Shown here piece after piece: positions 1-64,000 of a DNA stretch of 64,000 nt. Location: IMG/VR virus record IMGVR_UViG_3300028603_000002, positions 96,001-160,000 of that record; one strand, written 5' to 3'. This DNA is from a virus (taxonomy: Duplodnaviria > Caudoviricetes). A program made the position numbers and the translations under genes. Numbering within the stretch: the first letter of the stretch is position 1; the number at the start of each line of letters is the position of its first letter. Below the pieces are notes generated by a model. The model saw only the letters and a program-made list of their open reading frames with translations. It was not told the origin of the DNA and did no database searches.

Positions 1-103
1 ACATTGGAGGTAATGAATACTGGAGATTTTGAAATGTATGAAAATTGTTGTGATTTAGTTCAAAGAGGAATTGAAATGTTACAATCAGGCATATCAATAA
101 AAA

Positions 104-598
104 ATGCAAACAATTAATATCATGAAAATATTATTCCCAAAAACATTTGCTTATAAGTATAAGCATTTGGGGTATTCATATACTGGATCCATACCAGGAC
201 CGTGGGAAGAACCAGTTCAAGAATTTTTAAAGTATATAGAAAGAAAGAGTTGGCCTAAATACCTACCCAGATTCATTTGTCGAGCTATACATTATTTGGC
301 ATATCAAAGAGGTGGGTCATATTGGATACGATATAATTATTGGTATAATCTTCGAACTGAAATTACTAAACATATTATCATATATGATATCAAAGAAAAG
401 TTTGGTGGAATAAGAATATATGGTATTTTTTCAGATGAAATAAATAATGAGCTGGATAAGCTTGAGAATAAATTAGATCACATATGTTCAAATTGCGGAA
501 TGGAAAGTGAATATGTAAAAATAACTAGTATTAATGGGTGGTATCAAACTGCATGTCCTATTTGTAAACATATGAATAAAAGCTATGTATCATGTTAA
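104..598 (+). CDS. Hypothetical phage protein (KEKFGG.R.Y motif, C-terminal CxxC...CxxC)
   Basis: ORF track; motif DIKEKFGGIRIY plus two Cys pairs. Confidence 0.7.
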   Translation: MQTINIMKILFPKTFAYKYKHLGYSYTGSIPGPWEEPVQEFLKYIERKSWPKYLPRFICRAIHYLAYQRGGSYWIRYNYWYNLRTEITKHIIIYDIKEKFGGIRIYGIFSDEINNELDKLENKLDHICSNCGMESEYVKITSINGWYQTACPICKHMNKSYVSC

Positions 599-852
599 CA
601 TTAAAAGATTTATTGTTATTGGGATTTCAAAGAAATTTTGTACCGAGAAGCGAATCGGGAGATATATCATTTCATTATTTCACATATAGAATTGGAAATG
701 ATCATGAGGAATTTTGTTTAATAACAAATTCAAGTGATTATTGGGATGATGATGGTATTGAAGTACAAATATTTGATTACACGATTTTCAAATATGATAA
801 CATAACAGAATTAAGAAATTTAATATTTTGTTTAGAAACAGGAGTAAAATGA
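592..852 (+). CDS. Hypothetical protein
   Basis: ORF overlapping both neighbours in operon-like fashion. Confidence 0.65.
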   Translation: MLTLKDLLLLGFQRNFVPRSESGDISFHYFTYRIGNDHEEFCLITNSSDYWDDDGIEVQIFDYTIFKYDNITELRNLIFCLETGVK

Positions 853-1358
853 AGAAGAAATTATTAATAATTGGAGATGCCAGATGGGGCAAGGATACTG
901 TAGCTAAAATATTTAGAAACAAGTATGGATTCTCGTTTAAAAGCTCATCTGTAGCAGCTGCTGAAATATTCATTTTCGACACACTTAAAGAGGAATGTGG
1001 TTACAAGACTATTGAAGAATGTTTTAATGATATGAAAACAAGCCCGGAACTAAGGGCGAAATGGCATAATCTCATAGCTGAATATAATAAGGACGATCCT
1101 GCTAGATTAGCTAAAGAGATATTGAAAGACAATGATTGTTATGTTGGAATGAGATCTGGTATAGAAATTGATGAATGCAAAAAACAAAATATTTTTGATT
1201 TAATTATTTGGGTGGATGCATCAAAAAGATTACCTCCGGAATCTCGAACATCAACTAATATCGATTCATCATACGCGGATGTTATCATTGACAATAATGG
1301 AAGTGAAGATAAATTAGAACCACAAATAGATGAAATTTATAACAAGTATCTAAAATAA
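849..1358 (+). CDS. P-loop nucleotide kinase, deoxynucleoside monophosphate kinase-like
   Basis: N-terminal LLIIGDARWGKDT Walker A; C-terminal ADVIIDNNGS typical of phage dNMP kinases; ATG at 849 preferred. Confidence 0.7.
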   Translation: MKKKLLIIGDARWGKDTVAKIFRNKYGFSFKSSSVAAAEIFIFDTLKEECGYKTIEECFNDMKTSPELRAKWHNLIAEYNKDDPARLAKEILKDNDCYVGMRSGIEIDECKKQNIFDLIIWVDASKRLPPESRTSTNIDSSYADVIIDNNGSEDKLEPQIDEIYNKYLK

Positions 1359-1507
1359 CAAATCGTGATTAAATTAAGAAAAAATCACATTACAGTTAGG
1401 TTATTCAGGATGCTAAAGAACCAAACATAATCATTGAATGGTGGAAAGGTTTTAAAGGAAAGTATTGCACTCAAGTAAAGATTGTGAGCTAATAAGTCAA
1501 CTAAAAA

Positions 1508-1539
1508 TTTGGTAATCTGATAAAGATTCATTATCTTTA
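1508..1539 (+). promoter_or_regulatory. Bacteroidota-type promoter TTTG-N20-TATCTTTA
   Basis: -33 TTTG and -7 TAnnTTT(A) with a 20-nt spacer, upstream of ORF 1564. Confidence 0.7.
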
Positions 1540-1563
1540 ATATGAATAAAAAACCTAAAGCAC

Positions 1564-1737
1564 ATGAAATACAATCTAGTTTTTAATCCAATTGATGGTG
1601 ACTTAGAAATCCTTACGGATAGCAGCTATTACTTTCAACAATTCAAAGATACATTGGAGGTATTAGCATCCGGGACTAAGAGTGAAATGGAAGATTTGAA
1701 AAGAGCAATTCAAAATGCAGAAAATGCAAGAAGATGA
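1564..1737 (+). CDS. Hypothetical 57-aa protein, not in ORF track (MKYNLVFNP...LKRAIQNAENARR)
   Basis: Manual translation; follows a promoter; stop overlaps the ATG of 1734. Confidence 0.65.
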   Translation: MKYNLVFNPIDGDLEILTDSSYYFQQFKDTLEVLASGTKSEMEDLKRAIQNAENARR

Positions 1738-3569
1738 ATAACGTAAAAATAACTGATCTAGATATCAGTAAAGTAGCATCTGGTACGTATAAAGTTGGGT
1801 ATGAGGGTAAGTATACAACTACTCATGATTCGTTGTTATACGATGACCTAATGACGGTTAAAGATGCTGGGGGATTAAAGAACCTATATGCATCTGAATT
1901 AAGTGAATTATATCACGAAGATCCAATACAAACAGTGTTGGACTTATTGTAAAAATACATGAAACTATATTTCGTTAAAATTGATCTTAATAGCATCAAA
2001 AAAAATAAAGATGCGGGTAGCTGTCAAACTCTTATTCCAGGTCCATGGGATATAAGATTTAAAGCAAAAACCTTACCTGAATATATGATAGAGGGGAAGA
2101 ATTGTCTTGTGACTGAATATGACGTCATGAATGGTAAACGTATAAATGTAAAAGGATTCATTATAGATCCGCATATAATAGACGAATTTTGTAATGATGA
2201 TAGGTGTATGAGTATTGTTAGTGAAAGAAAAGTACACCGAATAAACCATTCACTAATTCCAGAATATTCATACATGTATGAAAATATAGAGATAGAATGT
2301 TGTCACTGTAATTCGACAATTATGACAGATGATTTAGAAACAACATGTGGGTATGTTGATGGATTAGAAATTTACGAAGACAGATGTTGCCCTGAATGTG
2401 GTGAATCTAATTGTTGTGAATTGGAATATGAAAAAATTAATAATGCAATAGAAAGGAAAAAGATATCATGAGTAACAAAATTCAAAGTACAAATTCTATC
2501 CGTGTATATGAGCTTAATGGAAAAGAATGTCTACCATATGAATCATTTGATAAAATAATTGTAGAAAATCACTGGAATAGAAAGGCATTTGTTGTTTTAG
2601 AAGTTGCCGGTAAGAAATATACTGTATCTGCCGATCATCTGAAAAGAGCAATTCAAAATGCAGAAAATGCAAATGATTAAGTATGAATAATAACAATACA
2701 ATATGTTGTGATACATTTAGAAAAATGTTATCTGCATTTCAATGGTTTACATATACTGAAGAAGATTCTGATACAATGTTAATGCCTTGTATAGAAGTTA
2801 ATGGTATGAAGTGGAGAGTGAATCATTGTCCTTCATGCGGAAAGGAAGTTAGAAATGTCTTAATATCAAAAGATGAGTATCGAGAATCTACTTTAAATGT
2901 TCTAATGGAAAAGGAGAAATTGAATAATGCTAAAATGTAATTGTGATGTATAACTATATAGTAGGAGCAAACAATCCTGAATCTCCAGATGCCTATCATC
3001 TAAGTCATGAAAATTACTATTCTGAATTAGAGTTTAATGAGTTGGTAAGCAATGTATTTGCCGAAGCATATGAATTGGTTGATAAGAGATTTAACGCATC
3101 AACAGAGGTAACTGAAAAAGCAGTTGAATTATTACTACAAAATCATGGATTTGAAAAAACACATATTACAGCTAGTTTCTGGGTTGAATATAATATTGAT
3201 ATGAATGTCAATGGGTACGGCTTCGATTATGATGAACAAGGAGATTTAGTTAGAGAGAAGATTAGATTAAGAAAACAGAAATTGGAGTAATCAATGCAAT
3301 ACACATATAAAGACATTATATTACTAGCTGAACAACCTACTGTTTCTATAGAATCTACATTAGAAGCATTGGTTGGATTAGGTTATTGTCCGAATCTGTT
3401 AAGTGATGATAATGGTCATTGGGCTGTTACATTTGATGGGTTGCAGAATGTTCCATTTGGAGAAGAAGCTGTAGACATGGTAACAACAATGTTCGTTGAA
3501 GCTACAGCATGGAAGGATACTATTCGTGAAGCTTTATTATACGCACTTAAACAAGATGAAGAAGAATGA
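1734..3569 (+). other. Run of small hypothetical early CDSs (1734-1952, 1959-2471, 2468-2680, 2683-2940, 2943-3290, 3294-3569)
   Basis: Abutting or overlapping same-strand ORFs; some carry CxxC pairs. Confidence 0.7.
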
Positions 3570-3961
3570 AGATGATAACTAAATTAGAACCCAATGAAAT
3601 CTTTGTATTCGGAAGTAACTTAAGAGGAATACATGGAGCGGGTGCAGCTAAACAAGCATTGAAATGGGGAGCTGTAATGCACAACCCGTTTGGACTGCAA
3701 GGGCAGACATTTGCTATTCCCACTAAAGATGTGAACATTGAAACATTGCCACTTTATAAGATAAATGTCTATGTTTCTATGTTTCAAATAACAGCAAAGG
3801 CCAATGAATCAAAACTTAGATTCTTGGTGACTCCAATTGGCTGTGGATTAGCAGGATATACTCCTGAGGATATTGCTCCAATGTTTAAAGGATGTTTAGA
3901 ATTAGATAATGTAGTCTTACCTGATGAATTTTTAAAAGTGTTGAAAGATGAAAGAGATTAA
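3566..3961 (+). CDS. A1S_2505-family phage protein (macrodomain-like)
   Basis: EIFVFGSNLRGIHGAGAA, FAIPTK and FLVTPIGCGLAG motifs. Confidence 0.75.
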   Translation: MKMITKLEPNEIFVFGSNLRGIHGAGAAKQALKWGAVMHNPFGLQGQTFAIPTKDVNIETLPLYKINVYVSMFQITAKANESKLRFLVTPIGCGLAGYTPEDIAPMFKGCLELDNVVLPDEFLKVLKDERD

Positions 3962-4160
3962 GTTCAGGTATTGGAATTACATGAAAAAAGAAATGACGTA
4001 TCAGGATATTCACGGAATGGTGTTAGGAAAGATGGGTACTAACATAGATGAGAAATATCTAATGCAGTTTACTGGGTTAAAAGATAAAAAGGGTAAAGAC
4101 ATTTATGAAGGAGATATCGTAAAAGCAACAGACTATAGAAGTGGCCAGATTGCGGGATGA
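3948..4160 (+). CDS. YopX-family protein, probably C-terminally truncated
   Basis: MKEIKFR and LMQFTGLKDKKGKDIYEGDIV signature; only 70 aa. Confidence 0.7.
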   Translation: MKEIKFRYWNYMKKEMTYQDIHGMVLGKMGTNIDEKYLMQFTGLKDKKGKDIYEGDIVKATDYRSGQIAG

Positions 4161-4213
4161 TATTGACCTTCTGCTTGCTGATGCTGAATATAATCAAAGT
4201 AAATATATAAATT

Positions 4214-4961
4214 ATGAATGACAAGAAAATATCATTAGGTGAAGAAGTACTCCAATGGGCTGAAAAGAACTGGGCGTTGGATAAACTAATTAAAGGAGAG
4301 ATGCCAGAAGGATCGGAGAGTGTATCATACGACCATCTACGAAGGGTGTTGGTAAATGTAATCAATAGAACTGCGGAAGAACGCATCATTCAACACATGA
4401 AGTTACAAGCATGTCTGCCGGACCAAGTCTTAGTACATTGGGTTCGGATGTTGGTCTGCAGTCCATAACAGGAACTCAACAACCACCAGACGCACACGGA
4501 TTAAATGATTGACAATGAATGAAGAAATTTTAATAACAGATACATCACTTATTGCGTTAGGAGTAATTGCACTTTCTGGTATTATCATATACTTAATGGT
4601 CATTTATTTCAAAACTAAAAATAAGCTCGAACAATATGAAAACGCAGAACATATTGTACTTTGTAAAGAAATTGATCTCGATCCTAATATTCCCGACATA
4701 CGAATCACTCTCCTAGAAGAAATTGGACCTAATGATTGGTGGGATGTTCCTAGATTCTTACCACCGAAAGGTGAAGAAGTTCAGTTTACTTGTTACATGA
4801 AAGATACGGATAGTTTTACTGATATAAAACAAGGGTGGTGGGAAGGTGGTTATACTGCTAATCCAAATGTTCTTGTAATGAAGTATGAAGATGAAGAGGA
4901 CTGGTTACCATGCACACATTTTAGATATTTACCTGAATACCCAAATGTAAAGAAAAAATGA
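4214..4961 (+). other. Two hypothetical CDSs (4214-4468; 4509-4961 with an N-terminal TM helix)
   Basis: ORF track; hydrophobic segment LIALGVIALSGIIIYLMVIYF. Confidence 0.55.
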
Positions 4962-5311
4962 TAAAATCAGGTGTAACTAGAATAGTATTCATAAGCAAGA
5001 ATAGAGTATACAAAATACCTAACATTAAATCATATAGACAATTCTTAAATGGGTTGTTAGCTAATATGAATGAAGTAAGTTGGTGGAGAGATTCATCACA
5101 AGATATGAAAAATCTATTATGCCCAGTAAAATGGTATTTTCCATTTGGTTTATTGGTAGTAATGTCAAGAGCTGAAGAATTGAAACCACCTATTATAGAT
5201 GACAATGAAATATTTGATAATCTAATAGAAAACAATTTACCATATGATCCTAACCCTGAAAACTTTGGAAAATATAAAGGTAAAATAGTTTGTATAGATT
5301 ATGGAAGTTAG
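4958..5311 (+). CDS. Small protein with kinase-like motifs
   Basis: G.TRIVF...VYKIP and D..PENFG...IVCIDYG resemble minimal protein-kinase-like motifs. Confidence 0.45.
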   Translation: MIKSGVTRIVFISKNRVYKIPNIKSYRQFLNGLLANMNEVSWWRDSSQDMKNLLCPVKWYFPFGLLVVMSRAEELKPPIIDDNEIFDNLIENNLPYDPNPENFGKYKGKIVCIDYGS

Positions 5312-5312
5312 A

Positions 5313-5678
5313 ATGAAAATAGTATACATTGCACATCCAATAAGCGGAAATATTTCAGAAAATTTGCGAAAAATACAGGAAATTGGTAGACAAATTAATC
5401 TTGAAGAACCTAACGTAGTACCATTTGCACCTTACTTTTTTGATTGTCATGCATTGGATGATAATATATTAGAAGAAAGAGAGCGTGGAATTAAAAATAA
5501 TATTGCTTTGATATCTAAAGGATTTATTGATGAAGTAAGATTATATGGTAATAGAATTAGTTGCGGAATGCATGAAGAAATAAAATTAGCCAATACATTA
5601 GGCATTAAAATAGTACCAATGACCATCGAGACAAAATATGCATTAAATAAAATGAAAGAATATGAAAAACTTACCTGA
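5313..5678 (+). CDS. Nucleoside 2-deoxyribosyltransferase-like (DUF4406-type) protein
   Basis: IVYIAHPISG...ISCGMHEEIKLA pattern. Confidence 0.55.
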   Translation: MKIVYIAHPISGNISENLRKIQEIGRQINLEEPNVVPFAPYFFDCHALDDNILEERERGIKNNIALISKGFIDEVRLYGNRISCGMHEEIKLANTLGIKIVPMTIETKYALNKMKEYEKLT

Positions 5679-6419
5679 AGGAATGAAGAAGTTTTGTAAT
5701 TGGATATTTGGTAAGAAAGAAAATAAACCAAAAAACTTTGAAATTAGTCTTGGTGAAAGAGATGAAAAAGGTTTCTGCGATACATATCTAAATGGTAAGA
5801 AAACTGGAATAAGAATGCTTGTCTTTACACCGGAACAAATGGATAAATTTCATAAAATAGAACAAAAAATACACGATGATGTTAACAGAAGAACAAATTA
5901 AACAGAACGATCATATATCTACCGAAGAAATAAATCGTGATATAGAAGATACAAAAAGGGAAATTAATCAAATGGAAGAAGAACTTTCAATTTTTAAAAA
6001 AGATTATACGAGAAATAGATTAGATATTATGAAACGCGAAGTTGGAATAACTAATAGAACTGAATTTATTAAAAAATTAGAATCTATATTAGAGTATAGA
6101 AAAAAGAATAATTATGAAACAAATATCATACACGGAAACAGTAATATGTAGATTGGTGTATCTACTATCTCTATTATCTTACTTAATATTGAATCCTGGG
6201 TTTAATCAATATGTAGGAATAGCATTATTCGCTCTTTCTGGGTACTATTACTTCAATGTCCTTGAGAGTAAAAAGAAGGTCTGGTATCTTATACCCCTTT
6301 CTATTTTCGGCTTGTTAGGAGCGAGTATACAGGGTAGTTGGAATGATGTTCCGTTATATGTTTTTGGTTTAGTATTAGCGTATATTGACATAAAATGGGC
6401 TTGCTACTGCTGCGAGTAG
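5662..6419 (+). other. Hypothetical CDSs 5662-5901, 5876-6151 and 6114-6419 (last is a multi-TM membrane protein)
   Basis: Overlapping ORFs; hydrophobicity of 6114-6419. Confidence 0.6.
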
Positions 6420-6453
6420 TCATTTACCTTTACTCTTTTACTATTCTTCCAAC

Positions 6454-7849
6454 CTACCTTTTCCATAATTTTCTTATTAGATTAAATATTAAAATTTCTA
6501 ATTTATTCATCGTCAAGTGCTCAATGAAATCTTCAAGGTGTTTCTTTTTGAGAAGATTATATTTTTCATTCGTGATAGATCTGTTACTAATAACATTATA
6601 ATAGAATGCTTCATTATAAACAAATTCTGGGATGTATTTATCTCCATAATCTGCTATTTTATTAATTGTTTCTTTTAGTAATTTACGATTAGTGATATTG
6701 GCATGACTACAAATGTAAAATCTACCACTATAGGCATAGGATAGTATAGCATTACTATCATAATGCCTTATACGATCATTATCAATGGCGTATTGCAAAT
6801 CTTCTAATATATATTTCGTCATTGCAAGTATAGAATATTTATTCATAACATTATTTTTCTTCTTCAAACCACCCTATTTTTCTAACGATTTGGCAATTAT
6901 AACAATATGATACGCCATCAATTAAACACCATTGATCTATACAATAACTTATATGCCTTCTGTCTCCACATCCACCGCATTCTATAATATCCTTATCATG
7001 CTTTTTCAATTCCTCTTCGGCTTCTAGAAACTTTTGTTGTACATGATCTGGTCCGTCCCTCCATGTTTTACCTGTAACCTCATCCCAAACATCAATGATG
7101 TATTTAACTGCTTCAATACATTTATTCATATTAATTGTTTATCTTGTAAGTAACATGATATTCGCATATTCATATCTTAGTTCTTTTTGCATTTCCATGA
7201 TTAGTTTATTTTATTATACTTCCCATTTATTAAGTGGATTCCAAACACGCGTATTGTCAGCACCTACAAATGATAAATAATAACCGTCTATCATTCGTAT
7301 TATTACTATATACCCTGTTAGACACATATCTATATCACCTTCAGTAATTCTGTCTGCTATATAAGGCGATCCTTCTTCACCAATAATTAGATATTTAGTT
7401 TTTATCATTCCACCTATTTTCTATTTCGCTGTTGCCTTGCAAGTATTGTTGTTTGTTTAATTCAAGTTTATATTAATACCCATTACTCGTGCTTTTGTTC
7501 GAGTTTCTTTTACCAATCTATCTATTTCGATAGCTTTATCTTCTGGGATGTTATTTACATCTTCATTTTTCAAGATAGCTTCAATTTTATCTAACAATCC
7601 TAGTATCATTTTATCACCAGGTCCTGAGGGTCCTAATATTATGGTCTTCAAAAATGATATTTGAGCATCATGAATTTTCTTTGCTATTGTCATCAGTTTC
7701 GAAAGAGCAGGATCATTATTACACCCCAACTCTTGCATTAATTGAATCATGTGCACAGGTCCTAACAACTCTAAAGTTGCTGTTGATAATACTTCGTGGT
7801 AATCATTGCTTCGTGATAGCCACAACTCCAATGTTTTTTGATACTTCAT
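6454..7849 (-). other. Hypothetical CDSs 6454-6867, 6851-7129, 7214-7408, 7457-7849
   Basis: Minus-strand ORFs downstream of promoter 7886-7917. Confidence 0.6.
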
Positions 7850-7885
7850 AATAATGTTTTTATTATTCTGTTCTTAATTTGATAA

Positions 7886-7981
7886 TAAAGATAAGTAAAC
7901 ACTTTCATTTATCCAAATATTTAGCAGAAAAAAAATATTTCGCGATAAATTTGGTAGTTTCATATACTTTCATTATCTTTA
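7886..7981. promoter_or_regulatory. Divergent pair of TTTG-N20-TATCTTTA promoters (7886-7917 on -, 7950-7981 on +)
   Basis: Exact consensus with 20-nt spacers; the + promoter precedes cassette array A. Confidence 0.7.
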
Positions 7982-8005
7982 TTATGTAATAGAAGAAAAT
8001 CAATT

Positions 8006-8404
8006 ATGAAAGACAAGCAAAAAGTACCAAAGTATTACATTATGAAAGCCGCTACAAAGCTTAAAAATAAGGATAATACTGATAACAAGATAAAAATGAT
8101 TGAAGAATTAGCATTGAAGCTATACTTAGATGATGAGAAGTATAGAGCCAGGATGTTGAAGCTTCAACACAAAGAAAACAGAGGAATCTAAACATAAACC
8201 TATAACACATTAAAAATGGAATATTTAGCATTTAACAAGGACAATGAAAAAGTCAACTCATTTAACACAACTGATAAATATCAGTTAATGGAATTGTTAA
8301 TGGAGCATAATAGCAAAGTGTTCCAAAAAGGAAAAGATTTAGGTAGCAAGATGATTACAAAGATTGTCGATGTTACTGGAAAAGTAGTGCTGAGAAAAAA
8401 TTAA
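8006..8404 (+). other. Hypothetical CDSs 8006-8191 and 8216-8404
   Basis: ORFs directly after the promoter, with A-rich leaders. Confidence 0.6.
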
Positions 8405-9093
8405 TCAGCAAGTTGGCTAAATTTGTTGCTCGCCCTTAACTACGCCCTGAGCATGGCGTTAAACTGTTCTTTTCAGAATAAAATTCCGTACTAAAATTAA
8501 TTTAAAAACAAAATGAAAGCAATTTTAATTGACGAATTGGTGAAAGACCAATCAACAACAGAACAAGTATCAGTAGTGATTGGAGGTAAAAAATTAGAGG
8601 GTTGGCAAATTGCTAAACCGCTTAATTACGAAAAGAAACACACCACATTAAAGGAACGATTTGCTATGGCAAAGAAAGTGTTATTTGGAAAAGCAATAGC
8701 GGTGCAATTTTTTACCGACTTGACCGAAGAAGAGAAAATTGCGTATGTAAAAACACAACTTCCAAACGAAGTAGTAACGTAGCTATCGGCTATAATATCC
8801 CTATAACCTTAACGTACAAGTTGTAAACGCCTTTAAAGTAGAATTTGAGGTATGAAAAAACTAACTAAAAAACAGATAAAAATGATTGCGACAATGCACT
8901 CTGCAATGCACTTAGCAGGGGTGGACTTCTTTATGTTCGACCAACATTGTAACGCAACAGTTGATGAGCAATCATTGATTTTGAAAGAAATACATTCTAT
9001 AGCAGAAAAATTATCTAAAGGGGAGGCAATGAATTTAGGTTCAACGGAAAATATAATTAATTACGTGCGTGGGAAATTTTAATTTATTTCCTA

Positions 9094-9114
9094 TAACACC
9101 CGTATAAACTTAAC
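9094..9114 (+). repeat. Array module consensus TAACACCCGTATAAACTTAAC (attI-like on the opposite strand)
   Basis: Perfect reverse-complement copies at 22734-22754 and 25298-25318; about 24 variants in the window. Confidence 0.9.
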
Positions 9115-9176
9115 TACCCACAGCGATAGGCTGAACGCTAGCGGGACGGGTATAAACAAAGTAAAACGAACGAATT

Positions 9177-9320
9177 ATGGAAATAACAATTAATTTACCT
9201 GAATGGATTGCTTACATAGGTGTAATTTTAATAGCACTATGGGCAACAGATAAAACACTATTACTTATAAAAAAGTGGTATGAATGGAGAATACGCAAAT
9301 TGAAAGACAAAAGTAAGTGA
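9177..9320 (+). CDS. 47-aa single-TM protein, not in ORF track (MEITINLPEWIAYIGVILIALW...)
   Basis: Manual translation. Confidence 0.6.
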   Translation: MEITINLPEWIAYIGVILIALWATDKTLLLIKKWYEWRIRKLKDKSK

Positions 9321-9635
9321 GTGTATGAGTAGGGAGATTTATTAACGAAAACTTTAACAAAATGACAAAGCAAGATTTTGACAGATATTTAGATTATTTA
9401 ACGTCTGAAACTGGATATGACTTTAATAAAGTGCAAAAAGCATTTGCATACCAAGCAGCTAAAAAGTACCATGAGCAAGCCTTACGCAAGCACGATGCTG
9501 TAGAGCGAAGTGAACAGTGTTGCTCACCTACCGATGGTTTTTATTTAGGAACTACTTGTCCGCATTGCAACAAACCTTTCAGAAAGGATATAAAGTGAGC
9601 AACACTGCCTACAACACCCGTATAAACTAAACATC

Positions 9636-9803
9636 ATGAAAGTAAAAGAGCTAATTAAAGAGCTTCAAAAGCAAGACCCGGAAAAGGAGGTAATGATACA
9701 GCAGGGCGAAGAATTTGACTACATGTCGATTCAAACTGTAAAAGAAATGTATGTAGATATGGACGAGGAGATGATTCTATCCGTCGTTATCAAACATTCC
9801 TGA
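9636..9803 (+). CDS. 55-aa cassette protein, not in ORF track (MKVKELIKELQKQDPEKEV...)
   Basis: Manual translation; ATG 3 nt after module 9612-9632; common phage M.VKELI..L...DP N-terminus. Confidence 0.65.
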   Translation: MKVKELIKELQKQDPEKEVMIQQGEEFDYMSIQTVKEMYVDMDEEMILSVVIKHS

Positions 9804-9807
9804 TTGC

Positions 9808-9939
9808 TGCCAACGGTTCGCAGCTATATTTAGTTGCGGATTTAGAACCACAAAACTTTAAGATTAGATAAAATGAAAATGAAAAAAGAAAATTTGGATA
9901 ACCTACAAAAACCGCAATTGAATATAGCTGCTGTTAGCA
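9808..9939 (-). repeat. attC-like site
   Basis: TGCCAAC...GTTAGCA ends; arms CAGCTATATTTAGTTGCGG (9821-9839) and CCGCAATTGAATATAGCTG (9912-9930), 17/19 complementary. Confidence 0.7.
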
Positions 9940-11346
9940 ACAGTTGTTTAGTCTGCGGAAAGCAATTAGTCAAAGAAACTGCCGAACATGGTAACGGTAC
10001 GTGCTCTGAATATTGTAATGCTAAATATAGCGGGTATCCAATGCCACACGATTATTCAGAAGGATTACAGAAGTTAGTTAACAATTGTTGCTAACGGTCG
10101 TATAAACTTAACTACCTGAATGAGCTAACTGATAACATTAATCACCTTTTAAAGTGTCATTTTCAATTATGGGAGCAGAAACAAAGAAATTAGCAGAAGT
10201 GCGCTACGTTACAGATACAGACGTAAGTTACTATGAAATTGGGGAAGTCGAAGGCGCGTTCCAAGAAGCACAACTTAAAGACTACATTAAAAGATTTGGG
10301 CACGAAAAACTATGTAGCCGACTTGCTTATATGCAGTTCCAAATATTTAAAGCTGTGCGTGAAATTAATGGCGAACGTGATGAAGAAACAGGTGCGGAAT
10401 GTTGTAATGCTACATAACACCCGTATAAATGGTAACGGTTATGTATCTGGTGGCGAGTAGCAGGGGAGTTGTAAACCCCATTGCAATGACAATGACAAAC
10501 ATTGGTAAAAACAGTGCAATATGCTTCCTCGCCACTTGTACATCACGGCTACGGCTGAACTCTCGTTGCCGACCTAAATACGAGAGATGAACTTTCAAAC
10601 ACAAATTACGATGAGTAAAAAAAACAAAGCATCGAATCAACAACAAGGCAATGGAGCTTTAGCCAATGTTAGCATTAGTGCTTCTTCGGTTGGTTGCCCA
10701 GAGTGCAAAAAGAAAGGCTGCGGATTCTGCAACGGTACTGGATTAATTTGGTTTTATCCTTCACCTGATGTTTATGACCATATAGAGATATCAAGAAGAA
10801 AATGGCGAATAGCTCAAAGGCATAAATGCTAACACCTGTATAAACTTAACCATATCCGCTATGTGTAGTAGCGGTTAAATAGAGCGAAAATTATGAATAT
10901 AGACGAAGTGATCAAAGAAATTAATGATTTAAGTGCTGAAATACAATATGTAGGCATTGATTCAATCAAAGATGATTATTCCGCACAACAAGCACTTCAT
11001 ATATTGAAGCAGAGAATAGAACCATTACCTGCACACAAAGTTAGACGTTGTGCTTTTCAGTATTGGGACGGACGTAAAATAGTTGAAGATAAAGATCAGC
11101 TTACACTTGATGAGGCCAAAGAGCTATGGAATAAACACTATACTGATATGGTGAAGAAAGTCGAAGAAGGTGAGGATATAGAAGTTGTTATTTGGGTTAA
11201 CATGAAACATCCATCAGATTATCAGGAAACTTTAATTCATTTATACGCACCCGAAGTTAGGAATGGCAGTCTTTATGAGCCTAAATATTATGGTGCAACG
11301 ATATAGAATTAAACCTAAAAATCAATAACAGATAAAACTTAATAAA

Positions 11347-11580
11347 ATGGAAGAAACTAAAAAGCAAGCATTACATAAACTAATGACTAATGAAGAAATA
11401 CTTAGCTTATATAACAGAATAACATCATTAGAACATAACAGAATAACATCATTAGAATATAGAGTTAAAACTCTTGAAGAAGAAATTGAGAAATTATTTA
11501 AAATCAATATACAACTGACAAAAAGAATTTCAAGATTGGAAAGTAAAAGATTAATAAAAGGTAGAATAGGAAGAAAATAA
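11347..11580 (+). CDS. Coiled-coil hypothetical protein with an in-frame 24-bp tandem duplication (NRITSLE x2)
   Basis: ATAACAGAATAACATCATTAGAA at 11411 and 11435. Confidence 0.6.
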   Translation: MEETKKQALHKLMTNEEILSLYNRITSLEHNRITSLEYRVKTLEEEIEKLFKINIQLTKRISRLESKRLIKGRIGRK

Positions 11581-11594
11581 AACTTTGATATATC

Positions 11595-11804
11595 ATGACA
11601 TTTAAAGAACAATTACGGAAAGATTTTATCCCCAGATTGTAACGGATAATTGAAAAAGAAATAGATCATTTAAAATGGTTGATGGATAATAATGCCGATG
11701 AGAAGATGATTGAATCTAGTGTGAAGTATTTACGACATTATAAAAAACGACATAGGGAGTATACCGAATATGCTGCACAGACAGATGATGAAAATGATTT
11801 TTAG
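11595..11804 (+). pseudogene. Small gene interrupted by an in-frame TAA at 11640
   Basis: MTFKEQLRKDFIPRL*RIIEKEIDHLKW...DDENDF* reads as one frame. Confidence 0.45.
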
Positions 11805-11838
11805 CATTGCATTAGGGTATAAGAAAGCAAATTCAGAA

Positions 11839-12237
11839 TCAGTTATCAAATATATTTTTAATAGTATTTAACTTAACTTTAGATCCGTCATATATTATAT
11901 GTTCATCATATGGAGTTTTATAATAATCAAATTTAGTAGATAATTGATCAATAACTTTCTTCATATTAGGATTCACAATTCTACCCTCAGGTATTGATAT
12001 ATGTCCATATTTATGAATTATCATAGATATCATTTTCATCGCATATCCTCTACGTTGATATTCATCTTTAATGTCGATATGTAATTGATTCCACCCCTTC
12101 TTCAATCTAAGATTAATATTGCCAATTTGATTTCCATCGTCAGTAAAATCAAATTGAACAAATTCACCATTTGTTGACGATTTAAATTTCAAACCCGATT
12201 CGTGAATAAAACGCCTATATATTTCTATCAATTTCAT
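11839..12237 (-). CDS. GNAT-family acetyltransferase-like protein
   Basis: IDIKDEYQRRGYA acetyl-CoA binding motif A. Confidence 0.6.
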   Translation of the reverse strand: MKLIEIYRRFIHESGLKFKSSTNGEFVQFDFTDDGNQIGNINLRLKKGWNQLHIDIKDEYQRRGYAMKMISMIIHKYGHISIPEGRIVNPNMKKVIDQLSTKFDYYKTPYDEHIIYDGSKVKLNTIKNIFDN

Positions 12238-12398
12238 AAATATTCCTTTTTACCAACAGCCATTAGTTATTTCGTAATATGAAATAAATATAAGGAAGTT
12301 ATTTGTCCTAATATTTCTGTCGGTATAATGTTTTATGTTAGTTTATGATTAGATTTATATCTTTCAGCTAGTTCTTTTAATGTTCTTTTGTCCATTGC

Positions 12399-13210
12399 TT
12401 ATATCATTTTAGGACTGTAACTAACATATGATTTATCCATAATTACTTCCATTAACCTCAGATCCTCAATAGATAACAGTCTAAACTGTACTGGGTCTTG
12501 GGGTATTTTATGAAGTAAACCATATCTCTCTTTATCATAGTTCAGACATAGTACTCTAACATCGTAACTCGGACCAACATCTAAGTAAAGAGTTCTCCCT
12601 ACAAAATATGCTTGCCGCAACTCTTCTAATGATTCGTTATGTTTCCCTGCCAGAAATCTTAAACAATTTGTTATGAATCTATGAGATAAACCCATTGTTC
12701 CATACCATTCAAGTAATTTTCTTTTTTCTTGTATGTCCATTATATGCAGTGTTTTATAGGTTACATAATTAACCTGATAAGTTATAATTTATACTATTAT
12801 CCTTAAATGCCTTTCGCAAATGTTTCAAGTTTCTCTCACAATGATTAGCAAACTCCGGGTCCGCGCTCCCGATGCTTGATGCATTCTCTTCTATCATACA
12901 CACAAGAGCTTCAAATTGCCTGGGTGTTAGTACCAAAGTTATCTTTTTTGCCATTTCTTAATAGTGTTTAGAAGTTATTGAATTAAGAAGGAATATCATT
13001 TCCATCATATTGCTTGAATTGTTTTTGTGTCCATCTTGTTGTGAAATACCCTTTTTTATAATTGAAATGTGATGATCTAACACAAGTACCACTAAACATT
13101 TCTCCGTACTCTTTTCCTTGTGGAGTTTCATTTAGTTTTCCGGTACATCTGACTACAATCCCATCGCTCTCTACCAAATTGCCTTCCTTAAATAAATTTA
13201 ATTGTTTCAT
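12399..13210 (-). other. Hypothetical CDSs 12399-12740, 12769-12954, 12983-13210
   Basis: Downstream of promoter 13253-13284. Confidence 0.6.
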
Positions 13211-13284
13211 CTTTAATAGTGTTTAGTTATCTAATACTTCTTAATTACATAATAAAGATAAGTAAAGTTTTTCAATTATCCAAA
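13208..13284 (-). promoter_or_regulatory. Promoter plus leader block; near-identical inverted copy at 15568-15646
   Basis: TTTGG..GAAAAACTTTACTTATCTTTATTATGTAATTA(A/G)GAAGTATTAGATAACT..AACACTATTAAAGATG shared by both. Confidence 0.8.
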
Positions 13285-13600
13285 TGATTACGAGAATATT
13301 TTCGAGAAAGATGAGAAAGATGCTATATAAAACAACCCATATAACTTAGTTGTAACAAGAGATAATCTTTATAATGGTATAAGGGTATAGATTCTCATAA
13401 ATAATCAAGGAGAATTAAAGTATGTGGGTGATACAGCAAAGTATAGGTATGGTGAGATAGTAAAACTTTAAGTGATGGCATATTAATCAGACATATTCTA
13501 GAGCCATTGAAGTATAAGATCTTGATCAGTAGGATTTAATCTCTTTTCTGAAAGAAGTTGTTTTAATTTAATGCTCATTATTTTCATTCCTTTTATATAA

Positions 13601-13894
13601 TTACTTGATTTCTAATTCACCCTCGAATGGGTTGAAACGATCTGTTAAGAATGAAGAAGATCTATGTCCTTTCTTAATATGGGTTCCTTCGGCTCCTACA
13701 ATAACAATACCACTAAATACAGTTTCACCTCCCCAATTATCAATTTTACCATCACAAAGAACTACATATTGTTTAGATGTAACGTCTGATTTAAATATAA
13801 CAAATTTATCTTTGCCGAATATCTCTTTTATCACTCGGTCAAAATCTGAGGTTGATTCATCTTCTCTTAACAAATCTTTTAGTTTTGTGCTCAT
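13601..13894 (-). CDS. Hypothetical protein, paralog of 12983-13210 with an extra N-terminal MSTKLKDLLRE leader
   Basis: Shared VV.C.GK...FSG..V...KKG...F..(Y/F)(D/E)G pattern. Confidence 0.6.
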   Translation of the reverse strand: MSTKLKDLLREDESTSDFDRVIKEIFGKDKFVIFKSDVTSKQYVVLCDGKIDNWGGETVFSGIVIVGAEGTHIKKGHRSSSFLTDRFNPFEGELEIK

Positions 13895-13914
13895 TACAAT
13901 TTTCTATTTTGCAA

Positions 13915-13946
13915 TAAATATAAGGAAGTTATTTCAATTATCCAAA
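13915..13946 (-). promoter_or_regulatory. TTTG-N20-TATATTTA promoter
   Basis: Consensus match upstream of 13894. Confidence 0.6.
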
Positions 13947-13976
13947 TGATAAGTAAAACAAGTTGCATTGAATAAC

Positions 13977-14840
13977 AAAGTACTTTGAAGTACAAAGTGG
14001 ATATAATCAGAGGGAAGCAAAAACAATCGTTGGAGGAATAAAATATTTTTTATACATTTATAATCAAATTAACTAAACTAAAAATAATAGTATCATGAAA
14101 AAAGACAAAGAGTAAGATAAAATAACAAATGCAAGTATAAGACCAGGAATTGAAGAATTCACAGTACACATGCTTTACAACGCATTGAAAGCAATGAAGA
14201 AAGATAAAGAGCGGGAGGAACTAAATTCAATAATTCCAGATAAAGAATTAGATGATGCATTTACAAACACCAATTTCGGAAATATTACAAAAAGAGATGT
14301 AGTAAGATATGCACTATTAAAAGCAGCTTGTGGATATTATAGTGGACATACAGCTCAACGTATTATAAATGAATTAGGTTTGTGTAGTAAAGATTTAAAA
14401 TTAACAAAGAAAGGTAAAAAATATTTGTATGCATCATTTAGGAATGGAACGAATCATTAAAATAAAGTAGAATACTGAATATGTGATATACGTGTAGAAG
14501 AATAAAAGTATAGTAGTATAAGTAGTTATAAAGGTTAATGGAGTATACTGATATAAGATGTATAGATTAGTAGATTGTACCACTGAGCGAAGCGAAGTGT
14601 TGAAGTAAAGTGTATAGGAATAGTTTAAGCAAGTAGAATAAAGTTATTAGGTTTGAAGGTTTGTATACGGAACGGAAGGAACGAAGTGACTGGAGTGGAG
14701 TGTATAGAAGGAATCTATACGATTAATAAAGTTATTAGTTTTACCTATATCCTGGAGATAAGTATAATTAAAGGTCTAGTTAATATTATATACAGGGGTA
14801 AGTAAAGATTTTAAAAGTACTTTGAAATACAAAGTGGATA
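13977..14840 (+). repeat. 27-bp direct repeat AAAGTACTTTGAA(G/A)TACAAAGTGGATA (13977-14003 and 14814-14840)
   Basis: One mismatch; contains the palindrome AAAGTACTTT. Confidence 0.8.
14170..14460 (+). CDS. Hypothetical protein
   Basis: ORF track. Confidence 0.55.
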   Translation: MLYNALKAMKKDKEREELNSIIPDKELDDAFTNTNFGNITKRDVVRYALLKAACGYYSGHTAQRIINELGLCSKDLKLTKKGKKYLYASFRNGTNH

Positions 14841-15149
14841 ATATATGAAAAATAAACTGTAAGGGTTGCTCTGAGTCTTCGCTTGATCTCCACAATTCCC
14901 AAACTATATTAAACTTTAATCTAATACCAAATCTTAATAAAACCAAATATCCTATTGTTGGGTGTAAAAAATCCGCGGCCTACAAAAATAAGATCAAAAG
15001 ATTTATAAACTTTAATCCACTAAAACCAAATAAAACTAAAGTTTCATAGAAATAAATACTAAACAACTTCACTCCAGTCACTCCAGTCACTTCACTTCAC
15101 TACACTATGTTACGTTTCACTTAGTTCCTTTCGTTCAGTACATAAACCT
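14657..15149. repeat. Long-range imperfect inverted repeat (14657-14700 vs 15067-15149) in a non-coding region
   Basis: AGGTTTGTATACGGAACGGAAGGAACGAAGTGACTGGAGTGGAG vs CTTCACTCCAGTCAC...TTAGTTCCTTTCGTTCAGTACATAAACCT. Confidence 0.7.
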
Positions 15150-15226
15150 AGGAATCAATTAAACATTAGTATTTGGTTATCTCCTATGTATTCATTAACT
15201 TTATTATCTAATTAACTAAACATATT

Positions 15227-15391
15227 ATGGATAAATACGAGATTACAGTATGGAGATCTGATAAGGATAATGATCCTTGGGTGGAGTATGTATATGCTGA
15301 TTCTAAATCAGAAGCTTTTAAGAAAGGAAAGGAAATGTTTTATTCATTTCAGGTAGGTAGTATATATGATGTACTTGTAGTGAAAGTTTAA
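15227..15391 (+). CDS. 54-aa hypothetical protein, not in ORF track (MDKYEITVWRSD...)
   Basis: Manual translation. Confidence 0.5.
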   Translation: MDKYEITVWRSDKDNDPWVEYVYADSKSEAFKKGKEMFYSFQVGSIYDVLVVKV

Positions 15392-15567
15392 GTGTTCTGG
15401 AATGCCCGTGAGATTGTAACTATTCCCAGAATCTTGTTATCACTTGTTTTCCTTAGTTCTCCTGTGTTTTATTGTATATTGGATACCTTATTATACCTTT
15501 GCTGTATCTCTTATTATACGTTAGTTATACACGTTATACAACTATATGAAAAATAATTGGTTAAAAG

Positions 15568-15646
15568 TTTGGAAATCTGAAAAACTTTACTTATCTTTAT
15601 TATGTAATTAGGAAGTATTAGATAACTTAAAACACTATTAAAGATG
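15568..15646 (+). promoter_or_regulatory. Promoter plus leader block (inverted copy of 13208-13284)
   Basis: TTTG at 15568, TATCTTTA at 15592-15599, ATG at 15644. Confidence 0.8.
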
Positions 15647-17062
15647 AAAAAGATATCATTAAAACAAGTAAAACAAATAGCCTCTGAAATTTCAAAGAGG
15701 TGGAAATTTGTTAAACACAGTTCATATTACAACTGTATTGATACTAAAACTGGACAGGAGTCAAATGTGGGAGGAGATTATAATTTTGCCAGTTATCATT
15801 TTAATAATGCTGTTGAGGCAATGTATTTGAGTATGATTGGTGAGAACGCGTTGTATCTTGATTGGAGTACAGTGGGTGTGAAAGAATCTGAGGAACGCAA
15901 ATCCTACATTTACAAAATACGAAAAGAGATAGTTCGACTTCTTTGTGGTTTTGACTTTGCGGGTTGCGAAGTACTTAATTATCAAAAATAACTTAGTAAC
16001 ATTAAACAAAATGGCAACAGAACAAAATATAAAAGACGGACACAGATATTTGATACAATTAAGTGTAAAGCAAGATAGCTTTTTGTTTAATATGTGGGAT
16101 TACGTTGAAAGTGTAAAAACACTTAAAGAGGCAGAAAAGCTATGTGAAGGACTATATGATAAAAGCGTTCACAAACTTCAAATATGTGATTTAGTAACGA
16201 ATACTATTGTTAGAACGTGGACGTAGCCTTGCAGCTAACATCCATATAAACTGTACATAAAATAGCAGAAATTAAAACAATAACATTATGATAAACAATA
16301 TAGTCATTAAAAATGAAACCCGTGAAATGGGGAGGAAAATAATTAAATACTTCAATGATCGAGGTATTGATACACGTATACTTAATGGCACAGCTTGCGC
16401 GGAAGAAATGCATAACAATATATACTATGGAGTTATTGATGGTTATTTTGATAACTACACCTTAAAATATGTAGAAAGAGCAGGGGCTAAAATAATAACG
16501 CTACCTGAATACCCAAAAGTAATGAGGGTAGCGCATGATAAATATTCTACCAGAACCCAACGTGTGGTCATAGGTACAGCAGATGCTGGCACCCATATCC
16601 AATATGTTGCATATAGAGATGCAAAAACATTAGATGATATACCATATCCCACTGAATTCAGGCTGTGGGACTATGCGGAAGATATTACAGAAACAGAACC
16701 TATCCTAATAGGAAATAGAGAAGTAGAAGTAACTGAAGATGGAATAAAGGTAGGTTGTACACAGGTAGACAATGAAACAATAAAAAAGATATATAACTTA
16801 AAATTTAAAGATAATGAGTAGACAAACATTCGACACTAGAGTACCTGATATGGTACAAGCAGTACTAAAGAACAATGGTGCAACCTATATAAGGAGATAC
16901 ACCGAACCAAGAATCAAAGGATATAGAACTAAATGGTGGGGAATAAATAACATCTCCCTTAATGTAGAAGAAAGGATTAAGATGTTACCTGGTATAAAGA
17001 GAGTAGTAAATATACCTGGCAAAGTTCGGTCGCCACAATCATTTGCAGTGTTTTGGGAATAA
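15644..17062 (+). other. Operon of hypothetical CDSs 15644-15991, 16010-16226, 16288-16821, 16814-17062
   Basis: Promoter upstream, terminator downstream; 16288 is paralogous to 19008-19556. Confidence 0.65.
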
Positions 17063-17110
17063 TTAAACATCCTGTATAACCAATCTGAGATTTCATTTTT
17101 ATAGTGTTAG

Positions 17111-17148
17111 CCCTTCATGGTAGAGATATCATGGAGGGTTTTTCTTTT
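17111..17148 (+). terminator. Rho-independent terminator
   Basis: CCCTTCATG-N10-CATGGAGGG followed by TTTTTCTTTT. Confidence 0.75.
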
Positions 17149-17171
17149 ATACTAGGATAGGTTATTGTTAA

Positions 17172-17275
17172 GGGGGGGTAATTGTATAAGTATAGGGGGG
17201 TATTAAAGGGGTGGGGTAAATAGGGGTTAAAAAGGGGGGTAGGGGGGTATAGATATTACGTTAAGAGGTGGGGGG
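17172..17275 (+). other. G-run cluster (G-quadruplex potential)
   Basis: Eight runs of G4-G7 within about 100 bp in an AT-rich genome. Confidence 0.7.
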
Positions 17276-17378
17276 TTCTACCTGTTAAAAGCCGGCCCAT
17301 ATGGGGTCTTAACGTGAGTATAATTTTTACTATTTCAAAACAACATTTTATTTTTTATAATATGATAATGATTTGTTG

Positions 17379-17593
17379 CTTTACTCCTACTATTCCAGTT
17401 ACAATCCACTTCGCCTCCACTTCGCCTCCGTTACACTCCGGCTCAGTATACATATCTTCAAATCTATTCCACTTTACTCCTATTATCCCAGTTACACTCC
17501 GGCTCAATATACATATCTTCAAATCTATTCCACTTCACTCCAGTCACTTTACTCCTATTATCCCAGTTACACTCCGGCTCAGTATACAAACCT
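17379..17593 (+). repeat. C-rich imperfect tandem repeats (about 61-bp period, about 3 units)
   Basis: GTTACACTCCGGCTCA(G/A)TATACATATCTTCAAATCTATTCCACTT at 17430 and 17491, partial copy at 17566. Confidence 0.8.
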
Positions 17594-17686
17594 TTGTTAT
17601 ACCCGTAGTACACAAATAAACAATGAAATACTTGTATATCTCAGAAAAATTCATTATCTTTATTATGTAAATAAAAAGTAGAAGTT

Positions 17687-17953
17687 ATGACAACTAATTG
17701 TACAACTTGTAGTAATTGCGGGCAGGTTATTGAAAATGTCATTATCATAAAAGGGAAACCTTATGGTAATACATGCGGTGCCAGACTATTAGGATTCAAA
17801 GAATTTCCTACTTGGTTTAAAGGTGGTGATTGGGATATGGCACATAAAGCGCATATCAAGTCACAGGAAGAGCAAAGTCAGTATTTTGAACGTAGACGAG
17901 AGATTACCCGCAAGCATTCTTTTCTGCTCTTGCAAGGTATGAACGATCGTTAA
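17687..17953 (+). CDS. Hypothetical Cys-containing protein, possibly truncated at a junction with the GC-richer block
   Basis: Promoter 17631-17662 upstream; 3' end overlaps convergent ORF 17904-18434. Confidence 0.5.
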   Translation: MTTNCTTCSNCGQVIENVIIIKGKPYGNTCGARLLGFKEFPTWFKGGDWDMAHKAHIKSQEEQSQYFERRREITRKHSFLLLQGMNDR

Positions 17954-20068
17954 AAACTCTACAACCATAAATACCTTCAGTCGTCAACCTCTTAATCTCT
18001 TTCCAGGACTTCACCCGCACTTTATCGCCGAGTTTAAAATCTGTAGACTGTTCACCTGCTTGTTTACCGTTACAGGACGTATCTGCCGGTGTTGCAAGTA
18101 ATTGGTCAAGCTTGGCCTCGATGCGGTTTAGCAAATCCATCAACTCGTCATCTTGCACGGATACGAGGACTTTGGCATCTTGCGGTGCTTCCGCTGGCTC
18201 GGGGTATTTTTCAAAGAATAGAGTGTAATTACCGTCATTAAGGACCGATTTCCAAAATGAATAGTCCTCCGGGGTTTCAAACCAGTCAAATCCGCCATTT
18301 ATTCTGCCAGTGGTCCGCCTCTTCTCAAACACGCTCACATCTCTTGGATTACCCTGCGTCACCTGATGCTCTAACATCTTATGAACAATTGGGTCTGCAA
18401 TGTTTTTAAGGTCGCCTTTGTATGAACATTTCATTTTGCTTGATTTTTATGTGTGAATTAATGTTATTCTTCCTCCTCCCACTCAATCAACGGACAGTGG
18501 TCGTCTTTTAATTTCTTCAGGCCATGTCCTACTGCTTTAAAGCTCTGACCTGCTTTAGATTCGCGGTTCCTCAACTTTTCAGGTAGTGCTTCGAAAAAGA
18601 GGTAGCTTAATAAAACCGTAGCTAATGCCGCTACGGGAACGAGAGCAAATACCAGAGCTGCGGCCCATACTACTTGGGATGCTGTGTTTATATATCCCTG
18701 ATCTAACTGAATCAATGCAGGCATAATGGAGATTATCAAATGAGTCAGGCCGATGCCCCATAATGCCTTAGTGCAATACATACTATGCCATGTAGGTTTA
18801 GTAGTATCTTTATCAAAATAAGACAATATATATGCTATAGAATAGTATAACACCCCCGGTATTGCAGTCACTAAGAGAAGTATAATCCCCACTAGCCCTT
18901 TCCATGTAAGGCTACACCAGTTAGTAGGATAAGAGTATGGATTACCTTCAGTAAACTGCCAGGCTTTTACGAATAGGTTGTTTTTACTCAGTTTCATAGC
19001 GGGGTATTTAGCTTTTGATTATTACCTGGTCAACGCCCAATTTCTCGGCTATTTCCTCCATTGTAAGCTCCATTATAATTTTGGGCGGAGTGTATTTGTA
19101 CTCGTCGGTGTAGAATAGATCGTCAATGCTACCTTTGATGTACTTATCTGCCTTCTCGGGCGCCAAAACTGAATCCCGCGAGATTATTCCGTCCTTTTTG
19201 GCAAATAAATATAGAAGGTGCTTGTTTTCGCTGACTGAGTCGCGACCATATAACCAACGATACCCCAACTGAATAAGCCTCACCTGAATAGCTCTTGAAA
19301 GTTCAGCGGTAGGCACATTAAACACATAGCCGCCGATTGAAGGTAATTCAATTATTTCAGCGTTGGCTTTCTCTACTTGACGCAATGTGTAATTATCGAA
19401 TTCCCCGTCAATAACTCCGTAATACCTGTAGGAATCACCATCAGATTTACAAGAGGTTCCTACAAGGTGGCGTGTATCAAATCCCCGACTTTTCCAATAC
19501 TCAATGACCTTTGCCCCGTGGTCGGGCGTTAGTGCTTCAATTACTTGGTTTTTCATTTTACAAAAGTTTTTGTTCGTTCTAAAATCTCATCCCCCAACAT
19601 CCTGCGAACAATATCGGCAGTTTGGCGTTGGTTGGCCGCTTTGTCTGAGGCAGTACGGTCAGCAGCAGCAGCAGCAGCAGAAGAATTACCACAAACAGCA
19701 CAATAAGCAGCATCAGCAGCAGCAGAACGATAACCAACAGTAACAGCAGCAGCAGCAGCAGCACGATAAGCAGCCTGCAACTCTTCCTCCGTAAGCAATC
19801 CCTCTCCGTAGGCAATAGCCGCATCAACACCCTTTATGCTGCGCGCATCTTTCATCAAATGCCTGACCGTGTTCGCACAGTGTCCTGCGCAGCCGACTAA
19901 TTTACGGCGATAAACGCCCGCTTTCTTCGCCCACCATAGCAGCCAATCGCCACGATGGCAGTCGGCTAAGGTTTGGGTAGGGGTGCGGTCGCCAAGCCAG
20001 TCAATGGCATCTTCGCAGGCAGGACCTAAATGGCCTTCGTCTGATAGTAGAAATTCTCTGAATGTCAT
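17904..20068 (-). other. GC-richer block of CDSs: 17904-18434, 18464-18997 (membrane), 19008-19556, 19553-20068 (Ala-rich, GCT repeats)
   Basis: Abutting ORFs; visibly higher GC than the flanks. Confidence 0.7.
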
Positions 20069-20213
20069 AATATAGATTTAATTACAATGTAATTTAGCAA
20101 GAAATTCCATTTATCACAAATTGTGGGTGCGCAATTTACTATTTAAAATGATAAAAAAGAAGGTACACTACCTTTATAGTTCACCTTCTTGAAAACACGA
20201 CCCGACAAAACTT

Positions 20214-20489
20214 TTACAGTCGGAATTGGCCGATGAGTTCATCAGCATGGTGACACTCAGCATGACAGTCGCAATTTCCAACACAGCTGTTTCTTGCGGA
20301 TAGCCAGAGATGATTAATCAATGGCAATTGGGAAGATTTCGACAACCCTGATAACAAGTCATTCATGCTAATTACTAACCATGATTTACTATCATGAGTT
20401 TGTACATGAATTTCTTCCACTATGTCGTCATCTAACACAAACTTAATCCTGTTACCATTATCTTTACATTCATAAATTACTTGTTCCAT
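20214..20489 (-). CDS. Hypothetical protein
   Basis: ORF track; promoter 20677-20708 upstream. Confidence 0.55.
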   Translation of the reverse strand: MEQVIYECKDNGNRIKFVLDDDIVEEIHVQTHDSKSWLVISMNDLLSGLSKSSQLPLINHLWLSARNSCVGNCDCHAECHHADELIGQFRL

Positions 20490-20520
20490 TTCTTTTTGTT
20501 ACCTTAAATTTCAAAATTGC

Positions 20521-20544
20521 CAGTAGGGTGAGGGTCGAACTCAC
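20521..20544 (-). pseudogene. Possible tRNA 3'-half remnant (T-arm only)
   Basis: Minus strand GTGAG-TTCGACC-CTCAC-CCTACTG; no matching 5' acceptor strand found. Confidence 0.25.
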
Positions 20545-20750
20545 AATATAGCTTCTGAATAAAGTGGGTTGCCAATTATTATCCTTTTCCCTAACGCTCC
20601 TAGACCAGTCTTATACTTTGTTACTTGATGCTGGTTTTAATTAAGCCTTTCTAATTAGAACCTTTTGATTATACTATAAATATAAGAAAGATCTTTCAAA
20701 GTACCAAATTATTTTGAATAAACTTACGTAATCAGTTTGATGGTACAGCA

Positions 20751-20816
20751 CTGGAGCTCCTAAGTGGAGCTCCAGATTTTAAAAATATATGGTATGGTGC
20801 AGAGTTGCAAACTCTG
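20751..20816. repeat. Two REP-like palindromes at the edge of array B
   Basis: CTGGAGCTCC-TAAGT-GGAGCTCCAG (20751-20775); CAGAGTT-GCA-AACTCTG (20800-20816). Confidence 0.6.
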
Positions 20817-21205
20817 TTTTGCCAACAAAAGAACTATGGCTAACAGCACCTAACCTCAATAAATTATCACGGTATTCATCGGCTGTAAAGTTTTCAAAGT
20901 TTGTGGTTTCTATATTCATTTGTACTAATTTTAAGTTGAAGATGTTAAGCTTATACGGATGTTAGCAAACATTTTCCAACCCACACCGCACTTGAATATT
21001 TCCAAGTTCCAATTCTCTTTCAATATCTTCAATATCTCTCCAACAATCTACTCCAACTGTATAACTATACCATCCACAAAAATCTTCAATACTATCATCA
21101 AAATAACCTTCTGAATATATTTCATATTCAAAACCATCGACAAATTCTTCTATTGTCGGTATTCTATATCCTTTTCTTAATTCTTCTGCCATCGCTAAAA
21201 ACGTT

Positions 21206-21299
21206 TGCTAACAAGGTATATATGCAATACCCTATTAAGGTTTGTACTAAATTTTAAAGTTTGGTGCAAGGGTGCTGCATATATACCCAACCGTTAGCC
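21206..21299 (+). repeat. attC-like site
   Basis: TGCTAAC...GTTAGCC; arms GGTATATATGCAATACCCT / AGGGTGCTGCATATATACC, 17/19 complementary. Confidence 0.75.
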
Positions 21300-22987
21300 A
21301 CCATTTGACGACCGTTGTACTTCGACTGCAATTTCTTCAAGCAATTCAAGTATTTCATTTGCCCAAGTGTGGTCTATGTTTATTTTTGATACCTGAGTGT
21401 CAAATCCGAGCTTTTTAGCAACATCCATATCGTGTCGCATTTCGCCCTTGAATCTCCTGTATTCTTCTTTTTTCTTTGTGATGAGTTCTAATACTTTTTC
21501 CATAACCGTTATCATTTATACAGGTGTTGACTACTCACCAATATAGTGTGTTTCAAAATCATAACCATCATTTACCTTTTGAAGTTTACCTTCGTCAAGA
21601 TTTATGATTTCTCTTATATTTTTAAGTTTAGTGTCAGCAATTTCTTTTGTGTGTATTTCAATATCAATACCTCCAGAACCGTCACCATCAATTTGAATTG
21701 GCAATAATCTGTTTGCACCAACATCACCACAATATTGTATTTTTCTGAGAGCAATCATAAAATCTTTTAAATCTTCATCAGAAATTGCTGTAATTCGCAA
21801 GTCAATAAATTTTCGTTCCATATTGTCGTTTTAAGTCGTTAAAATTATGTGCGCATAGCCATAACCGTTACCATTTATACGGGTATTGTAGCACATACGC
21901 TCACTACTTTTTCGGTTTCAATTTACCGTCTGCACATTTAGGGCAGTATATTGTTTGATGTTTTGTAATTCTCCACCCTTTTTTACTCCACGCACTGGCA
22001 GCATCATACGGGTCGCAATCCATTTCTCTTCCAATAGTTCTACACTTATGGCACATTATTGTGTTTTCAGTAGTACAATGTTCGTATAGTTCATGTATTT
22101 CATCCATCTCCGTTCGTTTTAAGATGTTAGTAATAGTTTATAAGGGTATTATCGGCAATTATTCCCAAGTAATTTCCACCATTTTTGCATCTTCCATCAT
22201 TTTCATTAATCCGCAAAATTCTCTCCAATGATATTCAGTTATTGTTTCACCTATACTATTACTAAGTTTATTTAAACAGTTGTATATCTCTGTATTAATA
22301 TAACTACCGCTAACAACAGGTGTACTTGATGCTTGTGTTTCTGCCATTTGTAAGTTCGGTTCTTTTTTCATGTTGATTAGTTGGTTGGTTTATACGGGTG
22401 TTATAGGCAATTGCCACTAAAGTATCTCTCTACATTCGGGACAATAATTTTCAGCAATTTGTTGAACCCATTTTTTATTTTTATGTTCACATCGTGGCAA
22501 CTGTTCGCTTTGCCGTACAACATTGTATAAATCCAATTGCTTACGTGCTTCAATCAATTGAGCTTCCAACCAATCCTTGTAGTTGTCGAGGTCAAAGTGT
22601 ATGTCTGTTTCACCAACCGTTTCAGGATGGTCAAGTCTAAATTCTTCTTCAAATGTATATCTCATAATTTCTGTTTTTTAATTCGCCCTACGCATACAAT
22701 CGACCGTTAGCGTTCAGCCTATCGCTGCGGGTAGTTAAGTTTATACGGGTGTTAGGTGTAATGTCAACACCATTCTACGCTAATCACTTTTAGTTTACAC
22801 CCATCAACATCATTTATTACATGCCCTTCCTTGGGGTGAGAGTCTGTAATTGATATTGGTTCATTTGTCGGTTCACACCCCATTTTGAACAATAGTCTTG
22901 AACCTTTAGGTAAAAATGCTTTTGAGGTCTTTGTGATGAACCAAGTTTTTAACTTTTCGTTACCCCAAGCAAATCGAACAACGCTAC

Positions 22988-23107
22988 ACCTAACATCCGC
23001 TATAGTGCACGTATGTTCTGTTGTTTTTGTAATATTTTGCATAACTCAAAGTTTATTTCTGTTTGGATGCGTTATTGAAGCCACGCACCATAGCTTTACC
23101 GTTAGGA
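22988..23107 (+). repeat. attC-like site
   Basis: ACCTAAC-ATCC-GCTATAGTGCACG...ACGCACCATAGC-TTTACC-GTTAGGA. Confidence 0.6.
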
Positions 23108-24288
23108 GAAGTTAAAGAGAAAACCAATCACTTTCCTCTTGTCTACTCAGAAGCTCCTCAACAGCCTCTTTGGTAGCAGGACAAGCGGAGTAAAAACAAT
23201 TCTTTGCTTTCACCTCAAGTTGCTTCAGCTTTTCAAAGTCTCCGTCCACTAATTGAAAAAGAAACAGAGTTTGCTCGTTGCTGTGATTAGTCCGATCGGT
23301 TAACCAATTAAGTCGTTCTTTATCAAGCTCGTACTTATAGGTATCTTTGCGTCCATACTTCAATTCCATATTCTATTAGCTTTACGATGTTACTGTTTAT
23401 ACGGGTGTTAGACGCAACGCTAAGAAACCAACCTACCTTCGACATTTTCTTTCATTTTGATTAACTCATCCCTATAACCAGAACCACCATCTTGGTTGGA
23501 ATAGGGCATTTGCAAGTGTTCATTTATTTTTACCAACAACTTAGCTGTTTTCACTTTGTTATCCTGATGCTGGTCAATCCATTTATTGTATTTACGAATA
23601 ACTTTGTTTAGTTTGGTTCTACCTTCTTTCCACCAAGATATACCTACATTTTCATCCCACTCTACTATTTTTTCCATATTCCGTTCGCTTTACGATGTTA
23701 CTGTTTATACGGGTGTTGTGTGTAATTAAAGCAAGCCATCGTTATTTTCGCCCATCATCGTATCAACGGCTTTTTCAGCATCTTTAGCCGCACTTTTAAG
23801 CAGCTTCTTTGTGTTTTCAGGTTCGTTTCCTGTGGCTACATCTACCACGTCTTTTACAATTGCAACAGGTGTAAGTGCTGTTTTTACTGCTGCTGAAATT
23901 ACGTTTGTTAAGAATCCCATTTGATTAAAATTAACTGCTGCCAACAATGTAGTAAGGCACAGGCAGCGTTTGTGCTTATCGCTGTGGGTGGTTGAGTTTA
24001 TACGAGGGGTAGGTGTAATACTAAAGATTCCTACTAACCAACCCTGTTCCATTACACCAAGTACAATCTTCTTCATTACCAAAATCGTCTATTTCAATTT
24101 TACCGCCACCCCAACAAACAGTACATTCCAATAATTCCTTAGTGGAAGTACTGCTGCCAACAGCACCTAAATCGCTATTGGCGGTGCTGTGGTTGTTCTT
24201 ACTTTCGTTCTTACTTTCGTTCATTACGGTTTAAGTTTTACCGAGTTTCCTAAATTGAGGGTAGTTATGTTTATACGGGTGTTGTGCT

Positions 24289-24693
24289 TCATGCAAGGAA
24301 ACTCCCGTGCTTAATTATGAAGTACAGTTTATTAGGGTCTCCGCCTAAATCAGGCTTGCCCCATCCGATCTCAATTCCTTTGTGTTCCATTTTCAATATC
24401 CTTTCCTTATCAGTTGATTTTGGATAACCCAATGTCATTGTGTTTGTAAGGAATGGCTTAAAACCAATCATACTTCTTTTCAATTTATCCCCTGCAATAC
24501 TTGACAGATAGGCGTTTATAGATTGTTTGTCCAAGTAATCCCAATCATATCCAGACGTGTACTTAAAAACCTTCTTATAGTCAAATACAAGTCTTTTAAA
24601 CCAGTAATCGTTTATGTCTCGATAATCTTCGGTTTTTACGCCCGATTTGGTCATGTCGAACCATTTTTTTTTAAGTGATAATTGCAAATTCAT
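24289..24693 (-). CDS. ASCH/PUA-like domain protein (cassette)
   Basis: LQLSLKKKWFDM.KSG.K.E.YR..ND.W..RL motif. Confidence 0.6.
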   Translation of the reverse strand: MNLQLSLKKKWFDMTKSGVKTEDYRDINDYWFKRLVFDYKKVFKYTSGYDWDYLDKQSINAYLSSIAGDKLKRSMIGFKPFLTNTMTLGYPKSTDKERILKMEHKGIEIGWGKPDLGGDPNKLYFIIKHGSFLA

Positions 24694-24715
24694 TTTGTAT
24701 CAGTTAAGCACGAAA

Positions 24716-24844
24716 GCACAACAATTGCTATAAAACATAGGGCGTTCGTGCGGTTATTAAAGTGTAGGGTTGTTTTTCAGGTGTTCGGTGTTTTCGAACA
24801 ATTCGGCTATCTATACCCTACGTTTCATGGCATAGCCGTTAGCG
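24716..24844 (+). repeat. attC-like site
   Basis: GCACAAC...GTTAGCG; arms GCTATAAAACATAGGG / CCCTACGTTTCATGGC. Confidence 0.7.
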
Positions 24845-24845
24845 T

Positions 24846-25034
24846 TCATTTTGACGACGCTCTCCGTACTTCTTCATTAAGCACATCGTAATTGTCTTTA
24901 ATGTACGCCTTTACATCGCCACTGCATTTGTTATTGTCATACAACCAAATCAGATAAGACGCAGGGACATTTATCATTTTATAACCTTGATATTTTCCCC
25001 AAGGCATAGGGCTTTCATCTGTTAAGTTTGCCAT
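24846..25034 (-). CDS. DUF3820-like protein (cassette); start at 25034, MANLTD
   Basis: MPWGKYQG.KM.NVPASYLIWL motif; ATG just after module 25039-25059. Confidence 0.6.
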   Translation of the reverse strand: MANLTDESPMPWGKYQGYKMINVPASYLIWLYDNNKCSGDVKAYIKDNYDVLNEEVRRASSK

Positions 25035-25071
25035 TTTGTTTAAGTTTATACTGGTGTTGTAGCACATACGA

Positions 25072-25287
25072 TCACTGCACTTTTGGTCTCCAATGTGTGA
25101 TTTCGTAATCAACATCACCATACTGTCTGTAATCGTAATGTCCAATTCCTGCCTCAATCCACCAAGTATCCCCCAAGTAGTAGCCAACAAGTATCTCATC
25201 ATTATAGTCTTGCCTTAGCTCACAATCAATAGGCTCATCGTTTGCGTCTAATTCAGGCAGTCTTTCATTTACATTTATCCAATTCAT
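25072..25287 (-). CDS. DUF551-like protein (cassette)
   Basis: MNWINVNERLPE...ITHWRP. Confidence 0.65.
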   Translation of the reverse strand: MNWINVNERLPELDANDEPIDCELRQDYNDEILVGYYLGDTWWIEAGIGHYDYRQYGDVDYEITHWRPKVQ

Positions 25288-25672
25288 ATCAGTTCACGTT
25301 AAGTTTATACGGGTGTTAGCAGCAATTATGCCCTTTTAGGATAGTGCTTCATACATTTGAAACAAGCCATTTCATCATATAGTGGTTTTAACTCAACATT
25401 GCAATCAGGGCATAACTGTTCGCTTTGCCCTACAACATCATGTATGTGTAAGGCTATGTTTAGTGCTTTATCAGCAAGTTTGTAAACAGTTGTAGTTCTA
25501 GCAAGCTGTTGTGTTTGCATTTGATGTTCCTTTATTTCTTCAAGTATCTTAATTATATCTTCCATTTCTAATAATGTTTAGTGTGAATATTCGCCCTACA
25601 TATACACCCGGCCTTTAGCGTCCAGCCTATCGCTGTGGGTGATTAAGTTTATACGGGTGTTATGTGCAAGCA

Positions 25673-26062
25673 CTACTGACCTGCTTCTTTATCAAGTTTT
25701 TTATAATGTCGTATAACATACGCAAGTTTATCTCTAAAATTAACCCTTCGCAATTGTTGAATAATGTCGCTGAATTTTTGTGCTTCATTATCAGGTATCA
25801 TCGAAATTAGTATATCATCGTGTTCGCAATGTATAGTTTCCATAAAATCATCTTGTGTCAAGCCTTCATCACAATGGTCATACATTTTTAATCTTGATGC
25901 TATTTCAGCACAATATTTGTGAGTTTTCCAGTCGTAAACTTGACCATCGTATTTGTGAGTAGATTTTATATAAGTATCACCTTTAGGTATTCTACACGCA
26001 CAAAAATTACAACTATGTTCTTTAATGGCTTTCGTTTCTTTTGGGTATGTTAATGTTTCCAT
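25673..26062 (-). CDS. Zn-binding hypothetical protein (cassette)
   Basis: KEHSCNFC..RIPKG..Y...H..C pattern. Confidence 0.55.
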   Translation of the reverse strand: METLTYPKETKAIKEHSCNFCACRIPKGDTYIKSTHKYDGQVYDWKTHKYCAEIASRLKMYDHCDEGLTQDDFMETIHCEHDDILISMIPDNEAQKFSDIIQQLRRVNFRDKLAYVIRHYKKLDKEAGQ

Positions 26063-26923
26063 ATTTTAATCAAATTTTAGTTGTTAATAACCCGCTACTA
26101 CATATATCGGATGCGGTTAAGTTTATACGGGTGTTGTAGGCAAGCTCTACTTACATCTGAAGTGAGTGAGTACTGCCATCGGATGTTCATCTTCATATCT
26201 ACATTCCGTACCATCATCAAACCTACACAGGCAGTTTCGTTTTGCGTACTCATTGAATATTGATTCATTACCTTCAAATTCGAGCCAGCCACTAACAGCA
26301 AATAAATCCAATATTCTGTCAGCGGTATTGGCAACGCTTTCACCTATTATACACTTGTTTAATAGGTCGATAATTTGTTCTCTTTTTTCCATACTGTCTT
26401 TATTATTTAAGTTAGTTGTAATGTCTCCATACTAAGCCACTCGCCTTTATATTTACCAGTGTAAAAGGGTATATTGCAAAAGCTCTCCAAAAGAAGGAAA
26501 CTTCGGCATCAAGTGCGCTTAGTATCCCGATAGTGGCGTACCACATAATCCATAATCCCACTATAAGCACCACCGCTAACAATCTACGAAATGCATTCCT
26601 ATTGGTTTCTTTATAATTTTCATCCATGATTCTATGTTTTGTGTTTATTTATTAAATTCTATGGTTCAACGCATCTAATACTCTTCCGTTGGCAGAAATA
26701 CAAGTTGGCCGTTATCCCATCCGCTCAGGTTAATTTCAATCGGCAAAAGTGACTCCTTGCCGTCATATATGCCGTGCGTGTATTGATGCAAAAACGCTAA
26801 CTGCTCATTCTCTGTCAACTCGCGGGTAACCTTAAACGACCCAGAGCCTATCGTTTCGCCAGTGTCACGTTGGTAAACTTTGAATCTGTATGCAAATCTT
26901 TGCATTCTAATTTTTCTCTAATG

Positions 26924-27301
26924 TTAGGCACAAGCACTACCGACACGCTCCAAAATAGCATCTGCGTGACAAGGAGAAGAAAGCGAGCAAAAACACGCTA
27001 AATCCTTTCCTTTTAGTTCGGTAATGCTTGGCGGAGTTGGCAAATAAGGTGCAATTGCTTTTAATTCACCATCAAGCCATCGGCCGTATAAATCAACAAT
27101 ATCTTTTGTTTCAAATCCACCTGAATAACTCCACATTATCCAAGGGTCTAATATTTTCCGATTAGTCGAGTAGCATTGAATAAAGCCATCATGTGTTAAT
27201 CGAAATGGATTTCCCCATTTAGTAGGTCTCCCTACATACTTTGCGTTTTCGGGCATTCTCCATCCCTTTGTTCGCCTTCTTTGTATTCGTTTCATAATCA
27301 A
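26924..27301 (-). CDS. DUF4326-like protein (cassette)
   Basis: RIQRRRTKGWRMP...YVGRPTKWGNPF...LKGKDLACFC...CHADAIL. Confidence 0.7.
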   Translation of the reverse strand: MIMKRIQRRRTKGWRMPENAKYVGRPTKWGNPFRLTHDGFIQCYSTNRKILDPWIMWSYSGGFETKDIVDLYGRWLDGELKAIAPYLPTPPSITELKGKDLACFCSLSSPCHADAILERVGSACA

Positions 27302-27307
27302 AATTTA

Positions 27308-27508
27308 TCACTTATTTGGTAGTTCTGGCAACTCCGTCCAATGAGAAGGGAACACGCTCTCCCCATTTACTACCCATGTTTTGCCATCTTTGTGTAAATG
27401 TCCAACCCTCATTATAGAGTCTTCACCTGTTTCTTGAAGTATTAGCAACACTTCTACTTCCGTATCGGGGGTATTGTAATTTACATCAAACCAAATTGTT
27501 TCATTCAT
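27308..27508 (-). CDS. DUF551-like protein (cassette)
   Basis: W.DV....P...SHWTELPELP. Confidence 0.5.
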   Translation of the reverse strand: MNETIWFDVNYNTPDTEVEVLLILQETGEDSIMRVGHLHKDGKTWVVNGESVFPSHWTELPELPNK

Positions 27509-28580
27509 ATCTGTTCACGTTAAGTTTATATAGGTGTTAGCAAACATTAGGTAAGTGATATGTAATATTTTTTCTTTTGATTTTCGACTGCATCAACAAA
27601 CCAACTTGGTAAGTTGTATTCAGTACATATTTTTTCAAACTCTATTTTAGGTAAGTAGCCTTTTGCTCTATCTTCTGCATACATTTTTATATGTAGGTTT
27701 ACACTACCTTTCGTCTTTAATAGAGTTTTTAACTTTTCAGGTTCACAAGTTGGTTTTATTACACCATTAGTATCATATAGGTAAAAACATTCCTTTGCGG
27801 TTTTACCGTTTTTATCAAATTGTATCAATTCAATTCCTTTTTTATTATGATAGTATTCAGTACCATCAAAAGAAAAAATATTAGATACAGATAAGTACCA
27901 ATTATAGTCTCGCTCAAAGTTTTTGCTGTATTTCATAACGTTTGCTAACAAAGTGTATGTGTAATAAGGCTACTTATCTACTACCTTTTCAACTTTCAAC
28001 TCATAAAGCTCACCTTTGTATTTAAACTGAACTTTTTCTTCAAGCTGTAAAAGGTGTTGAGCTACTGCGCCAACAGCCGTATCTGTTACATCATGTTTTG
28101 TTTGCCCCCAAGTTCCGTTCTTCAAAACTCTTCCAGCAAATAATCTACTCGTTAAAGGTGAGCAACCTACTTTAAAATCTGACATAATCTTTTTGTTTTA
28201 ATACTGACTACTTTACATTCCATATCAGTTTCCGTTAAGTTTATATAGATGTTGACAGCCATTTATTGAAACCACTGCTTAATCTGTTCTGTTCTTTGTT
28301 CGATCATCTCATTAATCTTTGGCAGCAATGGATAATTAGTTTCGTCAATCCAAACAGTTTCAGACTTACCATCTTTGCCTAATATAACTGTCGGAGTTGC
28401 TACAGAATAAATTTCTGTTCTTTTAGCGTGGAGTTGTTGCAACTGGTTATCGTTCAAGATCGCTTCTGAAATTAAACGGGGGCGAAGAGCGTATTTATTC
28501 AATGTGGAGTTTTTGTCGTTATTGTTCATTTCGGTATTTCGTTTTAATCTTCCGCGCTGGCATAGCGGATGACGTTAAGT

Positions 28581-28790
28581 TTATCCGGGGTTGATTGTGT
28601 CTTGAAACTTCTTCCTCAATGCTGACATCATAGCCTCAATAGCCCTGGGCATTTTTTTCACAACTTCATCTTTTGTTCGGCCCTGAACGACAACACCCTT
28701 AAGCTCCTTAATAATTCCTATGAACAATCCGGTTTTCTCATTATGAATTATCACCCCAGTGAAATTCTTGGTTTGTGCTTGTCTTCCCAT
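28581..28790 (-). CDS. HicB-like antitoxin domain protein (orphan)
   Basis: FTGVII...F.G.I.EL.GVVVQGRT.DEV...M..AI pattern; stop lies inside the last module copy. Confidence 0.5.
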   Translation of the reverse strand: MGRQAQTKNFTGVIIHNEKTGLFIGIIKELKGVVVQGRTKDEVVKKMPRAIEAMMSALRKKFQDTINPG

Positions 28791-28818
28791 GATAAGTGCT
28801 TTTGATTGATGTATGAAA

Positions 28819-29127
28819 TTAATTAGCTTCCACATGTAGTCCGGATTTTTTGAACTTTTTTATAGCATTCCTGAGATTCAGAGCCGTAATGTAGTAGCAC
28901 TCCTTCCGGAGAATTAATTTGTTCCGTTTAACGTAACTCCCAGTTAACGACTCTACCGCTATATCCACCTCCTCCAACGGAGCTTCTGTCACTACCCCAT
29001 CATCCCATTGATACACTGTATGCCCAGGCTTCAGTCGTCGTGTACCGATAAAGCGGACTTTTTTCTCCTCCGCGGGGGTAACAATTTGCTGTTCTTGTTT
29101 AATTTGATCTGGCTTAATCTCCTTCAT
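28819..29127 (-). CDS. Hypothetical protein
   Basis: ORF track; follows promoter 29200-29231. Confidence 0.6.
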   Translation of the reverse strand: MKEIKPDQIKQEQQIVTPAEEKKVRFIGTRRLKPGHTVYQWDDGVVTEAPLEEVDIAVESLTGSYVKRNKLILRKECYYITALNLRNAIKKFKKSGLHVEAN

Positions 29128-29199
29128 TGTTTTCCTTTTTTGTCAATGTAACGTGCAATAATTCATGTTTTCATAATTTTATCTTTTTAATTTGTACTA

Positions 29200-29388
29200 T
29201 AAAGATATGAAAAATATTTCAAAGTACCAACTATGAAGCGAAAGATGTTTCTAAATTTGACCCGACCGCGGGAAAATTTATAATATCAGGTACAAAGATA
29301 AAATTTATTGTGTAATTATCGAAATTTTCAATTCAAATAATTTTCCTACATGTTTATTTGGATATCTCCTAAAAATTCATTATCTTTA
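29200..29388. promoter_or_regulatory. Divergent promoters (29200-29231 on -, facing array B; 29357-29388 on +)
   Basis: (G/T)TTG-N20-TATCTTTA on each strand. Confidence 0.65.
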
Positions 29389-29410
29389 TTATGAAATAAA
29401 ACAAGAAACT

Positions 29411-29626
29411 ATGTATTATGTAGAAACAATGATTGATGGTATACTCCATTACAAAACAACACCGCATGGAAATTGGATACCTATTTCTATAGAAGTACTA
29501 TCACAAAGGGTGGTAAAAGCGGAAAAAAGAGTATCATTACTTAAAGATCAATTGCAAGAAGCTAAAAGTATACCCAAACTAACTTCTGAAGCTCTTGGGC
29601 AATTATTCACTGGAAAATCTAATTGA
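29411..29626 (+). CDS. Hypothetical protein
   Basis: ORF after promoter. Confidence 0.6.
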   Translation: MYYVETMIDGILHYKTTPHGNWIPISIEVLSQRVVKAEKRVSLLKDQLQEAKSIPKLTSEALGQLFTGKSN

Positions 29627-29627
29627 T

Positions 29628-31457
29628 ATGAATAAAGAAGTATCCAAATTAGTACAAGAAATTACAACTGAAAAACACGGTACTATATCTGTGGGTGGTA
29701 TATTATATCGTCGTGAGGACGTATATAAGATTGTTAAAATTGAAGAAACTGAGTGGGGTCCTGTATGTTATTGTATCGATCCTGATGGTGATGAACATAA
29801 AGTGTCTCGCAGTAGTTTACAAGACTATTATCAATACTATGAAGGTGATTTCGATGATCTGGTTAAGAAAGCAATAGCATTGAAACGAGGAGAATTTGAT
29901 CTAAGTGAATACCAGGAACAGTCTAATTCCGAATCAACTCAACTGATGAAGATAGATAAGAAATCATATGAAGTCTTATTATCTGATGTTAAGCGTAGAA
30001 GACATGAGCTTTCTATAATTCAAGCTCATTATCTCAGTATATTAGAAAGAGAAAAACGTAATTTAAGATCTATTATAGATACGTTTAACAAGAAGATTAA
30101 TAAGTTACGGGAGATTATATGGACTATTGAATTATATCTTGGTATAGAGGAGGATATAGTGCGCATTCAACAAGGAGCACCAGCATCAGACGAGGAACCT
30201 ATACATTTATTACAAGCTAGGCTATACATGGATGAAGAAGTTGGAGATCCAAGTGACGGTGGTCTTGATTTCAAAAATATTGAAGATTTCGATAATTGGA
30301 TGCTTAGTAAAAGCAAATTTTATGGATTTGAAAATTACAAATTGATAGTACCATTTCCGAAATGTGTACGTATAATGCGAGTAAGGCGGGATCAAAAGGA
30401 ATACCATGATAATCCATGGGTTAACTTCGAAATGAATATCCCGAACATGGAGACGTATATCATTATACGCAACGGTGAGAATATTTACACCATATCTACA
30501 ACTATGAGATTCGATGAAAAGTTATTTCCTGATTCTGATGAATTAGTGAAAATGTACGAGGAGATGGATAAAGATATCAATAATCCAAATATAATCAGTC
30601 GCAGCTATGATCCCGAAGAAAGGCATAAAAATAAAATTGATGAATTCATGCATACATACCGTAGAAATATGGTCGTAATGCAAGGTTTGCTTGATCGTAC
30701 CGAGGTTTTTGGTAATATGTCGGGTAAAGTATCCTTTATGAATGAAAAGTCTGCAGAAGAAGGCAAAATAGTGTTCTTCTACGAGAATCAAGGCAACCAA
30801 ATTGAAGATGGATCTGTCGATCCATTAAAATGGTTTGAAATCGCCAGTAGTAATCCAGTAGAAGGTCAACGAGTATTAGTCATTACTGAATCGGATTGGA
30901 AAACTTCAGAAGAACGTAATTATCGAATATATAACAGATATTTTTCAAATAAATGGGCATATCCAGATGCCATCCGAAACGGTATATATACCTTACATAT
31001 AGATAAGGAACATAGAGAATATGGTGAAAATAAAACTGTACTATATGTTAAATATTTGCCGAATGATGAAGTTTACACTGAGTATGGTAGCAAAGAAAGA
31101 ACCAGAAGATTTAGGTGGCGTCTGCATCCTAAAGAGTGTATTAATTTCGATCTTATATCACATAGAAATATCCAATGGGTAGATAATATGCTACATGATA
31201 GGAGAGTTAGAAAACATTATTCGAGATACATGAATACATTAATTGCTCTGAAGAAATACAAAGATAAAGAGTTAGAAGAAGAGTTACCATTCTGTCAACT
31301 CATACAAAGTTACTATCCAAAATTGGATATTGATGAAATCAGAGATTATGTATTTTGGTGGAAAACTAAGAATAAATGGAAGAGATCATTGACAGTAGAT
31401 GATCAGAAAGCGATTCGAATGATTAGAAAGAAAATTGAATCAACCTATAAAACATAA
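29628..31457 (+). CDS. Large hypothetical protein with a coiled-coil segment
   Basis: About 610-aa ORF; no recognisable catalytic motif. Confidence 0.8.
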   Translation: MNKEVSKLVQEITTEKHGTISVGGILYRREDVYKIVKIEETEWGPVCYCIDPDGDEHKVSRSSLQDYYQYYEGDFDDLVKKAIALKRGEFDLSEYQEQSNSESTQLMKIDKKSYEVLLSDVKRRRHELSIIQAHYLSILEREKRNLRSIIDTFNKKINKLREIIWTIELYLGIEEDIVRIQQGAPASDEEPIHLLQARLYMDEEVGDPSDGGLDFKNIEDFDNWMLSKSKFYGFENYKLIVPFPKCVRIMRVRRDQKEYHDNPWVNFEMNIPNMETYIIIRNGENIYTISTTMRFDEKLFPDSDELVKMYEEMDKDINNPNIISRSYDPEERHKNKIDEFMHTYRRNMVVMQGLLDRTEVFGNMSGKVSFMNEKSAEEGKIVFFYENQGNQIEDGSVDPLKWFEIASSNPVEGQRVLVITESDWKTSEERNYRIYNRYFSNKWAYPDAIRNGIYTLHIDKEHREYGENKTVLYVKYLPNDEVYTEYGSKERTRRFRWRLHPKECINFDLISHRNIQWVDNMLHDRRVRKHYSRYMNTLIALKKYKDKELEEELPFCQLIQSYYPKLDIDEIRDYVFWWKTKNKWKRSLTVDDQKAIRMIRKKIESTYKT

Positions 31458-31461
31458 TAAC

Positions 31462-32328
31462 ATGAATATACGCATAACAGGATTCATTGTAAGATTTTCT
31501 GGAGATGAATCTGCAGGTATTTTCCCTCAAGAATGGGAAGTTAAAGGAGATTTTGAGTTTGACACGTTGGAAGACTTAGATCTATTCAAAAATAAGCTGA
31601 TTGAAGCATGGGAATATGCCTCTGATACCCCTATTTCAGTAGAAACATTCGAGGAAATACGAGAAAGAGACATAAAAAGTCGTCCAAAAACCACAGAAAT
31701 CCCAGAAAATGAGTGGGGTGTACATATAACACATTGTTGTGTAGATCATGGATGTAAATATGGGTATGATGACTGCCCTGTTTATTTAGGTATAGTTGAA
31801 CAGAAATATCCTTGTGAAGATTGCAATATTGACTGGTAGAACCACGTTTCACCACATTTTCACTGAAAATCTATGACCCCCCCCTATTTCACTGATTTTT
31901 GGTAAAAAATACCCCAAAATCTTTGGTTTTTTGGTGGAAAATACTTATCTTTATTATGTAATTAATTAGAAACCTATAAAAACACATTAAAAATGAAAGA
32001 ATTATTAGAAAAAATCAATGAATTTCACCAGGAATTTCCACATGGTGAATATGATCGTTTTGATCAAGACATCCTAAATAAAAGGATTGGAGAAACGTGG
32101 GAGATAGAAGAGCAGATAGAGGAAGCAGCACAACACTTAAAAAAGGGAGATACAGCATTATGTATAATGCCTGCCGATGTTGTAAAGAAGAGAAGTAAAA
32201 TTAGGGAAGTCACAGTAAAATACCATGGAAAGTATAAAAACGATTATAATGATTTCTCGGATTTCATTAGAGTATCAGATGGTAAATATTCATGGTACCA
32301 ACCTAAGAACAAAATCGTTAAAAAATAG
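31462..32328 (+). other. Hypothetical CDSs 31462-31839 (Cys/His-rich tail) and 31993-32328; promoter at 31922-31953
   Basis: ORF track; promoter consensus. Confidence 0.6.
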
Positions 32329-32470
32329 TATTATTTAACCTACAAACATAGAGCCCGCGAAAATGAATGGGTGATAAAAGATATCCACACGAAAAAACAG
32401 TATGTATGTTCTACACCATTTTTAAAAGGTGCGGAGATTGTATAATTTGAAAAACTTAAACACATAAAAA

Positions 32471-33043
32471 ATGAAAATTCCAATAGACGTACCAGACGGT
32501 ACTAAAGGTGAATGGAGAGTAGAAACTATTGAAGTTCCTGAAAACGATTTCAGTCAAATACTATCTGCTATGAAAACTGGTAGAAGTGTACCAGGTGGAA
32601 AATATAAACGATTGTTAAGAAATGGCACTTGTGTGATGAGCAATACTCCAAATGAGATCCGTGATTTCATGAGGTTCGTTCTTAAAGCAGAAGGTATTGT
32701 ATTAGTAAATGGGCTTGGTTTAGGTGTGTTATTAAAAGCATTATTAGATAAACCGACTATTACCGAAGTAACAGTAATCGAGAAATCAAAAGATGTTATT
32801 GATTTAGTTGGTCCTACTTATCTAAAAGATGAGAGAGTAGCCATTATACACGCCGATGCTTTTGAGTATAAACCACCAAAGGGGAAAAGATATAATGCTG
32901 TATGGCATGACATCTGGGATTATATTTGTGGTGATAATGTAGATGAAATGAAAACATTACATCGGAAATATGGGCGACGGTCAAACTACCAGGAAAGTTG
33001 GTGTCGATATTTATGTGAACAACAAAACAGAAAAACTTGGTAA
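32471..33043 (+). CDS. SAM-dependent methyltransferase / spermidine-synthase-like fold
   Basis: VLVNGLGLG motif I, VIEKSKDVIDLV, ADAF, WHDIW. Confidence 0.65.
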   Translation: MKIPIDVPDGTKGEWRVETIEVPENDFSQILSAMKTGRSVPGGKYKRLLRNGTCVMSNTPNEIRDFMRFVLKAEGIVLVNGLGLGVLLKALLDKPTITEVTVIEKSKDVIDLVGPTYLKDERVAIIHADAFEYKPPKGKRYNAVWHDIWDYICGDNVDEMKTLHRKYGRRSNYQESWCRYLCEQQNRKTW

Positions 33044-33319
33044 TTCATAAAGCAGATATCTTAAAACATCTAAGAACAAAATATCCTAATCAAACAGAAC
33101 AAGAAATCCAAGATTTCTACAAGGATATATCTTGGGGGTATGCTGGTAAATACTATGCTATAATCAGCATCTTGAAAGATAGAGGTATAGATATTGATTC
33201 TGCTTTTAAATTAGCTGGAACTATTAAAATTCAGGATGATGATGAATATTATAACTGATATATTTGGTTATATCAAATATATTCCTTATCTTTAATATCA
33301 AGTAAAAACTATAAAAATC

Positions 33320-33613
33320 ATGAATGCATTAACAATTATTCAAGATGGCAAAATGGTTAAGTTAAATTCTAGCGCCTTAGAAAAAATTGCAGAAATTTAT
33401 CGTGCCATTAACCATGGGTGCAGACAACGCATGCTCAATTTGCTAGCGAAGGAAGGCTCAATGATCGTAACTGACATATATGTTAAGTTACGGCTTGAAC
33501 AATCAGCAGCCTCACAACATTTAGCTATACTTCGAAGAGCAGGTGTTGTTCAAACAGAAAGAAGAGGTAAAAACATTTACTATTCTCTTAAACAAGAAGC
33601 AATGCAGATTTAA
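33320..33613 (+). CDS. ArsR/SmtB-family HTH regulator
   Basis: RAINH..R..ML.LL...V.DIY..L.LEQS..SQHLAILRRAGVV...R.GK.IYYSL; own promoter 33263-33294. Confidence 0.8.
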   Translation: MNALTIIQDGKMVKLNSSALEKIAEIYRAINHGCRQRMLNLLAKEGSMIVTDIYVKLRLEQSAASQHLAILRRAGVVQTERRGKNIYYSLKQEAMQI

Positions 33614-33625
33614 CATTGAACAAAT

Positions 33626-34906
33626 CTAATACAGATTTTCACTAAATAAATAATCCGTTTCATCTTCAATTTGCCCCGCGTCAAAAGCAATCTTCCCTCC
33701 TTCCTCTCTATCTACGAATCTATTCTTATTTGTTAGAAACCCTTGAACGGTTTCTCCGACGCTGTTAGGGCCGAATGTAACAGTTCTTAATCCAGATAGG
33801 CATTTTGTTACCCATATGCAATTTGAATGCCTCCAACCGCATACTACAACCCCTACATCACAATTAAATGGTATAGCTCCACGGTGTGGTTCGGATACTT
33901 CCAAATCTTTATACCAGATAGCTGCACAAAGGATGTATTCTATATCCTTCATGCTCTTACTTCTTTGTTTTGCTTTGTAAAATCTTCTAATCTTTTCAAT
34001 AGATCCAATGGTATATCCTTCATAAACACATATCTTAAACTATCATATGGCATTTTATGAAAATCTCCAATTATATCATCCGTTGGTATTGGATGTAGAT
34101 AACATATATCACTATCTATTGCATGTTTTTTATCTTTGGCTGTTATTCTCGGCAATTCAATTACATCCTTTAACCAAAAATCTAATTTTGTCCAATTACC
34201 ATCCATATTCATAATAGCTTTCTTTACAACTGGAAAATACAATGTCTTGACCATTTCTTCAAATGTTTTAATTCATAATAAAGATAATGAAAATATCTTA
34301 TATTTCCAAATTATTTAGATCTTTCTGCCACTACTTCTAACTTCTGGTTTATCTCATCAATTATCTTTTGCCGGCGGGCGTTTAAATGTTCCGGATAACA
34401 ATCGACCTTATTGGTTAACCGTCTATATTTACCTCCGAATCCCAAATGACCACAAAATCTCCACTCGCTGCATGGATTTTCTTTACTATGATGATGAACG
34501 AATCCATATCTGTCTTCTTCATTGGCTCCGCCAATCTCAACTAATATATCATATACCTTATGTGCGTGTAATTCTGTCATATTTTTATTTTTCACATCAT
34601 TATACCAAAATACATTTTATCATCTACATTTGGATCTTCTAAAATTTCTCTTGCTGAATACAAAACCATTCCAGGCAAGTATTGATAATACACTTTGTCA
34701 TAATAGATATTATCATAATTAGAATATCTGCCTACTTTCAATAATTTCTTTATGACACTATCTTTCTTTTTCTTTAAGATAAAGACCATTCCATTTCTGG
34801 TAGTATTCTGATACTGGAATGAATATCCATTACTGTTAAGAATTAGATCATTCTTTTTTAGATCTTTATAAGGACCATAGTAAATAACATTATCTGTCAT
34901 TTCCAT
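33626..34906 (-). other. Hypothetical CDSs 33626-33952, 33949-34254, 34311-34595, 34592-34906; promoter 34279-34310
   Basis: Overlapping ORFs; promoter consensus. Confidence 0.65.
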
Positions 34907-35411
34907 CTCCTTGCAAGGTTCCTCTTTCTTTTCTTGATTGTAGTTTTTCTATATTATTTTGAGCTACTGTTAACATATCGATATTATCACTATTCATCCT
35001 ATGCCATATTAAAATAAAACAATTACGTAGAAAATCGGCAACTTTTTCTTTCTTCTCGAGTGTAATACCGTCTCTTTCAATCTTCTTTATTACTCCTGCA
35101 AACTTACATATTTCTTTTTGAATATTACCAAAAAATCTGCTATAATCGAAGTATTTTGTATTATTATAATTAAATACAGCATCAATATCTAACATTAAAA
35201 CATGACATAATTCAGACATGTACCACAATACATCACCTGCTTCTTTTTTTCTATTATTATGACCCTCAGGTATAGACCATACGTCTAAAATTTCACCTAA
35301 TTCTTCAATTAATCCCAATGCAGCGTACGCAGAACCCAATTTCTCGGGGTATATAGCTGTTTCTCTTGCTAATTTGCAATAGTCATGAAAGTTCTCTATT
35401 TTCTTCATCAT
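34890..35411 (-). CDS. MazG-like nucleotide pyrophosphohydrolase
   Basis: LGLIEELGE, KKEAGDVLWY, N..KL.SRKERG.L.G.G..R. Confidence 0.75.
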   Translation of the reverse strand: MMKKIENFHDYCKLARETAIYPEKLGSAYAALGLIEELGEILDVWSIPEGHNNRKKEAGDVLWYMSELCHVLMLDIDAVFNYNNTKYFDYSRFFGNIQKEICKFAGVIKKIERDGITLEKKEKVADFLRNCFILIWHRMNSDNIDMLTVAQNNIEKLQSRKERGTLQGDGNDR

Positions 35412-36122
35412 GTTTAATTTTTAACAATTCAATTATTTTTTCAAATGTTTTATCATATAATTCTTTTAGAGTATATACAACATCTTCTTCCAAATGTTCC
35501 ATATAATCATATTTAGTATTATCCCCAGTTAATCCATATATTTTAAAACAGAAATAATTTATTTCATTAAATCTTCTATTAGATTCATATTCTATTGTTA
35601 TTCCATTCTCGGTTTCCAACCATATTAATATCTGCCAATAAGTTGGTGCGGCACATTTATTAAGAAATTCTTTGTGATTTTTCGATATCAGTGAATTTTT
35701 AATACCGAGATTATTACCACCAATCCCAGATAACCAACCATTTCTCCACGCAGTAAAACACGGATAATCGAATCCTAATTTAGCAAATTCCATAGCTAAT
35801 TGTGGAGGTATAAATTCATCTGTTAATTGATATACATTCATTGACAAAAATATTTTCTTATTTTTATTTGCAATTCAGAATATCTATCTTGATGTGCAAC
35901 TGCAACTTCATCCCTAGCTTCGTACATATCATTATACATTTTTGCAATATCGGGGCGTGTATTTAGAAACTCTTGTAATTCTTCCATTTTTTGTATAACA
36001 TTTTCTAGAGAATCTAACCAATGCTTATACTCTACCATGAAATTCTTTACTTCAAATTGCTTAGTTATTGGCATACTTTCTAATTTGGATTTAAAATTAA
36101 AGATTTCCTGGGAAATAACCAA
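35383..36122 (-). other. Hypothetical CDSs 35383-35847 and 35838-36122
   Basis: Overlapping ORFs. Confidence 0.55.
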
Positions 36123-36206
36123 ATATTCAATACTTTTTAATGATGTTAAAATTATATATATTTAATATAGCAAAGTTAATAAAAAGTTTTCTGGAAGTAT
36201 AGGTAG

Positions 36207-36314
36207 TTGATAAATATTCGTCTGGATTCGCCAGAGTAAGTGTAAGACGGCTTCATTGCCACAACTCACCATGGCGGCGTAAGATTCACATCCTTAGAAA
36301 TGTGAGTATGTCAA
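36207..36314 (+). mobile_element. Probable IS200/IS605-family right-end remnant
   Basis: Subterminal hairpin TCACAT-CCTTAGAA-ATGTGA followed by GTATGTCAA; GC-rich structured segment with TGTAAGAC upstream. Confidence 0.4.
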
Positions 36315-36379
36315 AAAACATTTCTAATTACAAAATTTAGACTAAATTTTTATTATGGGTAAACAATATTTATATACAG

Positions 36380-37108
36380 ATGAGTTCACAAAAAATCATA
36401 AAGAATCTAGTATATCTAAATGAGTTCTTAACAGAATGTTCATGCAAAAATAAACACTTTCCCGAACCTACATTACATATTCCCAATGGTTATAAATCAT
36501 ATATTTCTGAATACATTAAAGAACATGGATTAGCAGAAGTACATACTAAATGGTATAACTATTTACAAAATGATAAACTATCAGAAAATAAAATCAATAA
36601 TGTAATTGATCATTATTTCAAGGATATTCTGGGTGAGGCTACTTATAAAGATTTAAGACGTGATGCACCGAATTATCTAAATATTAGAACTAAATCAAAG
36701 AAAACTAAAGGTTCTCGATACCAAGATATTGATGAAAATGGTATTGTTAGATTTAGAACTCCATCCCATACAGTACCTGGAAGAATATATACTCAATTTG
36801 TAAAGCTATTAGATTTGGATGATATAATTAGACAATATTCTGCTAGCAGAACTCCAATACAGATAGCCAGAATGGCATTAGCAGGTGATATTGAAGTACA
36901 TTGCACTGATCCATCCTGGAAATATTGGGGATTCCAGTATATTGGTTCCCAGAATAACTATGCTCTAAACAATGAGCCGAGAATACCTAAGATCAGGAAT
37001 CCAAGACTACAAGGATCTGTTTGTAAACACTTGGATAACGTGTTATTCATACTTCCATTCCAGTCAGCTGTAATAGGAAGAGACTTACAAAAATTAGGTA
37101 TATTGTAA
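36380..37108 (+). CDS. Phage protein with a SWIM-like Zn motif
   Basis: VHCTDPSWKYWG...RNP...GSVCKHL; ATATTTAT upstream. Confidence 0.6.
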   Translation: MSSQKIIKNLVYLNEFLTECSCKNKHFPEPTLHIPNGYKSYISEYIKEHGLAEVHTKWYNYLQNDKLSENKINNVIDHYFKDILGEATYKDLRRDAPNYLNIRTKSKKTKGSRYQDIDENGIVRFRTPSHTVPGRIYTQFVKLLDLDDIIRQYSASRTPIQIARMALAGDIEVHCTDPSWKYWGFQYIGSQNNYALNNEPRIPKIRNPRLQGSVCKHLDNVLFILPFQSAVIGRDLQKLGIL

Positions 37109-37185
37109 AATGAAAAGTGGTATTCATACTGCATTCAATTTAAATACCACTATCACAAAGTGAAAAAACCAAAACCAAACTCAAC

Positions 37186-37476
37186 CTATTTGAGTTTATC
37201 TTTAATTTCTTTTATAACATCGTCTTCATTATTACTAGCAAGATATATCCAACTTACAGCCCCATTGCTAAAATTAACACCATCCCAAGATCCTTCTGTA
37301 TCTTTATATGCAATAGGCATTTTTTGAACTTCCACTCTTTCAGCTATTGATATGTATTCTAATACATTCTCCATATCATTAGTAACACTCATTGTTGGAT
37401 TAGAATCGTCGTATTGATCAATTATCAATAAAACACCATCCTTAATTTTGTAGGTAAATTTGCTTCTAGGTTTCAT
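37186..37476 (-). CDS. Hypothetical protein
   Basis: SVTND.E.V...YKD.EG.WDG motif; promoter 37496-37527. Confidence 0.6.
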   Translation of the reverse strand: MKPRSKFTYKIKDGVLLIIDQYDDSNPTMSVTNDMENVLEYISIAERVEVQKMPIAYKDTEGSWDGVNFSNGAVSWIYLASNNEDDVIKEIKDKLK

Positions 37477-37565
37477 GTTAGTTCTTTTAATTTTTTAAAG
37501 GTAACATTTAATTTTGTAATTTCCAAATTTTTTACCCTCCTCTTGAATATTGTTCGGATGCAGTG

Positions 37566-37594
37566 CATTTGTCTTTAGCAAATGGGTAGTTCAC
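37566..37594 (+). mobile_element. Probable IS200/IS605-family right-end hairpin remnant
   Basis: CATTTG-TCTTTAG-CAAATG-GGTAGTTCAC. Confidence 0.45.
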
Positions 37595-37618
37595 AATGTT
37601 GGAATTTTTCAAAATTAG

Positions 37619-37975
37619 TCATAATATATCTCTTTCGTACAGCAGCAGTACAGGTCCTTTAATTGTTGAATTTGGTTCATCTACAAGCTGGAATATTTCT
37701 GGAATGAACCAACCAGGGGTAGACTTGTATCTCATATAATAATTAAATCGTTTCAAAAATTCATCTCGGATATTCCCATTGCTAATCTTACACCATCCCT
37801 CTGGATGTAGAAATTGTCTAACTTGGGTAGATTCGATTCCTAATCTGTCTCCAAGTTCAATTATACTAATTGTTCTCAGGTCTTCTTCAGAAAGATTTTC
37901 ACTTACTTCTCGTTGTTTCTTTTGTGTTATCATATAATTTATCTTTGAAATATTCGCATGTCGATTGTAGCCCAT
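37619..37975 (-). CDS. Hypothetical protein
   Basis: ORF track; true start is probably the downstream Met at 37933. Confidence 0.5.
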
Positions 37976-38864
37976 CTATCAAATCTACTTTTGGTTCCCA
38001 ATCCAATACTTTCTTAGCAAGTCTGATATCAGGCTGTCTTTGCATTGGGTCGTCAATTATATCATGATATACTAAATCTATATGTTCTACGTCTAATAAT
38101 AATCCCAATTGATCTATTAGATCCATTATTCGATATTCCGCTGGGTTGCCAATATTAATTGGACCTACAAATGGAATAGATTTCTGCATATATTTAATGA
38201 TACCATTTACAGTATCAGTTATATAACAAAATGATCTAGTTTGTTTTCCATCATTATGTACTGTAATTGGTTTTCCTAATAACATCTGATTGATAAAATT
38301 TGGAATTGCTCTTCCATCATCAACTCTCATATGCGGGCCATATGTATTGAATATACGAACTATCCTGACATCCAAACCATGCACACGGTGATAAGCCATT
38401 GCCATTGCTTCCTGGAATCTTTTAGCTTCATCGTAAACTCCTCTTGGTCCAATTGGATTTACATGTCCCCAATAATCTTCAGACTGTGGATGTTTTTGTG
38501 GATCGCCATACACTTCACTTGTCGAAGCAATAAGAATAGGTATTTTCTGTTTCCTTGCTAATTCTAAAATATTATATGTACCTGCTGATCCCACTCGAAG
38601 TGTTTCAATAGGCATATTTAGATAATCGGCGGGAGAGGCTGGCGAAGCAAAGTGTAAAATGTAGTCAGCTTTAACAAACGGCAATCGCTCAGATATATCA
38701 TGATCGATAAATTGAAACCAGTTGGAATCTGTTAAACATTGTATGTTATCTCCATTGCTGGTACATAAATTATCCATACAAATGATATGGTGTCCATCAT
38801 CATGTAGATACCGACAAAGGTAACTCCCTATAAACCCAGCGCCACCAGTAACTAATATTCTCAT
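37899..38864 (-). CDS. UDP-glucuronic acid decarboxylase (UDP-xylose synthase), extended SDR family
   Basis: [68 protein letters not shown]. Confidence 0.85.
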
Positions 38865-39349
38865 AGTTCAAATTCGCTTAAATGTTTGATTCTTCTATTC
38901 CATTGAAATGTTTGGTTACAATCAGCGTCCCATACATATGACTTAATTCCAACTTCATCTAATTCGAGTACAGTTTGTGGTTTATCGTCGATAAAGTGTG
39001 TAATCCCAAGTTCTTTACATATATTTACCTTAGATTCATTGTAAACAGTAAAAACTGGTTTAGTTGGTAGTTTGTTCATCCCTATTGCTTGTTCACTTAT
39101 CTCGCTTGGTATTGGTCGAGCAGTAACATAGAAATCAAACTTGAAATCTTCAATACCAATATTATCATTTACAGGCATTGACAACCAAAACTTTGGATCA
39201 TGTTTAACTATATGAAAGTTATCGTCTATAAAGGGAACATCCCAATATGTAGGTGGGGTGTATTCATATCCTAACCATCTATAGAAATGACGCATAAAAT
39301 CGAATACGACATCATCAAGATCTAATCCTATCTTTATCTCCATGCTCAA
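38861..39349 (-). CDS. HAD-superfamily 5'(3')-nucleotidase-like protein
   Basis: [19 protein letters not shown] motifs. Confidence 0.7.
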
Positions 39350-39462
39350 AAATTTTATATAAAAATAAGGGTTTTTGAGGATATAACAAAATTTTTTATG
39401 AAAATTTCTTGAATATAAAATATTTTACTTATATTTATGGCCAGATTATTTCATAACTAAAC

Positions 39463-39798
39463 ATGTTTTGTATGAATACGAAAACTAAAGTACATGAGGA
39501 TGGTAGCGCAACCATCTCTTATCAGTTTGGCCGTATTGCATTAACCACTGAACAAGGTTATCGTTGTAATGTTCGGCGCTCCATTAAGAATATGGAGAAA
39601 TTTTTGGAGGGTAAAAAGAATTATAAAGTAACACTGGATCGTTGTAGACCCGACCCAGAAGGTTATATTTGTGTTCTAGTTATTCGCAATAGAATGGGTT
39701 ATCCAATTTGTTGGAAATGGTATAAATCTATACCAGCAGCTCAACGAGCTTTTCAAACATTAATTGATAAGTTAGTTGATATTAGAAACTCTAATTAA
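39463..39798 (+). CDS. Hypothetical protein
   Basis: ORF track. Confidence 0.55.
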   Translation: MFCMNTKTKVHEDGSATISYQFGRIALTTEQGYRCNVRRSIKNMEKFLEGKKNYKVTLDRCRPDPEGYICVLVIRNRMGYPICWKWYKSIPAAQRAFQTLIDKLVDIRNSN

Positions 39799-39822
39799 AG
39801 AAAACAACCAAGATTTTTTAAG

Positions 39823-39856
39823 ATGAGTTGGATATTAATTTATCTAACTCATTTTT
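39823..39856 (+). terminator. Rho-independent terminator
   Basis: ATGAGTTGGATA...TATCTAACTCAT followed by a T-run. Confidence 0.6.
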
Positions 39857-39904
39857 ATGTAAATTCCTATCATTTTAATATTTATAACAAAGATAGGAAA
39901 AGTT

Positions 39905-41110
39905 ATGACATATGAAACAGAGTTTTACAAACTTCTCGAAAATGAATATTTAGATGTTAATATAATTGATACTGAAAAAACATATAGAAGAAAGAATTTC
40001 GGTATAAAAAGATTATATAGATTGCTTGCATTGGATGATCTTAAAATTCAAGTCCTAAATTATAAAACAATTATAAAGAAACATTCAATAGGCGGATGGT
40101 GCTCATTAGAAGCATTTGAATGTCTGAAAAATCTGCATGTTAACAATCTATCTTGGATTGGTAATACAGCAAAATTAATTTCTTGTAATACATTTGAAAA
40201 ATCTATTCTTCTTGATGATGCCGCTGTGGTTAAAAAAAATACAGATGAATTACATTTATTTAATGTCTATGCAGCAAATTACGCCAGGATTGATGGTGGA
40301 AATATTAATTCATCTGAATTCTATGATAAAACAACAGTGTATTCTGGTACGTTAGTGAAAGTTCAAATGTACAATGCATCATTGATAAAAAATTCTACAG
40401 TAACAAATACTATATTACATGATGGATCATACATTATGTCTTCCGAAGTATTAGATTGTACTTTAAAGGATACTGCATCAATTATTAATGGAAAACATGA
40501 AAATTGCATTTACTCAGGAAATCATGTAGCTAAAGAAAATAGTAGAAATCAGACATTACATGAAGAAAGTGTAATACTAGAAATTAAAACTGGTAAATAA
40601 CTTACATAAATGTCATGGAGTTTATTTCATACCAAAATGTATGCGCTTATTGGAAAACAACACGTTTCCAGATTTGAATTCAGTTTAACTTTAGCAACTG
40701 CTTATCACGAATGTGTACTCCGACATTATGATGCTTTTACTGCAGGAGGTGTAGTTATTAACACCGCGCCTAAAATACAAGCACTTTATCAGGGTATATT
40801 GCAGATTGCTGAAATGAATAGAAAGTCTCATAAGGATGTTAATTTCGTTCAGCAAATTGAGCCATATATCTATGTTTACTGGACAGGTGCTGTTATTATC
40901 GGACCTACTGGCATTGTTAATGTTACCTCACCTGGATCTTGGGTATCTATTCACATCAAACAAAATTTTGATTTTAATGTTATACTTTATGCCTTTGAGT
41001 CCGCCGCGAGGATACATCTGGCAACATTAACAGGTATATACACCTCTACAGTAATACAACCTCCAATTACTACTCCGTGGAGCGGTGCTTCACTTCAAAC
41101 TTTTCCATGA
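39905..41110 (+). other. Late hypothetical CDSs 39905-40600 (beta-helix-like repeats) and 40610-41110
   Basis: ATATTTAT upstream; ORF track. Confidence 0.65.
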
Positions 41111-41150
41111 GTTCATAGTCTCAACTATATTTATTAATAAATACGAAGTC

Positions 41151-42035
41151 ATGGATTGGAGAAAGCAACCAACATCAATAATTAAAGACGCTCAGAGGAA
41201 TTTAGGATTGCCAATTACTGGTAATAAAGATCCTCTTACTGAAGCAGCTATTAGAAATTTCCAACATAAAAATAAACTTCCTGTTACTGGAGAATTAGAT
41301 TCTAGGACATTAAATTTATTATTAAATGAAATTGAATTTACTAGTGATGCTTCAGAGAACTTTGAATCTTTTATGATTCATTATCCATTGCCCAGAAATG
41401 AATACATTATAGGTCCAACTCATAAAGAATATCTATTCTTACATCACACTGCTGGTTGGAATGATCCGTATAAACAAGTAGATGGGTGGGCAACGGATTC
41501 TAGGGGTCCAATAGGAACTGGATACATTATTGGTGGTACTAATATTAAAAATGGTGATGATACTTATGATGGAATTGTATTAAAAACAATGTCAGATAAT
41601 GATTATGCATGGCATCTTGGCCCTGTAGATAAGTTCATGCACAAACACTCAATAGGAATAGAAATTTGTAATTTTGGTTTTCTAACAAAGAAAGGAAATA
41701 ATTACTACACTTATGTGAATCAATTAGTACTACCAGAACAAGTATTAGATCTTAAATCATCCTTTAAAGGACATAGATATTGGCATAAGTATACTGATAG
41801 ACAAATATCAATCCTTAAAGATTTAATTTTACATTTATGTAACAAACATAATATTGATTATACAGTTGGATTAATAGATAGATTAAAACAAATGAATCCA
41901 ATCGATGCTTTTTCTTATTATGAAGCTGCAAAATCAGGTGAAGTGAAGGGTATGTTGAGTCATACTAATGTACACACAGGAAAATTTGATATTTTCCCTC
42001 AAGAAGAAATGATAGATATGTTACTTTCACTTTGA
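41151..42035 (+). CDS. Endolysin: peptidoglycan-binding domain plus N-acetylmuramoyl-L-alanine amidase (Amidase_2)
   Basis: TEAAIRNFQ...LPVTG.LD (PG-binding); LHHTAG, AWHLG, SIGIEICNFG, LSH...GKFD. Confidence 0.85.
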   Translation: MDWRKQPTSIIKDAQRNLGLPITGNKDPLTEAAIRNFQHKNKLPVTGELDSRTLNLLLNEIEFTSDASENFESFMIHYPLPRNEYIIGPTHKEYLFLHHTAGWNDPYKQVDGWATDSRGPIGTGYIIGGTNIKNGDDTYDGIVLKTMSDNDYAWHLGPVDKFMHKHSIGIEICNFGFLTKKGNNYYTYVNQLVLPEQVLDLKSSFKGHRYWHKYTDRQISILKDLILHLCNKHNIDYTVGLIDRLKQMNPIDAFSYYEAAKSGEVKGMLSHTNVHTGKFDIFPQEEMIDMLLSL

Positions 42036-42085
42036 AAATAAGAAAGTTTTTTTTATATTTAATTCTTAAAATAAATTTATAAGCC

Positions 42086-42868
42086 ATGATTAATTTAAAT
42101 GATTTTTTAACACCAAAAAAGAAAAATCAAATTGACGATGATGGGGATATTCTAATCTCTGAAGAGCAAGATGATACAGAAGATACTAATATATCTGAAG
42201 TTGATGAAAAACCAAAAATAGAAAAAATAGAAGATAATACTGAATTAAAACCAATTCAAGAAATACCTCAATATTTAATAGATGATCCTATAGCAATGGG
42301 ATATGAAGATGAAGTATTTCAGGATTCTATTTATAATTTTTCCTTGTCAGGGGTGTTGCCATTATCAGGTGAAGTATCAATGTTAGATATTGGTTGTGGA
42401 AGGGCTGATATTACAGACTATATTAGTAGAAATTTCATTATAGAATTAAATTATACAGGTATAGAGTTAAATCAAACAATAGCCAAAATTCCAGAAACTA
42501 AATACCCGACGTTTTTCAATCAAAAAGATAAGTATAAAATAATTAATGATGAATTTTTAAATTATGATTTTAAAGATAATCTTTACGATTGGGTCATTTG
42601 TATTGGTTCATTAAATTTACTATACTATGAAATCAAAATAGATAAATGGCAATACATCAATAATTTTATTTCTAAAGCATTAGATGTTTGTAAACAAGGT
42701 GTTGTATTAACATTAATACATGATACCGGCGGACAGGAGAATTTTGTATCTTATCCAATTCCTAATATGGCAGATGAAGTATTAAAATTCAAACGTCCAT
42801 TTACAATACAAACATCAGAGATATCAGACATTTACAGAGTTATCATTAATAAACAAGTAATTTTATAA
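42086..42868 (+). CDS. Class I SAM-dependent methyltransferase
   Basis: MLDIGCGRAD, YTGIE, YDWV.CIGSLN. Confidence 0.7.
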   Translation: MINLNDFLTPKKKNQIDDDGDILISEEQDDTEDTNISEVDEKPKIEKIEDNTELKPIQEIPQYLIDDPIAMGYEDEVFQDSIYNFSLSGVLPLSGEVSMLDIGCGRADITDYISRNFIIELNYTGIELNQTIAKIPETKYPTFFNQKDKYKIINDEFLNYDFKDNLYDWVICIGSLNLLYYEIKIDKWQYINNFISKALDVCKQGVVLTLIHDTGGQENFVSYPIPNMADEVLKFKRPFTIQTSEISDIYRVIINKQVIL

Positions 42869-42871
42869 ACA

Positions 42872-43917
42872 ATGAGTATAAATCAACGCTTCGGAATAGA
42901 CCAGAAAAGAAAAGGAAAGTTAAGTAAATACTTTCAATCTATTGATTTTGAGTTGAATGATAGATTAACAAATACTATTATCAGACAACGACAAAATGAT
43001 ACTAAGATAGGTATTTTATTTGTTGGTAATTTTAAGACTCAAGTTTCAATTAATGAAATTGATAATATAATTGAATCATTGAATGAATCTATTAGTAATT
43101 ATTCGACAGTAAAAAATACTAAGACGAAAATTTACGGAACTTATTCATTAGATTTATCAAAATCAGAAATATATAGATTAATTGAAACATTAAGCAATGC
43201 TAAACAAGTTTTTATGAAAGCATACTCAATGGGCAGATATAGACGATGATGTTAAAACCAGAATCATTTGTACTTTATTCGATACTTTCAGATCGAGATA
43301 AAATTAGTTATATCTCAGATCTATTTAATGCTGAGGATGAAAAGCATAATGATATAACTAATAACTATATGCAGGATTATATGAATATTTTTCCATATGA
43401 AGTTAACCCGTATGTTAAAATACATATCTACTATTTAGAACAATTTGATTCTGTTTTACATATTTTCGACCAGGGTAAATTACTACACTTTAATTCAGAT
43501 AGATTAGTGTCAATTAACTATTATTTAACTCAGTGTTATAGTTTAGGTTATATTCTTACAAGAAATTATGAATATAAAAAAACCAAACATAATAAAGATA
43601 AATTTCATCTTAGGTACTACCGCGCATATAATTTGCTGGGTAGGGCAACTTCCAAGTTAGAAATGAACTGAATTTTTAATTTTAACGCGGTTTTCCGCTC
43701 TTCTACTATGTTTTTAGTAAAAACTGGACCCTTATTATACGACGTCAGAAAACAACTCGTTAAACCGGAGTTAAATGAGCCGGATTTGAAATTGTATTGT
43801 GAATATGTGAAATTAAAGTTTTTTTGTGATGCTGTCTTTACACATGATAAACACTTGTTATGTTGTATGTTGGTTGAAGAGGCAGAAATACTTTCTTCTA
43901 CTGGGGAAGAAGAATAA
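42872..43917 (+). other. Hypothetical CDSs 42872-43249, 43246-43671, 43708-43917
   Basis: Abutting ORFs. Confidence 0.6.
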
Positions 43918-44040
43918 TTTTATTAAACATTAATTTTTAATATGTTATACATTAATTTAAAAAAAATATCAAATTTACTGAAAAATAATTTAAAAAATAT
44001 TTGGTTATCTGAAAAAAAGTCTCTAACTTTAAGGCCTTAT

Positions 44041-44108
44041 AAAGGTTAAAAGGTTAAAAGGTTAAAAGATATAAAGGGTATAAAGGGTATAAAGATTTAA
44101 AAGGTTAA
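44041..44108 (+). repeat. Tandem 8-9 bp repeats (AAAGGTTA / AAAGGGTAT) next to an extremely AT-rich tract; candidate replication origin
   Basis: About 8 units inside the 43920-44380 non-coding gap. Confidence 0.55.
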
Positions 44109-44382
44109 ACATTAATTATTATTAAATAAAATATTTAAATAAATATAAAAAAGTAATATTAAGAAAGATTAGATTATATATTAAAAATAATTAGTAATTA
44201 ATAAAATATATATAATAATAAGTATAATATATAAAAGTATTATACTTTTTTTATGATTAAATATAATAAAGTTAATAGAAATTATATTTATATATAGTAA
44301 AAATAATGTTAAAAAATAAAACAAATAATTGTTTATTAACAGTATATACATTAATAAGTGTATTAATATATAGGACATAAAA

Positions 44383-45417
44383 TTGAAAAAAGTACTTCCA
44401 TACCTTATACTCCTTTCCGCTTTAACTATTTCATGTTGTGTAGCTTATTATAGTGTATATGGGCTTAGTAAAGTATTTTCAGGAGCATCTATAGCAGCTA
44501 TAACCTTAATGTCTTGTTTAGAATTTAGTAAATTAGTAATAGCTACTTCTTTACATACATACTGGAATAAGTTAGAAATATTATTCAAAATATTCTTTAC
44601 ATTCGCTTTAATAACTTTAATGGTTATAACTAGTGCTGGTGTATATGGATTTTTAAGTCATGCTTATGAAATTACTGCAAGTCAAAATAAATACATTGAA
44701 GAAAATATAAAAATTCTAAGTGTTAAGAAAAATAGATTTGAAGAGCAAATTAATGATTTTGATATTGAAAAAAATTCCATCATACCCAGTATAGTAGAAT
44801 TACGTACGCAATTATCTAATCCAAATCAAGTACAGTATGTAGATAGGAAAACAGGACAAATAGTTACTACTAGTAGTTCCTCAGGTAGAAAAGCAGTAGA
44901 AAGTCAATTACAGGATGCAATTGAAAGAAGAAATGAAATATCAAAAAAAATAGAATCATTAACTGATAGTGTATCCAGATTAGAAATACAAATAATTGAA
45001 GATGAAAATTCCAATTCAGCAGCCGCAGAGTTAGGACCTTTGAAATACATTTCTAGAATTTCTGGAAAAAGTATTGATGTAGTTGTAAATTATTTTTTAA
45101 TTTTAATTGTTCTTATTTCAGATCCATTAGCTATCTGTTTAATTCTTCTTGCTAATAAAACAGGAAAGTTTATAAAATCTCCACCCAGAAAAGAAGTAGA
45201 AGAAGTTATACCTGTTAAACAGGATACGGCGGTTAAGGAATCAGAAACAGAAACAGTATCAACATCTCCGAAACTGAAACAAAAACCTGAAGAAAAAGTT
45301 GAAATTAAAATCAATAAAACATTTGATGATACTGTAAGAGAAATTGAAGAAGAAATACAAGAGAGTAAAAAGAGAGAAAGAGATAAATTTGAACCACACC
45401 AAAATTTTCATAGGTAA
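44383..45417 (+). CDS. Membrane protein with a coiled-coil region
   Basis: Three N-terminal TM helices, coiled coil, then ELGPLKY...DPLAI TM segment. Confidence 0.75.
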   Translation: MKKVLPYLILLSALTISCCVAYYSVYGLSKVFSGASIAAITLMSCLEFSKLVIATSLHTYWNKLEILFKIFFTFALITLMVITSAGVYGFLSHAYEITASQNKYIEENIKILSVKKNRFEEQINDFDIEKNSIIPSIVELRTQLSNPNQVQYVDRKTGQIVTTSSSSGRKAVESQLQDAIERRNEISKKIESLTDSVSRLEIQIIEDENSNSAAAELGPLKYISRISGKSIDVVVNYFLILIVLISDPLAICLILLANKTGKFIKSPPRKEVEEVIPVKQDTAVKESETETVSTSPKLKQKPEEKVEIKINKTFDDTVREIEEEIQESKKRERDKFEPHQNFHR

Positions 45418-45860
45418 TGGATATCTACAATGATCAAAATAAAAATCCTGAAATAAAGGAAATAACAAATTCAACAATACAATATGCAATTGTACCCATA
45501 TATCTTCCCAGATTTAATTTTACTGAAATTGTAGAAAAATACTATCAAAAAGTAGAAGAATCATTAAATGGAAAACATGAACTTCAAACATATATACAAC
45601 TTTTTGATAATCCATTAATTGGGTATGAAATCGAAGAAAGTGAATTGCATATGTTAATTCGCTTTTTTAATAGAAGAGAAATTACGTTTATAGTTTGCAG
45701 TAATTTTGGAAAAAATATTATAGAATTTTTAGAATATTCAAAAAATAAATTATATTTTTATGATGGAGTACGATTTTTTGAATTTAATGGATTGGAACAA
45801 ATGTGGAGAAATTTAGACGATGCAATGTTTTCAAAGTATGAAATAAATTTGTATGAATAA
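45417..45860 (+). CDS. Hypothetical protein
   Basis: ORF track. Confidence 0.6.
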   Translation: MDIYNDQNKNPEIKEITNSTIQYAIVPIYLPRFNFTEIVEKYYQKVEESLNGKHELQTYIQLFDNPLIGYEIEESELHMLIRFFNRREITFIVCSNFGKNIIEFLEYSKNKLYFYDGVRFFEFNGLEQMWRNLDDAMFSKYEINLYE

Positions 45861-46533
45861 GAAAGAAAGTTTGGAATTAATCAAAAAGAATTGGGAAAAG
45901 TGGAATGGTATAATTGATACTTTCCTTAAAAGCAGAGCAAGTAAGTTACATGAAATGTATGAAGACTTAGGTGTTGAAAGGGTAGTAATGGCACCTGCTA
46001 GTTCATATGAATTTTTCCACAGTGCCTGGCCTGGTGGTTACATCGATCATGTTTTAAGAGTAATTCAATTTTCTTTACATATACACCAAACATATGAAAA
46101 GCTAGGACTTAGTATAAAGGGGTATACAGTGGAGGAATTGGTTTTCGCTGCTATGCATCACGATTTTGGTAAAATGGGGTATCCTGGCGAAGGAAACGAG
46201 CATTACATCGAAAATACAGATGAATGGTGGAGGACGAACCGCGGAAAAATGTATGACGTCAATGAAAATATTGCTAATATGTCCATCCCAGATAGATCAA
46301 TATATTTGTTACAACATTATGAAATTCCAATAAGTCAAAATGAATTTTTAGCAATAAGAGTTCATGATGGGCCGTATGAAGAAGCAAATAAACAGTATTG
46401 GGTTTCATTTTCTACAAATAGTAAATTCAGAAATAATCTCCCATATATCTTACACCAAGCCGATGTAATGGCTTATAGATATGAGTTTGAACAATGGGCA
46501 AAAGAAAGTAAGAAATTTAGATTGGATGAATAA
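45853..46533 (+). CDS. HD-domain phosphohydrolase
   Basis: APAS...HSAWPGGYIDH, AMHHDFGK, HDG, HQAD. Confidence 0.8.
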   Translation: MNKKESLELIKKNWEKWNGIIDTFLKSRASKLHEMYEDLGVERVVMAPASSYEFFHSAWPGGYIDHVLRVIQFSLHIHQTYEKLGLSIKGYTVEELVFAAMHHDFGKMGYPGEGNEHYIENTDEWWRTNRGKMYDVNENIANMSIPDRSIYLLQHYEIPISQNEFLAIRVHDGPYEEANKQYWVSFSTNSKFRNNLPYILHQADVMAYRYEFEQWAKESKKFRLDE

Positions 46534-46535
46534 TC

Positions 46536-46874
46536 ATGGAAAGTATAATAGCAGTTTTAATAATCATTATTGGAGTATTAGTTTATATTTCGTTTAATTT
46601 ATACTTGAAATTTAATAAGCTAAAGCATGAATTAACAGTATACGTAGATTCAGAGGATAGAATAATAACTTTACTGGATTTTCTATTAAGCTTTCATACT
46701 AAGACTTTAAATGAATTAAAGAGAGTAGATAGATTAGGTTCATTTGAAGCAGATGATGAAGTTGGGTTTACTTTTAAAGCAATAGTTGCAGCTATTGAAG
46801 GTATTAAACAACAAACTAAGATAATAAAGAAGAATTTACAAATAGATGATAAAAATGTTTCGGAGGAAAAATAA
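46536..46874 (+). CDS. Membrane-anchored hypothetical protein
   Basis: N-terminal TM helix; GSFEADDEVG motif. Confidence 0.65.
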   Translation: MESIIAVLIIIIGVLVYISFNLYLKFNKLKHELTVYVDSEDRIITLLDFLLSFHTKTLNELKRVDRLGSFEADDEVGFTFKAIVAAIEGIKQQTKIIKKNLQIDDKNVSEEK

Positions 46875-46877
46875 TAA

Positions 46878-47612
46878 ATGGCCCGTGGAAGGAAGAAGAA
46901 AAAAATGTATTTTGATGTAGAGGTTGAAGAAGCGATTATTGAATATAACTCAATAACAGATAATTTTAGGAAAGAAAGATTATTTAATGACATAATTCAC
47001 CCGGCATTAAAAAAGTTAAGTGAAAACTTAATACACAAATATAAATTCTATTATTACGATACAACATATCGCGATCTAAAACATGCAACAATTGCTTTTG
47101 TTCTTAGTAAGTTACATATGTACACCGAAGGGAAAGGAAAGGCATTCTCATACTTCTCTATTGTTGCAAGAAATTATCTTATAGTACAGAATAGAGCAAT
47201 GTTTAAATCAATATCAGAAAAGGAAGACCTTGCTGTTATTGACGATGAAAGAAATCTTAATGTAGAAATAAATGAAGAGGAGAGAGCAAGCGAGTTAAAA
47301 GATTTTATTGATTTATGGGTAGAATGGATGGATTCTACATTAGAGGATCATTTTACAGAGAGTGAAATGAACATAGCAGATTCAATTATTGAGCTATTTA
47401 AAATACGTGAAAATATAGAAATCTTTAATAAGAAATACTTATACATTCTAATCCGAGAACGAACTGGTAAATCAAATACCCAGAATATCACGTCCGTAGT
47501 GAATAAAGTTAAAAATATTTTCTATAAAATGTATAAAATATATTTGAATACTGGGAAAGTAGACTTTGATGAATATTTATTAGTAAAAGAGGAAGATGAC
47601 GATGGACTTTAA
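46878..47612 (+). CDS. Phage sigma-factor-like protein (gp55-like, late transcription)
   Basis: Region 2-like KLHMY...KGKAFSYFSIVARNYL; lies just before the structural block. Confidence 0.6.
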   Translation: MARGRKKKKMYFDVEVEEAIIEYNSITDNFRKERLFNDIIHPALKKLSENLIHKYKFYYYDTTYRDLKHATIAFVLSKLHMYTEGKGKAFSYFSIVARNYLIVQNRAMFKSISEKEDLAVIDDERNLNVEINEEERASELKDFIDLWVEWMDSTLEDHFTESEMNIADSIIELFKIRENIEIFNKKYLYILIRERTGKSNTQNITSVVNKVKNIFYKMYKIYLNTGKVDFDEYLLVKEEDDDGL

Positions 47613-47976
47613 AGATATTAAGATTTTTAGTGATAAGGGGAAGGATGTAACATTAGAGGATGTATTCAAAGATATTTACAATAACTCCAAGAAAAGAAAT
47701 AAGAAATTATTAGACTTGCTTACTGACCTTGAAGACAGTATTGAAACAGATAGAGACAGATTATTAATGATTCCACTATTACAGAAATATATGGAATTGG
47801 GTGCTGTTACTGATGACAAATTGATAAAAATGGTATTAGCAATACAGAAATTTATAGATTCTAAAAAGAGTAATATTTCGGAAGGAGAAGATCTTAATAT
47901 TCCAAGAGAAGAGATTGAAGAATTATTAAAAAATGTAACTAATGGTAAAATCATTGGGCTTGAAGGCAACAAATAA
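47596..47976 (+). CDS. Hypothetical protein
   Basis: ORF track. Confidence 0.65.
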   Translation: MTMDFKDIKIFSDKGKDVTLEDVFKDIYNNSKKRNKKLLDLLTDLEDSIETDRDRLLMIPLLQKYMELGAVTDDKLIKMVLAIQKFIDSKKSNISEGEDLNIPREEIEELLKNVTNGKIIGLEGNK

Positions 47977-49034
47977 TGTTCATTGGCGAAGTTATCGAAA
48001 CAAAAAAGGCATTCAAACCTAAACAAAAGGATGATGAGGGTAATGTATTACCATTGGGTTCTATACAAATACGAATTGGATCAGAAGATCATTTAGGACA
48101 AGTTAAGAATATATGGGCAAGACCCGCTGAATTTAGTTCGAGAAGAATACCACTAATAGGTGAACATGTAATTGTATTTACTGCACCTACACACGACAAT
48201 TCCAACGAAGCAGTTAAAGCCGTTGGATATTTTTATTTTCCCCCCATTAATGCTACAGATGATTTAACGTTCCATCATTATCCTAAGTTATGGAAGAGAA
48301 GTAAAAATACTTCTGGGGGATCAGCACCCGGTTCTCGGTTAGCGGATCAAAAAATACCAGGATATACGTTTCCAAAGAAACCCAAATCAAGTAAGAATCT
48401 TCAAATTTTTGAGGGTGATGTTTTATATGAAGGTAGATTCGGCCAAAGCATTAGATTTGGGAGTACAGTAGTAGGTAATACAAGTGTATATCAAGAGAAA
48501 CCATGGTGGAAAGGTGGTAGCAATACAGATCCATTAATGATAATGAGGGTTAAGAAACCTGGCGGGTTGGGTTCTGGGCTAAGTAATATAAGCAACTCTA
48601 ATTATACAATTGAAGATATTGATGGAGATGAAAGTAGTATTTATATGACCTCCACCCAGAAACTAATAAAATTAAAATCTGCATTTTCAAGTAATAGAGA
48701 TTCATTAAGATTAGGAACATGGAGTTCTGGGGCTCAAATAGTATTAAATTCAGATAGAATTGTATTAAATGCAAAAAAAGATATGGCATTTGTATTATCT
48801 AAAAACAAAACAATTATTGCTGGAAAAAAGGTGTTATTACAAAGTCAGAAACATAATGTTGATCTAGATGATTTAATGGAATTCATTAAGAAGTTTCTCC
48901 AAATGGTAACTGACTTAACTAAAGGGGTTAAACAGTTCTCGACCGCTGCAGGACCAACATTAGTTTCAACTAACATGGCACAATTCATTAAACATAATAG
49001 CGTAACGTTTAACACGAAGTTTAAGAAGCCGTAA
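47976..49034 (+). CDS. Putative baseplate hub/spike (gp5-like) protein
   Basis: OB-like N-terminus PLIGEHV, EGDVLYEGRFGQSIRFGS, beta-rich QIVLNSDRIVLNAK; position. Confidence 0.5.
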   Translation: MFIGEVIETKKAFKPKQKDDEGNVLPLGSIQIRIGSEDHLGQVKNIWARPAEFSSRRIPLIGEHVIVFTAPTHDNSNEAVKAVGYFYFPPINATDDLTFHHYPKLWKRSKNTSGGSAPGSRLADQKIPGYTFPKKPKSSKNLQIFEGDVLYEGRFGQSIRFGSTVVGNTSVYQEKPWWKGGSNTDPLMIMRVKKPGGLGSGLSNISNSNYTIEDIDGDESSIYMTSTQKLIKLKSAFSSNRDSLRLGTWSSGAQIVLNSDRIVLNAKKDMAFVLSKNKTIIAGKKVLLQSQKHNVDLDDLMEFIKKFLQMVTDLTKGVKQFSTAAGPTLVSTNMAQFIKHNSVTFNTKFKKP

Positions 49035-49061
49035 TATTTATATTTATACATGGAGTAAATT

Positions 49062-49478
49062 ATGGATAGACTAGAAAAATTAATAAGAAAGATAATGAGA
49101 GAGGAATTAGCAAAAGCTATTCTAATTCTTAAGAAAGAAATGAAAGAAAATAGAGGTAGTACTCAATTATCTGAAGTTTTCTCACGTCGACCAAAACCAA
49201 AGAGACCGGTACCTATTGAGAAAAGAGATTATGGATCTAGTGTTCTAAATCATTTATCTGATATGATGGCAGATGATTATAGTAACATGGATGATGTATA
49301 TGAAGATCCCAATTTTATATATGAAGATATAACTGAAGAAATTGCACCACAACCAGTGCAAATTTTTGAAGGTAATGATCCAATTAGTAATATGTTGAAT
49401 AAATCAGTGAGTAAGAAGAATTTTAAAGAAGTGTTGAAGAGAGCAGATGGATTTGCTAAAAATATGAGAAATCAATAA
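49062..49478 (+). CDS. Late hypothetical protein with IRKIMREE leader
   Basis: Double ATATTTAT upstream. Confidence 0.65.
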   Translation: MDRLEKLIRKIMREELAKAILILKKEMKENRGSTQLSEVFSRRPKPKRPVPIEKRDYGSSVLNHLSDMMADDYSNMDDVYEDPNFIYEDITEEIAPQPVQIFEGNDPISNMLNKSVSKKNFKEVLKRADGFAKNMRNQ

Positions 49479-49498
49479 TATAATGGAGATAATGTTGA

Positions 49499-51376
49499 AT
49501 GTCTGAACATAAATTTAACAGGCAAGTAAAATATATTAATCGTGATTTTGCTGAGTATAGGCAACTGCTTGTTAACTACGCAAAGAATTATTTTCCGAAT
49601 ACATATAAGGATTTTAATGAGTCATCTCCCGGTATGATGTTCATAGAAATGGCATCTATGGTTGGGGATGTAATATCATTCTATGGAGATGTTCAATTAC
49701 AAGAAAGTTTTTTACATACAGTGGATGAAAGAATTAACCTTTATAACCTTGCTCAAGGAATGGGTTATAAAGCAAAAACAACAGTTCCTGCAAGTGTAAA
49801 ATTAGATATATTTCAATTAGTACCTAGCATCGGTAGCGGTACAAATACAGAACCAGATTATAGATATGCTTTATTTGTTGAATCTAATATGGAATGTCAA
49901 ACTCAAGATGGTATTAGATTCAGAACCGTAGAGCCAGTAGATTTTAGAAATGATAGTGCGCTAGATCCTAGAACAGTAAGCGTATATTCAACAACATCAG
50001 ATGGTGCGATAGAATATTACTTATTAAAGAAACAAGTAAATGCAGTATCTGGAGAAATAATGACAAGAACGTATGAATTTGGCGATCCAAAAATATACGA
50101 TAAAATTACTCTTCCAGAAGATAATGTTACTGAAATAATTGATATAATTGATTCCGATAATAACAAATGGTATGAAGTAGATTATTTAGCACAAGAATTA
50201 GTTGCTACAGAAGTCCGAAATATACCTGCAAACGATCCTGTGCTAAGCAAACATAGAGATAGTGTCCCATTCTTACTGTGTTATAAACAAACTGAGAGAC
50301 GCTTTGTAACAAGGCTTAGACGGGATGATAGAACAGAAATACAATTCGGCGCAGGGCTGAGTCAAGAAGCGGATGAAGAAATTATACCGAATCCATTTAA
50401 TGTTGGTTTAGGCATTGATTATTTTGCAAGAGTGACTGATGTAAGCGTCGATCCGAAGAATTTCTTATATACTAAAACATATGGAAGTGTACCAGCTGAT
50501 ACTACATTAACTGTAAGATATGGATTAGGATCTGGATTAAGTGATAATGTAAATTCAAATACAATTACTCAAATTGTAAGCATTGATACAAAATCTCCAT
50601 TAGAATTAATTGATCCAACAATACTTGAAACAATTAGAGATAGTATAACGATTAATAATCCTGATCCTGCTTATGGTGGTATGAATAGGAAACCAATTGA
50701 TACAATACGTCAGGAAGCAATGGCTAATTTCGCGGCTCAAAATAGATCAGTTACTAAAGAAGATTATATACTGAGATGTTATACAATGCCCGCTAAATTT
50801 GGAGCAATAGCTAAAGTATACGCTGAACAAGACCAACAATTATCTAGATGGAATGATCTTGAAAAGATACCTAATCCATACGCAATTAATTTGTATGTTT
50901 TGGCATATGATGGCAATAAGAATTTGGTTACAGCAAACGAAGCTATAAAAGAAAATCTAAGACAATACTTGCGACAGTATAGATTAATGACAGATGCAAT
51001 AAACATTAAAGATCCATTTATTGTGAATATTGGAATAGAGTATGATATAGTCACCCGCCCAGATCAATCTAGCGATGTTGTTTTATCGAGATGTACTCAA
51101 AGATTACAAGAATTATTTGATAATGATAGAATGCAGATAAATAGACCAATATTCATAAATAAATTGTATACTGAATTAGATAAGATTGAGGGAGTACAAA
51201 CTGTACAAGATATTAAGATTGTAAATCATTATAATATCAATCAAGGTTATTCTGGTAATGTGTATGATATAGAAACTGCAACGAGACAACAAATTCTATA
51301 TCCCTCCGTTACTCCATGTATTTTTGAAGTTAAATATCCTAATACTGATATCCGGGGACGCGTAAATGACATTTAA
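49499..51376 (+). CDS. Baseplate wedge protein (T4 gp6 / baseplate J-like)
   Basis: KYINRDF...YFP.TY.DF.ESSPGMMFIE...VGDV.SFY; AQNR.VT.EDY. Confidence 0.8.
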   Translation: MSEHKFNRQVKYINRDFAEYRQLLVNYAKNYFPNTYKDFNESSPGMMFIEMASMVGDVISFYGDVQLQESFLHTVDERINLYNLAQGMGYKAKTTVPASVKLDIFQLVPSIGSGTNTEPDYRYALFVESNMECQTQDGIRFRTVEPVDFRNDSALDPRTVSVYSTTSDGAIEYYLLKKQVNAVSGEIMTRTYEFGDPKIYDKITLPEDNVTEIIDIIDSDNNKWYEVDYLAQELVATEVRNIPANDPVLSKHRDSVPFLLCYKQTERRFVTRLRRDDRTEIQFGAGLSQEADEEIIPNPFNVGLGIDYFARVTDVSVDPKNFLYTKTYGSVPADTTLTVRYGLGSGLSDNVNSNTITQIVSIDTKSPLELIDPTILETIRDSITINNPDPAYGGMNRKPIDTIRQEAMANFAAQNRSVTKEDYILRCYTMPAKFGAIAKVYAEQDQQLSRWNDLEKIPNPYAINLYVLAYDGNKNLVTANEAIKENLRQYLRQYRLMTDAINIKDPFIVNIGIEYDIVTRPDQSSDVVLSRCTQRLQELFDNDRMQINRPIFINKLYTELDKIEGVQTVQDIKIVNHYNINQGYSGNVYDIETATRQQILYPSVTPCIFEVKYPNTDIRGRVNDI

Positions 51377-51471
51377 CAACTACATACAAAAAACAATTCA
51401 CAGAAGAAGAAGTAAGAAATGTAAGTAAGGTGCAAAGTTACATTTATGTTTAAAAGAGAAGATGGAGAATA

Positions 51472-52605
51472 ATGTATAAAATAATCTATCCACAACAAGA
51501 TGCTACAATATATGAACTTCATGTAGAACGAAATACTGGAGCAGATCAGATACTGCAATTATCTAAGATTACTGCAGGACAGTATATTGAGGATATACTA
51601 CATAGTGGTGAGATATATGCGGATACTTATGCTTCAAGAATATTAATGAAATTTAATACTACTGAAGTATCAGAAAGTATTTCAAGTGGTGATGTAGGTA
51701 AAGATGTAACATTATTTCTAAAATTGTATGCTAGCGAAGCAGAAGAATTACAAATTAATTATACAGTAGAATGTAGAGCAATTAGTGGATCTTGGTTAAA
51801 TGGTACTGGATATTATGCTAATTCACCTCAAATTACTAATGGAACAAGCTGGAAATATAGAAAATCAAAAACTGATGGTACTGTTTGGAATACAGGTAGT
51901 TATGCAACTGGAGTTACTGGTTCGTGGAGTACTGTTGCAGGGGGCGGTAATTGGTATACAGGAAGTAATTATGTAGGACAACAAACATTTGATTATGAAT
52001 TGCCAGATACAAATATCAATATTACAACCTTATTTAAAGAATGGATAAGTGGAAGTATACCAAATGATGGTATGATTATAAAATTTACAGAGGCTGAAGA
52101 AAAGAGTACAAGTATTTTAGGTAGAATAAACTATTTTTCAAAAGATACACATACAATATTTGTTCCAAGAATTATAATGTATTGGAATAGTTACGTTGGT
52201 AGTGGAACTGGGAGTATTACTCAAATTGATACATCTGAAGATTATGTTGTATATTGTAAAAATCTAAGAAAGACATACAGGGGAAATGAAAAAGTTAAAT
52301 TAAGAATTGGATCGAGACCTAAATATCCGACAAGAACGTATTCAACAGCAAGTGCTTATACAAAAACATATAGATTGCCCACTGGAAGTTATTACGCTAT
52401 CCAGGATATTGTTACAAAGGCAATGGTAGTAGATTTCAATACAGTAGGTACTAAGTTAAATTGTGATAGTAATGGTAATTACATTGATTTGGATGTTAAT
52501 AACCTGATGCCGGAGAGATATTACAAATTTATAATTAAGATAGAAGATTCAGGTGATATAAAGTATATAGATGATGGTTTAATTTTTAAAGTAGAAAGAA
52601 TATGA
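51472..52605 (+). CDS. Virion structural protein (DNRLRE-like N-terminus)
   Basis: QDATIYE...NTG.D..L...SRILMKF; W..GTG; location. Confidence 0.55.
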   Translation: MYKIIYPQQDATIYELHVERNTGADQILQLSKITAGQYIEDILHSGEIYADTYASRILMKFNTTEVSESISSGDVGKDVTLFLKLYASEAEELQINYTVECRAISGSWLNGTGYYANSPQITNGTSWKYRKSKTDGTVWNTGSYATGVTGSWSTVAGGGNWYTGSNYVGQQTFDYELPDTNINITTLFKEWISGSIPNDGMIIKFTEAEEKSTSILGRINYFSKDTHTIFVPRIIMYWNSYVGSGTGSITQIDTSEDYVVYCKNLRKTYRGNEKVKLRIGSRPKYPTRTYSTASAYTKTYRLPTGSYYAIQDIVTKAMVVDFNTVGTKLNCDSNGNYIDLDVNNLMPERYYKFIIKIEDSGDIKYIDDGLIFKVERI

Positions 52606-52994
52606 AGTATTTAATGTTAATAATTTTTGTGTTGGGTTCAATAACAATGTATTCCCAGGATGACAGTACTAAAGTAGCTAATAAAGATTTGATTAAAGCA
52701 GCTGAAACTATTAAAAAACAAAGAGATAGTATTGTTAATATGAAGAAACAACTTCTTGAATTTCGATATCAGACTGATATGGTAGAACAATTGCGGTTGA
52801 GAGATAGTATGTTAATAGCAACATTATTTATGAAGACTGAATTGCAGGACGGAATAGTAATTCGTTATGATAAGATTGTAAAGAATATAAGCAAATCAAA
52901 TGTATGGTATGAAAATAAATATGTTTGGTTTGGAGGAGGAGTCGCATTAACATATCTGGCATCTGTAATTGTGAAAAATTCTGTGGGTAGGTAA
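52602..52994 (+). CDS. Secreted/membrane coiled-coil protein (possible spanin-like)
   Basis: Signal-peptide-like N-terminus, coiled coil, C-terminal WFGGGV TM segment. Confidence 0.5.
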   Translation: MKYLMLIIFVLGSITMYSQDDSTKVANKDLIKAAETIKKQRDSIVNMKKQLLEFRYQTDMVEQLRLRDSMLIATLFMKTELQDGIVIRYDKIVKNISKSNVWYENKYVWFGGGVALTYLASVIVKNSVGR

Positions 52995-53091
52995 ATGACA
53001 TTTAACAATTACATACAAAAAATAATCTTAGAAGAAGAAGTAAGAAATGTAAGCAAGGTGAAAAGTTACATTTATGTTTAAAAGATAAAAT

Positions 53092-53907
53092 ATGATCATT
53101 AACAATATAGAATACAAGATTAAAGAACATGGAGTTAGTAAACTAGTAACAGATGTAACTCCAAAAGAAGGGCAAACTTTTGAAGTTGAAACCCAATTAG
53201 AAATTAATGCGAAAACATATGAATTAAGCTCCAGAAATGGTTCAGGTGTTTATATACTACCACTTGAAAAAGATAAGGTATGGTTAAACTTCATAGCTGA
53301 AAAAATTATAATAACTGATAGTGAATTAGAAAAATTGGGAAACGAATTTGAATATTTCATTGATGATTTAGATGACTTGGAAGTTATTGAAGAAGATATA
53401 TTAGTAGCAGATGGTCAATTCTTTAGATGTGTTGGTTCAGGTACTACATTAAAGAAAAAAGAAGATATGACGTACTATATCTTACTAGGTGGGAAAGCAA
53501 GAAAAATACCAAACTATAAAACATTAGAAGTAATGCTAGCAGAAAGAAATCAGACATTAAATAGCGTAAGAGTTCTCGAAAAGGATCAGTGTGATATAAT
53601 CCCTGATGGTGAAGATATGCCTGATAGAGCATCACAATGGAAAAAAGAACATGAAGATCAAACTAACCTAGAAAAATTAAAAGAATTAGAAAATAATGCT
53701 AAAGAAGCTGGTGAAATGATGGAAGAGGCAAAGGGTGAAGCAAATAAACAAATAGAAGCTGTTAAGGAACAAGCAGCGGCGGCAAAAGCAGAAGCCGAAG
53801 CGGCGAAGGCGGAAGCTAAGGCAGCAGAAGCAGCAGCCGCAGCAGCACAGGCGGAAGCAGAGGCGAAGAAAGCCGAATATGAAGCACAGATAAATAGTGG
53901 AACTTAA
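53092..53907 (+). CDS. Hypothetical protein with an Ala/Glu/Lys-rich coiled-coil tail
   Basis: AAKAEAEAAKAEAKAAE repeats. Confidence 0.7.
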   Translation: MIINNIEYKIKEHGVSKLVTDVTPKEGQTFEVETQLEINAKTYELSSRNGSGVYILPLEKDKVWLNFIAEKIIITDSELEKLGNEFEYFIDDLDDLEVIEEDILVADGQFFRCVGSGTTLKKKEDMTYYILLGGKARKIPNYKTLEVMLAERNQTLNSVRVLEKDQCDIIPDGEDMPDRASQWKKEHEDQTNLEKLKELENNAKEAGEMMEEAKGEANKQIEAVKEQAAAAKAEAEAAKAEAKAAEAAAAAAQAEAEAKKAEYEAQINSGT

Positions 53908-56900
53908 TGTCTCTATCAAGATACGAAAATATAGAATCAATATTAAATTTAAATGAACCACAATATGGTTCGTTATATAGAGGCATTGATCTATCTTCTG
54001 TTGTGCATGAAAAGTATATTCCAAATGATTCAAAGATTGTTCAAAAACGTGCAGAAATGCACATATATACTTTCAATGGGGATTACCTTGCTAGCAATTA
54101 TGAAGCTGAATATCTAATAAGAGATGAATATACTAATAGTTTTTTAGTTGATATAAAAAAGGCATTTCAAGATTCTGGGATAATCAATGGTAGTTTTCTT
54201 GTAACAATAGGAATTTTTGAAGATATATTAGGGACACCACAATCCCCAGGATGCAGGTTAGTAGAAATAAGCCCGGAACAGGACGAGTTAAGATTACAAT
54301 TAGTTGATCAATCTAAATCAACAGAATTAGCTAATTTTAAGAAAGTAGTTGAAGCATTACAAGGTGCTAATATACTAAATCAATTAGTTGTTAATTTCGG
54401 AAAGAATAAAGTTCGAAAGATTCTAAATATAAAGTTTGATGATAAAAACATTTATATCAAACTATACAAACCATTTATAGACGATATCTTTGAAAAGGAA
54501 TTATGTTTCTTCTCAATAGAGTACATTGATCCTTATATAGATACTGTAATACTTGCATCTCCTGTAGATGGTGGGGAAGTAACTATACTACAACATCCTA
54601 ATTTCCATTTAGATGTTGATGAATATGTAAGTAATTCAACTGTTTATAAATCTTGGAATGAATTACTCGATGCCGATGCGCCAACTACTCAACGAATAAT
54701 AGATAGTTTCTTATCAGGTAGTGCAACAGCTACATTAAATGTAGATTATACTGACTTCAATAATTTCATATTCTATTCATCAGCAAAGGAAAGAATAGAT
54801 AATTTCAAATATAAGTTAGAATTATTTGAAGGATACCAAAAAACAATCACTACATTAAATCAGTCTACTGCTAGCAGTACACCGTGGGTTGCTGATTCTA
54901 TCACAATTAATCAAAAAAGAATTGATGTATTAAAGAGTACATTTGATCCATTTGAAAGATGGTTGTATTATCATGGAACAAGCAGTTTATTTACGCATGA
55001 TAGATCGGGTTCATTAACGCCATGGCCAAAATATATAGAAAATGGAAAATATGTACCACATCATACTACAAGTAGTATAGCAACAACTTGGTACAATAAA
55101 AATATATTCAGTGCTAGTGCATATGATGCTAGAAATTCTAATAGGTTATATTGGAGTATTCCTGAGCATGTAATAATGGATGAAAACAATAGTGATTATA
55201 CACTATTTGTTGAAATGGTTGCTCAACACTTTGATAATATCTACATGTATGTTAATGCGTTAACACAAATACATGAAAAGGATGAACACCCAGAACGAGG
55301 TCCTTCGGGAGAATTATTATACCACATTGCAAAAAGTTTTGGTTGGAAATTACAAAATACAAGAGAATTAAGTAATCTATGGCAATATAAATTAGGTACA
55401 GATCAGAGCGGCAGTTGGTCAAATACAGGCAGTTTACAAAGTACTCCAAGGGAAAATCAAACATATCAAGTCTGGAAGAGGATTGTAAATAACTTACCAT
55501 ATCTCCTAAAAACAAAAGGTACTGGAAGAAGTGTAAAGGCAATGATGTCTATATACGGGATTCCGAATACATTAATATCAATTAAGGAATATGGTGGCCC
55601 AAGTGTATCGCAAAATAAACCTTCTATAATTGAAGATAGATATTATTACAAATTACATTTTAGTGGTTCACAATACATTGAACTACCCAGAAGAGTTGTA
55701 CCTGCATCAAGTGGCAGTTGGCAAGGAGTTCAAAGAGTATCTGATAGTGTAATATTTAGATTTAATACTAACCACAGTTCTAGTGTTAGTATGAGTTTAT
55801 GGGCTATTGAAGATGGTTCAAATAGATCTGTTAATTCAAACTTAGAAGTAGTACATATATCAAACAAACAAAATGGAACAATTAGTTACTCAGGAAGCAA
55901 TGCTTATGGTTATTTAAGATTTAAATCAACTGCAAAGAGCGGAAGTGTTATAGTAAGCAGCAGTGTAGAATCTGCCTACTATCCATTCTTTGATAATGAT
56001 TCATGGTCAGTAAAGATAGAAACAACTCCAAGTCTAAATGAACATAATACAAGTGGCAGTGTATTAATTGATTTTGGTAAAATGAGTGATTGTTTGTATG
56101 GGAGAATAACTCATACAGGTAGTTTAGTATGGAGTAGTAGTTTTGATGTTGCTGAACAATGGAGTGCTAAATCATCTTCATTATCTTCATCTGATTATAT
56201 TGTATTAGGTGGTACGACTGGAAGTAATTCTAATAGATTCGTTGGTAATATTGATGGTTATAAAGAATACTTTACAAAGATAGATAAGGAGATATTTCAT
56301 CAGCATATTCTTAACCCTGCAGCATACTTTACAGAATCACCATCAGGAAGCTATTATAATTTACATCGTTATTTCCCCTTAGGATTGGATGTACAGCGTT
56401 GGAATCATAGTACCTATACTCAGGTATCAAGCAGTCACCCAAATAGAAATATAAGCTTCGATACAACCGCCAGTTTCTATAATTTCACTGGATCACAAGA
56501 AGTACAATATACATCAGCAGTAGAAACATTCTATGTATATGTTCCAACATTAGGTGGTAATGTTCTAAGAGGTGAAAAAATAAGACTCGAAGAGAATAAA
56601 TTAAGATATGATTTATCTCCTGATTCAAGAAGTGAATTATCACAATTCGATAAGTCTACAACAGATACAAATAGATTAGCAATTGTATTTGCACCATCAG
56701 ACCATGTGAATAGGGACATATACAACCACATGGGATTTGATGAGCTAGATGATTGGATAGCTGACCCTGAATATGAATTTTTAAGAGAGTATTCGGAATT
56801 AAAAAGATTCGGAAGAGAATACTGGCAAAAATACACGCAGAAGAATGATATAAATGCGTTCATTAGAATCTTCAGTGTTTTTGATTACACATTCTTCGAA

Positions 56901-57731
56901 CAAATAAAACAATTAGTACCTGCAAGAGCGAATCTAATAACTGGTATATTAATTGAACCAAATATTTTAGAAAGAAGTAAAGTAAAGTTAACAAGTTTAC
57001 CAAGCATTGAAACTCCTTCATATGAGAAGGAAATAAAACTATACAACCTAACTCAATCTGGTGAATACCCAGTATACGAGGGAGAATTAGCTAAGACAGG
57101 ATCATTCCATATAGATGATTGTTATTATACAGGAAGTCTACAAACAACAAGAAGTTTATACATAGATGATTGTTATTACACATCGAGTTTACAAAGTACA
57201 CATAGTGTATTTATGGATGATTGTGGATACAGTGGTAGTATAAAGAGATTCTATTCAATGAGCGCTTGTAGCAGACATCATTTTGATGCTACCGATATAT
57301 GTGGTTGTGGTTTGGGTGATACTATTAATATGATCATCATCAAATTCTCAGGTTCACAAGGAGAGACAGGATCTATTATTGATAAACATTTGGTGTATGG
57401 TCATGGAACACCAAAGTATTATAAAGTAATAGAACATTATGAAGCACAAGGTGCATTTACAAGTCTATATCAAAAGCATTGGATGACACATGTTTCAATG
57501 AGTTATAAAAAATACTATTCGAGGAGTTTAGAACCAACAAGTTACCAAATAGAAGAGGATAGCAGTAGGAATAATTCAAGGTTCTTAGGATCAAAGATAA
57601 GTAGCCCTGATATCAATGTAGACAGCAAGGATACAGTTGATGGAAGTCCTGTTGTGCAGGTTTGGGAAGTGAATCCAAACAATATTTATATTAGTGACGA
57701 GGATGTTGAAGGTAATTTGATAGTAGAATGA
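53907..57731 (+). CDS. Large virion (baseplate/tail) protein
   Basis: 1274 aa; NNLPYLLK.KGT..S...YGIP...I.EYGGP motif; internal (I/M)DDC.Y repeats. Confidence 0.65.
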   Translation: MSLSRYENIESILNLNEPQYGSLYRGIDLSSVVHEKYIPNDSKIVQKRAEMHIYTFNGDYLASNYEAEYLIRDEYTNSFLVDIKKAFQDSGIINGSFLVTIGIFEDILGTPQSPGCRLVEISPEQDELRLQLVDQSKSTELANFKKVVEALQGANILNQLVVNFGKNKVRKILNIKFDDKNIYIKLYKPFIDDIFEKELCFFSIEYIDPYIDTVILASPVDGGEVTILQHPNFHLDVDEYVSNSTVYKSWNELLDADAPTTQRIIDSFLSGSATATLNVDYTDFNNFIFYSSAKERIDNFKYKLELFEGYQKTITTLNQSTASSTPWVADSITINQKRIDVLKSTFDPFERWLYYHGTSSLFTHDRSGSLTPWPKYIENGKYVPHHTTSSIATTWYNKNIFSASAYDARNSNRLYWSIPEHVIMDENNSDYTLFVEMVAQHFDNIYMYVNALTQIHEKDEHPERGPSGELLYHIAKSFGWKLQNTRELSNLWQYKLGTDQSGSWSNTGSLQSTPRENQTYQVWKRIVNNLPYLLKTKGTGRSVKAMMSIYGIPNTLISIKEYGGPSVSQNKPSIIEDRYYYKLHFSGSQYIELPRRVVPASSGSWQGVQRVSDSVIFRFNTNHSSSVSMSLWAIEDGSNRSVNSNLEVVHISNKQNGTISYSGSNAYGYLRFKSTAKSGSVIVSSSVESAYYPFFDNDSWSVKIETTPSLNEHNTSGSVLIDFGKMSDCLYGRITHTGSLVWSSSFDVAEQWSAKSSSLSSSDYIVLGGTTGSNSNRFVGNIDGYKEYFTKIDKEIFHQHILNPAAYFTESPSGSYYNLHRYFPLGLDVQRWNHSTYTQVSSSHPNRNISFDTTASFYNFTGSQEVQYTSAVETFYVYVPTLGGNVLRGEKIRLEENKLRYDLSPDSRSELSQFDKSTTDTNRLAIVFAPSDHVNRDIYNHMGFDELDDWIADPEYEFLREYSELKRFGREYWQKYTQKNDINAFIRIFSVFDYTFFEQIKQLVPARANLITGILIEPNILERSKVKLTSLPSIETPSYEKEIKLYNLTQSGEYPVYEGELAKTGSFHIDDCYYTGSLQTTRSLYIDDCYYTSSLQSTHSVFMDDCGYSGSIKRFYSMSACSRHHFDATDICGCGLGDTINMIIIKFSGSQGETGSIIDKHLVYGHGTPKYYKVIEHYEAQGAFTSLYQKHWMTHVSMSYKKYYSRSLEPTSYQIEEDSSRNNSRFLGSKISSPDINVDSKDTVDGSPVVQVWEVNPNNIYISDEDVEGNLIVE

Positions 57732-57778
57732 TATTTATTTATAGATGTAGTTAATATTTATTAGTAGGAATACATGAA

Positions 57779-58090
57779 ATGAAGAAGAAACATATACTTG
57801 CTGAGAATTATGAAAGGTTCTTTAAAGATAGATTAGTGGAAGAAGGTCAGGTCCATGATTTTAAAAAAGTTGTGTTAAGTTTTTTAGAATATCCTTGGCA
57901 AGAAGATATAGAAATTGAAATAGTTGAAATGATATCTGAGTATGAACAAGAAATTAAAACATCGAGTTCCGCATTTGTCAAGAGTTATTTGAAAAGATTT
58001 ATTGAGGAAAATGATTTATTATCTGCAAGATATATGCAAACAATGAGTGATAAATTTATAGATGTATTGAATTATTTTGAAAATGCGTAA
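57779..58090 (+). CDS. Late hypothetical protein (ILAENYERFF leader)
   Basis: ATATTTAT twice upstream. Confidence 0.6.
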   Translation: MKKKHILAENYERFFKDRLVEEGQVHDFKKVVLSFLEYPWQEDIEIEIVEMISEYEQEIKTSSSAFVKSYLKRFIEENDLLSARYMQTMSDKFIDVLNYFENA

Positions 58091-58176
58091 AGTATTATAA
58101 AATAGTTAATATGTTTATATATAATAGAAAAAATAATATAAAAGACTAAATAGTTGAAAATTAAAGGATTACATAT

Positions 58177-58872
58177 ATGGGATATCTTTCGAATGCGTCT
58201 ATAACAATTGACGCCATTTTAACAAGAAAAGGCAGGGAGCTACTGGCACGCGGTAGAAACGAGTTTAACATTGCATTTTTTGCATTGGCAGATGATGAAG
58301 TAGATTACAGTTTATGGAACCCGGATCACCCTCTTGGCAGTGCTTACTACGGAACTGTAATTGAAAATATGCCAATTACAGAAGCAGTTCCTGATGAAAC
58401 AGTATCAATGAAATATAAACTGGTAACATTACCTAAGAAAACTATCAGAATACCAGTTGTATCTGTTCCAAATACTGCAATAACATTAACAGCAGGACAA
58501 GCAGATACAGTACGACCACAAACTATAAACTATTCAGATGGTAATAGTACATATGGTTATACTGCAGTATTGGCTGATAGCGATGTATGTATATTAGAAG
58601 TAGTGGAAGCTGCTAAAGGACAAATAGGTGATCCGAATACAATACCTTCACCAATTAGCGAATCTGAAGCAGGACAAGCAGTAACAGTCTCAGGAAGAGA
58701 ATTTAGAGTAAGAGCTAAAGGTGCAGTTACAGCAACTAAATCAACAACATTAACAATATATGGAAACGAGACAGGTGGATCAGTTGTAGTTAATATAACA
58801 GTTAAGAAACAAACATTAAATACAACACCTAATGTTCCGATAACAGGACAGCCTCCAATTTCATTACCATGA
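58177..58872 (+). CDS. Virion structural protein
   Basis: MGYL...DAILT.KGRELLA...FALADDEVDY; Ig-like C-terminal half. Confidence 0.65.
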   Translation: MGYLSNASITIDAILTRKGRELLARGRNEFNIAFFALADDEVDYSLWNPDHPLGSAYYGTVIENMPITEAVPDETVSMKYKLVTLPKKTIRIPVVSVPNTAITLTAGQADTVRPQTINYSDGNSTYGYTAVLADSDVCILEVVEAAKGQIGDPNTIPSPISESEAGQAVTVSGREFRVRAKGAVTATKSTTLTIYGNETGGSVVVNITVKKQTLNTTPNVPITGQPPISLP

Positions 58873-58937
58873 TGATAGGATATTAAGATATGAAAATTAC
58901 AATAATGCAATAAAATAAAAAATGAGAGAATATATAT

Positions 58938-60461
58938 ATGCCATTTGTATTTAACAACACACCAGGACAATATAATCCTGCTAATACATTAGCAACAGTG
59001 GATGCTAGTATTATATCAAAATTACAGGATGCTGGATATCAATTAACACCAGTGGGTGCCGGGGTTGATAATTTAAGAAACACACAAGGTGCTAGAAAAG
59101 AATTATTACCTGGAGCATCTGTTCCTGGTTATCAAGATTCTTCTGGTAATTTTTATGTTGTGGATGAAAGAAATACAATACACGATGTAAGAACATTGCC
59201 GGTACCACCAACAATGGGAATACCAGATGGCCCAACAAGACCACCTATATCAAACCCATTGCCGCCTTCTCCTGGCCCAATAAGCCCAACACCACCACAA
59301 GGCCCACCTCCTGGAGGAACTATTGGTAGTGGTAAGATATACTCGAGATTTGAGTCGGGAGACATTATTCCTAATCAACAAGAGACGGTAACAAGGGCAT
59401 TATGGTCAAATAATGTAGGAAATCTATTAACATTCTATACATCATCAGCACAAACAGCAACACAGAAGAGATATTATTATGAAATCTTTAATAGTGCATC
59501 TACAGCTTGCGGAGCGGAAGCACAATTTTCAGTTGCGTATGGTCACAGATTAGGTTCTGGTTCAGCAGATGAAGGTGGGCAGGTTAATGACACTCCATCC
59601 AGAGCAATATATGGGCAGTATCGTGGATTGTGTTTAGATGGAGATACAAAGAAATTTGTTATTGATGGTTCTTCTACTGATCACATTTATGTAATTAATG
59701 TGAATAGAGCAAGAATGCGTGAATATTTAGATGAAGGTAATATTGAAGTTAATATTGCTCATTTATCTGGTTCACAGTATGTTGCTGGTGGTAATGCAAA
59801 CGATACACATACTGGATCTGCAGTAAAATTAGCTGGTAATAGTAGAGTGATACGATTAATTGATGATAGTAAAATTAACTCAGCTACTGTAGGTACATCT
59901 GGTGAAGTATATAACATGGTATCTGGAAGTATTGAAGATGGTGTATATAATTCATCTAATCCACATATCTATGGATTAATGTATAGAAGATTAGGTATTA
60001 TTGTTTTCGATGCAAATAAATTAAACTTAAGTGCTAGTTTTGCGACAGTAACAGGATCAGAAGTGGCAGGGGATAATGCATTTAAGTTATATACAGCAAT
60101 GTCGGGCGCAGCATTATTTACAGATGCTAGCGGAGACAGATTAGGATTCCAAGGAAGAAGCGCAGAGAAAGTTAAATCAACTTATTACTTTTGTAGAATT
60201 AAGAATAGTGAATATAACTTCTCAAATAATCCAACATTTATTACTGGTAGTGAAGGTGATTTGGCACAACCAACATTTATCAACGATCCTAAAGTTTATA
60301 TAACAACAGTAGGATTATATACACCAAGAAAAGAATTAGTTGCAATAGCAAAAATAAGTAAGGCATTGAAGAAGAGCTTTACAAAGGAAGCACTTGTGCA
60401 AGTAAAATTGGATTTTGTTTGGGTTATTGGAATGATGAGTTTCTTGGGAATGGCATTATAA
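58938..60461 (+). CDS. Virion (tail/baseplate) protein, paralog of 60490-62625
   Basis: Shared C-terminal region ending VYIT.(V/I)GLY..RKEL.A..KISK. Confidence 0.65.
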   Translation: MPFVFNNTPGQYNPANTLATVDASIISKLQDAGYQLTPVGAGVDNLRNTQGARKELLPGASVPGYQDSSGNFYVVDERNTIHDVRTLPVPPTMGIPDGPTRPPISNPLPPSPGPISPTPPQGPPPGGTIGSGKIYSRFESGDIIPNQQETVTRALWSNNVGNLLTFYTSSAQTATQKRYYYEIFNSASTACGAEAQFSVAYGHRLGSGSADEGGQVNDTPSRAIYGQYRGLCLDGDTKKFVIDGSSTDHIYVINVNRARMREYLDEGNIEVNIAHLSGSQYVAGGNANDTHTGSAVKLAGNSRVIRLIDDSKINSATVGTSGEVYNMVSGSIEDGVYNSSNPHIYGLMYRRLGIIVFDANKLNLSASFATVTGSEVAGDNAFKLYTAMSGAALFTDASGDRLGFQGRSAEKVKSTYYFCRIKNSEYNFSNNPTFITGSEGDLAQPTFINDPKVYITTVGLYTPRKELVAIAKISKALKKSFTKEALVQVKLDFVWVIGMMSFLGMAL

Positions 60462-60489
60462 ACATTTTAAAAACGTGAGACGTATATAA

Positions 60490-62625
60490 GTGGCATTCAC
60501 AAATAAAAGATTTCCGACTCAATGGGAGAGAATAGGTGCTAGAAATAGGTACTTAAATGACCCGACATTAGAGCCTGTAGGTGGGGAGTACCCAACAACT
60601 ACTACACCCAATACTCCTGGATTAGGTACCGACGGTCCAAGAGGTCCTGAAGGATCATTACCTGAAGGTCCAAGAACTCCGGTTGGTCCTGGAAATCCTG
60701 GTGGAACAATACCATCAGGACCTTTAACACCCGAAGGTTGCGGTCCATGTGAGAAACAAGTCGTTGTAGAAAGATATGGAAAATATTTTTATGAATGTCA
60801 GCCAGTTACTTGCCCTCCTGGAACATATTTAGATCCTTATACTTGTGATTGTTTAGGTGCTCCTTGTTTACCAATGGATTGTGGACCTGGTACATTCTGG
60901 GATCAAAACCAATGTAGATGTATATCAGCACCTTGTTTGCCAGTAGATTGTGGACCTGGCTTTACGTGGGTTCAAAGTCGCTGTGAATGTATAAGTGATA
61001 AACCGGAATGTCCTAAATTAAGTGATTTTGGTAGAGTACTAGCACCAGCTGGAGAGAAATATAGAGATTCTATTAACAAAATGTTAGGGCAGGGAACTGG
61101 TACTAGATTTGCTCAATTAAATGAAGCATTTAAATCTGAGTTCATATCAAGAATGAGTTCAGCGGATCCTAATTCAGATTATAGATTCGAATGTACTAAC
61201 TATACTATATATGAATTCTTATGTAGCGATATTAATGTTAGATACACAAGAGTACCGGGTAGTAATCATGTAGTTGCTAAATTTGCGATTACTTCATTAG
61301 CCGATGTGTATTATGTTACTGATGGTGGTAGATTGTGTAAGTTAGTTCCTGCACCTAAAGGGTCAACACCCAAAGTTCCTAAGGGTGAAACACCTAAAGA
61401 AAAGGAATATGAGAAACCACATGGTGATCCTACATTACCACCGTATAATAATCCGGGCACAGATGATCTCCCACCACCAACTGGAGGACCTTTATATCCA
61501 CCAGGAAGACCAGTACCTCCAGGAGGTCCATTAGGAAGTGGTAAGATATTCACACGAATACCTCTTGATGATATGATCAAGAATAGACAAGAATGTATAA
61601 CCAGAGGGCTGTGGTCAGGAAATGTAGGAAACTTATTAACATTTCATACTTGTAGTACACAACATACAGCAAGTGGCAGATCACATTATGTTATTTATAG
61701 TAAGAAATGTGATGCATGTGCTGCATACCCAGAATTTGATATTGCTTATGGTCATGATGAAGGAAGTGGAAGTGTAGATCTTGGTGGATTTGATGATGAA
61801 ACACCTTCAAATGCTATATATGGTCAATATCGTGGTTTATGTTTAGAAGCAAATGAGAAGAGATTCACAATAGGTGATAAAAAAGCACATCATATTTATG
61901 TAATTAATGTGCGAAAAGATAGAATGAAGGATAAATTAGATGAGGGTAATATTGAAATTAACCTTGCTCATTTATCAGGATCAGAATTTATTGCAGGTGG
62001 CGGACCGGCATCAGCTCATACAGGAAGTAATGTAAAATTATCAGGAACTGGAAGAGTACTTCGATTAATAGATGATAGTAAGATTAATCCGGCAACTATT
62101 ACAAGTGCTGGTAGTATTTATAATGTTGTATCTGGAAGTATTGAAGATGGTGTATATAATTCATCTAATCCACATATCTATGGACAACTATATACTCAAT
62201 TAGGAGTTATTGTTTTAGATGCAGACAGGTTAGATTTATCAGCATCATTTGCTACAGTAGAAACTGTGGAAACTAATGGTGATAATGCAATGAAATTATT
62301 TACTGCTATGTCAGGTGCTGCATTATTAACTGATGCAAGTGGTGATAAATTAGGATTCCAGGCAAGACATAAAGATATACAGTATAATTCTTATTACTTT
62401 GTTCGAGTAAAAAATTCAGATTATAATTTTACAAATAATCCAACATATACAACAGGAAGTGAAGGGATGATTAGTGCTAAACTTGTTGGACATGAGAAAG
62501 TATATATTACACAGATTGGTTTATACAATGATAGAAAAGAATTATTAGCAGTAGGTAAAATAAGTAAACCGAAATTGAAATCATGTACTAGCGAAGCATT
62601 GTTTTGCGTAAATCTAAGATATTAA
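60490..62625 (+). CDS. Virion protein with Pro-rich and Cys-rich repeat N-terminus
   Basis: GTG start; C.PG..(W/L)....C.C x3; paralogous C-terminus. Confidence 0.65.
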   Translation: MAFTNKRFPTQWERIGARNRYLNDPTLEPVGGEYPTTTTPNTPGLGTDGPRGPEGSLPEGPRTPVGPGNPGGTIPSGPLTPEGCGPCEKQVVVERYGKYFYECQPVTCPPGTYLDPYTCDCLGAPCLPMDCGPGTFWDQNQCRCISAPCLPVDCGPGFTWVQSRCECISDKPECPKLSDFGRVLAPAGEKYRDSINKMLGQGTGTRFAQLNEAFKSEFISRMSSADPNSDYRFECTNYTIYEFLCSDINVRYTRVPGSNHVVAKFAITSLADVYYVTDGGRLCKLVPAPKGSTPKVPKGETPKEKEYEKPHGDPTLPPYNNPGTDDLPPPTGGPLYPPGRPVPPGGPLGSGKIFTRIPLDDMIKNRQECITRGLWSGNVGNLLTFHTCSTQHTASGRSHYVIYSKKCDACAAYPEFDIAYGHDEGSGSVDLGGFDDETPSNAIYGQYRGLCLEANEKRFTIGDKKAHHIYVINVRKDRMKDKLDEGNIEINLAHLSGSEFIAGGGPASAHTGSNVKLSGTGRVLRLIDDSKINPATITSAGSIYNVVSGSIEDGVYNSSNPHIYGQLYTQLGVIVLDADRLDLSASFATVETVETNGDNAMKLFTAMSGAALLTDASGDKLGFQARHKDIQYNSYYFVRVKNSDYNFTNNPTYTTGSEGMISAKLVGHEKVYITQIGLYNDRKELLAVGKISKPKLKSCTSEALFCVNLRY

Positions 62626-62628
62626 TGA

Positions 62629-64000
62629 ATGGCTGTACCAACTACATTTGCACCAGTAAAACCTGGAGATTTTACATTACGTCCTGTAATTGTACACAAA
62701 AGATTTGTGTTTGGTAATTCATTTGTTAGTACTACTGGATCTGGTTATAATCTTCAAGATGCAGTATATTCAAGAATAAAAACTCCATTTGGATCAAATA
62801 AAGCCTTAAACGATCCAATTAATAGCATAGACAATAGTTACCAACATATTATATGGAATAGTATAAATCATTTATATTATGAGCATCCTTATGACCCTGG
62901 TAAAACGTTTGAACACACAAACAGAAGATTCACGTATAAACATTTAGGATTATCTGCTAGCATATTAAGTGTTCCATATTTTGACTACGGTGAGAAAATT
63001 AAACCAGGATCAGTAGAAATAACATCAAGTGGTTATTTCATTAATGATGATGGAAATGGAAACTTATACGATTCTACAATCACAACTTCATCATATGCAC
63101 ATAGATGGGCAGTAGTTGGTTATTGGGGATTTAATGAAGTATTCAGAAAGTTTAAGAGAAGTACTGGATTAATAAGAAAAGGTGTTATAAACTTTAATTC
63201 TCATATCTTTGAACCTAATATTGAATGTGGTGTTAAGAATGTATGGTTTAAACCTGGAGTACCAATTAATAATACTGGTTCTGGTATTCATGCTCAGTTT
63301 GATGGACAGTCTTATATAATGACACATAATAGAGATGAATTTAACTTTACAACTGAAGAAGATTATACTATTTCATTCTGGCTTAAGTGCCCTGTATCGC
63401 AAAGTAATACAGGTAGTACGACTAATGGTATCATAACCAAGAAAGGATCGTTGTACGGTAAGGTATTAGGTACAGGAAGGAAGTTAAATCATAATGGAGA
63501 CTTCATAGTTACTAAATTTGTATCATCATCATTGCATAATAGTGCTACTGACATATATCCATATGATTTTGAAATAGCAAACCAATTACATCCCACTCCA
63601 GGAAAACTATTTTTTAAGAGATCTGATGGTACTAATTCTATTACATTACAAAGTTCAAGTAGTTTAAATGATAATACTTACCATCATATATGTGTAACAA
63701 AATCAGGATCATTAACTACATTATACGTTGATAAGGTAGCAGAATCTTCTGGTAGTGATGTAACGAATGATCCTGTAAATAAAAATGTAATATTATTTGG
63801 AAGCGATAATTTAGATTTTAAGAAAGGATTTTCTGGAAGTTTAGACGAGATTAGATTTTATGATTATGCAGTTAACCAAAATACTGTTAATACATTAGGT
63901 GATAATACCGGAATGAGCTTATATCAGACTGCTGTTATTGGTAATTGTTTTTATAGAATGGGACATGCAGTAGTATCTCCTTTAGATCCAAAATACAATA
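62629..64000 (+). CDS. Partial LamG/concanavalin-like virion protein, runs off the window (not in ORF track)
   Basis: MAVPTTFAPVKPGDF...; YTISFWLK, YHHICVTK, FSGSLDEIRFYD. Confidence 0.75.
   Translation, partial: MAVPTTFAPVKPGDFTLRPVIVHKRFVFGNSFVSTTGSGYNLQDAVYSRIKTPFGSNKALNDPINSIDNSYQHIIWNSINHLYYEHPYDPGKTFEHTNRRFTYKHLGLSASILSVPYFDYGEKIKPGSVEITSSGYFINDDGNGNLYDSTITTSSYAHRWAVVGYWGFNEVFRKFKRSTGLIRKGVINFNSHIFEPNIECGVKNVWFKPGVPINNTGSGIHAQFDGQSYIMTHNRDEFNFTTEEDYTISFWLKCPVSQSNTGSTTNGIITKKGSLYGKVLGTGRKLNHNGDFIVTKFVSSSLHNSATDIYPYDFEIANQLHPTPGKLFFKRSDGTNSITLQSSSSLNDNTYHHICVTKSGSLTTLYVDKVAESSGSDVTNDPVNKNVILFGSDNLDFKKGFSGSLDEIRFYDYAVNQNTVNTLGDNTGMSLYQTAVIGNCFYRMGHAVVSPLDPKYN

Follow-up and report, generated by a model that had tools for sequence, protein, structure and literature searches.

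Small-gene arrays of a 172-kb myovirus contain translated valine junctions at which protein halves are exchanged

Introduction

In CdiA proteins (at the VENN motif), Rhs proteins and shufflons, a short conserved in-frame motif lies between a constant or variable N-terminal part and interchangeable C-terminal modules and is the point of recombination; the polymorphic toxins (CdiA, Rhs) are large bacterial proteins, and shufflons use a dedicated recombinase, Rci. In T4-type phages, promoter-early stem-loop (PeSL) cassettes occupy intergenic positions, combine a sigma-70-like promoter with a GC-rich terminator, and shuffle whole ORFs (PMC2839356, PMC4122927). Virulent phages, a Polaribacter phage among them, have been described as carrying clusters of attC sites without an integrase, and these clusters are functional with IntI1 (PMC9892861). 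Fused integron cassettes (gcuF1-blaOXA-28; aacA4 with an upstream start codon) are rare and often costly, and arise via attC loss (PMC8876359).

The DNA analysed here (the window) is a stretch of 64,000 nucleotides, positions 96,001 to 160,000 of the IMG/VR record IMGVR_UViG_3300028603_000002. Its source is a complete 172-kb myovirus genome with direct terminal repeats, the relatives of which are Flavobacterium and Microcystis myoviruses; the host of this large phage is Flavobacteria-like, its relatives infecting Flavobacteriaceae, and Tenacibaculum phage Gundel_1 is a cultured carrier of the element. An earlier note on this DNA had described ten ORFs crossing an attC-like recombination point in frame and had proposed that recombination there swaps protein halves.

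Results

Modules and inter-module hairpins

The stretch is a hyperplastic small-gene region of the 172-kb genome, with arrays of small-gene modules at 8789..10850 (plus strand) and 20945..28598 (minus strand). The first array is punctuated by six copies, and the second by approximately 17 copies, of a 20-nt repeat with the consensus YAAC-ACCCGTATAAAC-TTAAC; the plus-strand copies are all co-oriented with the ORFs and lie at or just past the stop of the upstream ORF. The repeat gave 25 matches, against 4.3 expected by chance, and is limited to the array part of the genome. It is not a promoter of the sigma-70 type, and no enrichment of terminator-like sites was found. Counting both TGTTAGC and its complement, the 172-kb genome has 17 occurrences, of which 13 fall within the 21.5-kb array stretch; this recurrence, together with complementary partner arms and hairpins holding start codons, confirms the existence of the attC-like arms.

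Two kinds of unit, modules and inter-module hairpins, alternate along the coding strand. Modules start with (T)GTTR and finish with YAAC; the ends of one module are mutually complementary and, with a module-specific second helix (P2), close it into a stem-loop. The inter-module hairpins have the layout R''-L''-loop-L'-R', and their loops contain the 20-nt repeat (or related sequences), an AT-rich leader that lacks a Shine-Dalgarno sequence, and the beginning of the following gene, from its start codon through its first 14-48 codons, so that many genes begin in one unit and end in the next; the boundary GTT between units is translated as valine. Approximately ten junction arms are matched, at the 3' end of the ORF in which they lie, by a complementary partner terminating in AAC; in seven to eight ORFs the start falls in the loop of a long hairpin, and the 3' arm of that hairpin finishes at GTT.

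The attC-like layout is seen in the hairpin at 9804..9946 (plus strand; R'' 9804-9814, L'' 9819-9839, L' 9912-9931, R' 9932-9946; -31.2 kcal/mol), whose 20-bp L helix has two mismatches, both of them G.T when the sense strand is considered. ORF 9873-10094 starts in the loop, which takes in its first 13 codons; L' covers codons 14-20, R' contains the GTT (Val21), and the C-module of this ORF (9932..10095, plus strand) is bounded by the complementary arms TGTTAGCAACA... and ...TGTTGCTAAC. A hairpin followed by a C-module is likewise found at 10552..10833 (plus strand; L'' 10552-10570, L' 10647-10664), where the C-module of ORF 10587-10832 (10667-10833) has complementary arms, and at 22751..23108 (minus strand; R'' 23101-23108, L'' 23081-23094, L' 22999-23012, R' 22983-22995), where the C-module 22751-22995 belongs to ORF 22764-23042.

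Other modules enclose a whole ORF. At 20957..21302 (minus strand), a hairpin (R'' 21293-21302, L'' 21269-21289, L' 21214-21233, R' 21197-21213; -26.9 kcal/mol) is followed by a module around ORF 20962-21192, the arms of which are 10/10 complementary, with R' upstream of the ATG. The same arrangement at 24281..24847 (minus strand; R'' within 24834-24847, L'' 24816-24833, L' 24725-24742, R' 24708-24723; -24.4 kcal/mol) encloses ORF 24289-24693, a cargo gene also present in unrelated small phages, and at 27536..27950 (minus strand) complementary arms TGTTAGCAAAC... and ...GTTTGCTAAC surround an ORF with its ATG at 27935.

Ten ORFs and their reading frame

The coordinates, quoted peptides and triplets of the ten ORFs that cross the junction in frame 0 were all verified, the triplet being GTT in nine and GCT at 9497. 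On the plus strand they are 9362-9598 (junction at 9497), 9873-10094 (9933), 10587-10832 (10668) and 10893-11306 (11040), and on the minus strand 22159-22371 (22314), 22417-22665 (22521), 22764-23042 (22994), 24021-24224 (24161), 25326-25565 (25436) and 26147-26392 (26296). The GTT at 11040 is without a partner arm or hairpin and is probably due to chance, its ORF probably lying outside the system. The junctions at 24161 (weak arm pairing), 26296 (a weak partner arm only) and 22314 are weakly supported; ORF 24021-24224 has a DnaJ-type CxxCxGxG C-half, and the eight residues preceding its valine (ANSDLGAV) are common to P0088 of the 9873 family. The three exceptions named in the earlier note (26412-26627 and the upstream extensions of 23726 and 27547) do cross in frame 2, and the TTG-start extension of the ORF at 27935, which crosses the arm in that frame, is doubtful.

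The frame had been described as conserved, which holds for one class of junction and not across all arm types. Within the window the bias is weak, with 10 of 13 crossings in frame 0 (P = 0.03-0.19, and weaker after three paralogues are collapsed); in ordinary genes of the genome, frame 0 accounts for 46% of GTT, 61% of TGTTR and 32% of TGTTAG, and every arm type bars one frame by a stop codon. A blind scan of arms at other phage loci gave ten in frame 0, four in frame 2 and none in frame 1, so frame 0 is a preference and not a rule.

The junction of ORFs 9362-9598, 22417-22665 and 25326-25565 is an invariant 21-mer (with GCT for GTT in the first). It was found in 105 IMG/VR contigs and at least 119 metagenome contigs, and hundreds of other phages share it. 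Of 231 copies, 214 lie inside complete ORFs, with CxxC in 67% of the C-halves. In 96% of 188 copies, frame 0 was open for at least 90 nt on each side; frame 2 was open in no copy. In both larger samples, the blind scan and the 21-mer copies, the frame was not random. As to whether translation might start after the GTT, ORF 9873-10094 has no downstream start codon, but some homologues of ORF 10587-10832 start just downstream of the junction.

Exchange of N- and C-terminal halves

The proposal that halves swap at the in-frame valine, leaving the fusions open, was borne out by both protein mosaics and nucleotide breakpoints. When the halves were clustered separately, homologues did not keep to one N/C pairing: 68 linker proteins fell into 28 N and 30 C clusters, one N type occurring with 18 C types, and 183 distinct proteins, picked solely by the presence of the 21-mer, gave 160 N-half and 143 C-half clusters, nearly all multi-member clusters having several partners.

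In ORF 9362-9598 (78 amino acids), a helical N-half is joined by the linker AVERSEQ to a zinc-ribbon-like C-half. Its translated stem-loop module (9497..9615, plus strand) consists of a 5' arm and bulge (the 21-mer variant), P2 and a 3' arm ending CTACAAC, with a loop encoding CCSPTDGFYLGTTCPHCNKPFRKDIK, and in five other phage contexts the same module follows unrelated N-halves, at 90-93% nucleotide identity in the two measured; for the CCSPT module there are six contexts, with flanks differing on both sides and 90-93% identity where measured. The N-half of ORF 22417-22665 (82 amino acids; linker VVRQSEQ, CxxC C-half) recurs with 18 different C-halves, and comparison with L154 around its module (22400..22521, minus strand; 21-mer variant, own P2, 3' arm ending CTATAAC) gave 93% identity upstream of the GTT, lost past the linker. 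For ORF 25326-25565 (79 amino acids; linker VVGQSEQ, double-CxxC C-half with a weak DZR_2 match), whose module (25315..25436, minus strand) has the exact 21-mer, its own P2 and a 3' arm ending GCTAAC, identity to L149 fell from 95% before the GTT to 20% beyond it. Nucleotide identity thus breaks at the GTT or inside the conserved linker, a pattern that would be consistent with cleavage exactly at G|TT.

The families of ORFs 9873-10094, 22764-23042 and 10587-10832 likewise swap their N-terminal parts at the junction. Among homologues of the first, conservation begins exactly at Val21 and the leaders differ (identity to L163 rises from 42% before the GTT to 83% after it); 3 of 11 homologues of the second have long unrelated N-halves joined just before the valine, and in homologues of the third the 27-residue leader is absent or replaced by another. 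Exchange also crosses family borders: P0084 and P0104 agree at 17 of the first 20 positions and have nothing in common past V-S, one leader being joined to two unrelated C-modules. Leaders are short and polar, with little conservation.

Whole-ORF modules are gained or lost at AAC|. In the L149/L150/L151 comparison, a one-ORF indel of 415 nt lies between copies of an 11-nt repeat that terminates in AAC, and copies of a 58-nt repeat of the hairpin element flank a five-ORF indel of 1.8 kb. The exchanged unit extends from GTT to AAC; similarity halts at AAC| and no downstream attC is carried along. As judged from these comparisons, units have been exchanged independently, between genes and between unrelated phages. 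Mosaics from single short metagenomic contigs could be assembly chimeras formed at the 21-41-nt conserved block, but cases on long contigs and in multiple samples argue against chimerism as the general cause.

Conserved folding of the modules

The C-module is a stem-loop of approximately 125 nt with strong covariation. In ten modules of seven types, compensatory changes were found in 9/10 P2 pairs, and 86% of P2 cells were paired, compared to 72% when shuffled and 30-46% when slid. Across 118 distinct modules (58 distinct 8-mers), 8.57 of 10 anchored positions were Watson-Crick, compared to 4.36 with permuted partners (sd 0.15), and mispairs were G.T (18) more often than A.C (4). Module length is narrow (104-124 nt from GTT to the 3' arm) and the 9-nt bulge is invariant, while the thermodynamic stability of single modules is unremarkable (z -0.6 to -3.2). 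Folding is favoured on the sense strand, the helix being more stable there than on the opposite strand in 9 of 13 hairpins.

The sense-strand bias, the tolerance of G.U pairs, the start codons placed in hairpin loops, the character of the leaders and the invariant bulge, which looks like a protein-binding site, would all suit purely regulatory RNA helices that punctuate a polycistronic mRNA (by processing, stabilising or translational gating), mosaicism being incidental to identical short sequences. We consider this quite unlikely, as there was no match to any Rfam family even at E <= 1, the 160 N by 143 C clusters go well past occasional accident, and the reading frame and CxxC content of the loop are kept; RNA and recombination roles can, in any case, coexist.

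RNA anti-CRISPRs that imitate repeats are known, and the 21-mer module might mimic a host CRISPR repeat (flavobacterial repeats having a GTTG start and a CTACAAC end) and act as an RNA decoy or Cas substrate. The F. columnare CRISPR-2 repeat has 5' GTTG, internal GGGAAAGC and 3' CTACAAC (PMC5395568), where the module has GTTG, GGGCAAAGC and CTACAAC. The likeness is short and may be due to chance, however, and the module carries a translated insert of approximately 90 nt in place of the small loop of the repeat. Since, in addition, the arms differ in other module types of the same arrays, and the 21-mer is identical in phages of many habitats whereas host repeats vary, mimicry appears highly improbable.

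Recombinase search and proposed mechanism

No match to PF00589 or PF00239 (tyrosine and serine recombinases) was found in the whole 172-kb genome, and the genes near 224 loci had no special recombinase in common, the neighbours being methylase, ERF, NinG, SSB, DnaB and terminase genes. Integron-type enzymology could not be upheld: there is no integrase in the genome, helix polarity is inverted and modules move without attC. The stretch is not an integron.

An unrecognised host or phage recombinase might nevertheless cut folded strands at the GTT/AAC base and excise the modules as structure-specific, integron-like cassettes. The order of elements in the hairpins (R''-L''-loop-L'-R') is indeed that of attC, AAC/GTT adjoins an unpaired spacer, and the 5' arm of a module matches its own 3' arm better than the arm across the hairpin, which in integrons, as reportedly described by Hall and Stokes, is the trace of circular cassettes cut in GTT. 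Breakpoints at GTT and AAC| are sharp, module length is tightly limited, the covariation of arms and P2 points to recognition of a fold, and integrase-less attC clusters are on record in virulent phages. Besides the failure to find a recombinase in the complete genome or a common candidate around the 224 loci, however, module similarity stops at AAC| instead of continuing across a downstream attC as far as the following GTT, GTT/AAC lies outermost on the helix of the translated module, opposite to attC, and folding is on the sense strand, compared to the bottom strand in integrons. The CCSPT module, moreover, was essentially missing from 185,579 prokaryote species (one genome each; one weak hit), and the cassette pool is not common with that of bacterial integrons. 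We regard the integron-like alternative as unlikely.

The reading we favour, and hold to be reasonably probable, is a two-unit architecture whose units are exchanged independently via general recombination or replication at the hairpin arms, yielding combinatorial small proteins. Exchange would take place in co-infected cells by the phages' general recombination or replication machinery, with the conserved arms, which can form hairpins, serving as sites of short-homology recombination or of template switching, as proposed for T4-type PeSL cassettes, and a dedicated integrase would be unnecessary; by analogy with PeSLs, recombination at short conserved structured arms is our best guess. The sense-strand helices are probably kept either for a role at the RNA level, affecting how the polycistronic mRNA is stabilised, processed or translated, or because they favour exchange. 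Plain homologous recombination does not explain the complementary, covarying module ends or the narrow length, which fit a structure-recognising enzyme or an RNA function, and the right-hand homology patch (11-12 nt) is short for homologous exchange.

Discussion

The net effect would be combinatorial two-module small proteins, many with zinc-ribbon-like C-halves, and the system points to a little-known phage route to new small proteins, in which front and back halves are separately exchangeable at a valine junction. The system may have been selected as a diversifier, or the mosaicism may be a by-product.

Among known systems, PeSLs resemble these arrays: in the hyperplastic regions of large myoviruses, small ORFan genes are separated by composite elements that recur, and recombination between copies inserts, deletes and replaces genes (compare the repeat-flanked indels of L149/L150/L151), with no known dedicated recombinase in either. 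They differ in that the arms here lie within coding sequence, in frame, so that protein halves are exchanged, and in that the module ends pair and covary and the 20-mer is not sigma-70-like.

Integron attC sites and CALINs (PMC9892861) share with the arrays co-oriented small cassettes, imperfect hairpins with AAC...GTT boxes, a sequence-free second helix and a cassette 5' end complementary to its own 3' box. Here, in contrast, there is no integrase, the exchanged unit ends at AAC| and excludes the hairpin, helix polarity is reversed with a sense-strand fold, genes start in hairpin loops, and the cassette pool is confined to phages. In fused integron cassettes, too, translation begins outside the cassette and reads through the recombination junction into it, but here such read-through is the regular architecture, conserved in hundreds of phages. 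As in CdiA (VENN), Rhs and shufflons, an in-frame motif separates the halves and doubles as the point of recombination; in the present system, however, both halves are variable, the proteins are of approximately 80 amino acids, and the junction lies within a covarying stem-loop.

Genomic setting of the two arrays

The record from which the window derives was found to be a complete genome of 171,908 bp with direct terminal repeats, the window comprising bases 96,001-160,000. GC content is approximately 32%, and the baseplate wedge protein shares 41-48% identity with its counterparts in Flavobacterium phage immuto and Microcystis phage Mel-JY01. A megablast search of the 22-kb region against GenBank phages returned no match. 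Approximately 40 small ORFs (named here by their start position in the window) lie in two convergent arrays, one on the plus strand at 8.8-10.9 kb and one on the minus strand at 20.9-28.6 kb. Direct reading of the sequence indicated that gene leaders in the array region are AT-rich and lack a Shine-Dalgarno sequence, as is usual in Bacteroidota. The sole clear Pfam match within the arrays was to DUF4326 (E 6e-19), in a cassette cargo at 26924-27301 (minus).

Other repeated sequences were also observed. A second intergenic element of 40-50 nt, with TTTG...TATTATG-like pieces, is found at 12271, 13239, 13901, 15172, 15568, 17631, 20663, 29186 and 29357; it resembles Bacteroidota -33/-7 promoters and is situated at the borders of the arrays and the central block. 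Tandem copies of 51-nt and 29-nt units, spaced 61-93 nt apart, occupy 17379-17616 inside overlapping ORFs (17314-17681). Four consecutive ORFs of 171-182 aa at 17904-20068 (minus), with no Pfam match, form a GC-rich island (45% vs approximately 32%) and are overlapped by a plus-strand CAG/CAA-rich repeat with a 9-nt period at 19650-19772.

A lineage-specific 20-nt repeat

The sequence ACCCGTATAAAC (with up to two mismatches) gave 25 matches in comparison to 4.3 expected by chance, and was restricted to the array part of the genome. Its curated form, YAAC-ACCCGTATAAAC-TTAAC, is present in 24 copies across the two arrays, all of which share the orientation of the ORFs and begin at or just past the upstream stop. 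Only single chance matches to the 15-mer core were found in IMG/VR, the full 20-mer had no match in JGI metagenomes, and Mel-JY01, immuto and two large IMG/VR genomes, which are the nearest relatives, showed no enrichment. The repeat is therefore lineage-specific as far as the relatives and collections scanned are concerned, and wider comparison was made via proteins and via a separate 21-nt junction block (the 21-mer).

The position of the repeat suggests a promoter role. A sigma-70 promoter was rejected, as no -35/-10 pair at 16-18 nt spacing was found, and sigma-70-like sites were not enriched (27 vs 29.7 expected), in a scan that covers promoters of the sigma-70 type and not those of Bacteroidota. 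Intrinsic terminators between genes were likewise rejected (5 terminator-like sites vs 5.3 expected). Between the repeat and the next hairpin there are ORF-less pieces of 50-60 nt, TTAAC-TACCCACAGCGATAGGCTGAACGCTAAC, at 22700-22750, 9098-9157, 25590-25658 and 23960-24007; copies from the plus and minus arrays are 94-96% identical, which suggests recent exchange between the arrays.

Hairpins and modules alternate along the arrays

The attC-like arms reported in the earlier note proved to be real elements: of the 17 occurrences of TGTTAGC or its complement genome-wide, 13 fall in the array stretch. In approximately 10 cases the AAC-ending sequence directly 5' of the repeat has a complementary, GTT-starting partner 100-440 nt upstream. 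Two kinds of unit alternate, namely inter-module hairpins and modules. The hairpins are ordered as R'' (...YAAC), 2-6 unpaired bases, L'', loop, L' and R' ((T)GTTR...), with folding energies of -17 to -31 kcal/mol for those at 9804-9946, 21197-21302, 22983-23108 and 24708-24847. Within the loop lie the repeat (or a relative of it), the leader and the start of the next ORF, from its ATG through the first codons; L' and R' are coding. It was considered that the flanks of the 5' arms might be decayed inverted promoter copies; this was rejected, as the ATA-containing flanks are the L' arms of hairpins.

A module runs from R' to the next R'', and its two ends are better partners for each other than for the adjacent arm on the far side of the hairpin. 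Whole ORFs, with R' upstream of the ATG, are enclosed by the modules at 20957-21213, 24281-24723 and 27536-27950, and other modules enclose only the C-terminal part of an ORF. Compact empty hairpins, with 10-bp arms (...CACAAC / GTTGTG...) and a loop of approximately 19 nt followed by a T-run, were seen in two of the compared phage contigs (L156, approximately 4870-4918; L154, 9229-9281), and resemble simple terminators. One such loop, TCGTTTTAATG, is common to the unrelated phages L149 and L154.

Reading frame across the junction

Ten ORFs (9362, 9873, 10587, 10893, 22159, 22417, 22764, 24021, 25326 and 26147) had been reported to read through the crossover triplet; these ORFs, their junction peptides and their coordinates were all confirmed, with the triplet a frame-0 codon. 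The accompanying claim of a conserved frame is weak within the window, since in ordinary genes of this genome frame 0 already accounts for 46% of GTT, 61% of TGTTR and 32% of TGTTAG occurrences, every arm type bars one frame through a stop, and the ten ORFs include three paralogues. When arms partnered at the ORF end were sought blind, 10 lay in frame 0, 4 in frame 2 and none in frame 1, so that frame 0 is a preferred convention and not a universal one. The claim did hold in the larger sample of 21-mer copies: of 188 copies among the matches listed, 96% had frame 0 open for 90 nt or more on each side, and none had frame 2 open to this extent.

Halves of proteins are shuffled at the 21-mer

The proteins encoded by ORFs 9362, 22417 and 25326 are 27-28% identical, but their junction nucleotide block is nearly invariant. 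Direct reading revealed no variation at the synonymous positions of the linker, even where the codons (GGG, CGA and CAG) are unusual in an AT-rich genome; the constraint therefore acts on nucleotides. A profile search identified approximately 80 relatives of similar length in a plainly mosaic alignment. The 68 linker proteins fell into 28 N clusters and 30 C clusters; one N type was joined to 18 C types and another to 9, and 22 N types shared a single C type, partner counts that are inflated relative to abundance because the window's own proteins served as the seed of the search.

A DNA pattern search located the exact 21-mer, GTTGTAGGGC-R-AAGCGAACAG, in 105 contigs of IMG/VR and in at least 119 from metagenomes, whereas an earlier peptide-pattern search of IMG/VR gave no match. 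The several hundred phage contigs come from many habitats, among them seawater, salt lakes, fresh water and digesters, and Tenacibaculum phage Gundel_1 is a cultured carrier. No paper containing either the 21-mer or its peptide was found in the literature searched. Among the matches listed, 214 of 231 copies lay in a complete ORF with GTT in frame, the junction being preceded by a median of 46 residues and the linker followed by 28. The 183 distinct proteins among these matches, a sample free of the seeding bias, formed 160 N clusters and 143 C clusters, and several partners were found for 28 of the 30 multi-member C clusters and 16 of the 19 multi-member N clusters. Only seven codons are constant, and ORFs with the 21-mer cannot be treated as ordinary protein families in annotation. 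For many homologues the source is a single short contig, and these may be assembly chimeras at the 21-41-nt conserved block.

Sharp breakpoints at GTT were also apparent at the nucleotide level. Identity between window ORF 25326 and L149 falls from 95% upstream of GTT to 20% downstream, while that between ORF 9362 and L161 rises from 35% to 93%. The suggestion in the earlier note that recombination at the Val junction would swap protein halves is borne out both by these breakpoints and by the multi-partner clusters.

The C-module of ORF 9362 (the CCSPT module) was found behind unrelated N-halves in a T4-like genome, in an HK97-like siphovirus (beside the capsid gene), in a DNA-polymerase-A phage and in others. 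Nucleotide identity of the module was 90-93% in the two contexts measured, and the downstream flanks differed in every case. A cassette bounded on both sides between the G and TT of GTT, as in integrons, did not agree with these data: in six contexts similarity ends immediately after AAC or after an inner AAC, the sequences downstream being unrelated. The inner helix of the module (9518-9608) starts with TGTT and ends with AACA, and in L161 and L162 similarity stops at the inner AAC, so that the boundaries appear to be nested.

The 21-mer module is a translated stem-loop

One helix is formed between the initial 12 nt of the 21-mer and a 3' arm, TTGCCTACAAC, which is exact in 136 copies among the matches listed and lies 104-124 nt from GTT. 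An invariant bulge occupies the next 9 nt, and a second, inner helix joins the 10 nt that follow the 21-mer to the 10 nt preceding the 3' arm. Compensatory changes were observed in 9 of these 10 inner-helix pairs in ten modules. Across 118 distinct modules, with 58 different 8-mers, Watson-Crick pairing was found at 8.57 of 10 positions, compared to 4.36 with permuted partners. Mismatches were G.T on the sense strand in 18 cases and A.C in 4, so it is the sense strand that folds; the longer hairpins follow the same trend, the sense-strand helix being more stable in 9 of 13. Single-sequence folding gave weak z-scores, and it is covariation that supports a structure. No Rfam match was obtained at gathering or permissive thresholds.

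Exchange in other families and turnover of whole modules

In the family of ORF 9873, conservation across ten homologues starts exactly at Val21, behind leaders of 14-47 residues that are partly unrelated. Three of 11 homologues of ORF 22764 carry long unrelated N-halves, one with a truncated copy of the VGRS linker, and several homologues of ORF 10587 start just past the junction. The leader of P0104, a homologue of ORF 10587, matches the leader of P0084 (9873 family) at 17 of 20 positions, the two proteins being dissimilar thereafter, and the eight residues preceding Val in ORF 24021 are common to P0088, also of the 9873 family; exchange therefore crosses families.

Gain of whole units was seen between the closely related contigs L149, L150 and L151. 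Relative to L149, L150 contains a 415-nt, one-ORF insertion between 11-nt repeats ending in AAC, positioned immediately after AAC, and L151 contains a 1.8-kb, five-ORF insertion between 58-nt repeats of the hairpin element. All three contigs also carry a thymidylate synthase gene followed by a NUMOD3-type endonuclease ORF (L149, 11340-13273; L150, 8221-9890; L151, 6275-8193), the synthase being split into two ORFs in L150.

Proposed mechanism and significance

At the level of sequence, the modules exist, are structured, are read in frame and have been exchanged at their arms. The exchange itself would be the work of general recombination, or of template switching, acting during co-infection on arms that are short, conserved and able to form hairpins. 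A bolder reading, which we regard as possible and rather doubtful, is that Bacteroidota phages carry an undescribed class of translated stem-loop modules of approximately 125 nt (an invariant 21-nt 5' arm with bulge, a second helix of free sequence, a loop of approximately 28 codons and an 11-nt 3' arm), which would be mobile as units, recognised by fold and provide a wide range of unrelated small genes with interchangeable C-terminal domains, amounting to in-frame exon shuffling in viruses of prokaryotes with its own enzyme or RNA-level partner. Should a fold-specific enzyme or RNA partner exist, it would represent a new recombination or RNA-processing activity and a possible tool.

The exchange of modules bears on how phages come by so many small genes that evolve fast and have no known function. 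As the junction of gene halves can be searched for as an exact sequence, module shuffling in phage proteins becomes countable and testable, and Gundel_1 or its close relatives offer a cultured phage in which the element is available.

Comparison with known systems

A CALIN, by definition, has no neighbouring integrase. The complete genome gave no match to PF00589 (tyrosine recombinase), with a control matching in 14 of 14 genomes, and no serine recombinase; among 224 loci, a search for a shared special recombinase beside the element found only ordinary early-region genes. The integron attC layout, 5'-R''(RYYYAAC)-L''...L'-R'(GTTRRRY)-3' with pairing of the R and L boxes and an unpaired spacer, is matched in its order by 6-8 inter-module hairpins here, but several arms break the R/Y consensus (e.g. 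GTTAGCA and GTTGTAG), and in the translated 21-mer module the GTT/AAC pair is at the outer end of the helix, the reverse of attC polarity. The mobile unit of an integron is an ORF with its own attC, bounded at both sides between G and TT, whereas here similarity ends after AAC; integrons fold the bottom strand with extrahelical bases, whereas here the sense strand folds. A source in bacteria or their prophages was rejected too: a search of prokaryotes (single representative genomes of 185,579 species) for the CCSPT module gave one weak match, and the module pool is restricted to phages. Membership of the integrons was rejected on these grounds: no known recombinase found, wrong unit boundaries, reversed module polarity, sense-strand folding and a phage-restricted pool. 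Phage CALINs are already known (PMC9892861), and translation across integron junctions is known as a rare accident only (PMC8876359). Over a short length the module also resembles a CRISPR repeat of Flavobacterium (PMC5395568), which is noted as a lead only.

The PeSLs of T4-type phages (PMC2839356, PMC4122927) consist of a strong sigma-70-like early promoter and a GC-rich stem-loop terminator, whereas here the 20-nt repeat has no -35/-10 pair and neither kind of site was enriched in the sigma-70-type scan. As with PeSLs, however, the repeated elements flank ORFans in a hyperplastic region, and indels between close relatives are bounded by repeats; PeSLs are the closest functional precedent. 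Arrays of attC-like hairpins in lytic phages need not be integron debris.

Follow-up and report, generated by a model that had tools for sequence, protein, structure and literature searches.

Approximately 40 small accessory genes in an uncultured 172-kb phage are set apart by 22-24 copies of one 29-base module, and the question arises whether this element is a recombination site, a promoter or a tag of shared homology. The copies were analyzed in a window of 64,000 nucleotides (positions 96,001 to 160,000 of IMG/VR record IMGVR_UViG_3300028603_000002; coordinates below refer to this window) and in the complete genome of 171,908 bp. The phage is a large virulent-type myophage in which two cassette arrays form hyperplastic regions, and its host probably belongs to the Bacteroidota. 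An initial sequence-only reading had described an attI-like repeat of 17-18 bp between the cassettes of one array. The presence and enrichment of this repeat were confirmed; its proposed extent and its reading as GTTRRRY were not, and a second array had gone unmentioned.

Anatomy and distribution of the module

On the gene strand, the 15-nt core of the module reads AACACCCGTATAAAC and is found in 22 copies with at most three mismatches and in two additional degenerate copies. A core search of the window at this threshold returned 23 hits versus 1.56 expected, and none of 100 shuffles yielded as many. Scanning the whole 172-kb genome with a PWM at a threshold of 12 bits identified 24 hits, versus 0-1 in shuffled genomes. 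Of these, 22 are the clear copies and one is the degenerate copy at 8794 (plus array); the remaining hit is weak, lies beyond the window and is probably due to chance. The copies are confined to two convergent arrays of small ORFs, with none elsewhere in the complete genome; all of them are intergenic and lie on the gene strand, and their orientation flips with that of the genes between the arrays. In the minus array, the motif is located where it had been described, from a first copy at 20944-20963 to a degenerate last copy at 28575-28593, and the variants GTTACT-, GTTACCA- and GTTATCA- are each present. The array that had been overlooked (9095-16251) is encoded on the opposite strand and contributes six more copies, whose orientation again follows the genes. 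The features of the plus array are:

7949-7990, plus: host-type (Bacteroidota-like) promoter candidate heading the array (TTTGG-N20-TATCTTTATTATG, ATG at 8006; the genome has 10 sites of this kind)
8785-8813, plus: degenerate module copy, core AATATCCCTATAACC (PWM 13.1 bits)
9086-9114, plus: module copy, leader family D1 (core 9095-9109, 0 mismatches)
9604-9632, plus: module copy, ATG 8 nt downstream (core 9613-9627, 0 mismatches)
10084-10112, plus: module copy, upstream ORF stops at TAA of TAAC (core 10093-10107, 3 mismatches)
10407-10435, plus: module copy, upstream ORF stops at TAA of TAAC (core 10416-10430, 1 mismatch)
10822-10850, plus: module copy, leader family D2 (core 10831-10845, 1 mismatch)
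16228-16256, plus: module copy (core 16237-16251, 2 mismatches)
17109-17150, plus: strong intrinsic-terminator-like hairpin closing the array (14 pairs and T tail)

The features of the minus array are:

20944-20972, minus: module copy, upstream box ATGTTTGCTAAC; ORF 20962-21192 stops in TAAC (core 20949-20963, 2 mismatches)
21196-21300, minus: the one complete hairpin junction (TGGCTAAC...GTTAGCAAAC), belonging to a hairpin family widespread in phages (24 pairs, 6 covarying)
21509-21537, minus: module copy, leader family D3 (core 21514-21528, 2 mismatches)
21868-21896, minus: module copy, leader family D3 (core 21873-21887, 2 mismatches)
22131-22159, minus: module copy (core 22136-22150, 2 mismatches)
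22383-22411, minus: module copy, does not fold (core 22388-22402, 0 mismatches)
22734-22762, minus: module copy, leader family D1 (core 22739-22753, 0 mismatches)
23390-23418, minus: module copy, leader family D4 (core 23395-23409, 0 mismatches)
23698-23726, minus: module copy, leader family D4 (core 23703-23717, 0 mismatches)
23991-24019, minus: module copy, leader family D1 (core 23996-24010, 3 mismatches)
24264-24292, minus: module copy (core 24269-24283, 0 mismatches)
25039-25067, minus: module copy, ATG 9 nt downstream (core 25044-25058, 1 mismatch)
25298-25326, minus: module copy, best PWM score, leader family D5 (core 25303-25317, 0 mismatches)
25642-25670, minus: module copy, leader family D1; alone among the copies in having a significant inverted partner downstream, CGGGTGTATATGT (core 25647-25661, 0 mismatches)
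26116-26144, minus: module copy, leader family D2 (core 26121-26135, 0 mismatches)
27519-27547, minus: module copy, upstream box ATGTTTGCTAAC, leader family D5 (core 27524-27538, 2 mismatches)
27937-27969, minus: type-B junction without core (ATTACACATACACTTTGTTAGCAAACGTT)
28234-28262, minus: module copy, leader family D5 (core 28239-28253, 3 mismatches)
28570-28598, minus: degenerate copy lacking 1 nt (TCAACCCCGGATAAACTTAAC), read directly; the last copy of the sequence-only reading
29195-29233, minus: host-type promoter candidate at the head of this array (TTGG-N19-TATCTTTAT; the ATG at 29127 lies about 70 nt downstream)

The repeat had been thought to end at its final GTT after 17-18 bp. 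Because a further box is also conserved (ATTGC on the gene strand, most often 4 nt before AAC), the full unit spans about 29 nt and reads ATTGC-N4-AACACCCGTATAAAC-TTAAC. Information content is close to 2 bits per position for CGTATAAAC across copies, and TTGC or TTAC precedes AAC in 16 of 22 copies, at a distance of 4 nt in 12 and of 1 nt in 4. The expectation of a copy for nearly every unit holds in part, as a copy occupies 16 of 26 junctions in the minus array and 5 of 12 in the left part of the plus array, and some ORFs have none. Over all copies, the core lies -2 to 16 nt from the preceding stop and 8-81 nt from the following ATG, and five upstream ORFs terminate at the TAA within TAAC of the module. 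This tighter hold on the upstream stop codon than on the downstream ATG is expected of an attC-like element and is counted against a promoter reading.

No folding of module copies was detected (z about 0), and an inverted partner is absent for 21 of 22 copies within the searched 160 nt downstream and 400 nt upstream. A degenerate inverted partner of the copy at 22734-22762 lies inside ORF 22764-23042, at about 22985-23005. The conservation of sequence and not of structure therefore points to a protein that recognizes double-stranded sequence. The module might instead act in RNA, as a site for inter-cistron processing, stability or translational control on long polycistronic array transcripts, and its strand-specific, intergenic location, the one head promoter candidate per array and the lack of internal terminators are in line with such a role. 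Nevertheless, this is highly improbable, given that the module shows no RNA structure and no Rfam match, that the genome contains no guide sequence complementary to it (hits outside the arrays are at chance level), and that its distance to the start codon varies 10-fold. Known endoribonuclease sites are, to our knowledge, far shorter than 15-29 nt, which also counts against an RNA site.

Kinship with hairpin sites of other phages

The attI interpretation was originally based on the 7-5-7 geometry of attI1, including GTTRRRY. This argument fails: of 22 copies, only 2 agree with GTTRRRY, and on the gene strand each of the three boxes (AAC/GTT) reads AAC, so that they are direct repeats and not an inverted L/R pair. 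A classical attI1 site was rejected on these two grounds and on the absence of folding and of recombinases: a profile search of the complete genome (171,908 bp) for tyrosine recombinases (PF00589), which detected 14 of 14 positive controls, gave 0 candidates, and serine recombinases (PF00239) were likewise absent while their controls were detected.

What stands of the att-site reading is a kinship: att-like hairpin recombination sites in other phages have a left half of the same build as the module. In G013, an integron-like array of TAAC...GTTA hairpins lies beside, and points toward, a gene for a 265-aa Xer-like tyrosine recombinase. Every junction hairpin of this array opens, behind stop codons, with a TTGC-N3/4-TAAC left box that equals ATTGC-N4-AAC of the module and is also present in L278-L280. 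A hairpin-less half-site, ATTGCATATAAC-N6-(G/T)TA.AT, whose build resembles that of the module, is located 60-70 nt upstream of the recombinase gene in L275 and L280, and a shorter half-site, GCATAAC-N6, occupies the same spot in L276-L279. For arrays of TAAC...GTTA hairpins that adjoin the gene of a short Xer-like recombinase in Bacteroidota-type phages (G013/L269, L276-L280), no paper was found. Additionally, the whole module constitutes the 5' (left) arm of H3-type hairpins in unrelated phage contigs (L058, L060, L062, L006 and L004), of which L058 and L006 were folded into an outer CTAAC/GTTAG stem, an internal loop and an inner stem GTATAAAC... In a widespread hairpin cassette, the conserved loop also contains the box GTATAAAC(C)TTAA; it lies 17 nt downstream of TTGCAC and shortly before genes, an arrangement that is counted in favor of a promoter reading. 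Each of the unrelated phages with the module has a single copy, which would be odd for a general promoter and is counted against that reading.

In the present genome, the only folding element is the separate hairpin at 21196-21300, whose 3' part equals the type-B junction ATTGCATATATACCTTGTTAGCAAACG. The junction at 27937-27969 and positions 27539-27548 provide 10-nt inverted ends (GTTAGCAAAC...GTTTGCTAAC) that flank ORF 27547-27936; inverted ends of the GTTAG...CTAAC type are present on three cassettes. Left-arm fragments such as GCTAACGGT.. are scattered in leaders (D1, D3) and in the spacer at 24700-24846. These fragments, the one intact hairpin and the identity of the module with the left arm of H3-type hairpins could indicate that the modules are functionless relics of old hairpin sites, whose right arms were lost and whose sequences were homogenized by gene conversion. 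Such an origin appears quite improbable: CGTATAAAC is nearly invariant in 22 copies despite diverged flanks and only two copies are degenerate, it is unlikely that one and the same right arm disappeared on 22 occasions, and gene conversion alone should homogenize the flanks too.

Alternatively, the modules could be double-stranded, hairpin-less attI-type sites at which an Xer-like tyrosine recombinase inserts or removes cassettes, with crossover at AAC. Since the genome encodes no such enzyme, the recombinase would come in trans from a co-infecting phage or the host. The box shared with the G013 hairpins, the half-sites upstream of recombinase genes, the H3-type hairpin arms and the inverted ends on three cassettes argue for this possibility, as do the five stops inside TAAC, which recall integron cassettes, the homology boundaries at AAC in L058, L060, L062 and L067, and the finding that attC sites of virulent phages are IntI1 substrates (PMC9892861). 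We nevertheless consider it unlikely. In addition to the complete genome without a tyrosine or serine recombinase, most records that bear the related hairpin family lack a recombinase (present in only 1 of 16), and the boxes are direct repeats, whereas core sites of tyrosine recombinases need an inverted pair. In true arrays, stems vary and structure alone is kept, while here an invariant, unstructured 12-nt sequence recurs 22 times, an outcome that recombination would not produce, whether attI x attC or attC x attC. Finally, none of the recombinase-linked loci examined carries the ACCCGTATAAAC core. A combined version, with working attI-type half-sites that form two open racks in a recombinase-less phage, served by an Xer-like enzyme in trans and doubling as promoters, is judged decidedly unlikely; if true, any junction could gain or lose a cassette whenever a co-infecting phage supplies the recombinase.

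Transcription context and mosaic flanks

Each array opens with one host-type promoter candidate (TTTGG-N19/20-TATCTTTA); no host-type sites were found inside the arrays and no intrinsic terminators between cassettes, the one terminator-like hairpin being located at the end of the plus array. Read-through from the array-head promoters could express the genes with no need for internal ones, which is counted against a promoter in the module. The same applies to the motif itself, which fits neither the host-type sites of this genome (TTTGG-N20-TAtcTTTA) nor the sigma-70 consensus; measured from the end of TTG, its TTGC box is only about 12-13 nt away from TATAAA, and a sigma-70 scan of the region gave fewer sites than its shuffles. 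Neither sigma factors (PF04542, PF08281) nor a T7-type polymerase were found in the genome, and no MotA/AsiA-like or sigma-like gene was recognized.

The flanks of the module are mosaic. In both arrays, the members of five leader families (D1-D5) adjoin upstream tails and ORFs that are unrelated. Locus L067 has only ORF 26147-26392 in common with this genome, and homology stops at AGCTTGC, just before the core of the copy at 26116-26144. In a relative from sludge (run X3), ORF 27308-27508 is immediately followed by a module with 29-nt identity to 25298-25326 and divergence beyond. L058, L060 and L062 have the module and leader in common, with homology starting exactly at AAC. Cassette content also differs in runs X2 and X3 (contig fragments only) and in locus L067, and modules lie at the approximate boundaries.

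The explanation favored here, at roughly even odds, is that of a hairpin-less cassette-junction module that would carry a non-host-type promoter (TATAAAC box) and act as a PeSL-like point of modular exchange. It would be a composite of two parts, situated directly behind the stop of one accessory gene and 8-81 nt before the next. The 5' part, (A)TTGC-N1/4-YAAC, would represent the conserved tail of the upstream cassette, the same box that opens TAAC...GTTA hairpin sites elsewhere. The invariant 3' part, ACCCG-TATAAAC-TTAAC, would head the downstream cassette, most likely as a compact cassette promoter and leader start. Because no recognizable sigma factor or T7-type polymerase is encoded, the predicted promoter would be read by the host RNA polymerase, perhaps with an additional factor. 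Since 22-24 copies of these 29 nt exist, the modules could also offer stretches of homology for the reassortment of cassettes, leaders and upstream tails, a putative role for which the mosaic flanks are indirect evidence. A promoter or homology tag comparable to PeSL, which the sequence-only reading had listed as its alternative, fits the anatomy better than attI.

Comparison with known systems

In integrons, including the attC sites and CALINs that Qi et al. (2023; PMC9892861) described for phages, small co-oriented genes are likewise arranged in cassette arrays. The ...YTAAC box of the module resembles the inverse core RYYYAAC in its position directly behind stop codons or overlapping them, and elsewhere among phages this module forms the 5' arm of an imperfect hairpin that ends in GTTAG. 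Unlike integron sites, the module has direct boxes and an invariant, non-structural core, with neither integrase nor hairpin; 22-24 copies over two arrays contrast with one attI site heading an array, and the R''-L''...L'-R' single-stranded fold of attC sites and CALINs is absent. The hairpin arrays beside Xer-like recombinases (G013/L269, L276-L280) share with this phage the TTGC-N3/4-TAAC left box behind stop codons, small accessory genes in a single orientation and a hairpin-less half-site of similar build, which adjoins the recombinase gene there. Here, in contrast, there is one intact hairpin, no GTTA partner arm and no recombinase, and only here is an invariant ACCCGTATAAAC core reiterated.

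T4 middle promoters combine a MotA box, a TGC-containing upstream box, with a -10-like TAnnnT and need a phage factor. The module similarly has a TTGC upstream box and TATAAA, with shorter spacing than in T4. Intergenic repeats bearing promoters have been described for halovirus HF2 (PMC8707807); like these, the module is virus-specific, reiterated and intergenic, with a promoter role that is only predicted here. The PeSL (promoter-early stem-loop) cassettes of T4-type phages consist of an early promoter and a stem-loop with terminator or attenuator function, and a role as sites of homology for reassortment has been shown (Arbiol et al., 2010, PMC2839356; Comeau et al., 2014, PMC4122927). The module differs in that 21 of 22 copies have no stem-loop, terminator-like sites are missing between cassettes, the motif departs from the host-type promoter consensus of the genome, whereas PeSL contains a host-consensus early promoter, and sequence is shared with att-like hairpin sites. 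As in PeSL, a short conserved intergenic module, beginning at the preceding stop codon, is reiterated in hyperplastic regions upstream of small ORFans, and both the flanking genes and parts of the module occur in shuffled combinations, within this genome as well as among relatives.

A junction repeat in two convergent small-ORF arrays

The window covers bases 96001-160000 of a complete virus record of 171,908 bp, which carries direct terminal repeats and has a G+C content of 32%. The genome encodes a baseplate wedge protein, tail sheath, portal, major head protein and large terminase, together with a family-B-type DNA polymerase, a ribonucleotide reductase and an amidase, a gene content that identifies a large contractile-tailed phage. 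The nearest GenBank relatives of the baseplate protein belong to Microcystis phage Mel-JY01 (48%) and Flavobacterium phages (41%); in Mel-JY01, the closest phage by this protein, the motif described below is not above chance. DNA of this stretch is present in landfill, sludge and wastewater runs, and relatives occur in landfill and sludge samples (runs X2 and X3). A megablast search of the array against GenBank phages returned no matches.

The repeat between the small-ORF cassettes is real, and it is stronger than the sequence-only reading had stated, since it recurs in a second array and forms a longer unit. The motif was confirmed on the strand opposite the ORFs as GTTTATACGGGTGTT; its gene-strand form is AACACCCGTATAAAC. 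At three or fewer mismatches the window contains 23 matches versus 1.56 expected, a number that none of 100 shuffles reached. Genome-wide, 22 good copies are confined to two blocks, in both of which the motif is always on the gene strand:

Good copies of the module in the window
9095-16251, genes on the + strand: block 1, 6 good copies
20949-28253, genes on the - strand: block 2, 16 good copies

A PWM scan of the genome added one degenerate copy (8794), with shuffled genomes giving 0-1 matches. The copy that had been listed last, at 28575-28593, is present but carries a 1-nt deletion. According to a column-by-column profile, in which CGTATAAAC is nearly invariant across copies, the unit is not 17-18 nt long, as had been proposed, but approximately 29 nt, ATTGC-N4-AACACCCGTATAAAC-TTAAC. 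This unit is referred to here as the module and its 15-nt central part as the core.

All copies are intergenic, with -2 to 16 nt between the upstream stop codon and the core, and the TAA inside ...TAAC is itself the stop codon of five upstream ORFs. The next ATG follows the core after 8-81 nt; at copy 10416 alone, core and called start overlap by 2 nt. Of the 26 junctions in the minus array, 16 carry a copy; the remainder are mostly overlaps or short gaps, and one unit therefore comprises 1-5 ORFs. The approximately 45 small ORFs are mutually unrelated, one pair excepted, and a few of them match small phage families (DUF7446, DUF4326, DUF551, QSregVF_b, zinc ribbons). ORFs 20962-21192 and 27547-27936 are both bounded by 10-nt inverted ends, GTTAGCAAAC...GTTTGCTAAC.

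Several further features were observed in the window. The segment 17904-20068 (45% G+C, compared to 32% for the genome) is free of module copies and contains, on the - strand, a tandem row of four ORFs, each 171-182 aa long. Across the convergence point, ORFs 19008-19556 and 16288-16821 share 53% identity at their N-termini; ORF 19553-20068 is alanine-rich. At approximately 20505-20640 (- strand), a tRNA-like 3' half with the T arm GTGAG-TTCGACC-CTCAC followed by CCTACTGGCA is called by neither ARAGORN nor Rfam. Divergent from the minus array, 29595-31457 (+) encodes a 620-aa protein for which Pfam, PHROG, PDB and Atlas gave no match. Its 33%-identical relatives in IMG/VR contigs have a neighbourhood with its own reiterated host-type promoter cassette of approximately 50 nt (5 copies at locus L053).

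Signs of cassette exchange and the integron comparison

The leaders 3' of the module fall into five families (D1-D5) that are common to copies in both arrays, with differing upstream tails and ORFs; conversely, two pairs of copies have the same upstream tail and different leaders. Homology to locus L067 is restricted to ORF 26147-26392 (87% nucleotide identity over 26140-26313), extends through AGCTTGC and stops just before the core. In contigs of the sludge run X3, ORF 27308-27508 is directly followed by a 29-nt module identical to 25298-25326, after which the sequences diverge, and these contigs contain further joints unlike those of the studied genome. Distant IMG/VR homologues of ORF 27547-27936 showed no conserved junctions.

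The sequence-only reading had likened the module to the attI1 simple site and its GTTRRRY box. This comparison fails as stated: the 7-mer agrees with GTTRRRY in only 2 of 22 copies, and the three boxes CTAAC, TAAAC and TTAAC are direct repeats, not the inverted pairs that make up tyrosine-recombinase core sites. A search of the complete genome for tyrosine recombinases (PF00589) yielded 0 candidates, with controls at 14/14, and no serine recombinase was found in the genome. The module copies do not fold (z approximately 0), and 21 of the 22 lack an inverted partner in both the 160 nt downstream and the 400 nt upstream; as copies without a hairpin, they are not attC sites. The module fails every defining attI or attC test. 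A degenerate inverted copy, ACACCTAACATCCGCTATA, was observed at 22985-23005 (+) inside ORF 22764-23042; it lies 226 nt from the module at 22739-22753 and forms a long-range inverted pair with it around most of the ORF.

No intrinsic-terminator-like sites were detected between cassettes; the + array is closed by a single strong terminator-like hairpin at about 17109-17140. The 70-nt D1 leader folds no better than shuffles. An Rfam search of 8000-30000 gave 0 matches at E up to 1, and a signal acting at the RNA level is very improbable as the function of the module.

Hairpin sites of related sequence in other phages

Exact-core scans covered IMG/VR (51 loci), JGI metagenomes (10 loci) and GTDB genomes (at least 120 loci) and gave only single matches per contig, mostly at chance level, with no second phage carrying a reiterated core. 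They also located the module with an ATTRC-N4 upstream box in unrelated phage contigs, at one copy per genome:

The module in other phages
L058, L060, L062 (same sequence as L020): 5' of terS-terL-portal
L006: 5' of RusA/NinB-like genes
L004: 5' of replication genes

These contigs and the studied genome have no proteins in common. In them, GTATAAAC(nn) pairs with (nn)GTTT(T)ATAC located 13-45 nt 3', followed by N3-GTTA(G); L058 and L006 fold into an outer CTAAC/GTTAG stem, an internal loop and an inner stem. The mutual homology of L058, L060 and L062 begins exactly at AAC.

The phage record G013 (L269 = G013:C1:1-16000) contains a true array of the integron-like kind. Hairpins of the form TTGCnnnTAAC-N5/6-stem...stem-N1-3-GTTA (z -2.8 to -3.4) separate its small genes, which are all directed toward a 265-aa Xer-like tyrosine recombinase encoded at L269:3466-4263, and a half-site without a hairpin, ATTGCATATAAC-GTAGAC-TTATATATC, lies just 5' of the recombinase gene. 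The relatives L276-L280 have the same layout; at some junctions in L269 and L276-L280, the start codon of the next ORF is inside the hairpin loop. The ATTGC-N4-AAC part of the studied module is the left box of the G013 hairpin family. The suspected kinship to recombination sites was partly right through this left-arm likeness, even though the attI1 argument made for it was wrong in detail. That the copies are relic half-sites appears improbable.

The minus array itself contains one intact hairpin:

21196-21300, - strand: hairpin of 105 nt, TGGCTAAC...GTTAGCAAAC, z -3.8 (gene strand) and -5.3 (opposite strand)

Its conserved loop is TTGCAC-N17-TA(T/C)AAACCTTAAT. The family, bracketed by yTAAC...GTTAGC, occurs in at least 15 IMG/VR contigs of 9-325 kb at 1-3 copies per genome and has 24 consensus pairs, 6 of them covarying; a tyrosine recombinase is encoded in 1 of 16 records with the family, namely G013. 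The hairpin may serve as a DNA site of attC type, as a promoter placed within a terminator hairpin, or as both. In several runs, contig depth at this spot is very high.

The promoter reading and comparison with known systems

A k-mer census of upstream regions in the genome revealed two motif classes in addition to the module, which is therefore a third class limited to the arrays. The first consists of ten sites, TTTGG-N~20-TAtcTTTAttatg, and fits the Bacteroidota-like promoter type, which has -33 TTTG and -7 TAnnTTTG elements. One such site heads each array:

7949-7990, + strand: TTTGG-type candidate promoter heading the + array
29233-29195, - strand: TTTGG-type candidate promoter heading the - array

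The second class, ATATTTAT(ta), is located 6-80 nt 5' of 24 genes, structural genes among them, and may represent a late class. More examples of these two classes in the window lie upstream of 15644, 31993 and 33949-34254.

For the module, a promoter function is favoured by its location 5' of genes on the gene strand, by its TATAAAC box, which the hairpin family also has in its conserved loop, 17 nt 3' of TTGCAC, and by the lack of other internal promoter candidates in the arrays; its non-canonical geometry and tight tethering to the upstream stop codon argue against it. Hairpin loops of recombinase-linked arrays do not generally contain a TATAAAC box (2/15 versus a background of 16%). A further point against a promoter is that neither a sigma factor nor a T7-type polymerase was found in the genome, with the T7 positive control detected. 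Since no protein is common to this genome and the module-bearing phages G001-G003, there is no candidate common factor. Other candidates were rejected: a sigma-54 or ECF-type promoter by unsuited spacings, an antisense guide RNA target by a genome without a complementary copy, and a chi-like or packaging signal by the limitation of the motif to arrays and intergenic positions.

In recombinase-linked arrays the stems vary from site to site and only pairing is kept, whereas the 22 units here are each headed by an unstructured sequence of 12-15 nt that does not vary; this pattern points to duplex DNA being recognised in a sequence-specific way at each unit. This contrast also makes it unlikely that the copies are active attI-type double-stranded sites with a recombinase supplied in trans. 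The simplest duplex-recognition function is that of a promoter. At a probability of about 0.5, we favour the module as a promoter-bearing cassette junction that is kin to att-site left arms and undergoes PeSL-like exchange; its present function would most likely be transcriptional and recombinational scaffolding.

In large phages, the fastest-changing genes, many of which probably have counter-defence roles, lie in small-ORF arrays. To our knowledge, expression and reshuffling of such arrays are known only for the PeSLs of T4-type coliphages and, separately, for integrons. The studied array would stand between the two, with the position and likely role of PeSL promoters and the left-arm sequence of the recombination hairpins employed by other phages next to an Xer-like recombinase. 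Promoter activity of the module would define a class of non-canonical promoters in a phage of Bacteroidota type in which no sigma factor was recognised; recombination at the module would demonstrate that double-stranded half-sites are able to act as multiple entry points. Either reading provides a concrete, testable 29-nt sequence. PeSLs are closest in function to the module, although their stem-loop and host-consensus promoter are missing from it (PMC2839356, PMC4122927). Integrons share with it the cassette logic and the TAAC box, as do the CALINs described from virulent phages, among them a Polaribacter phage (PMC9892861).
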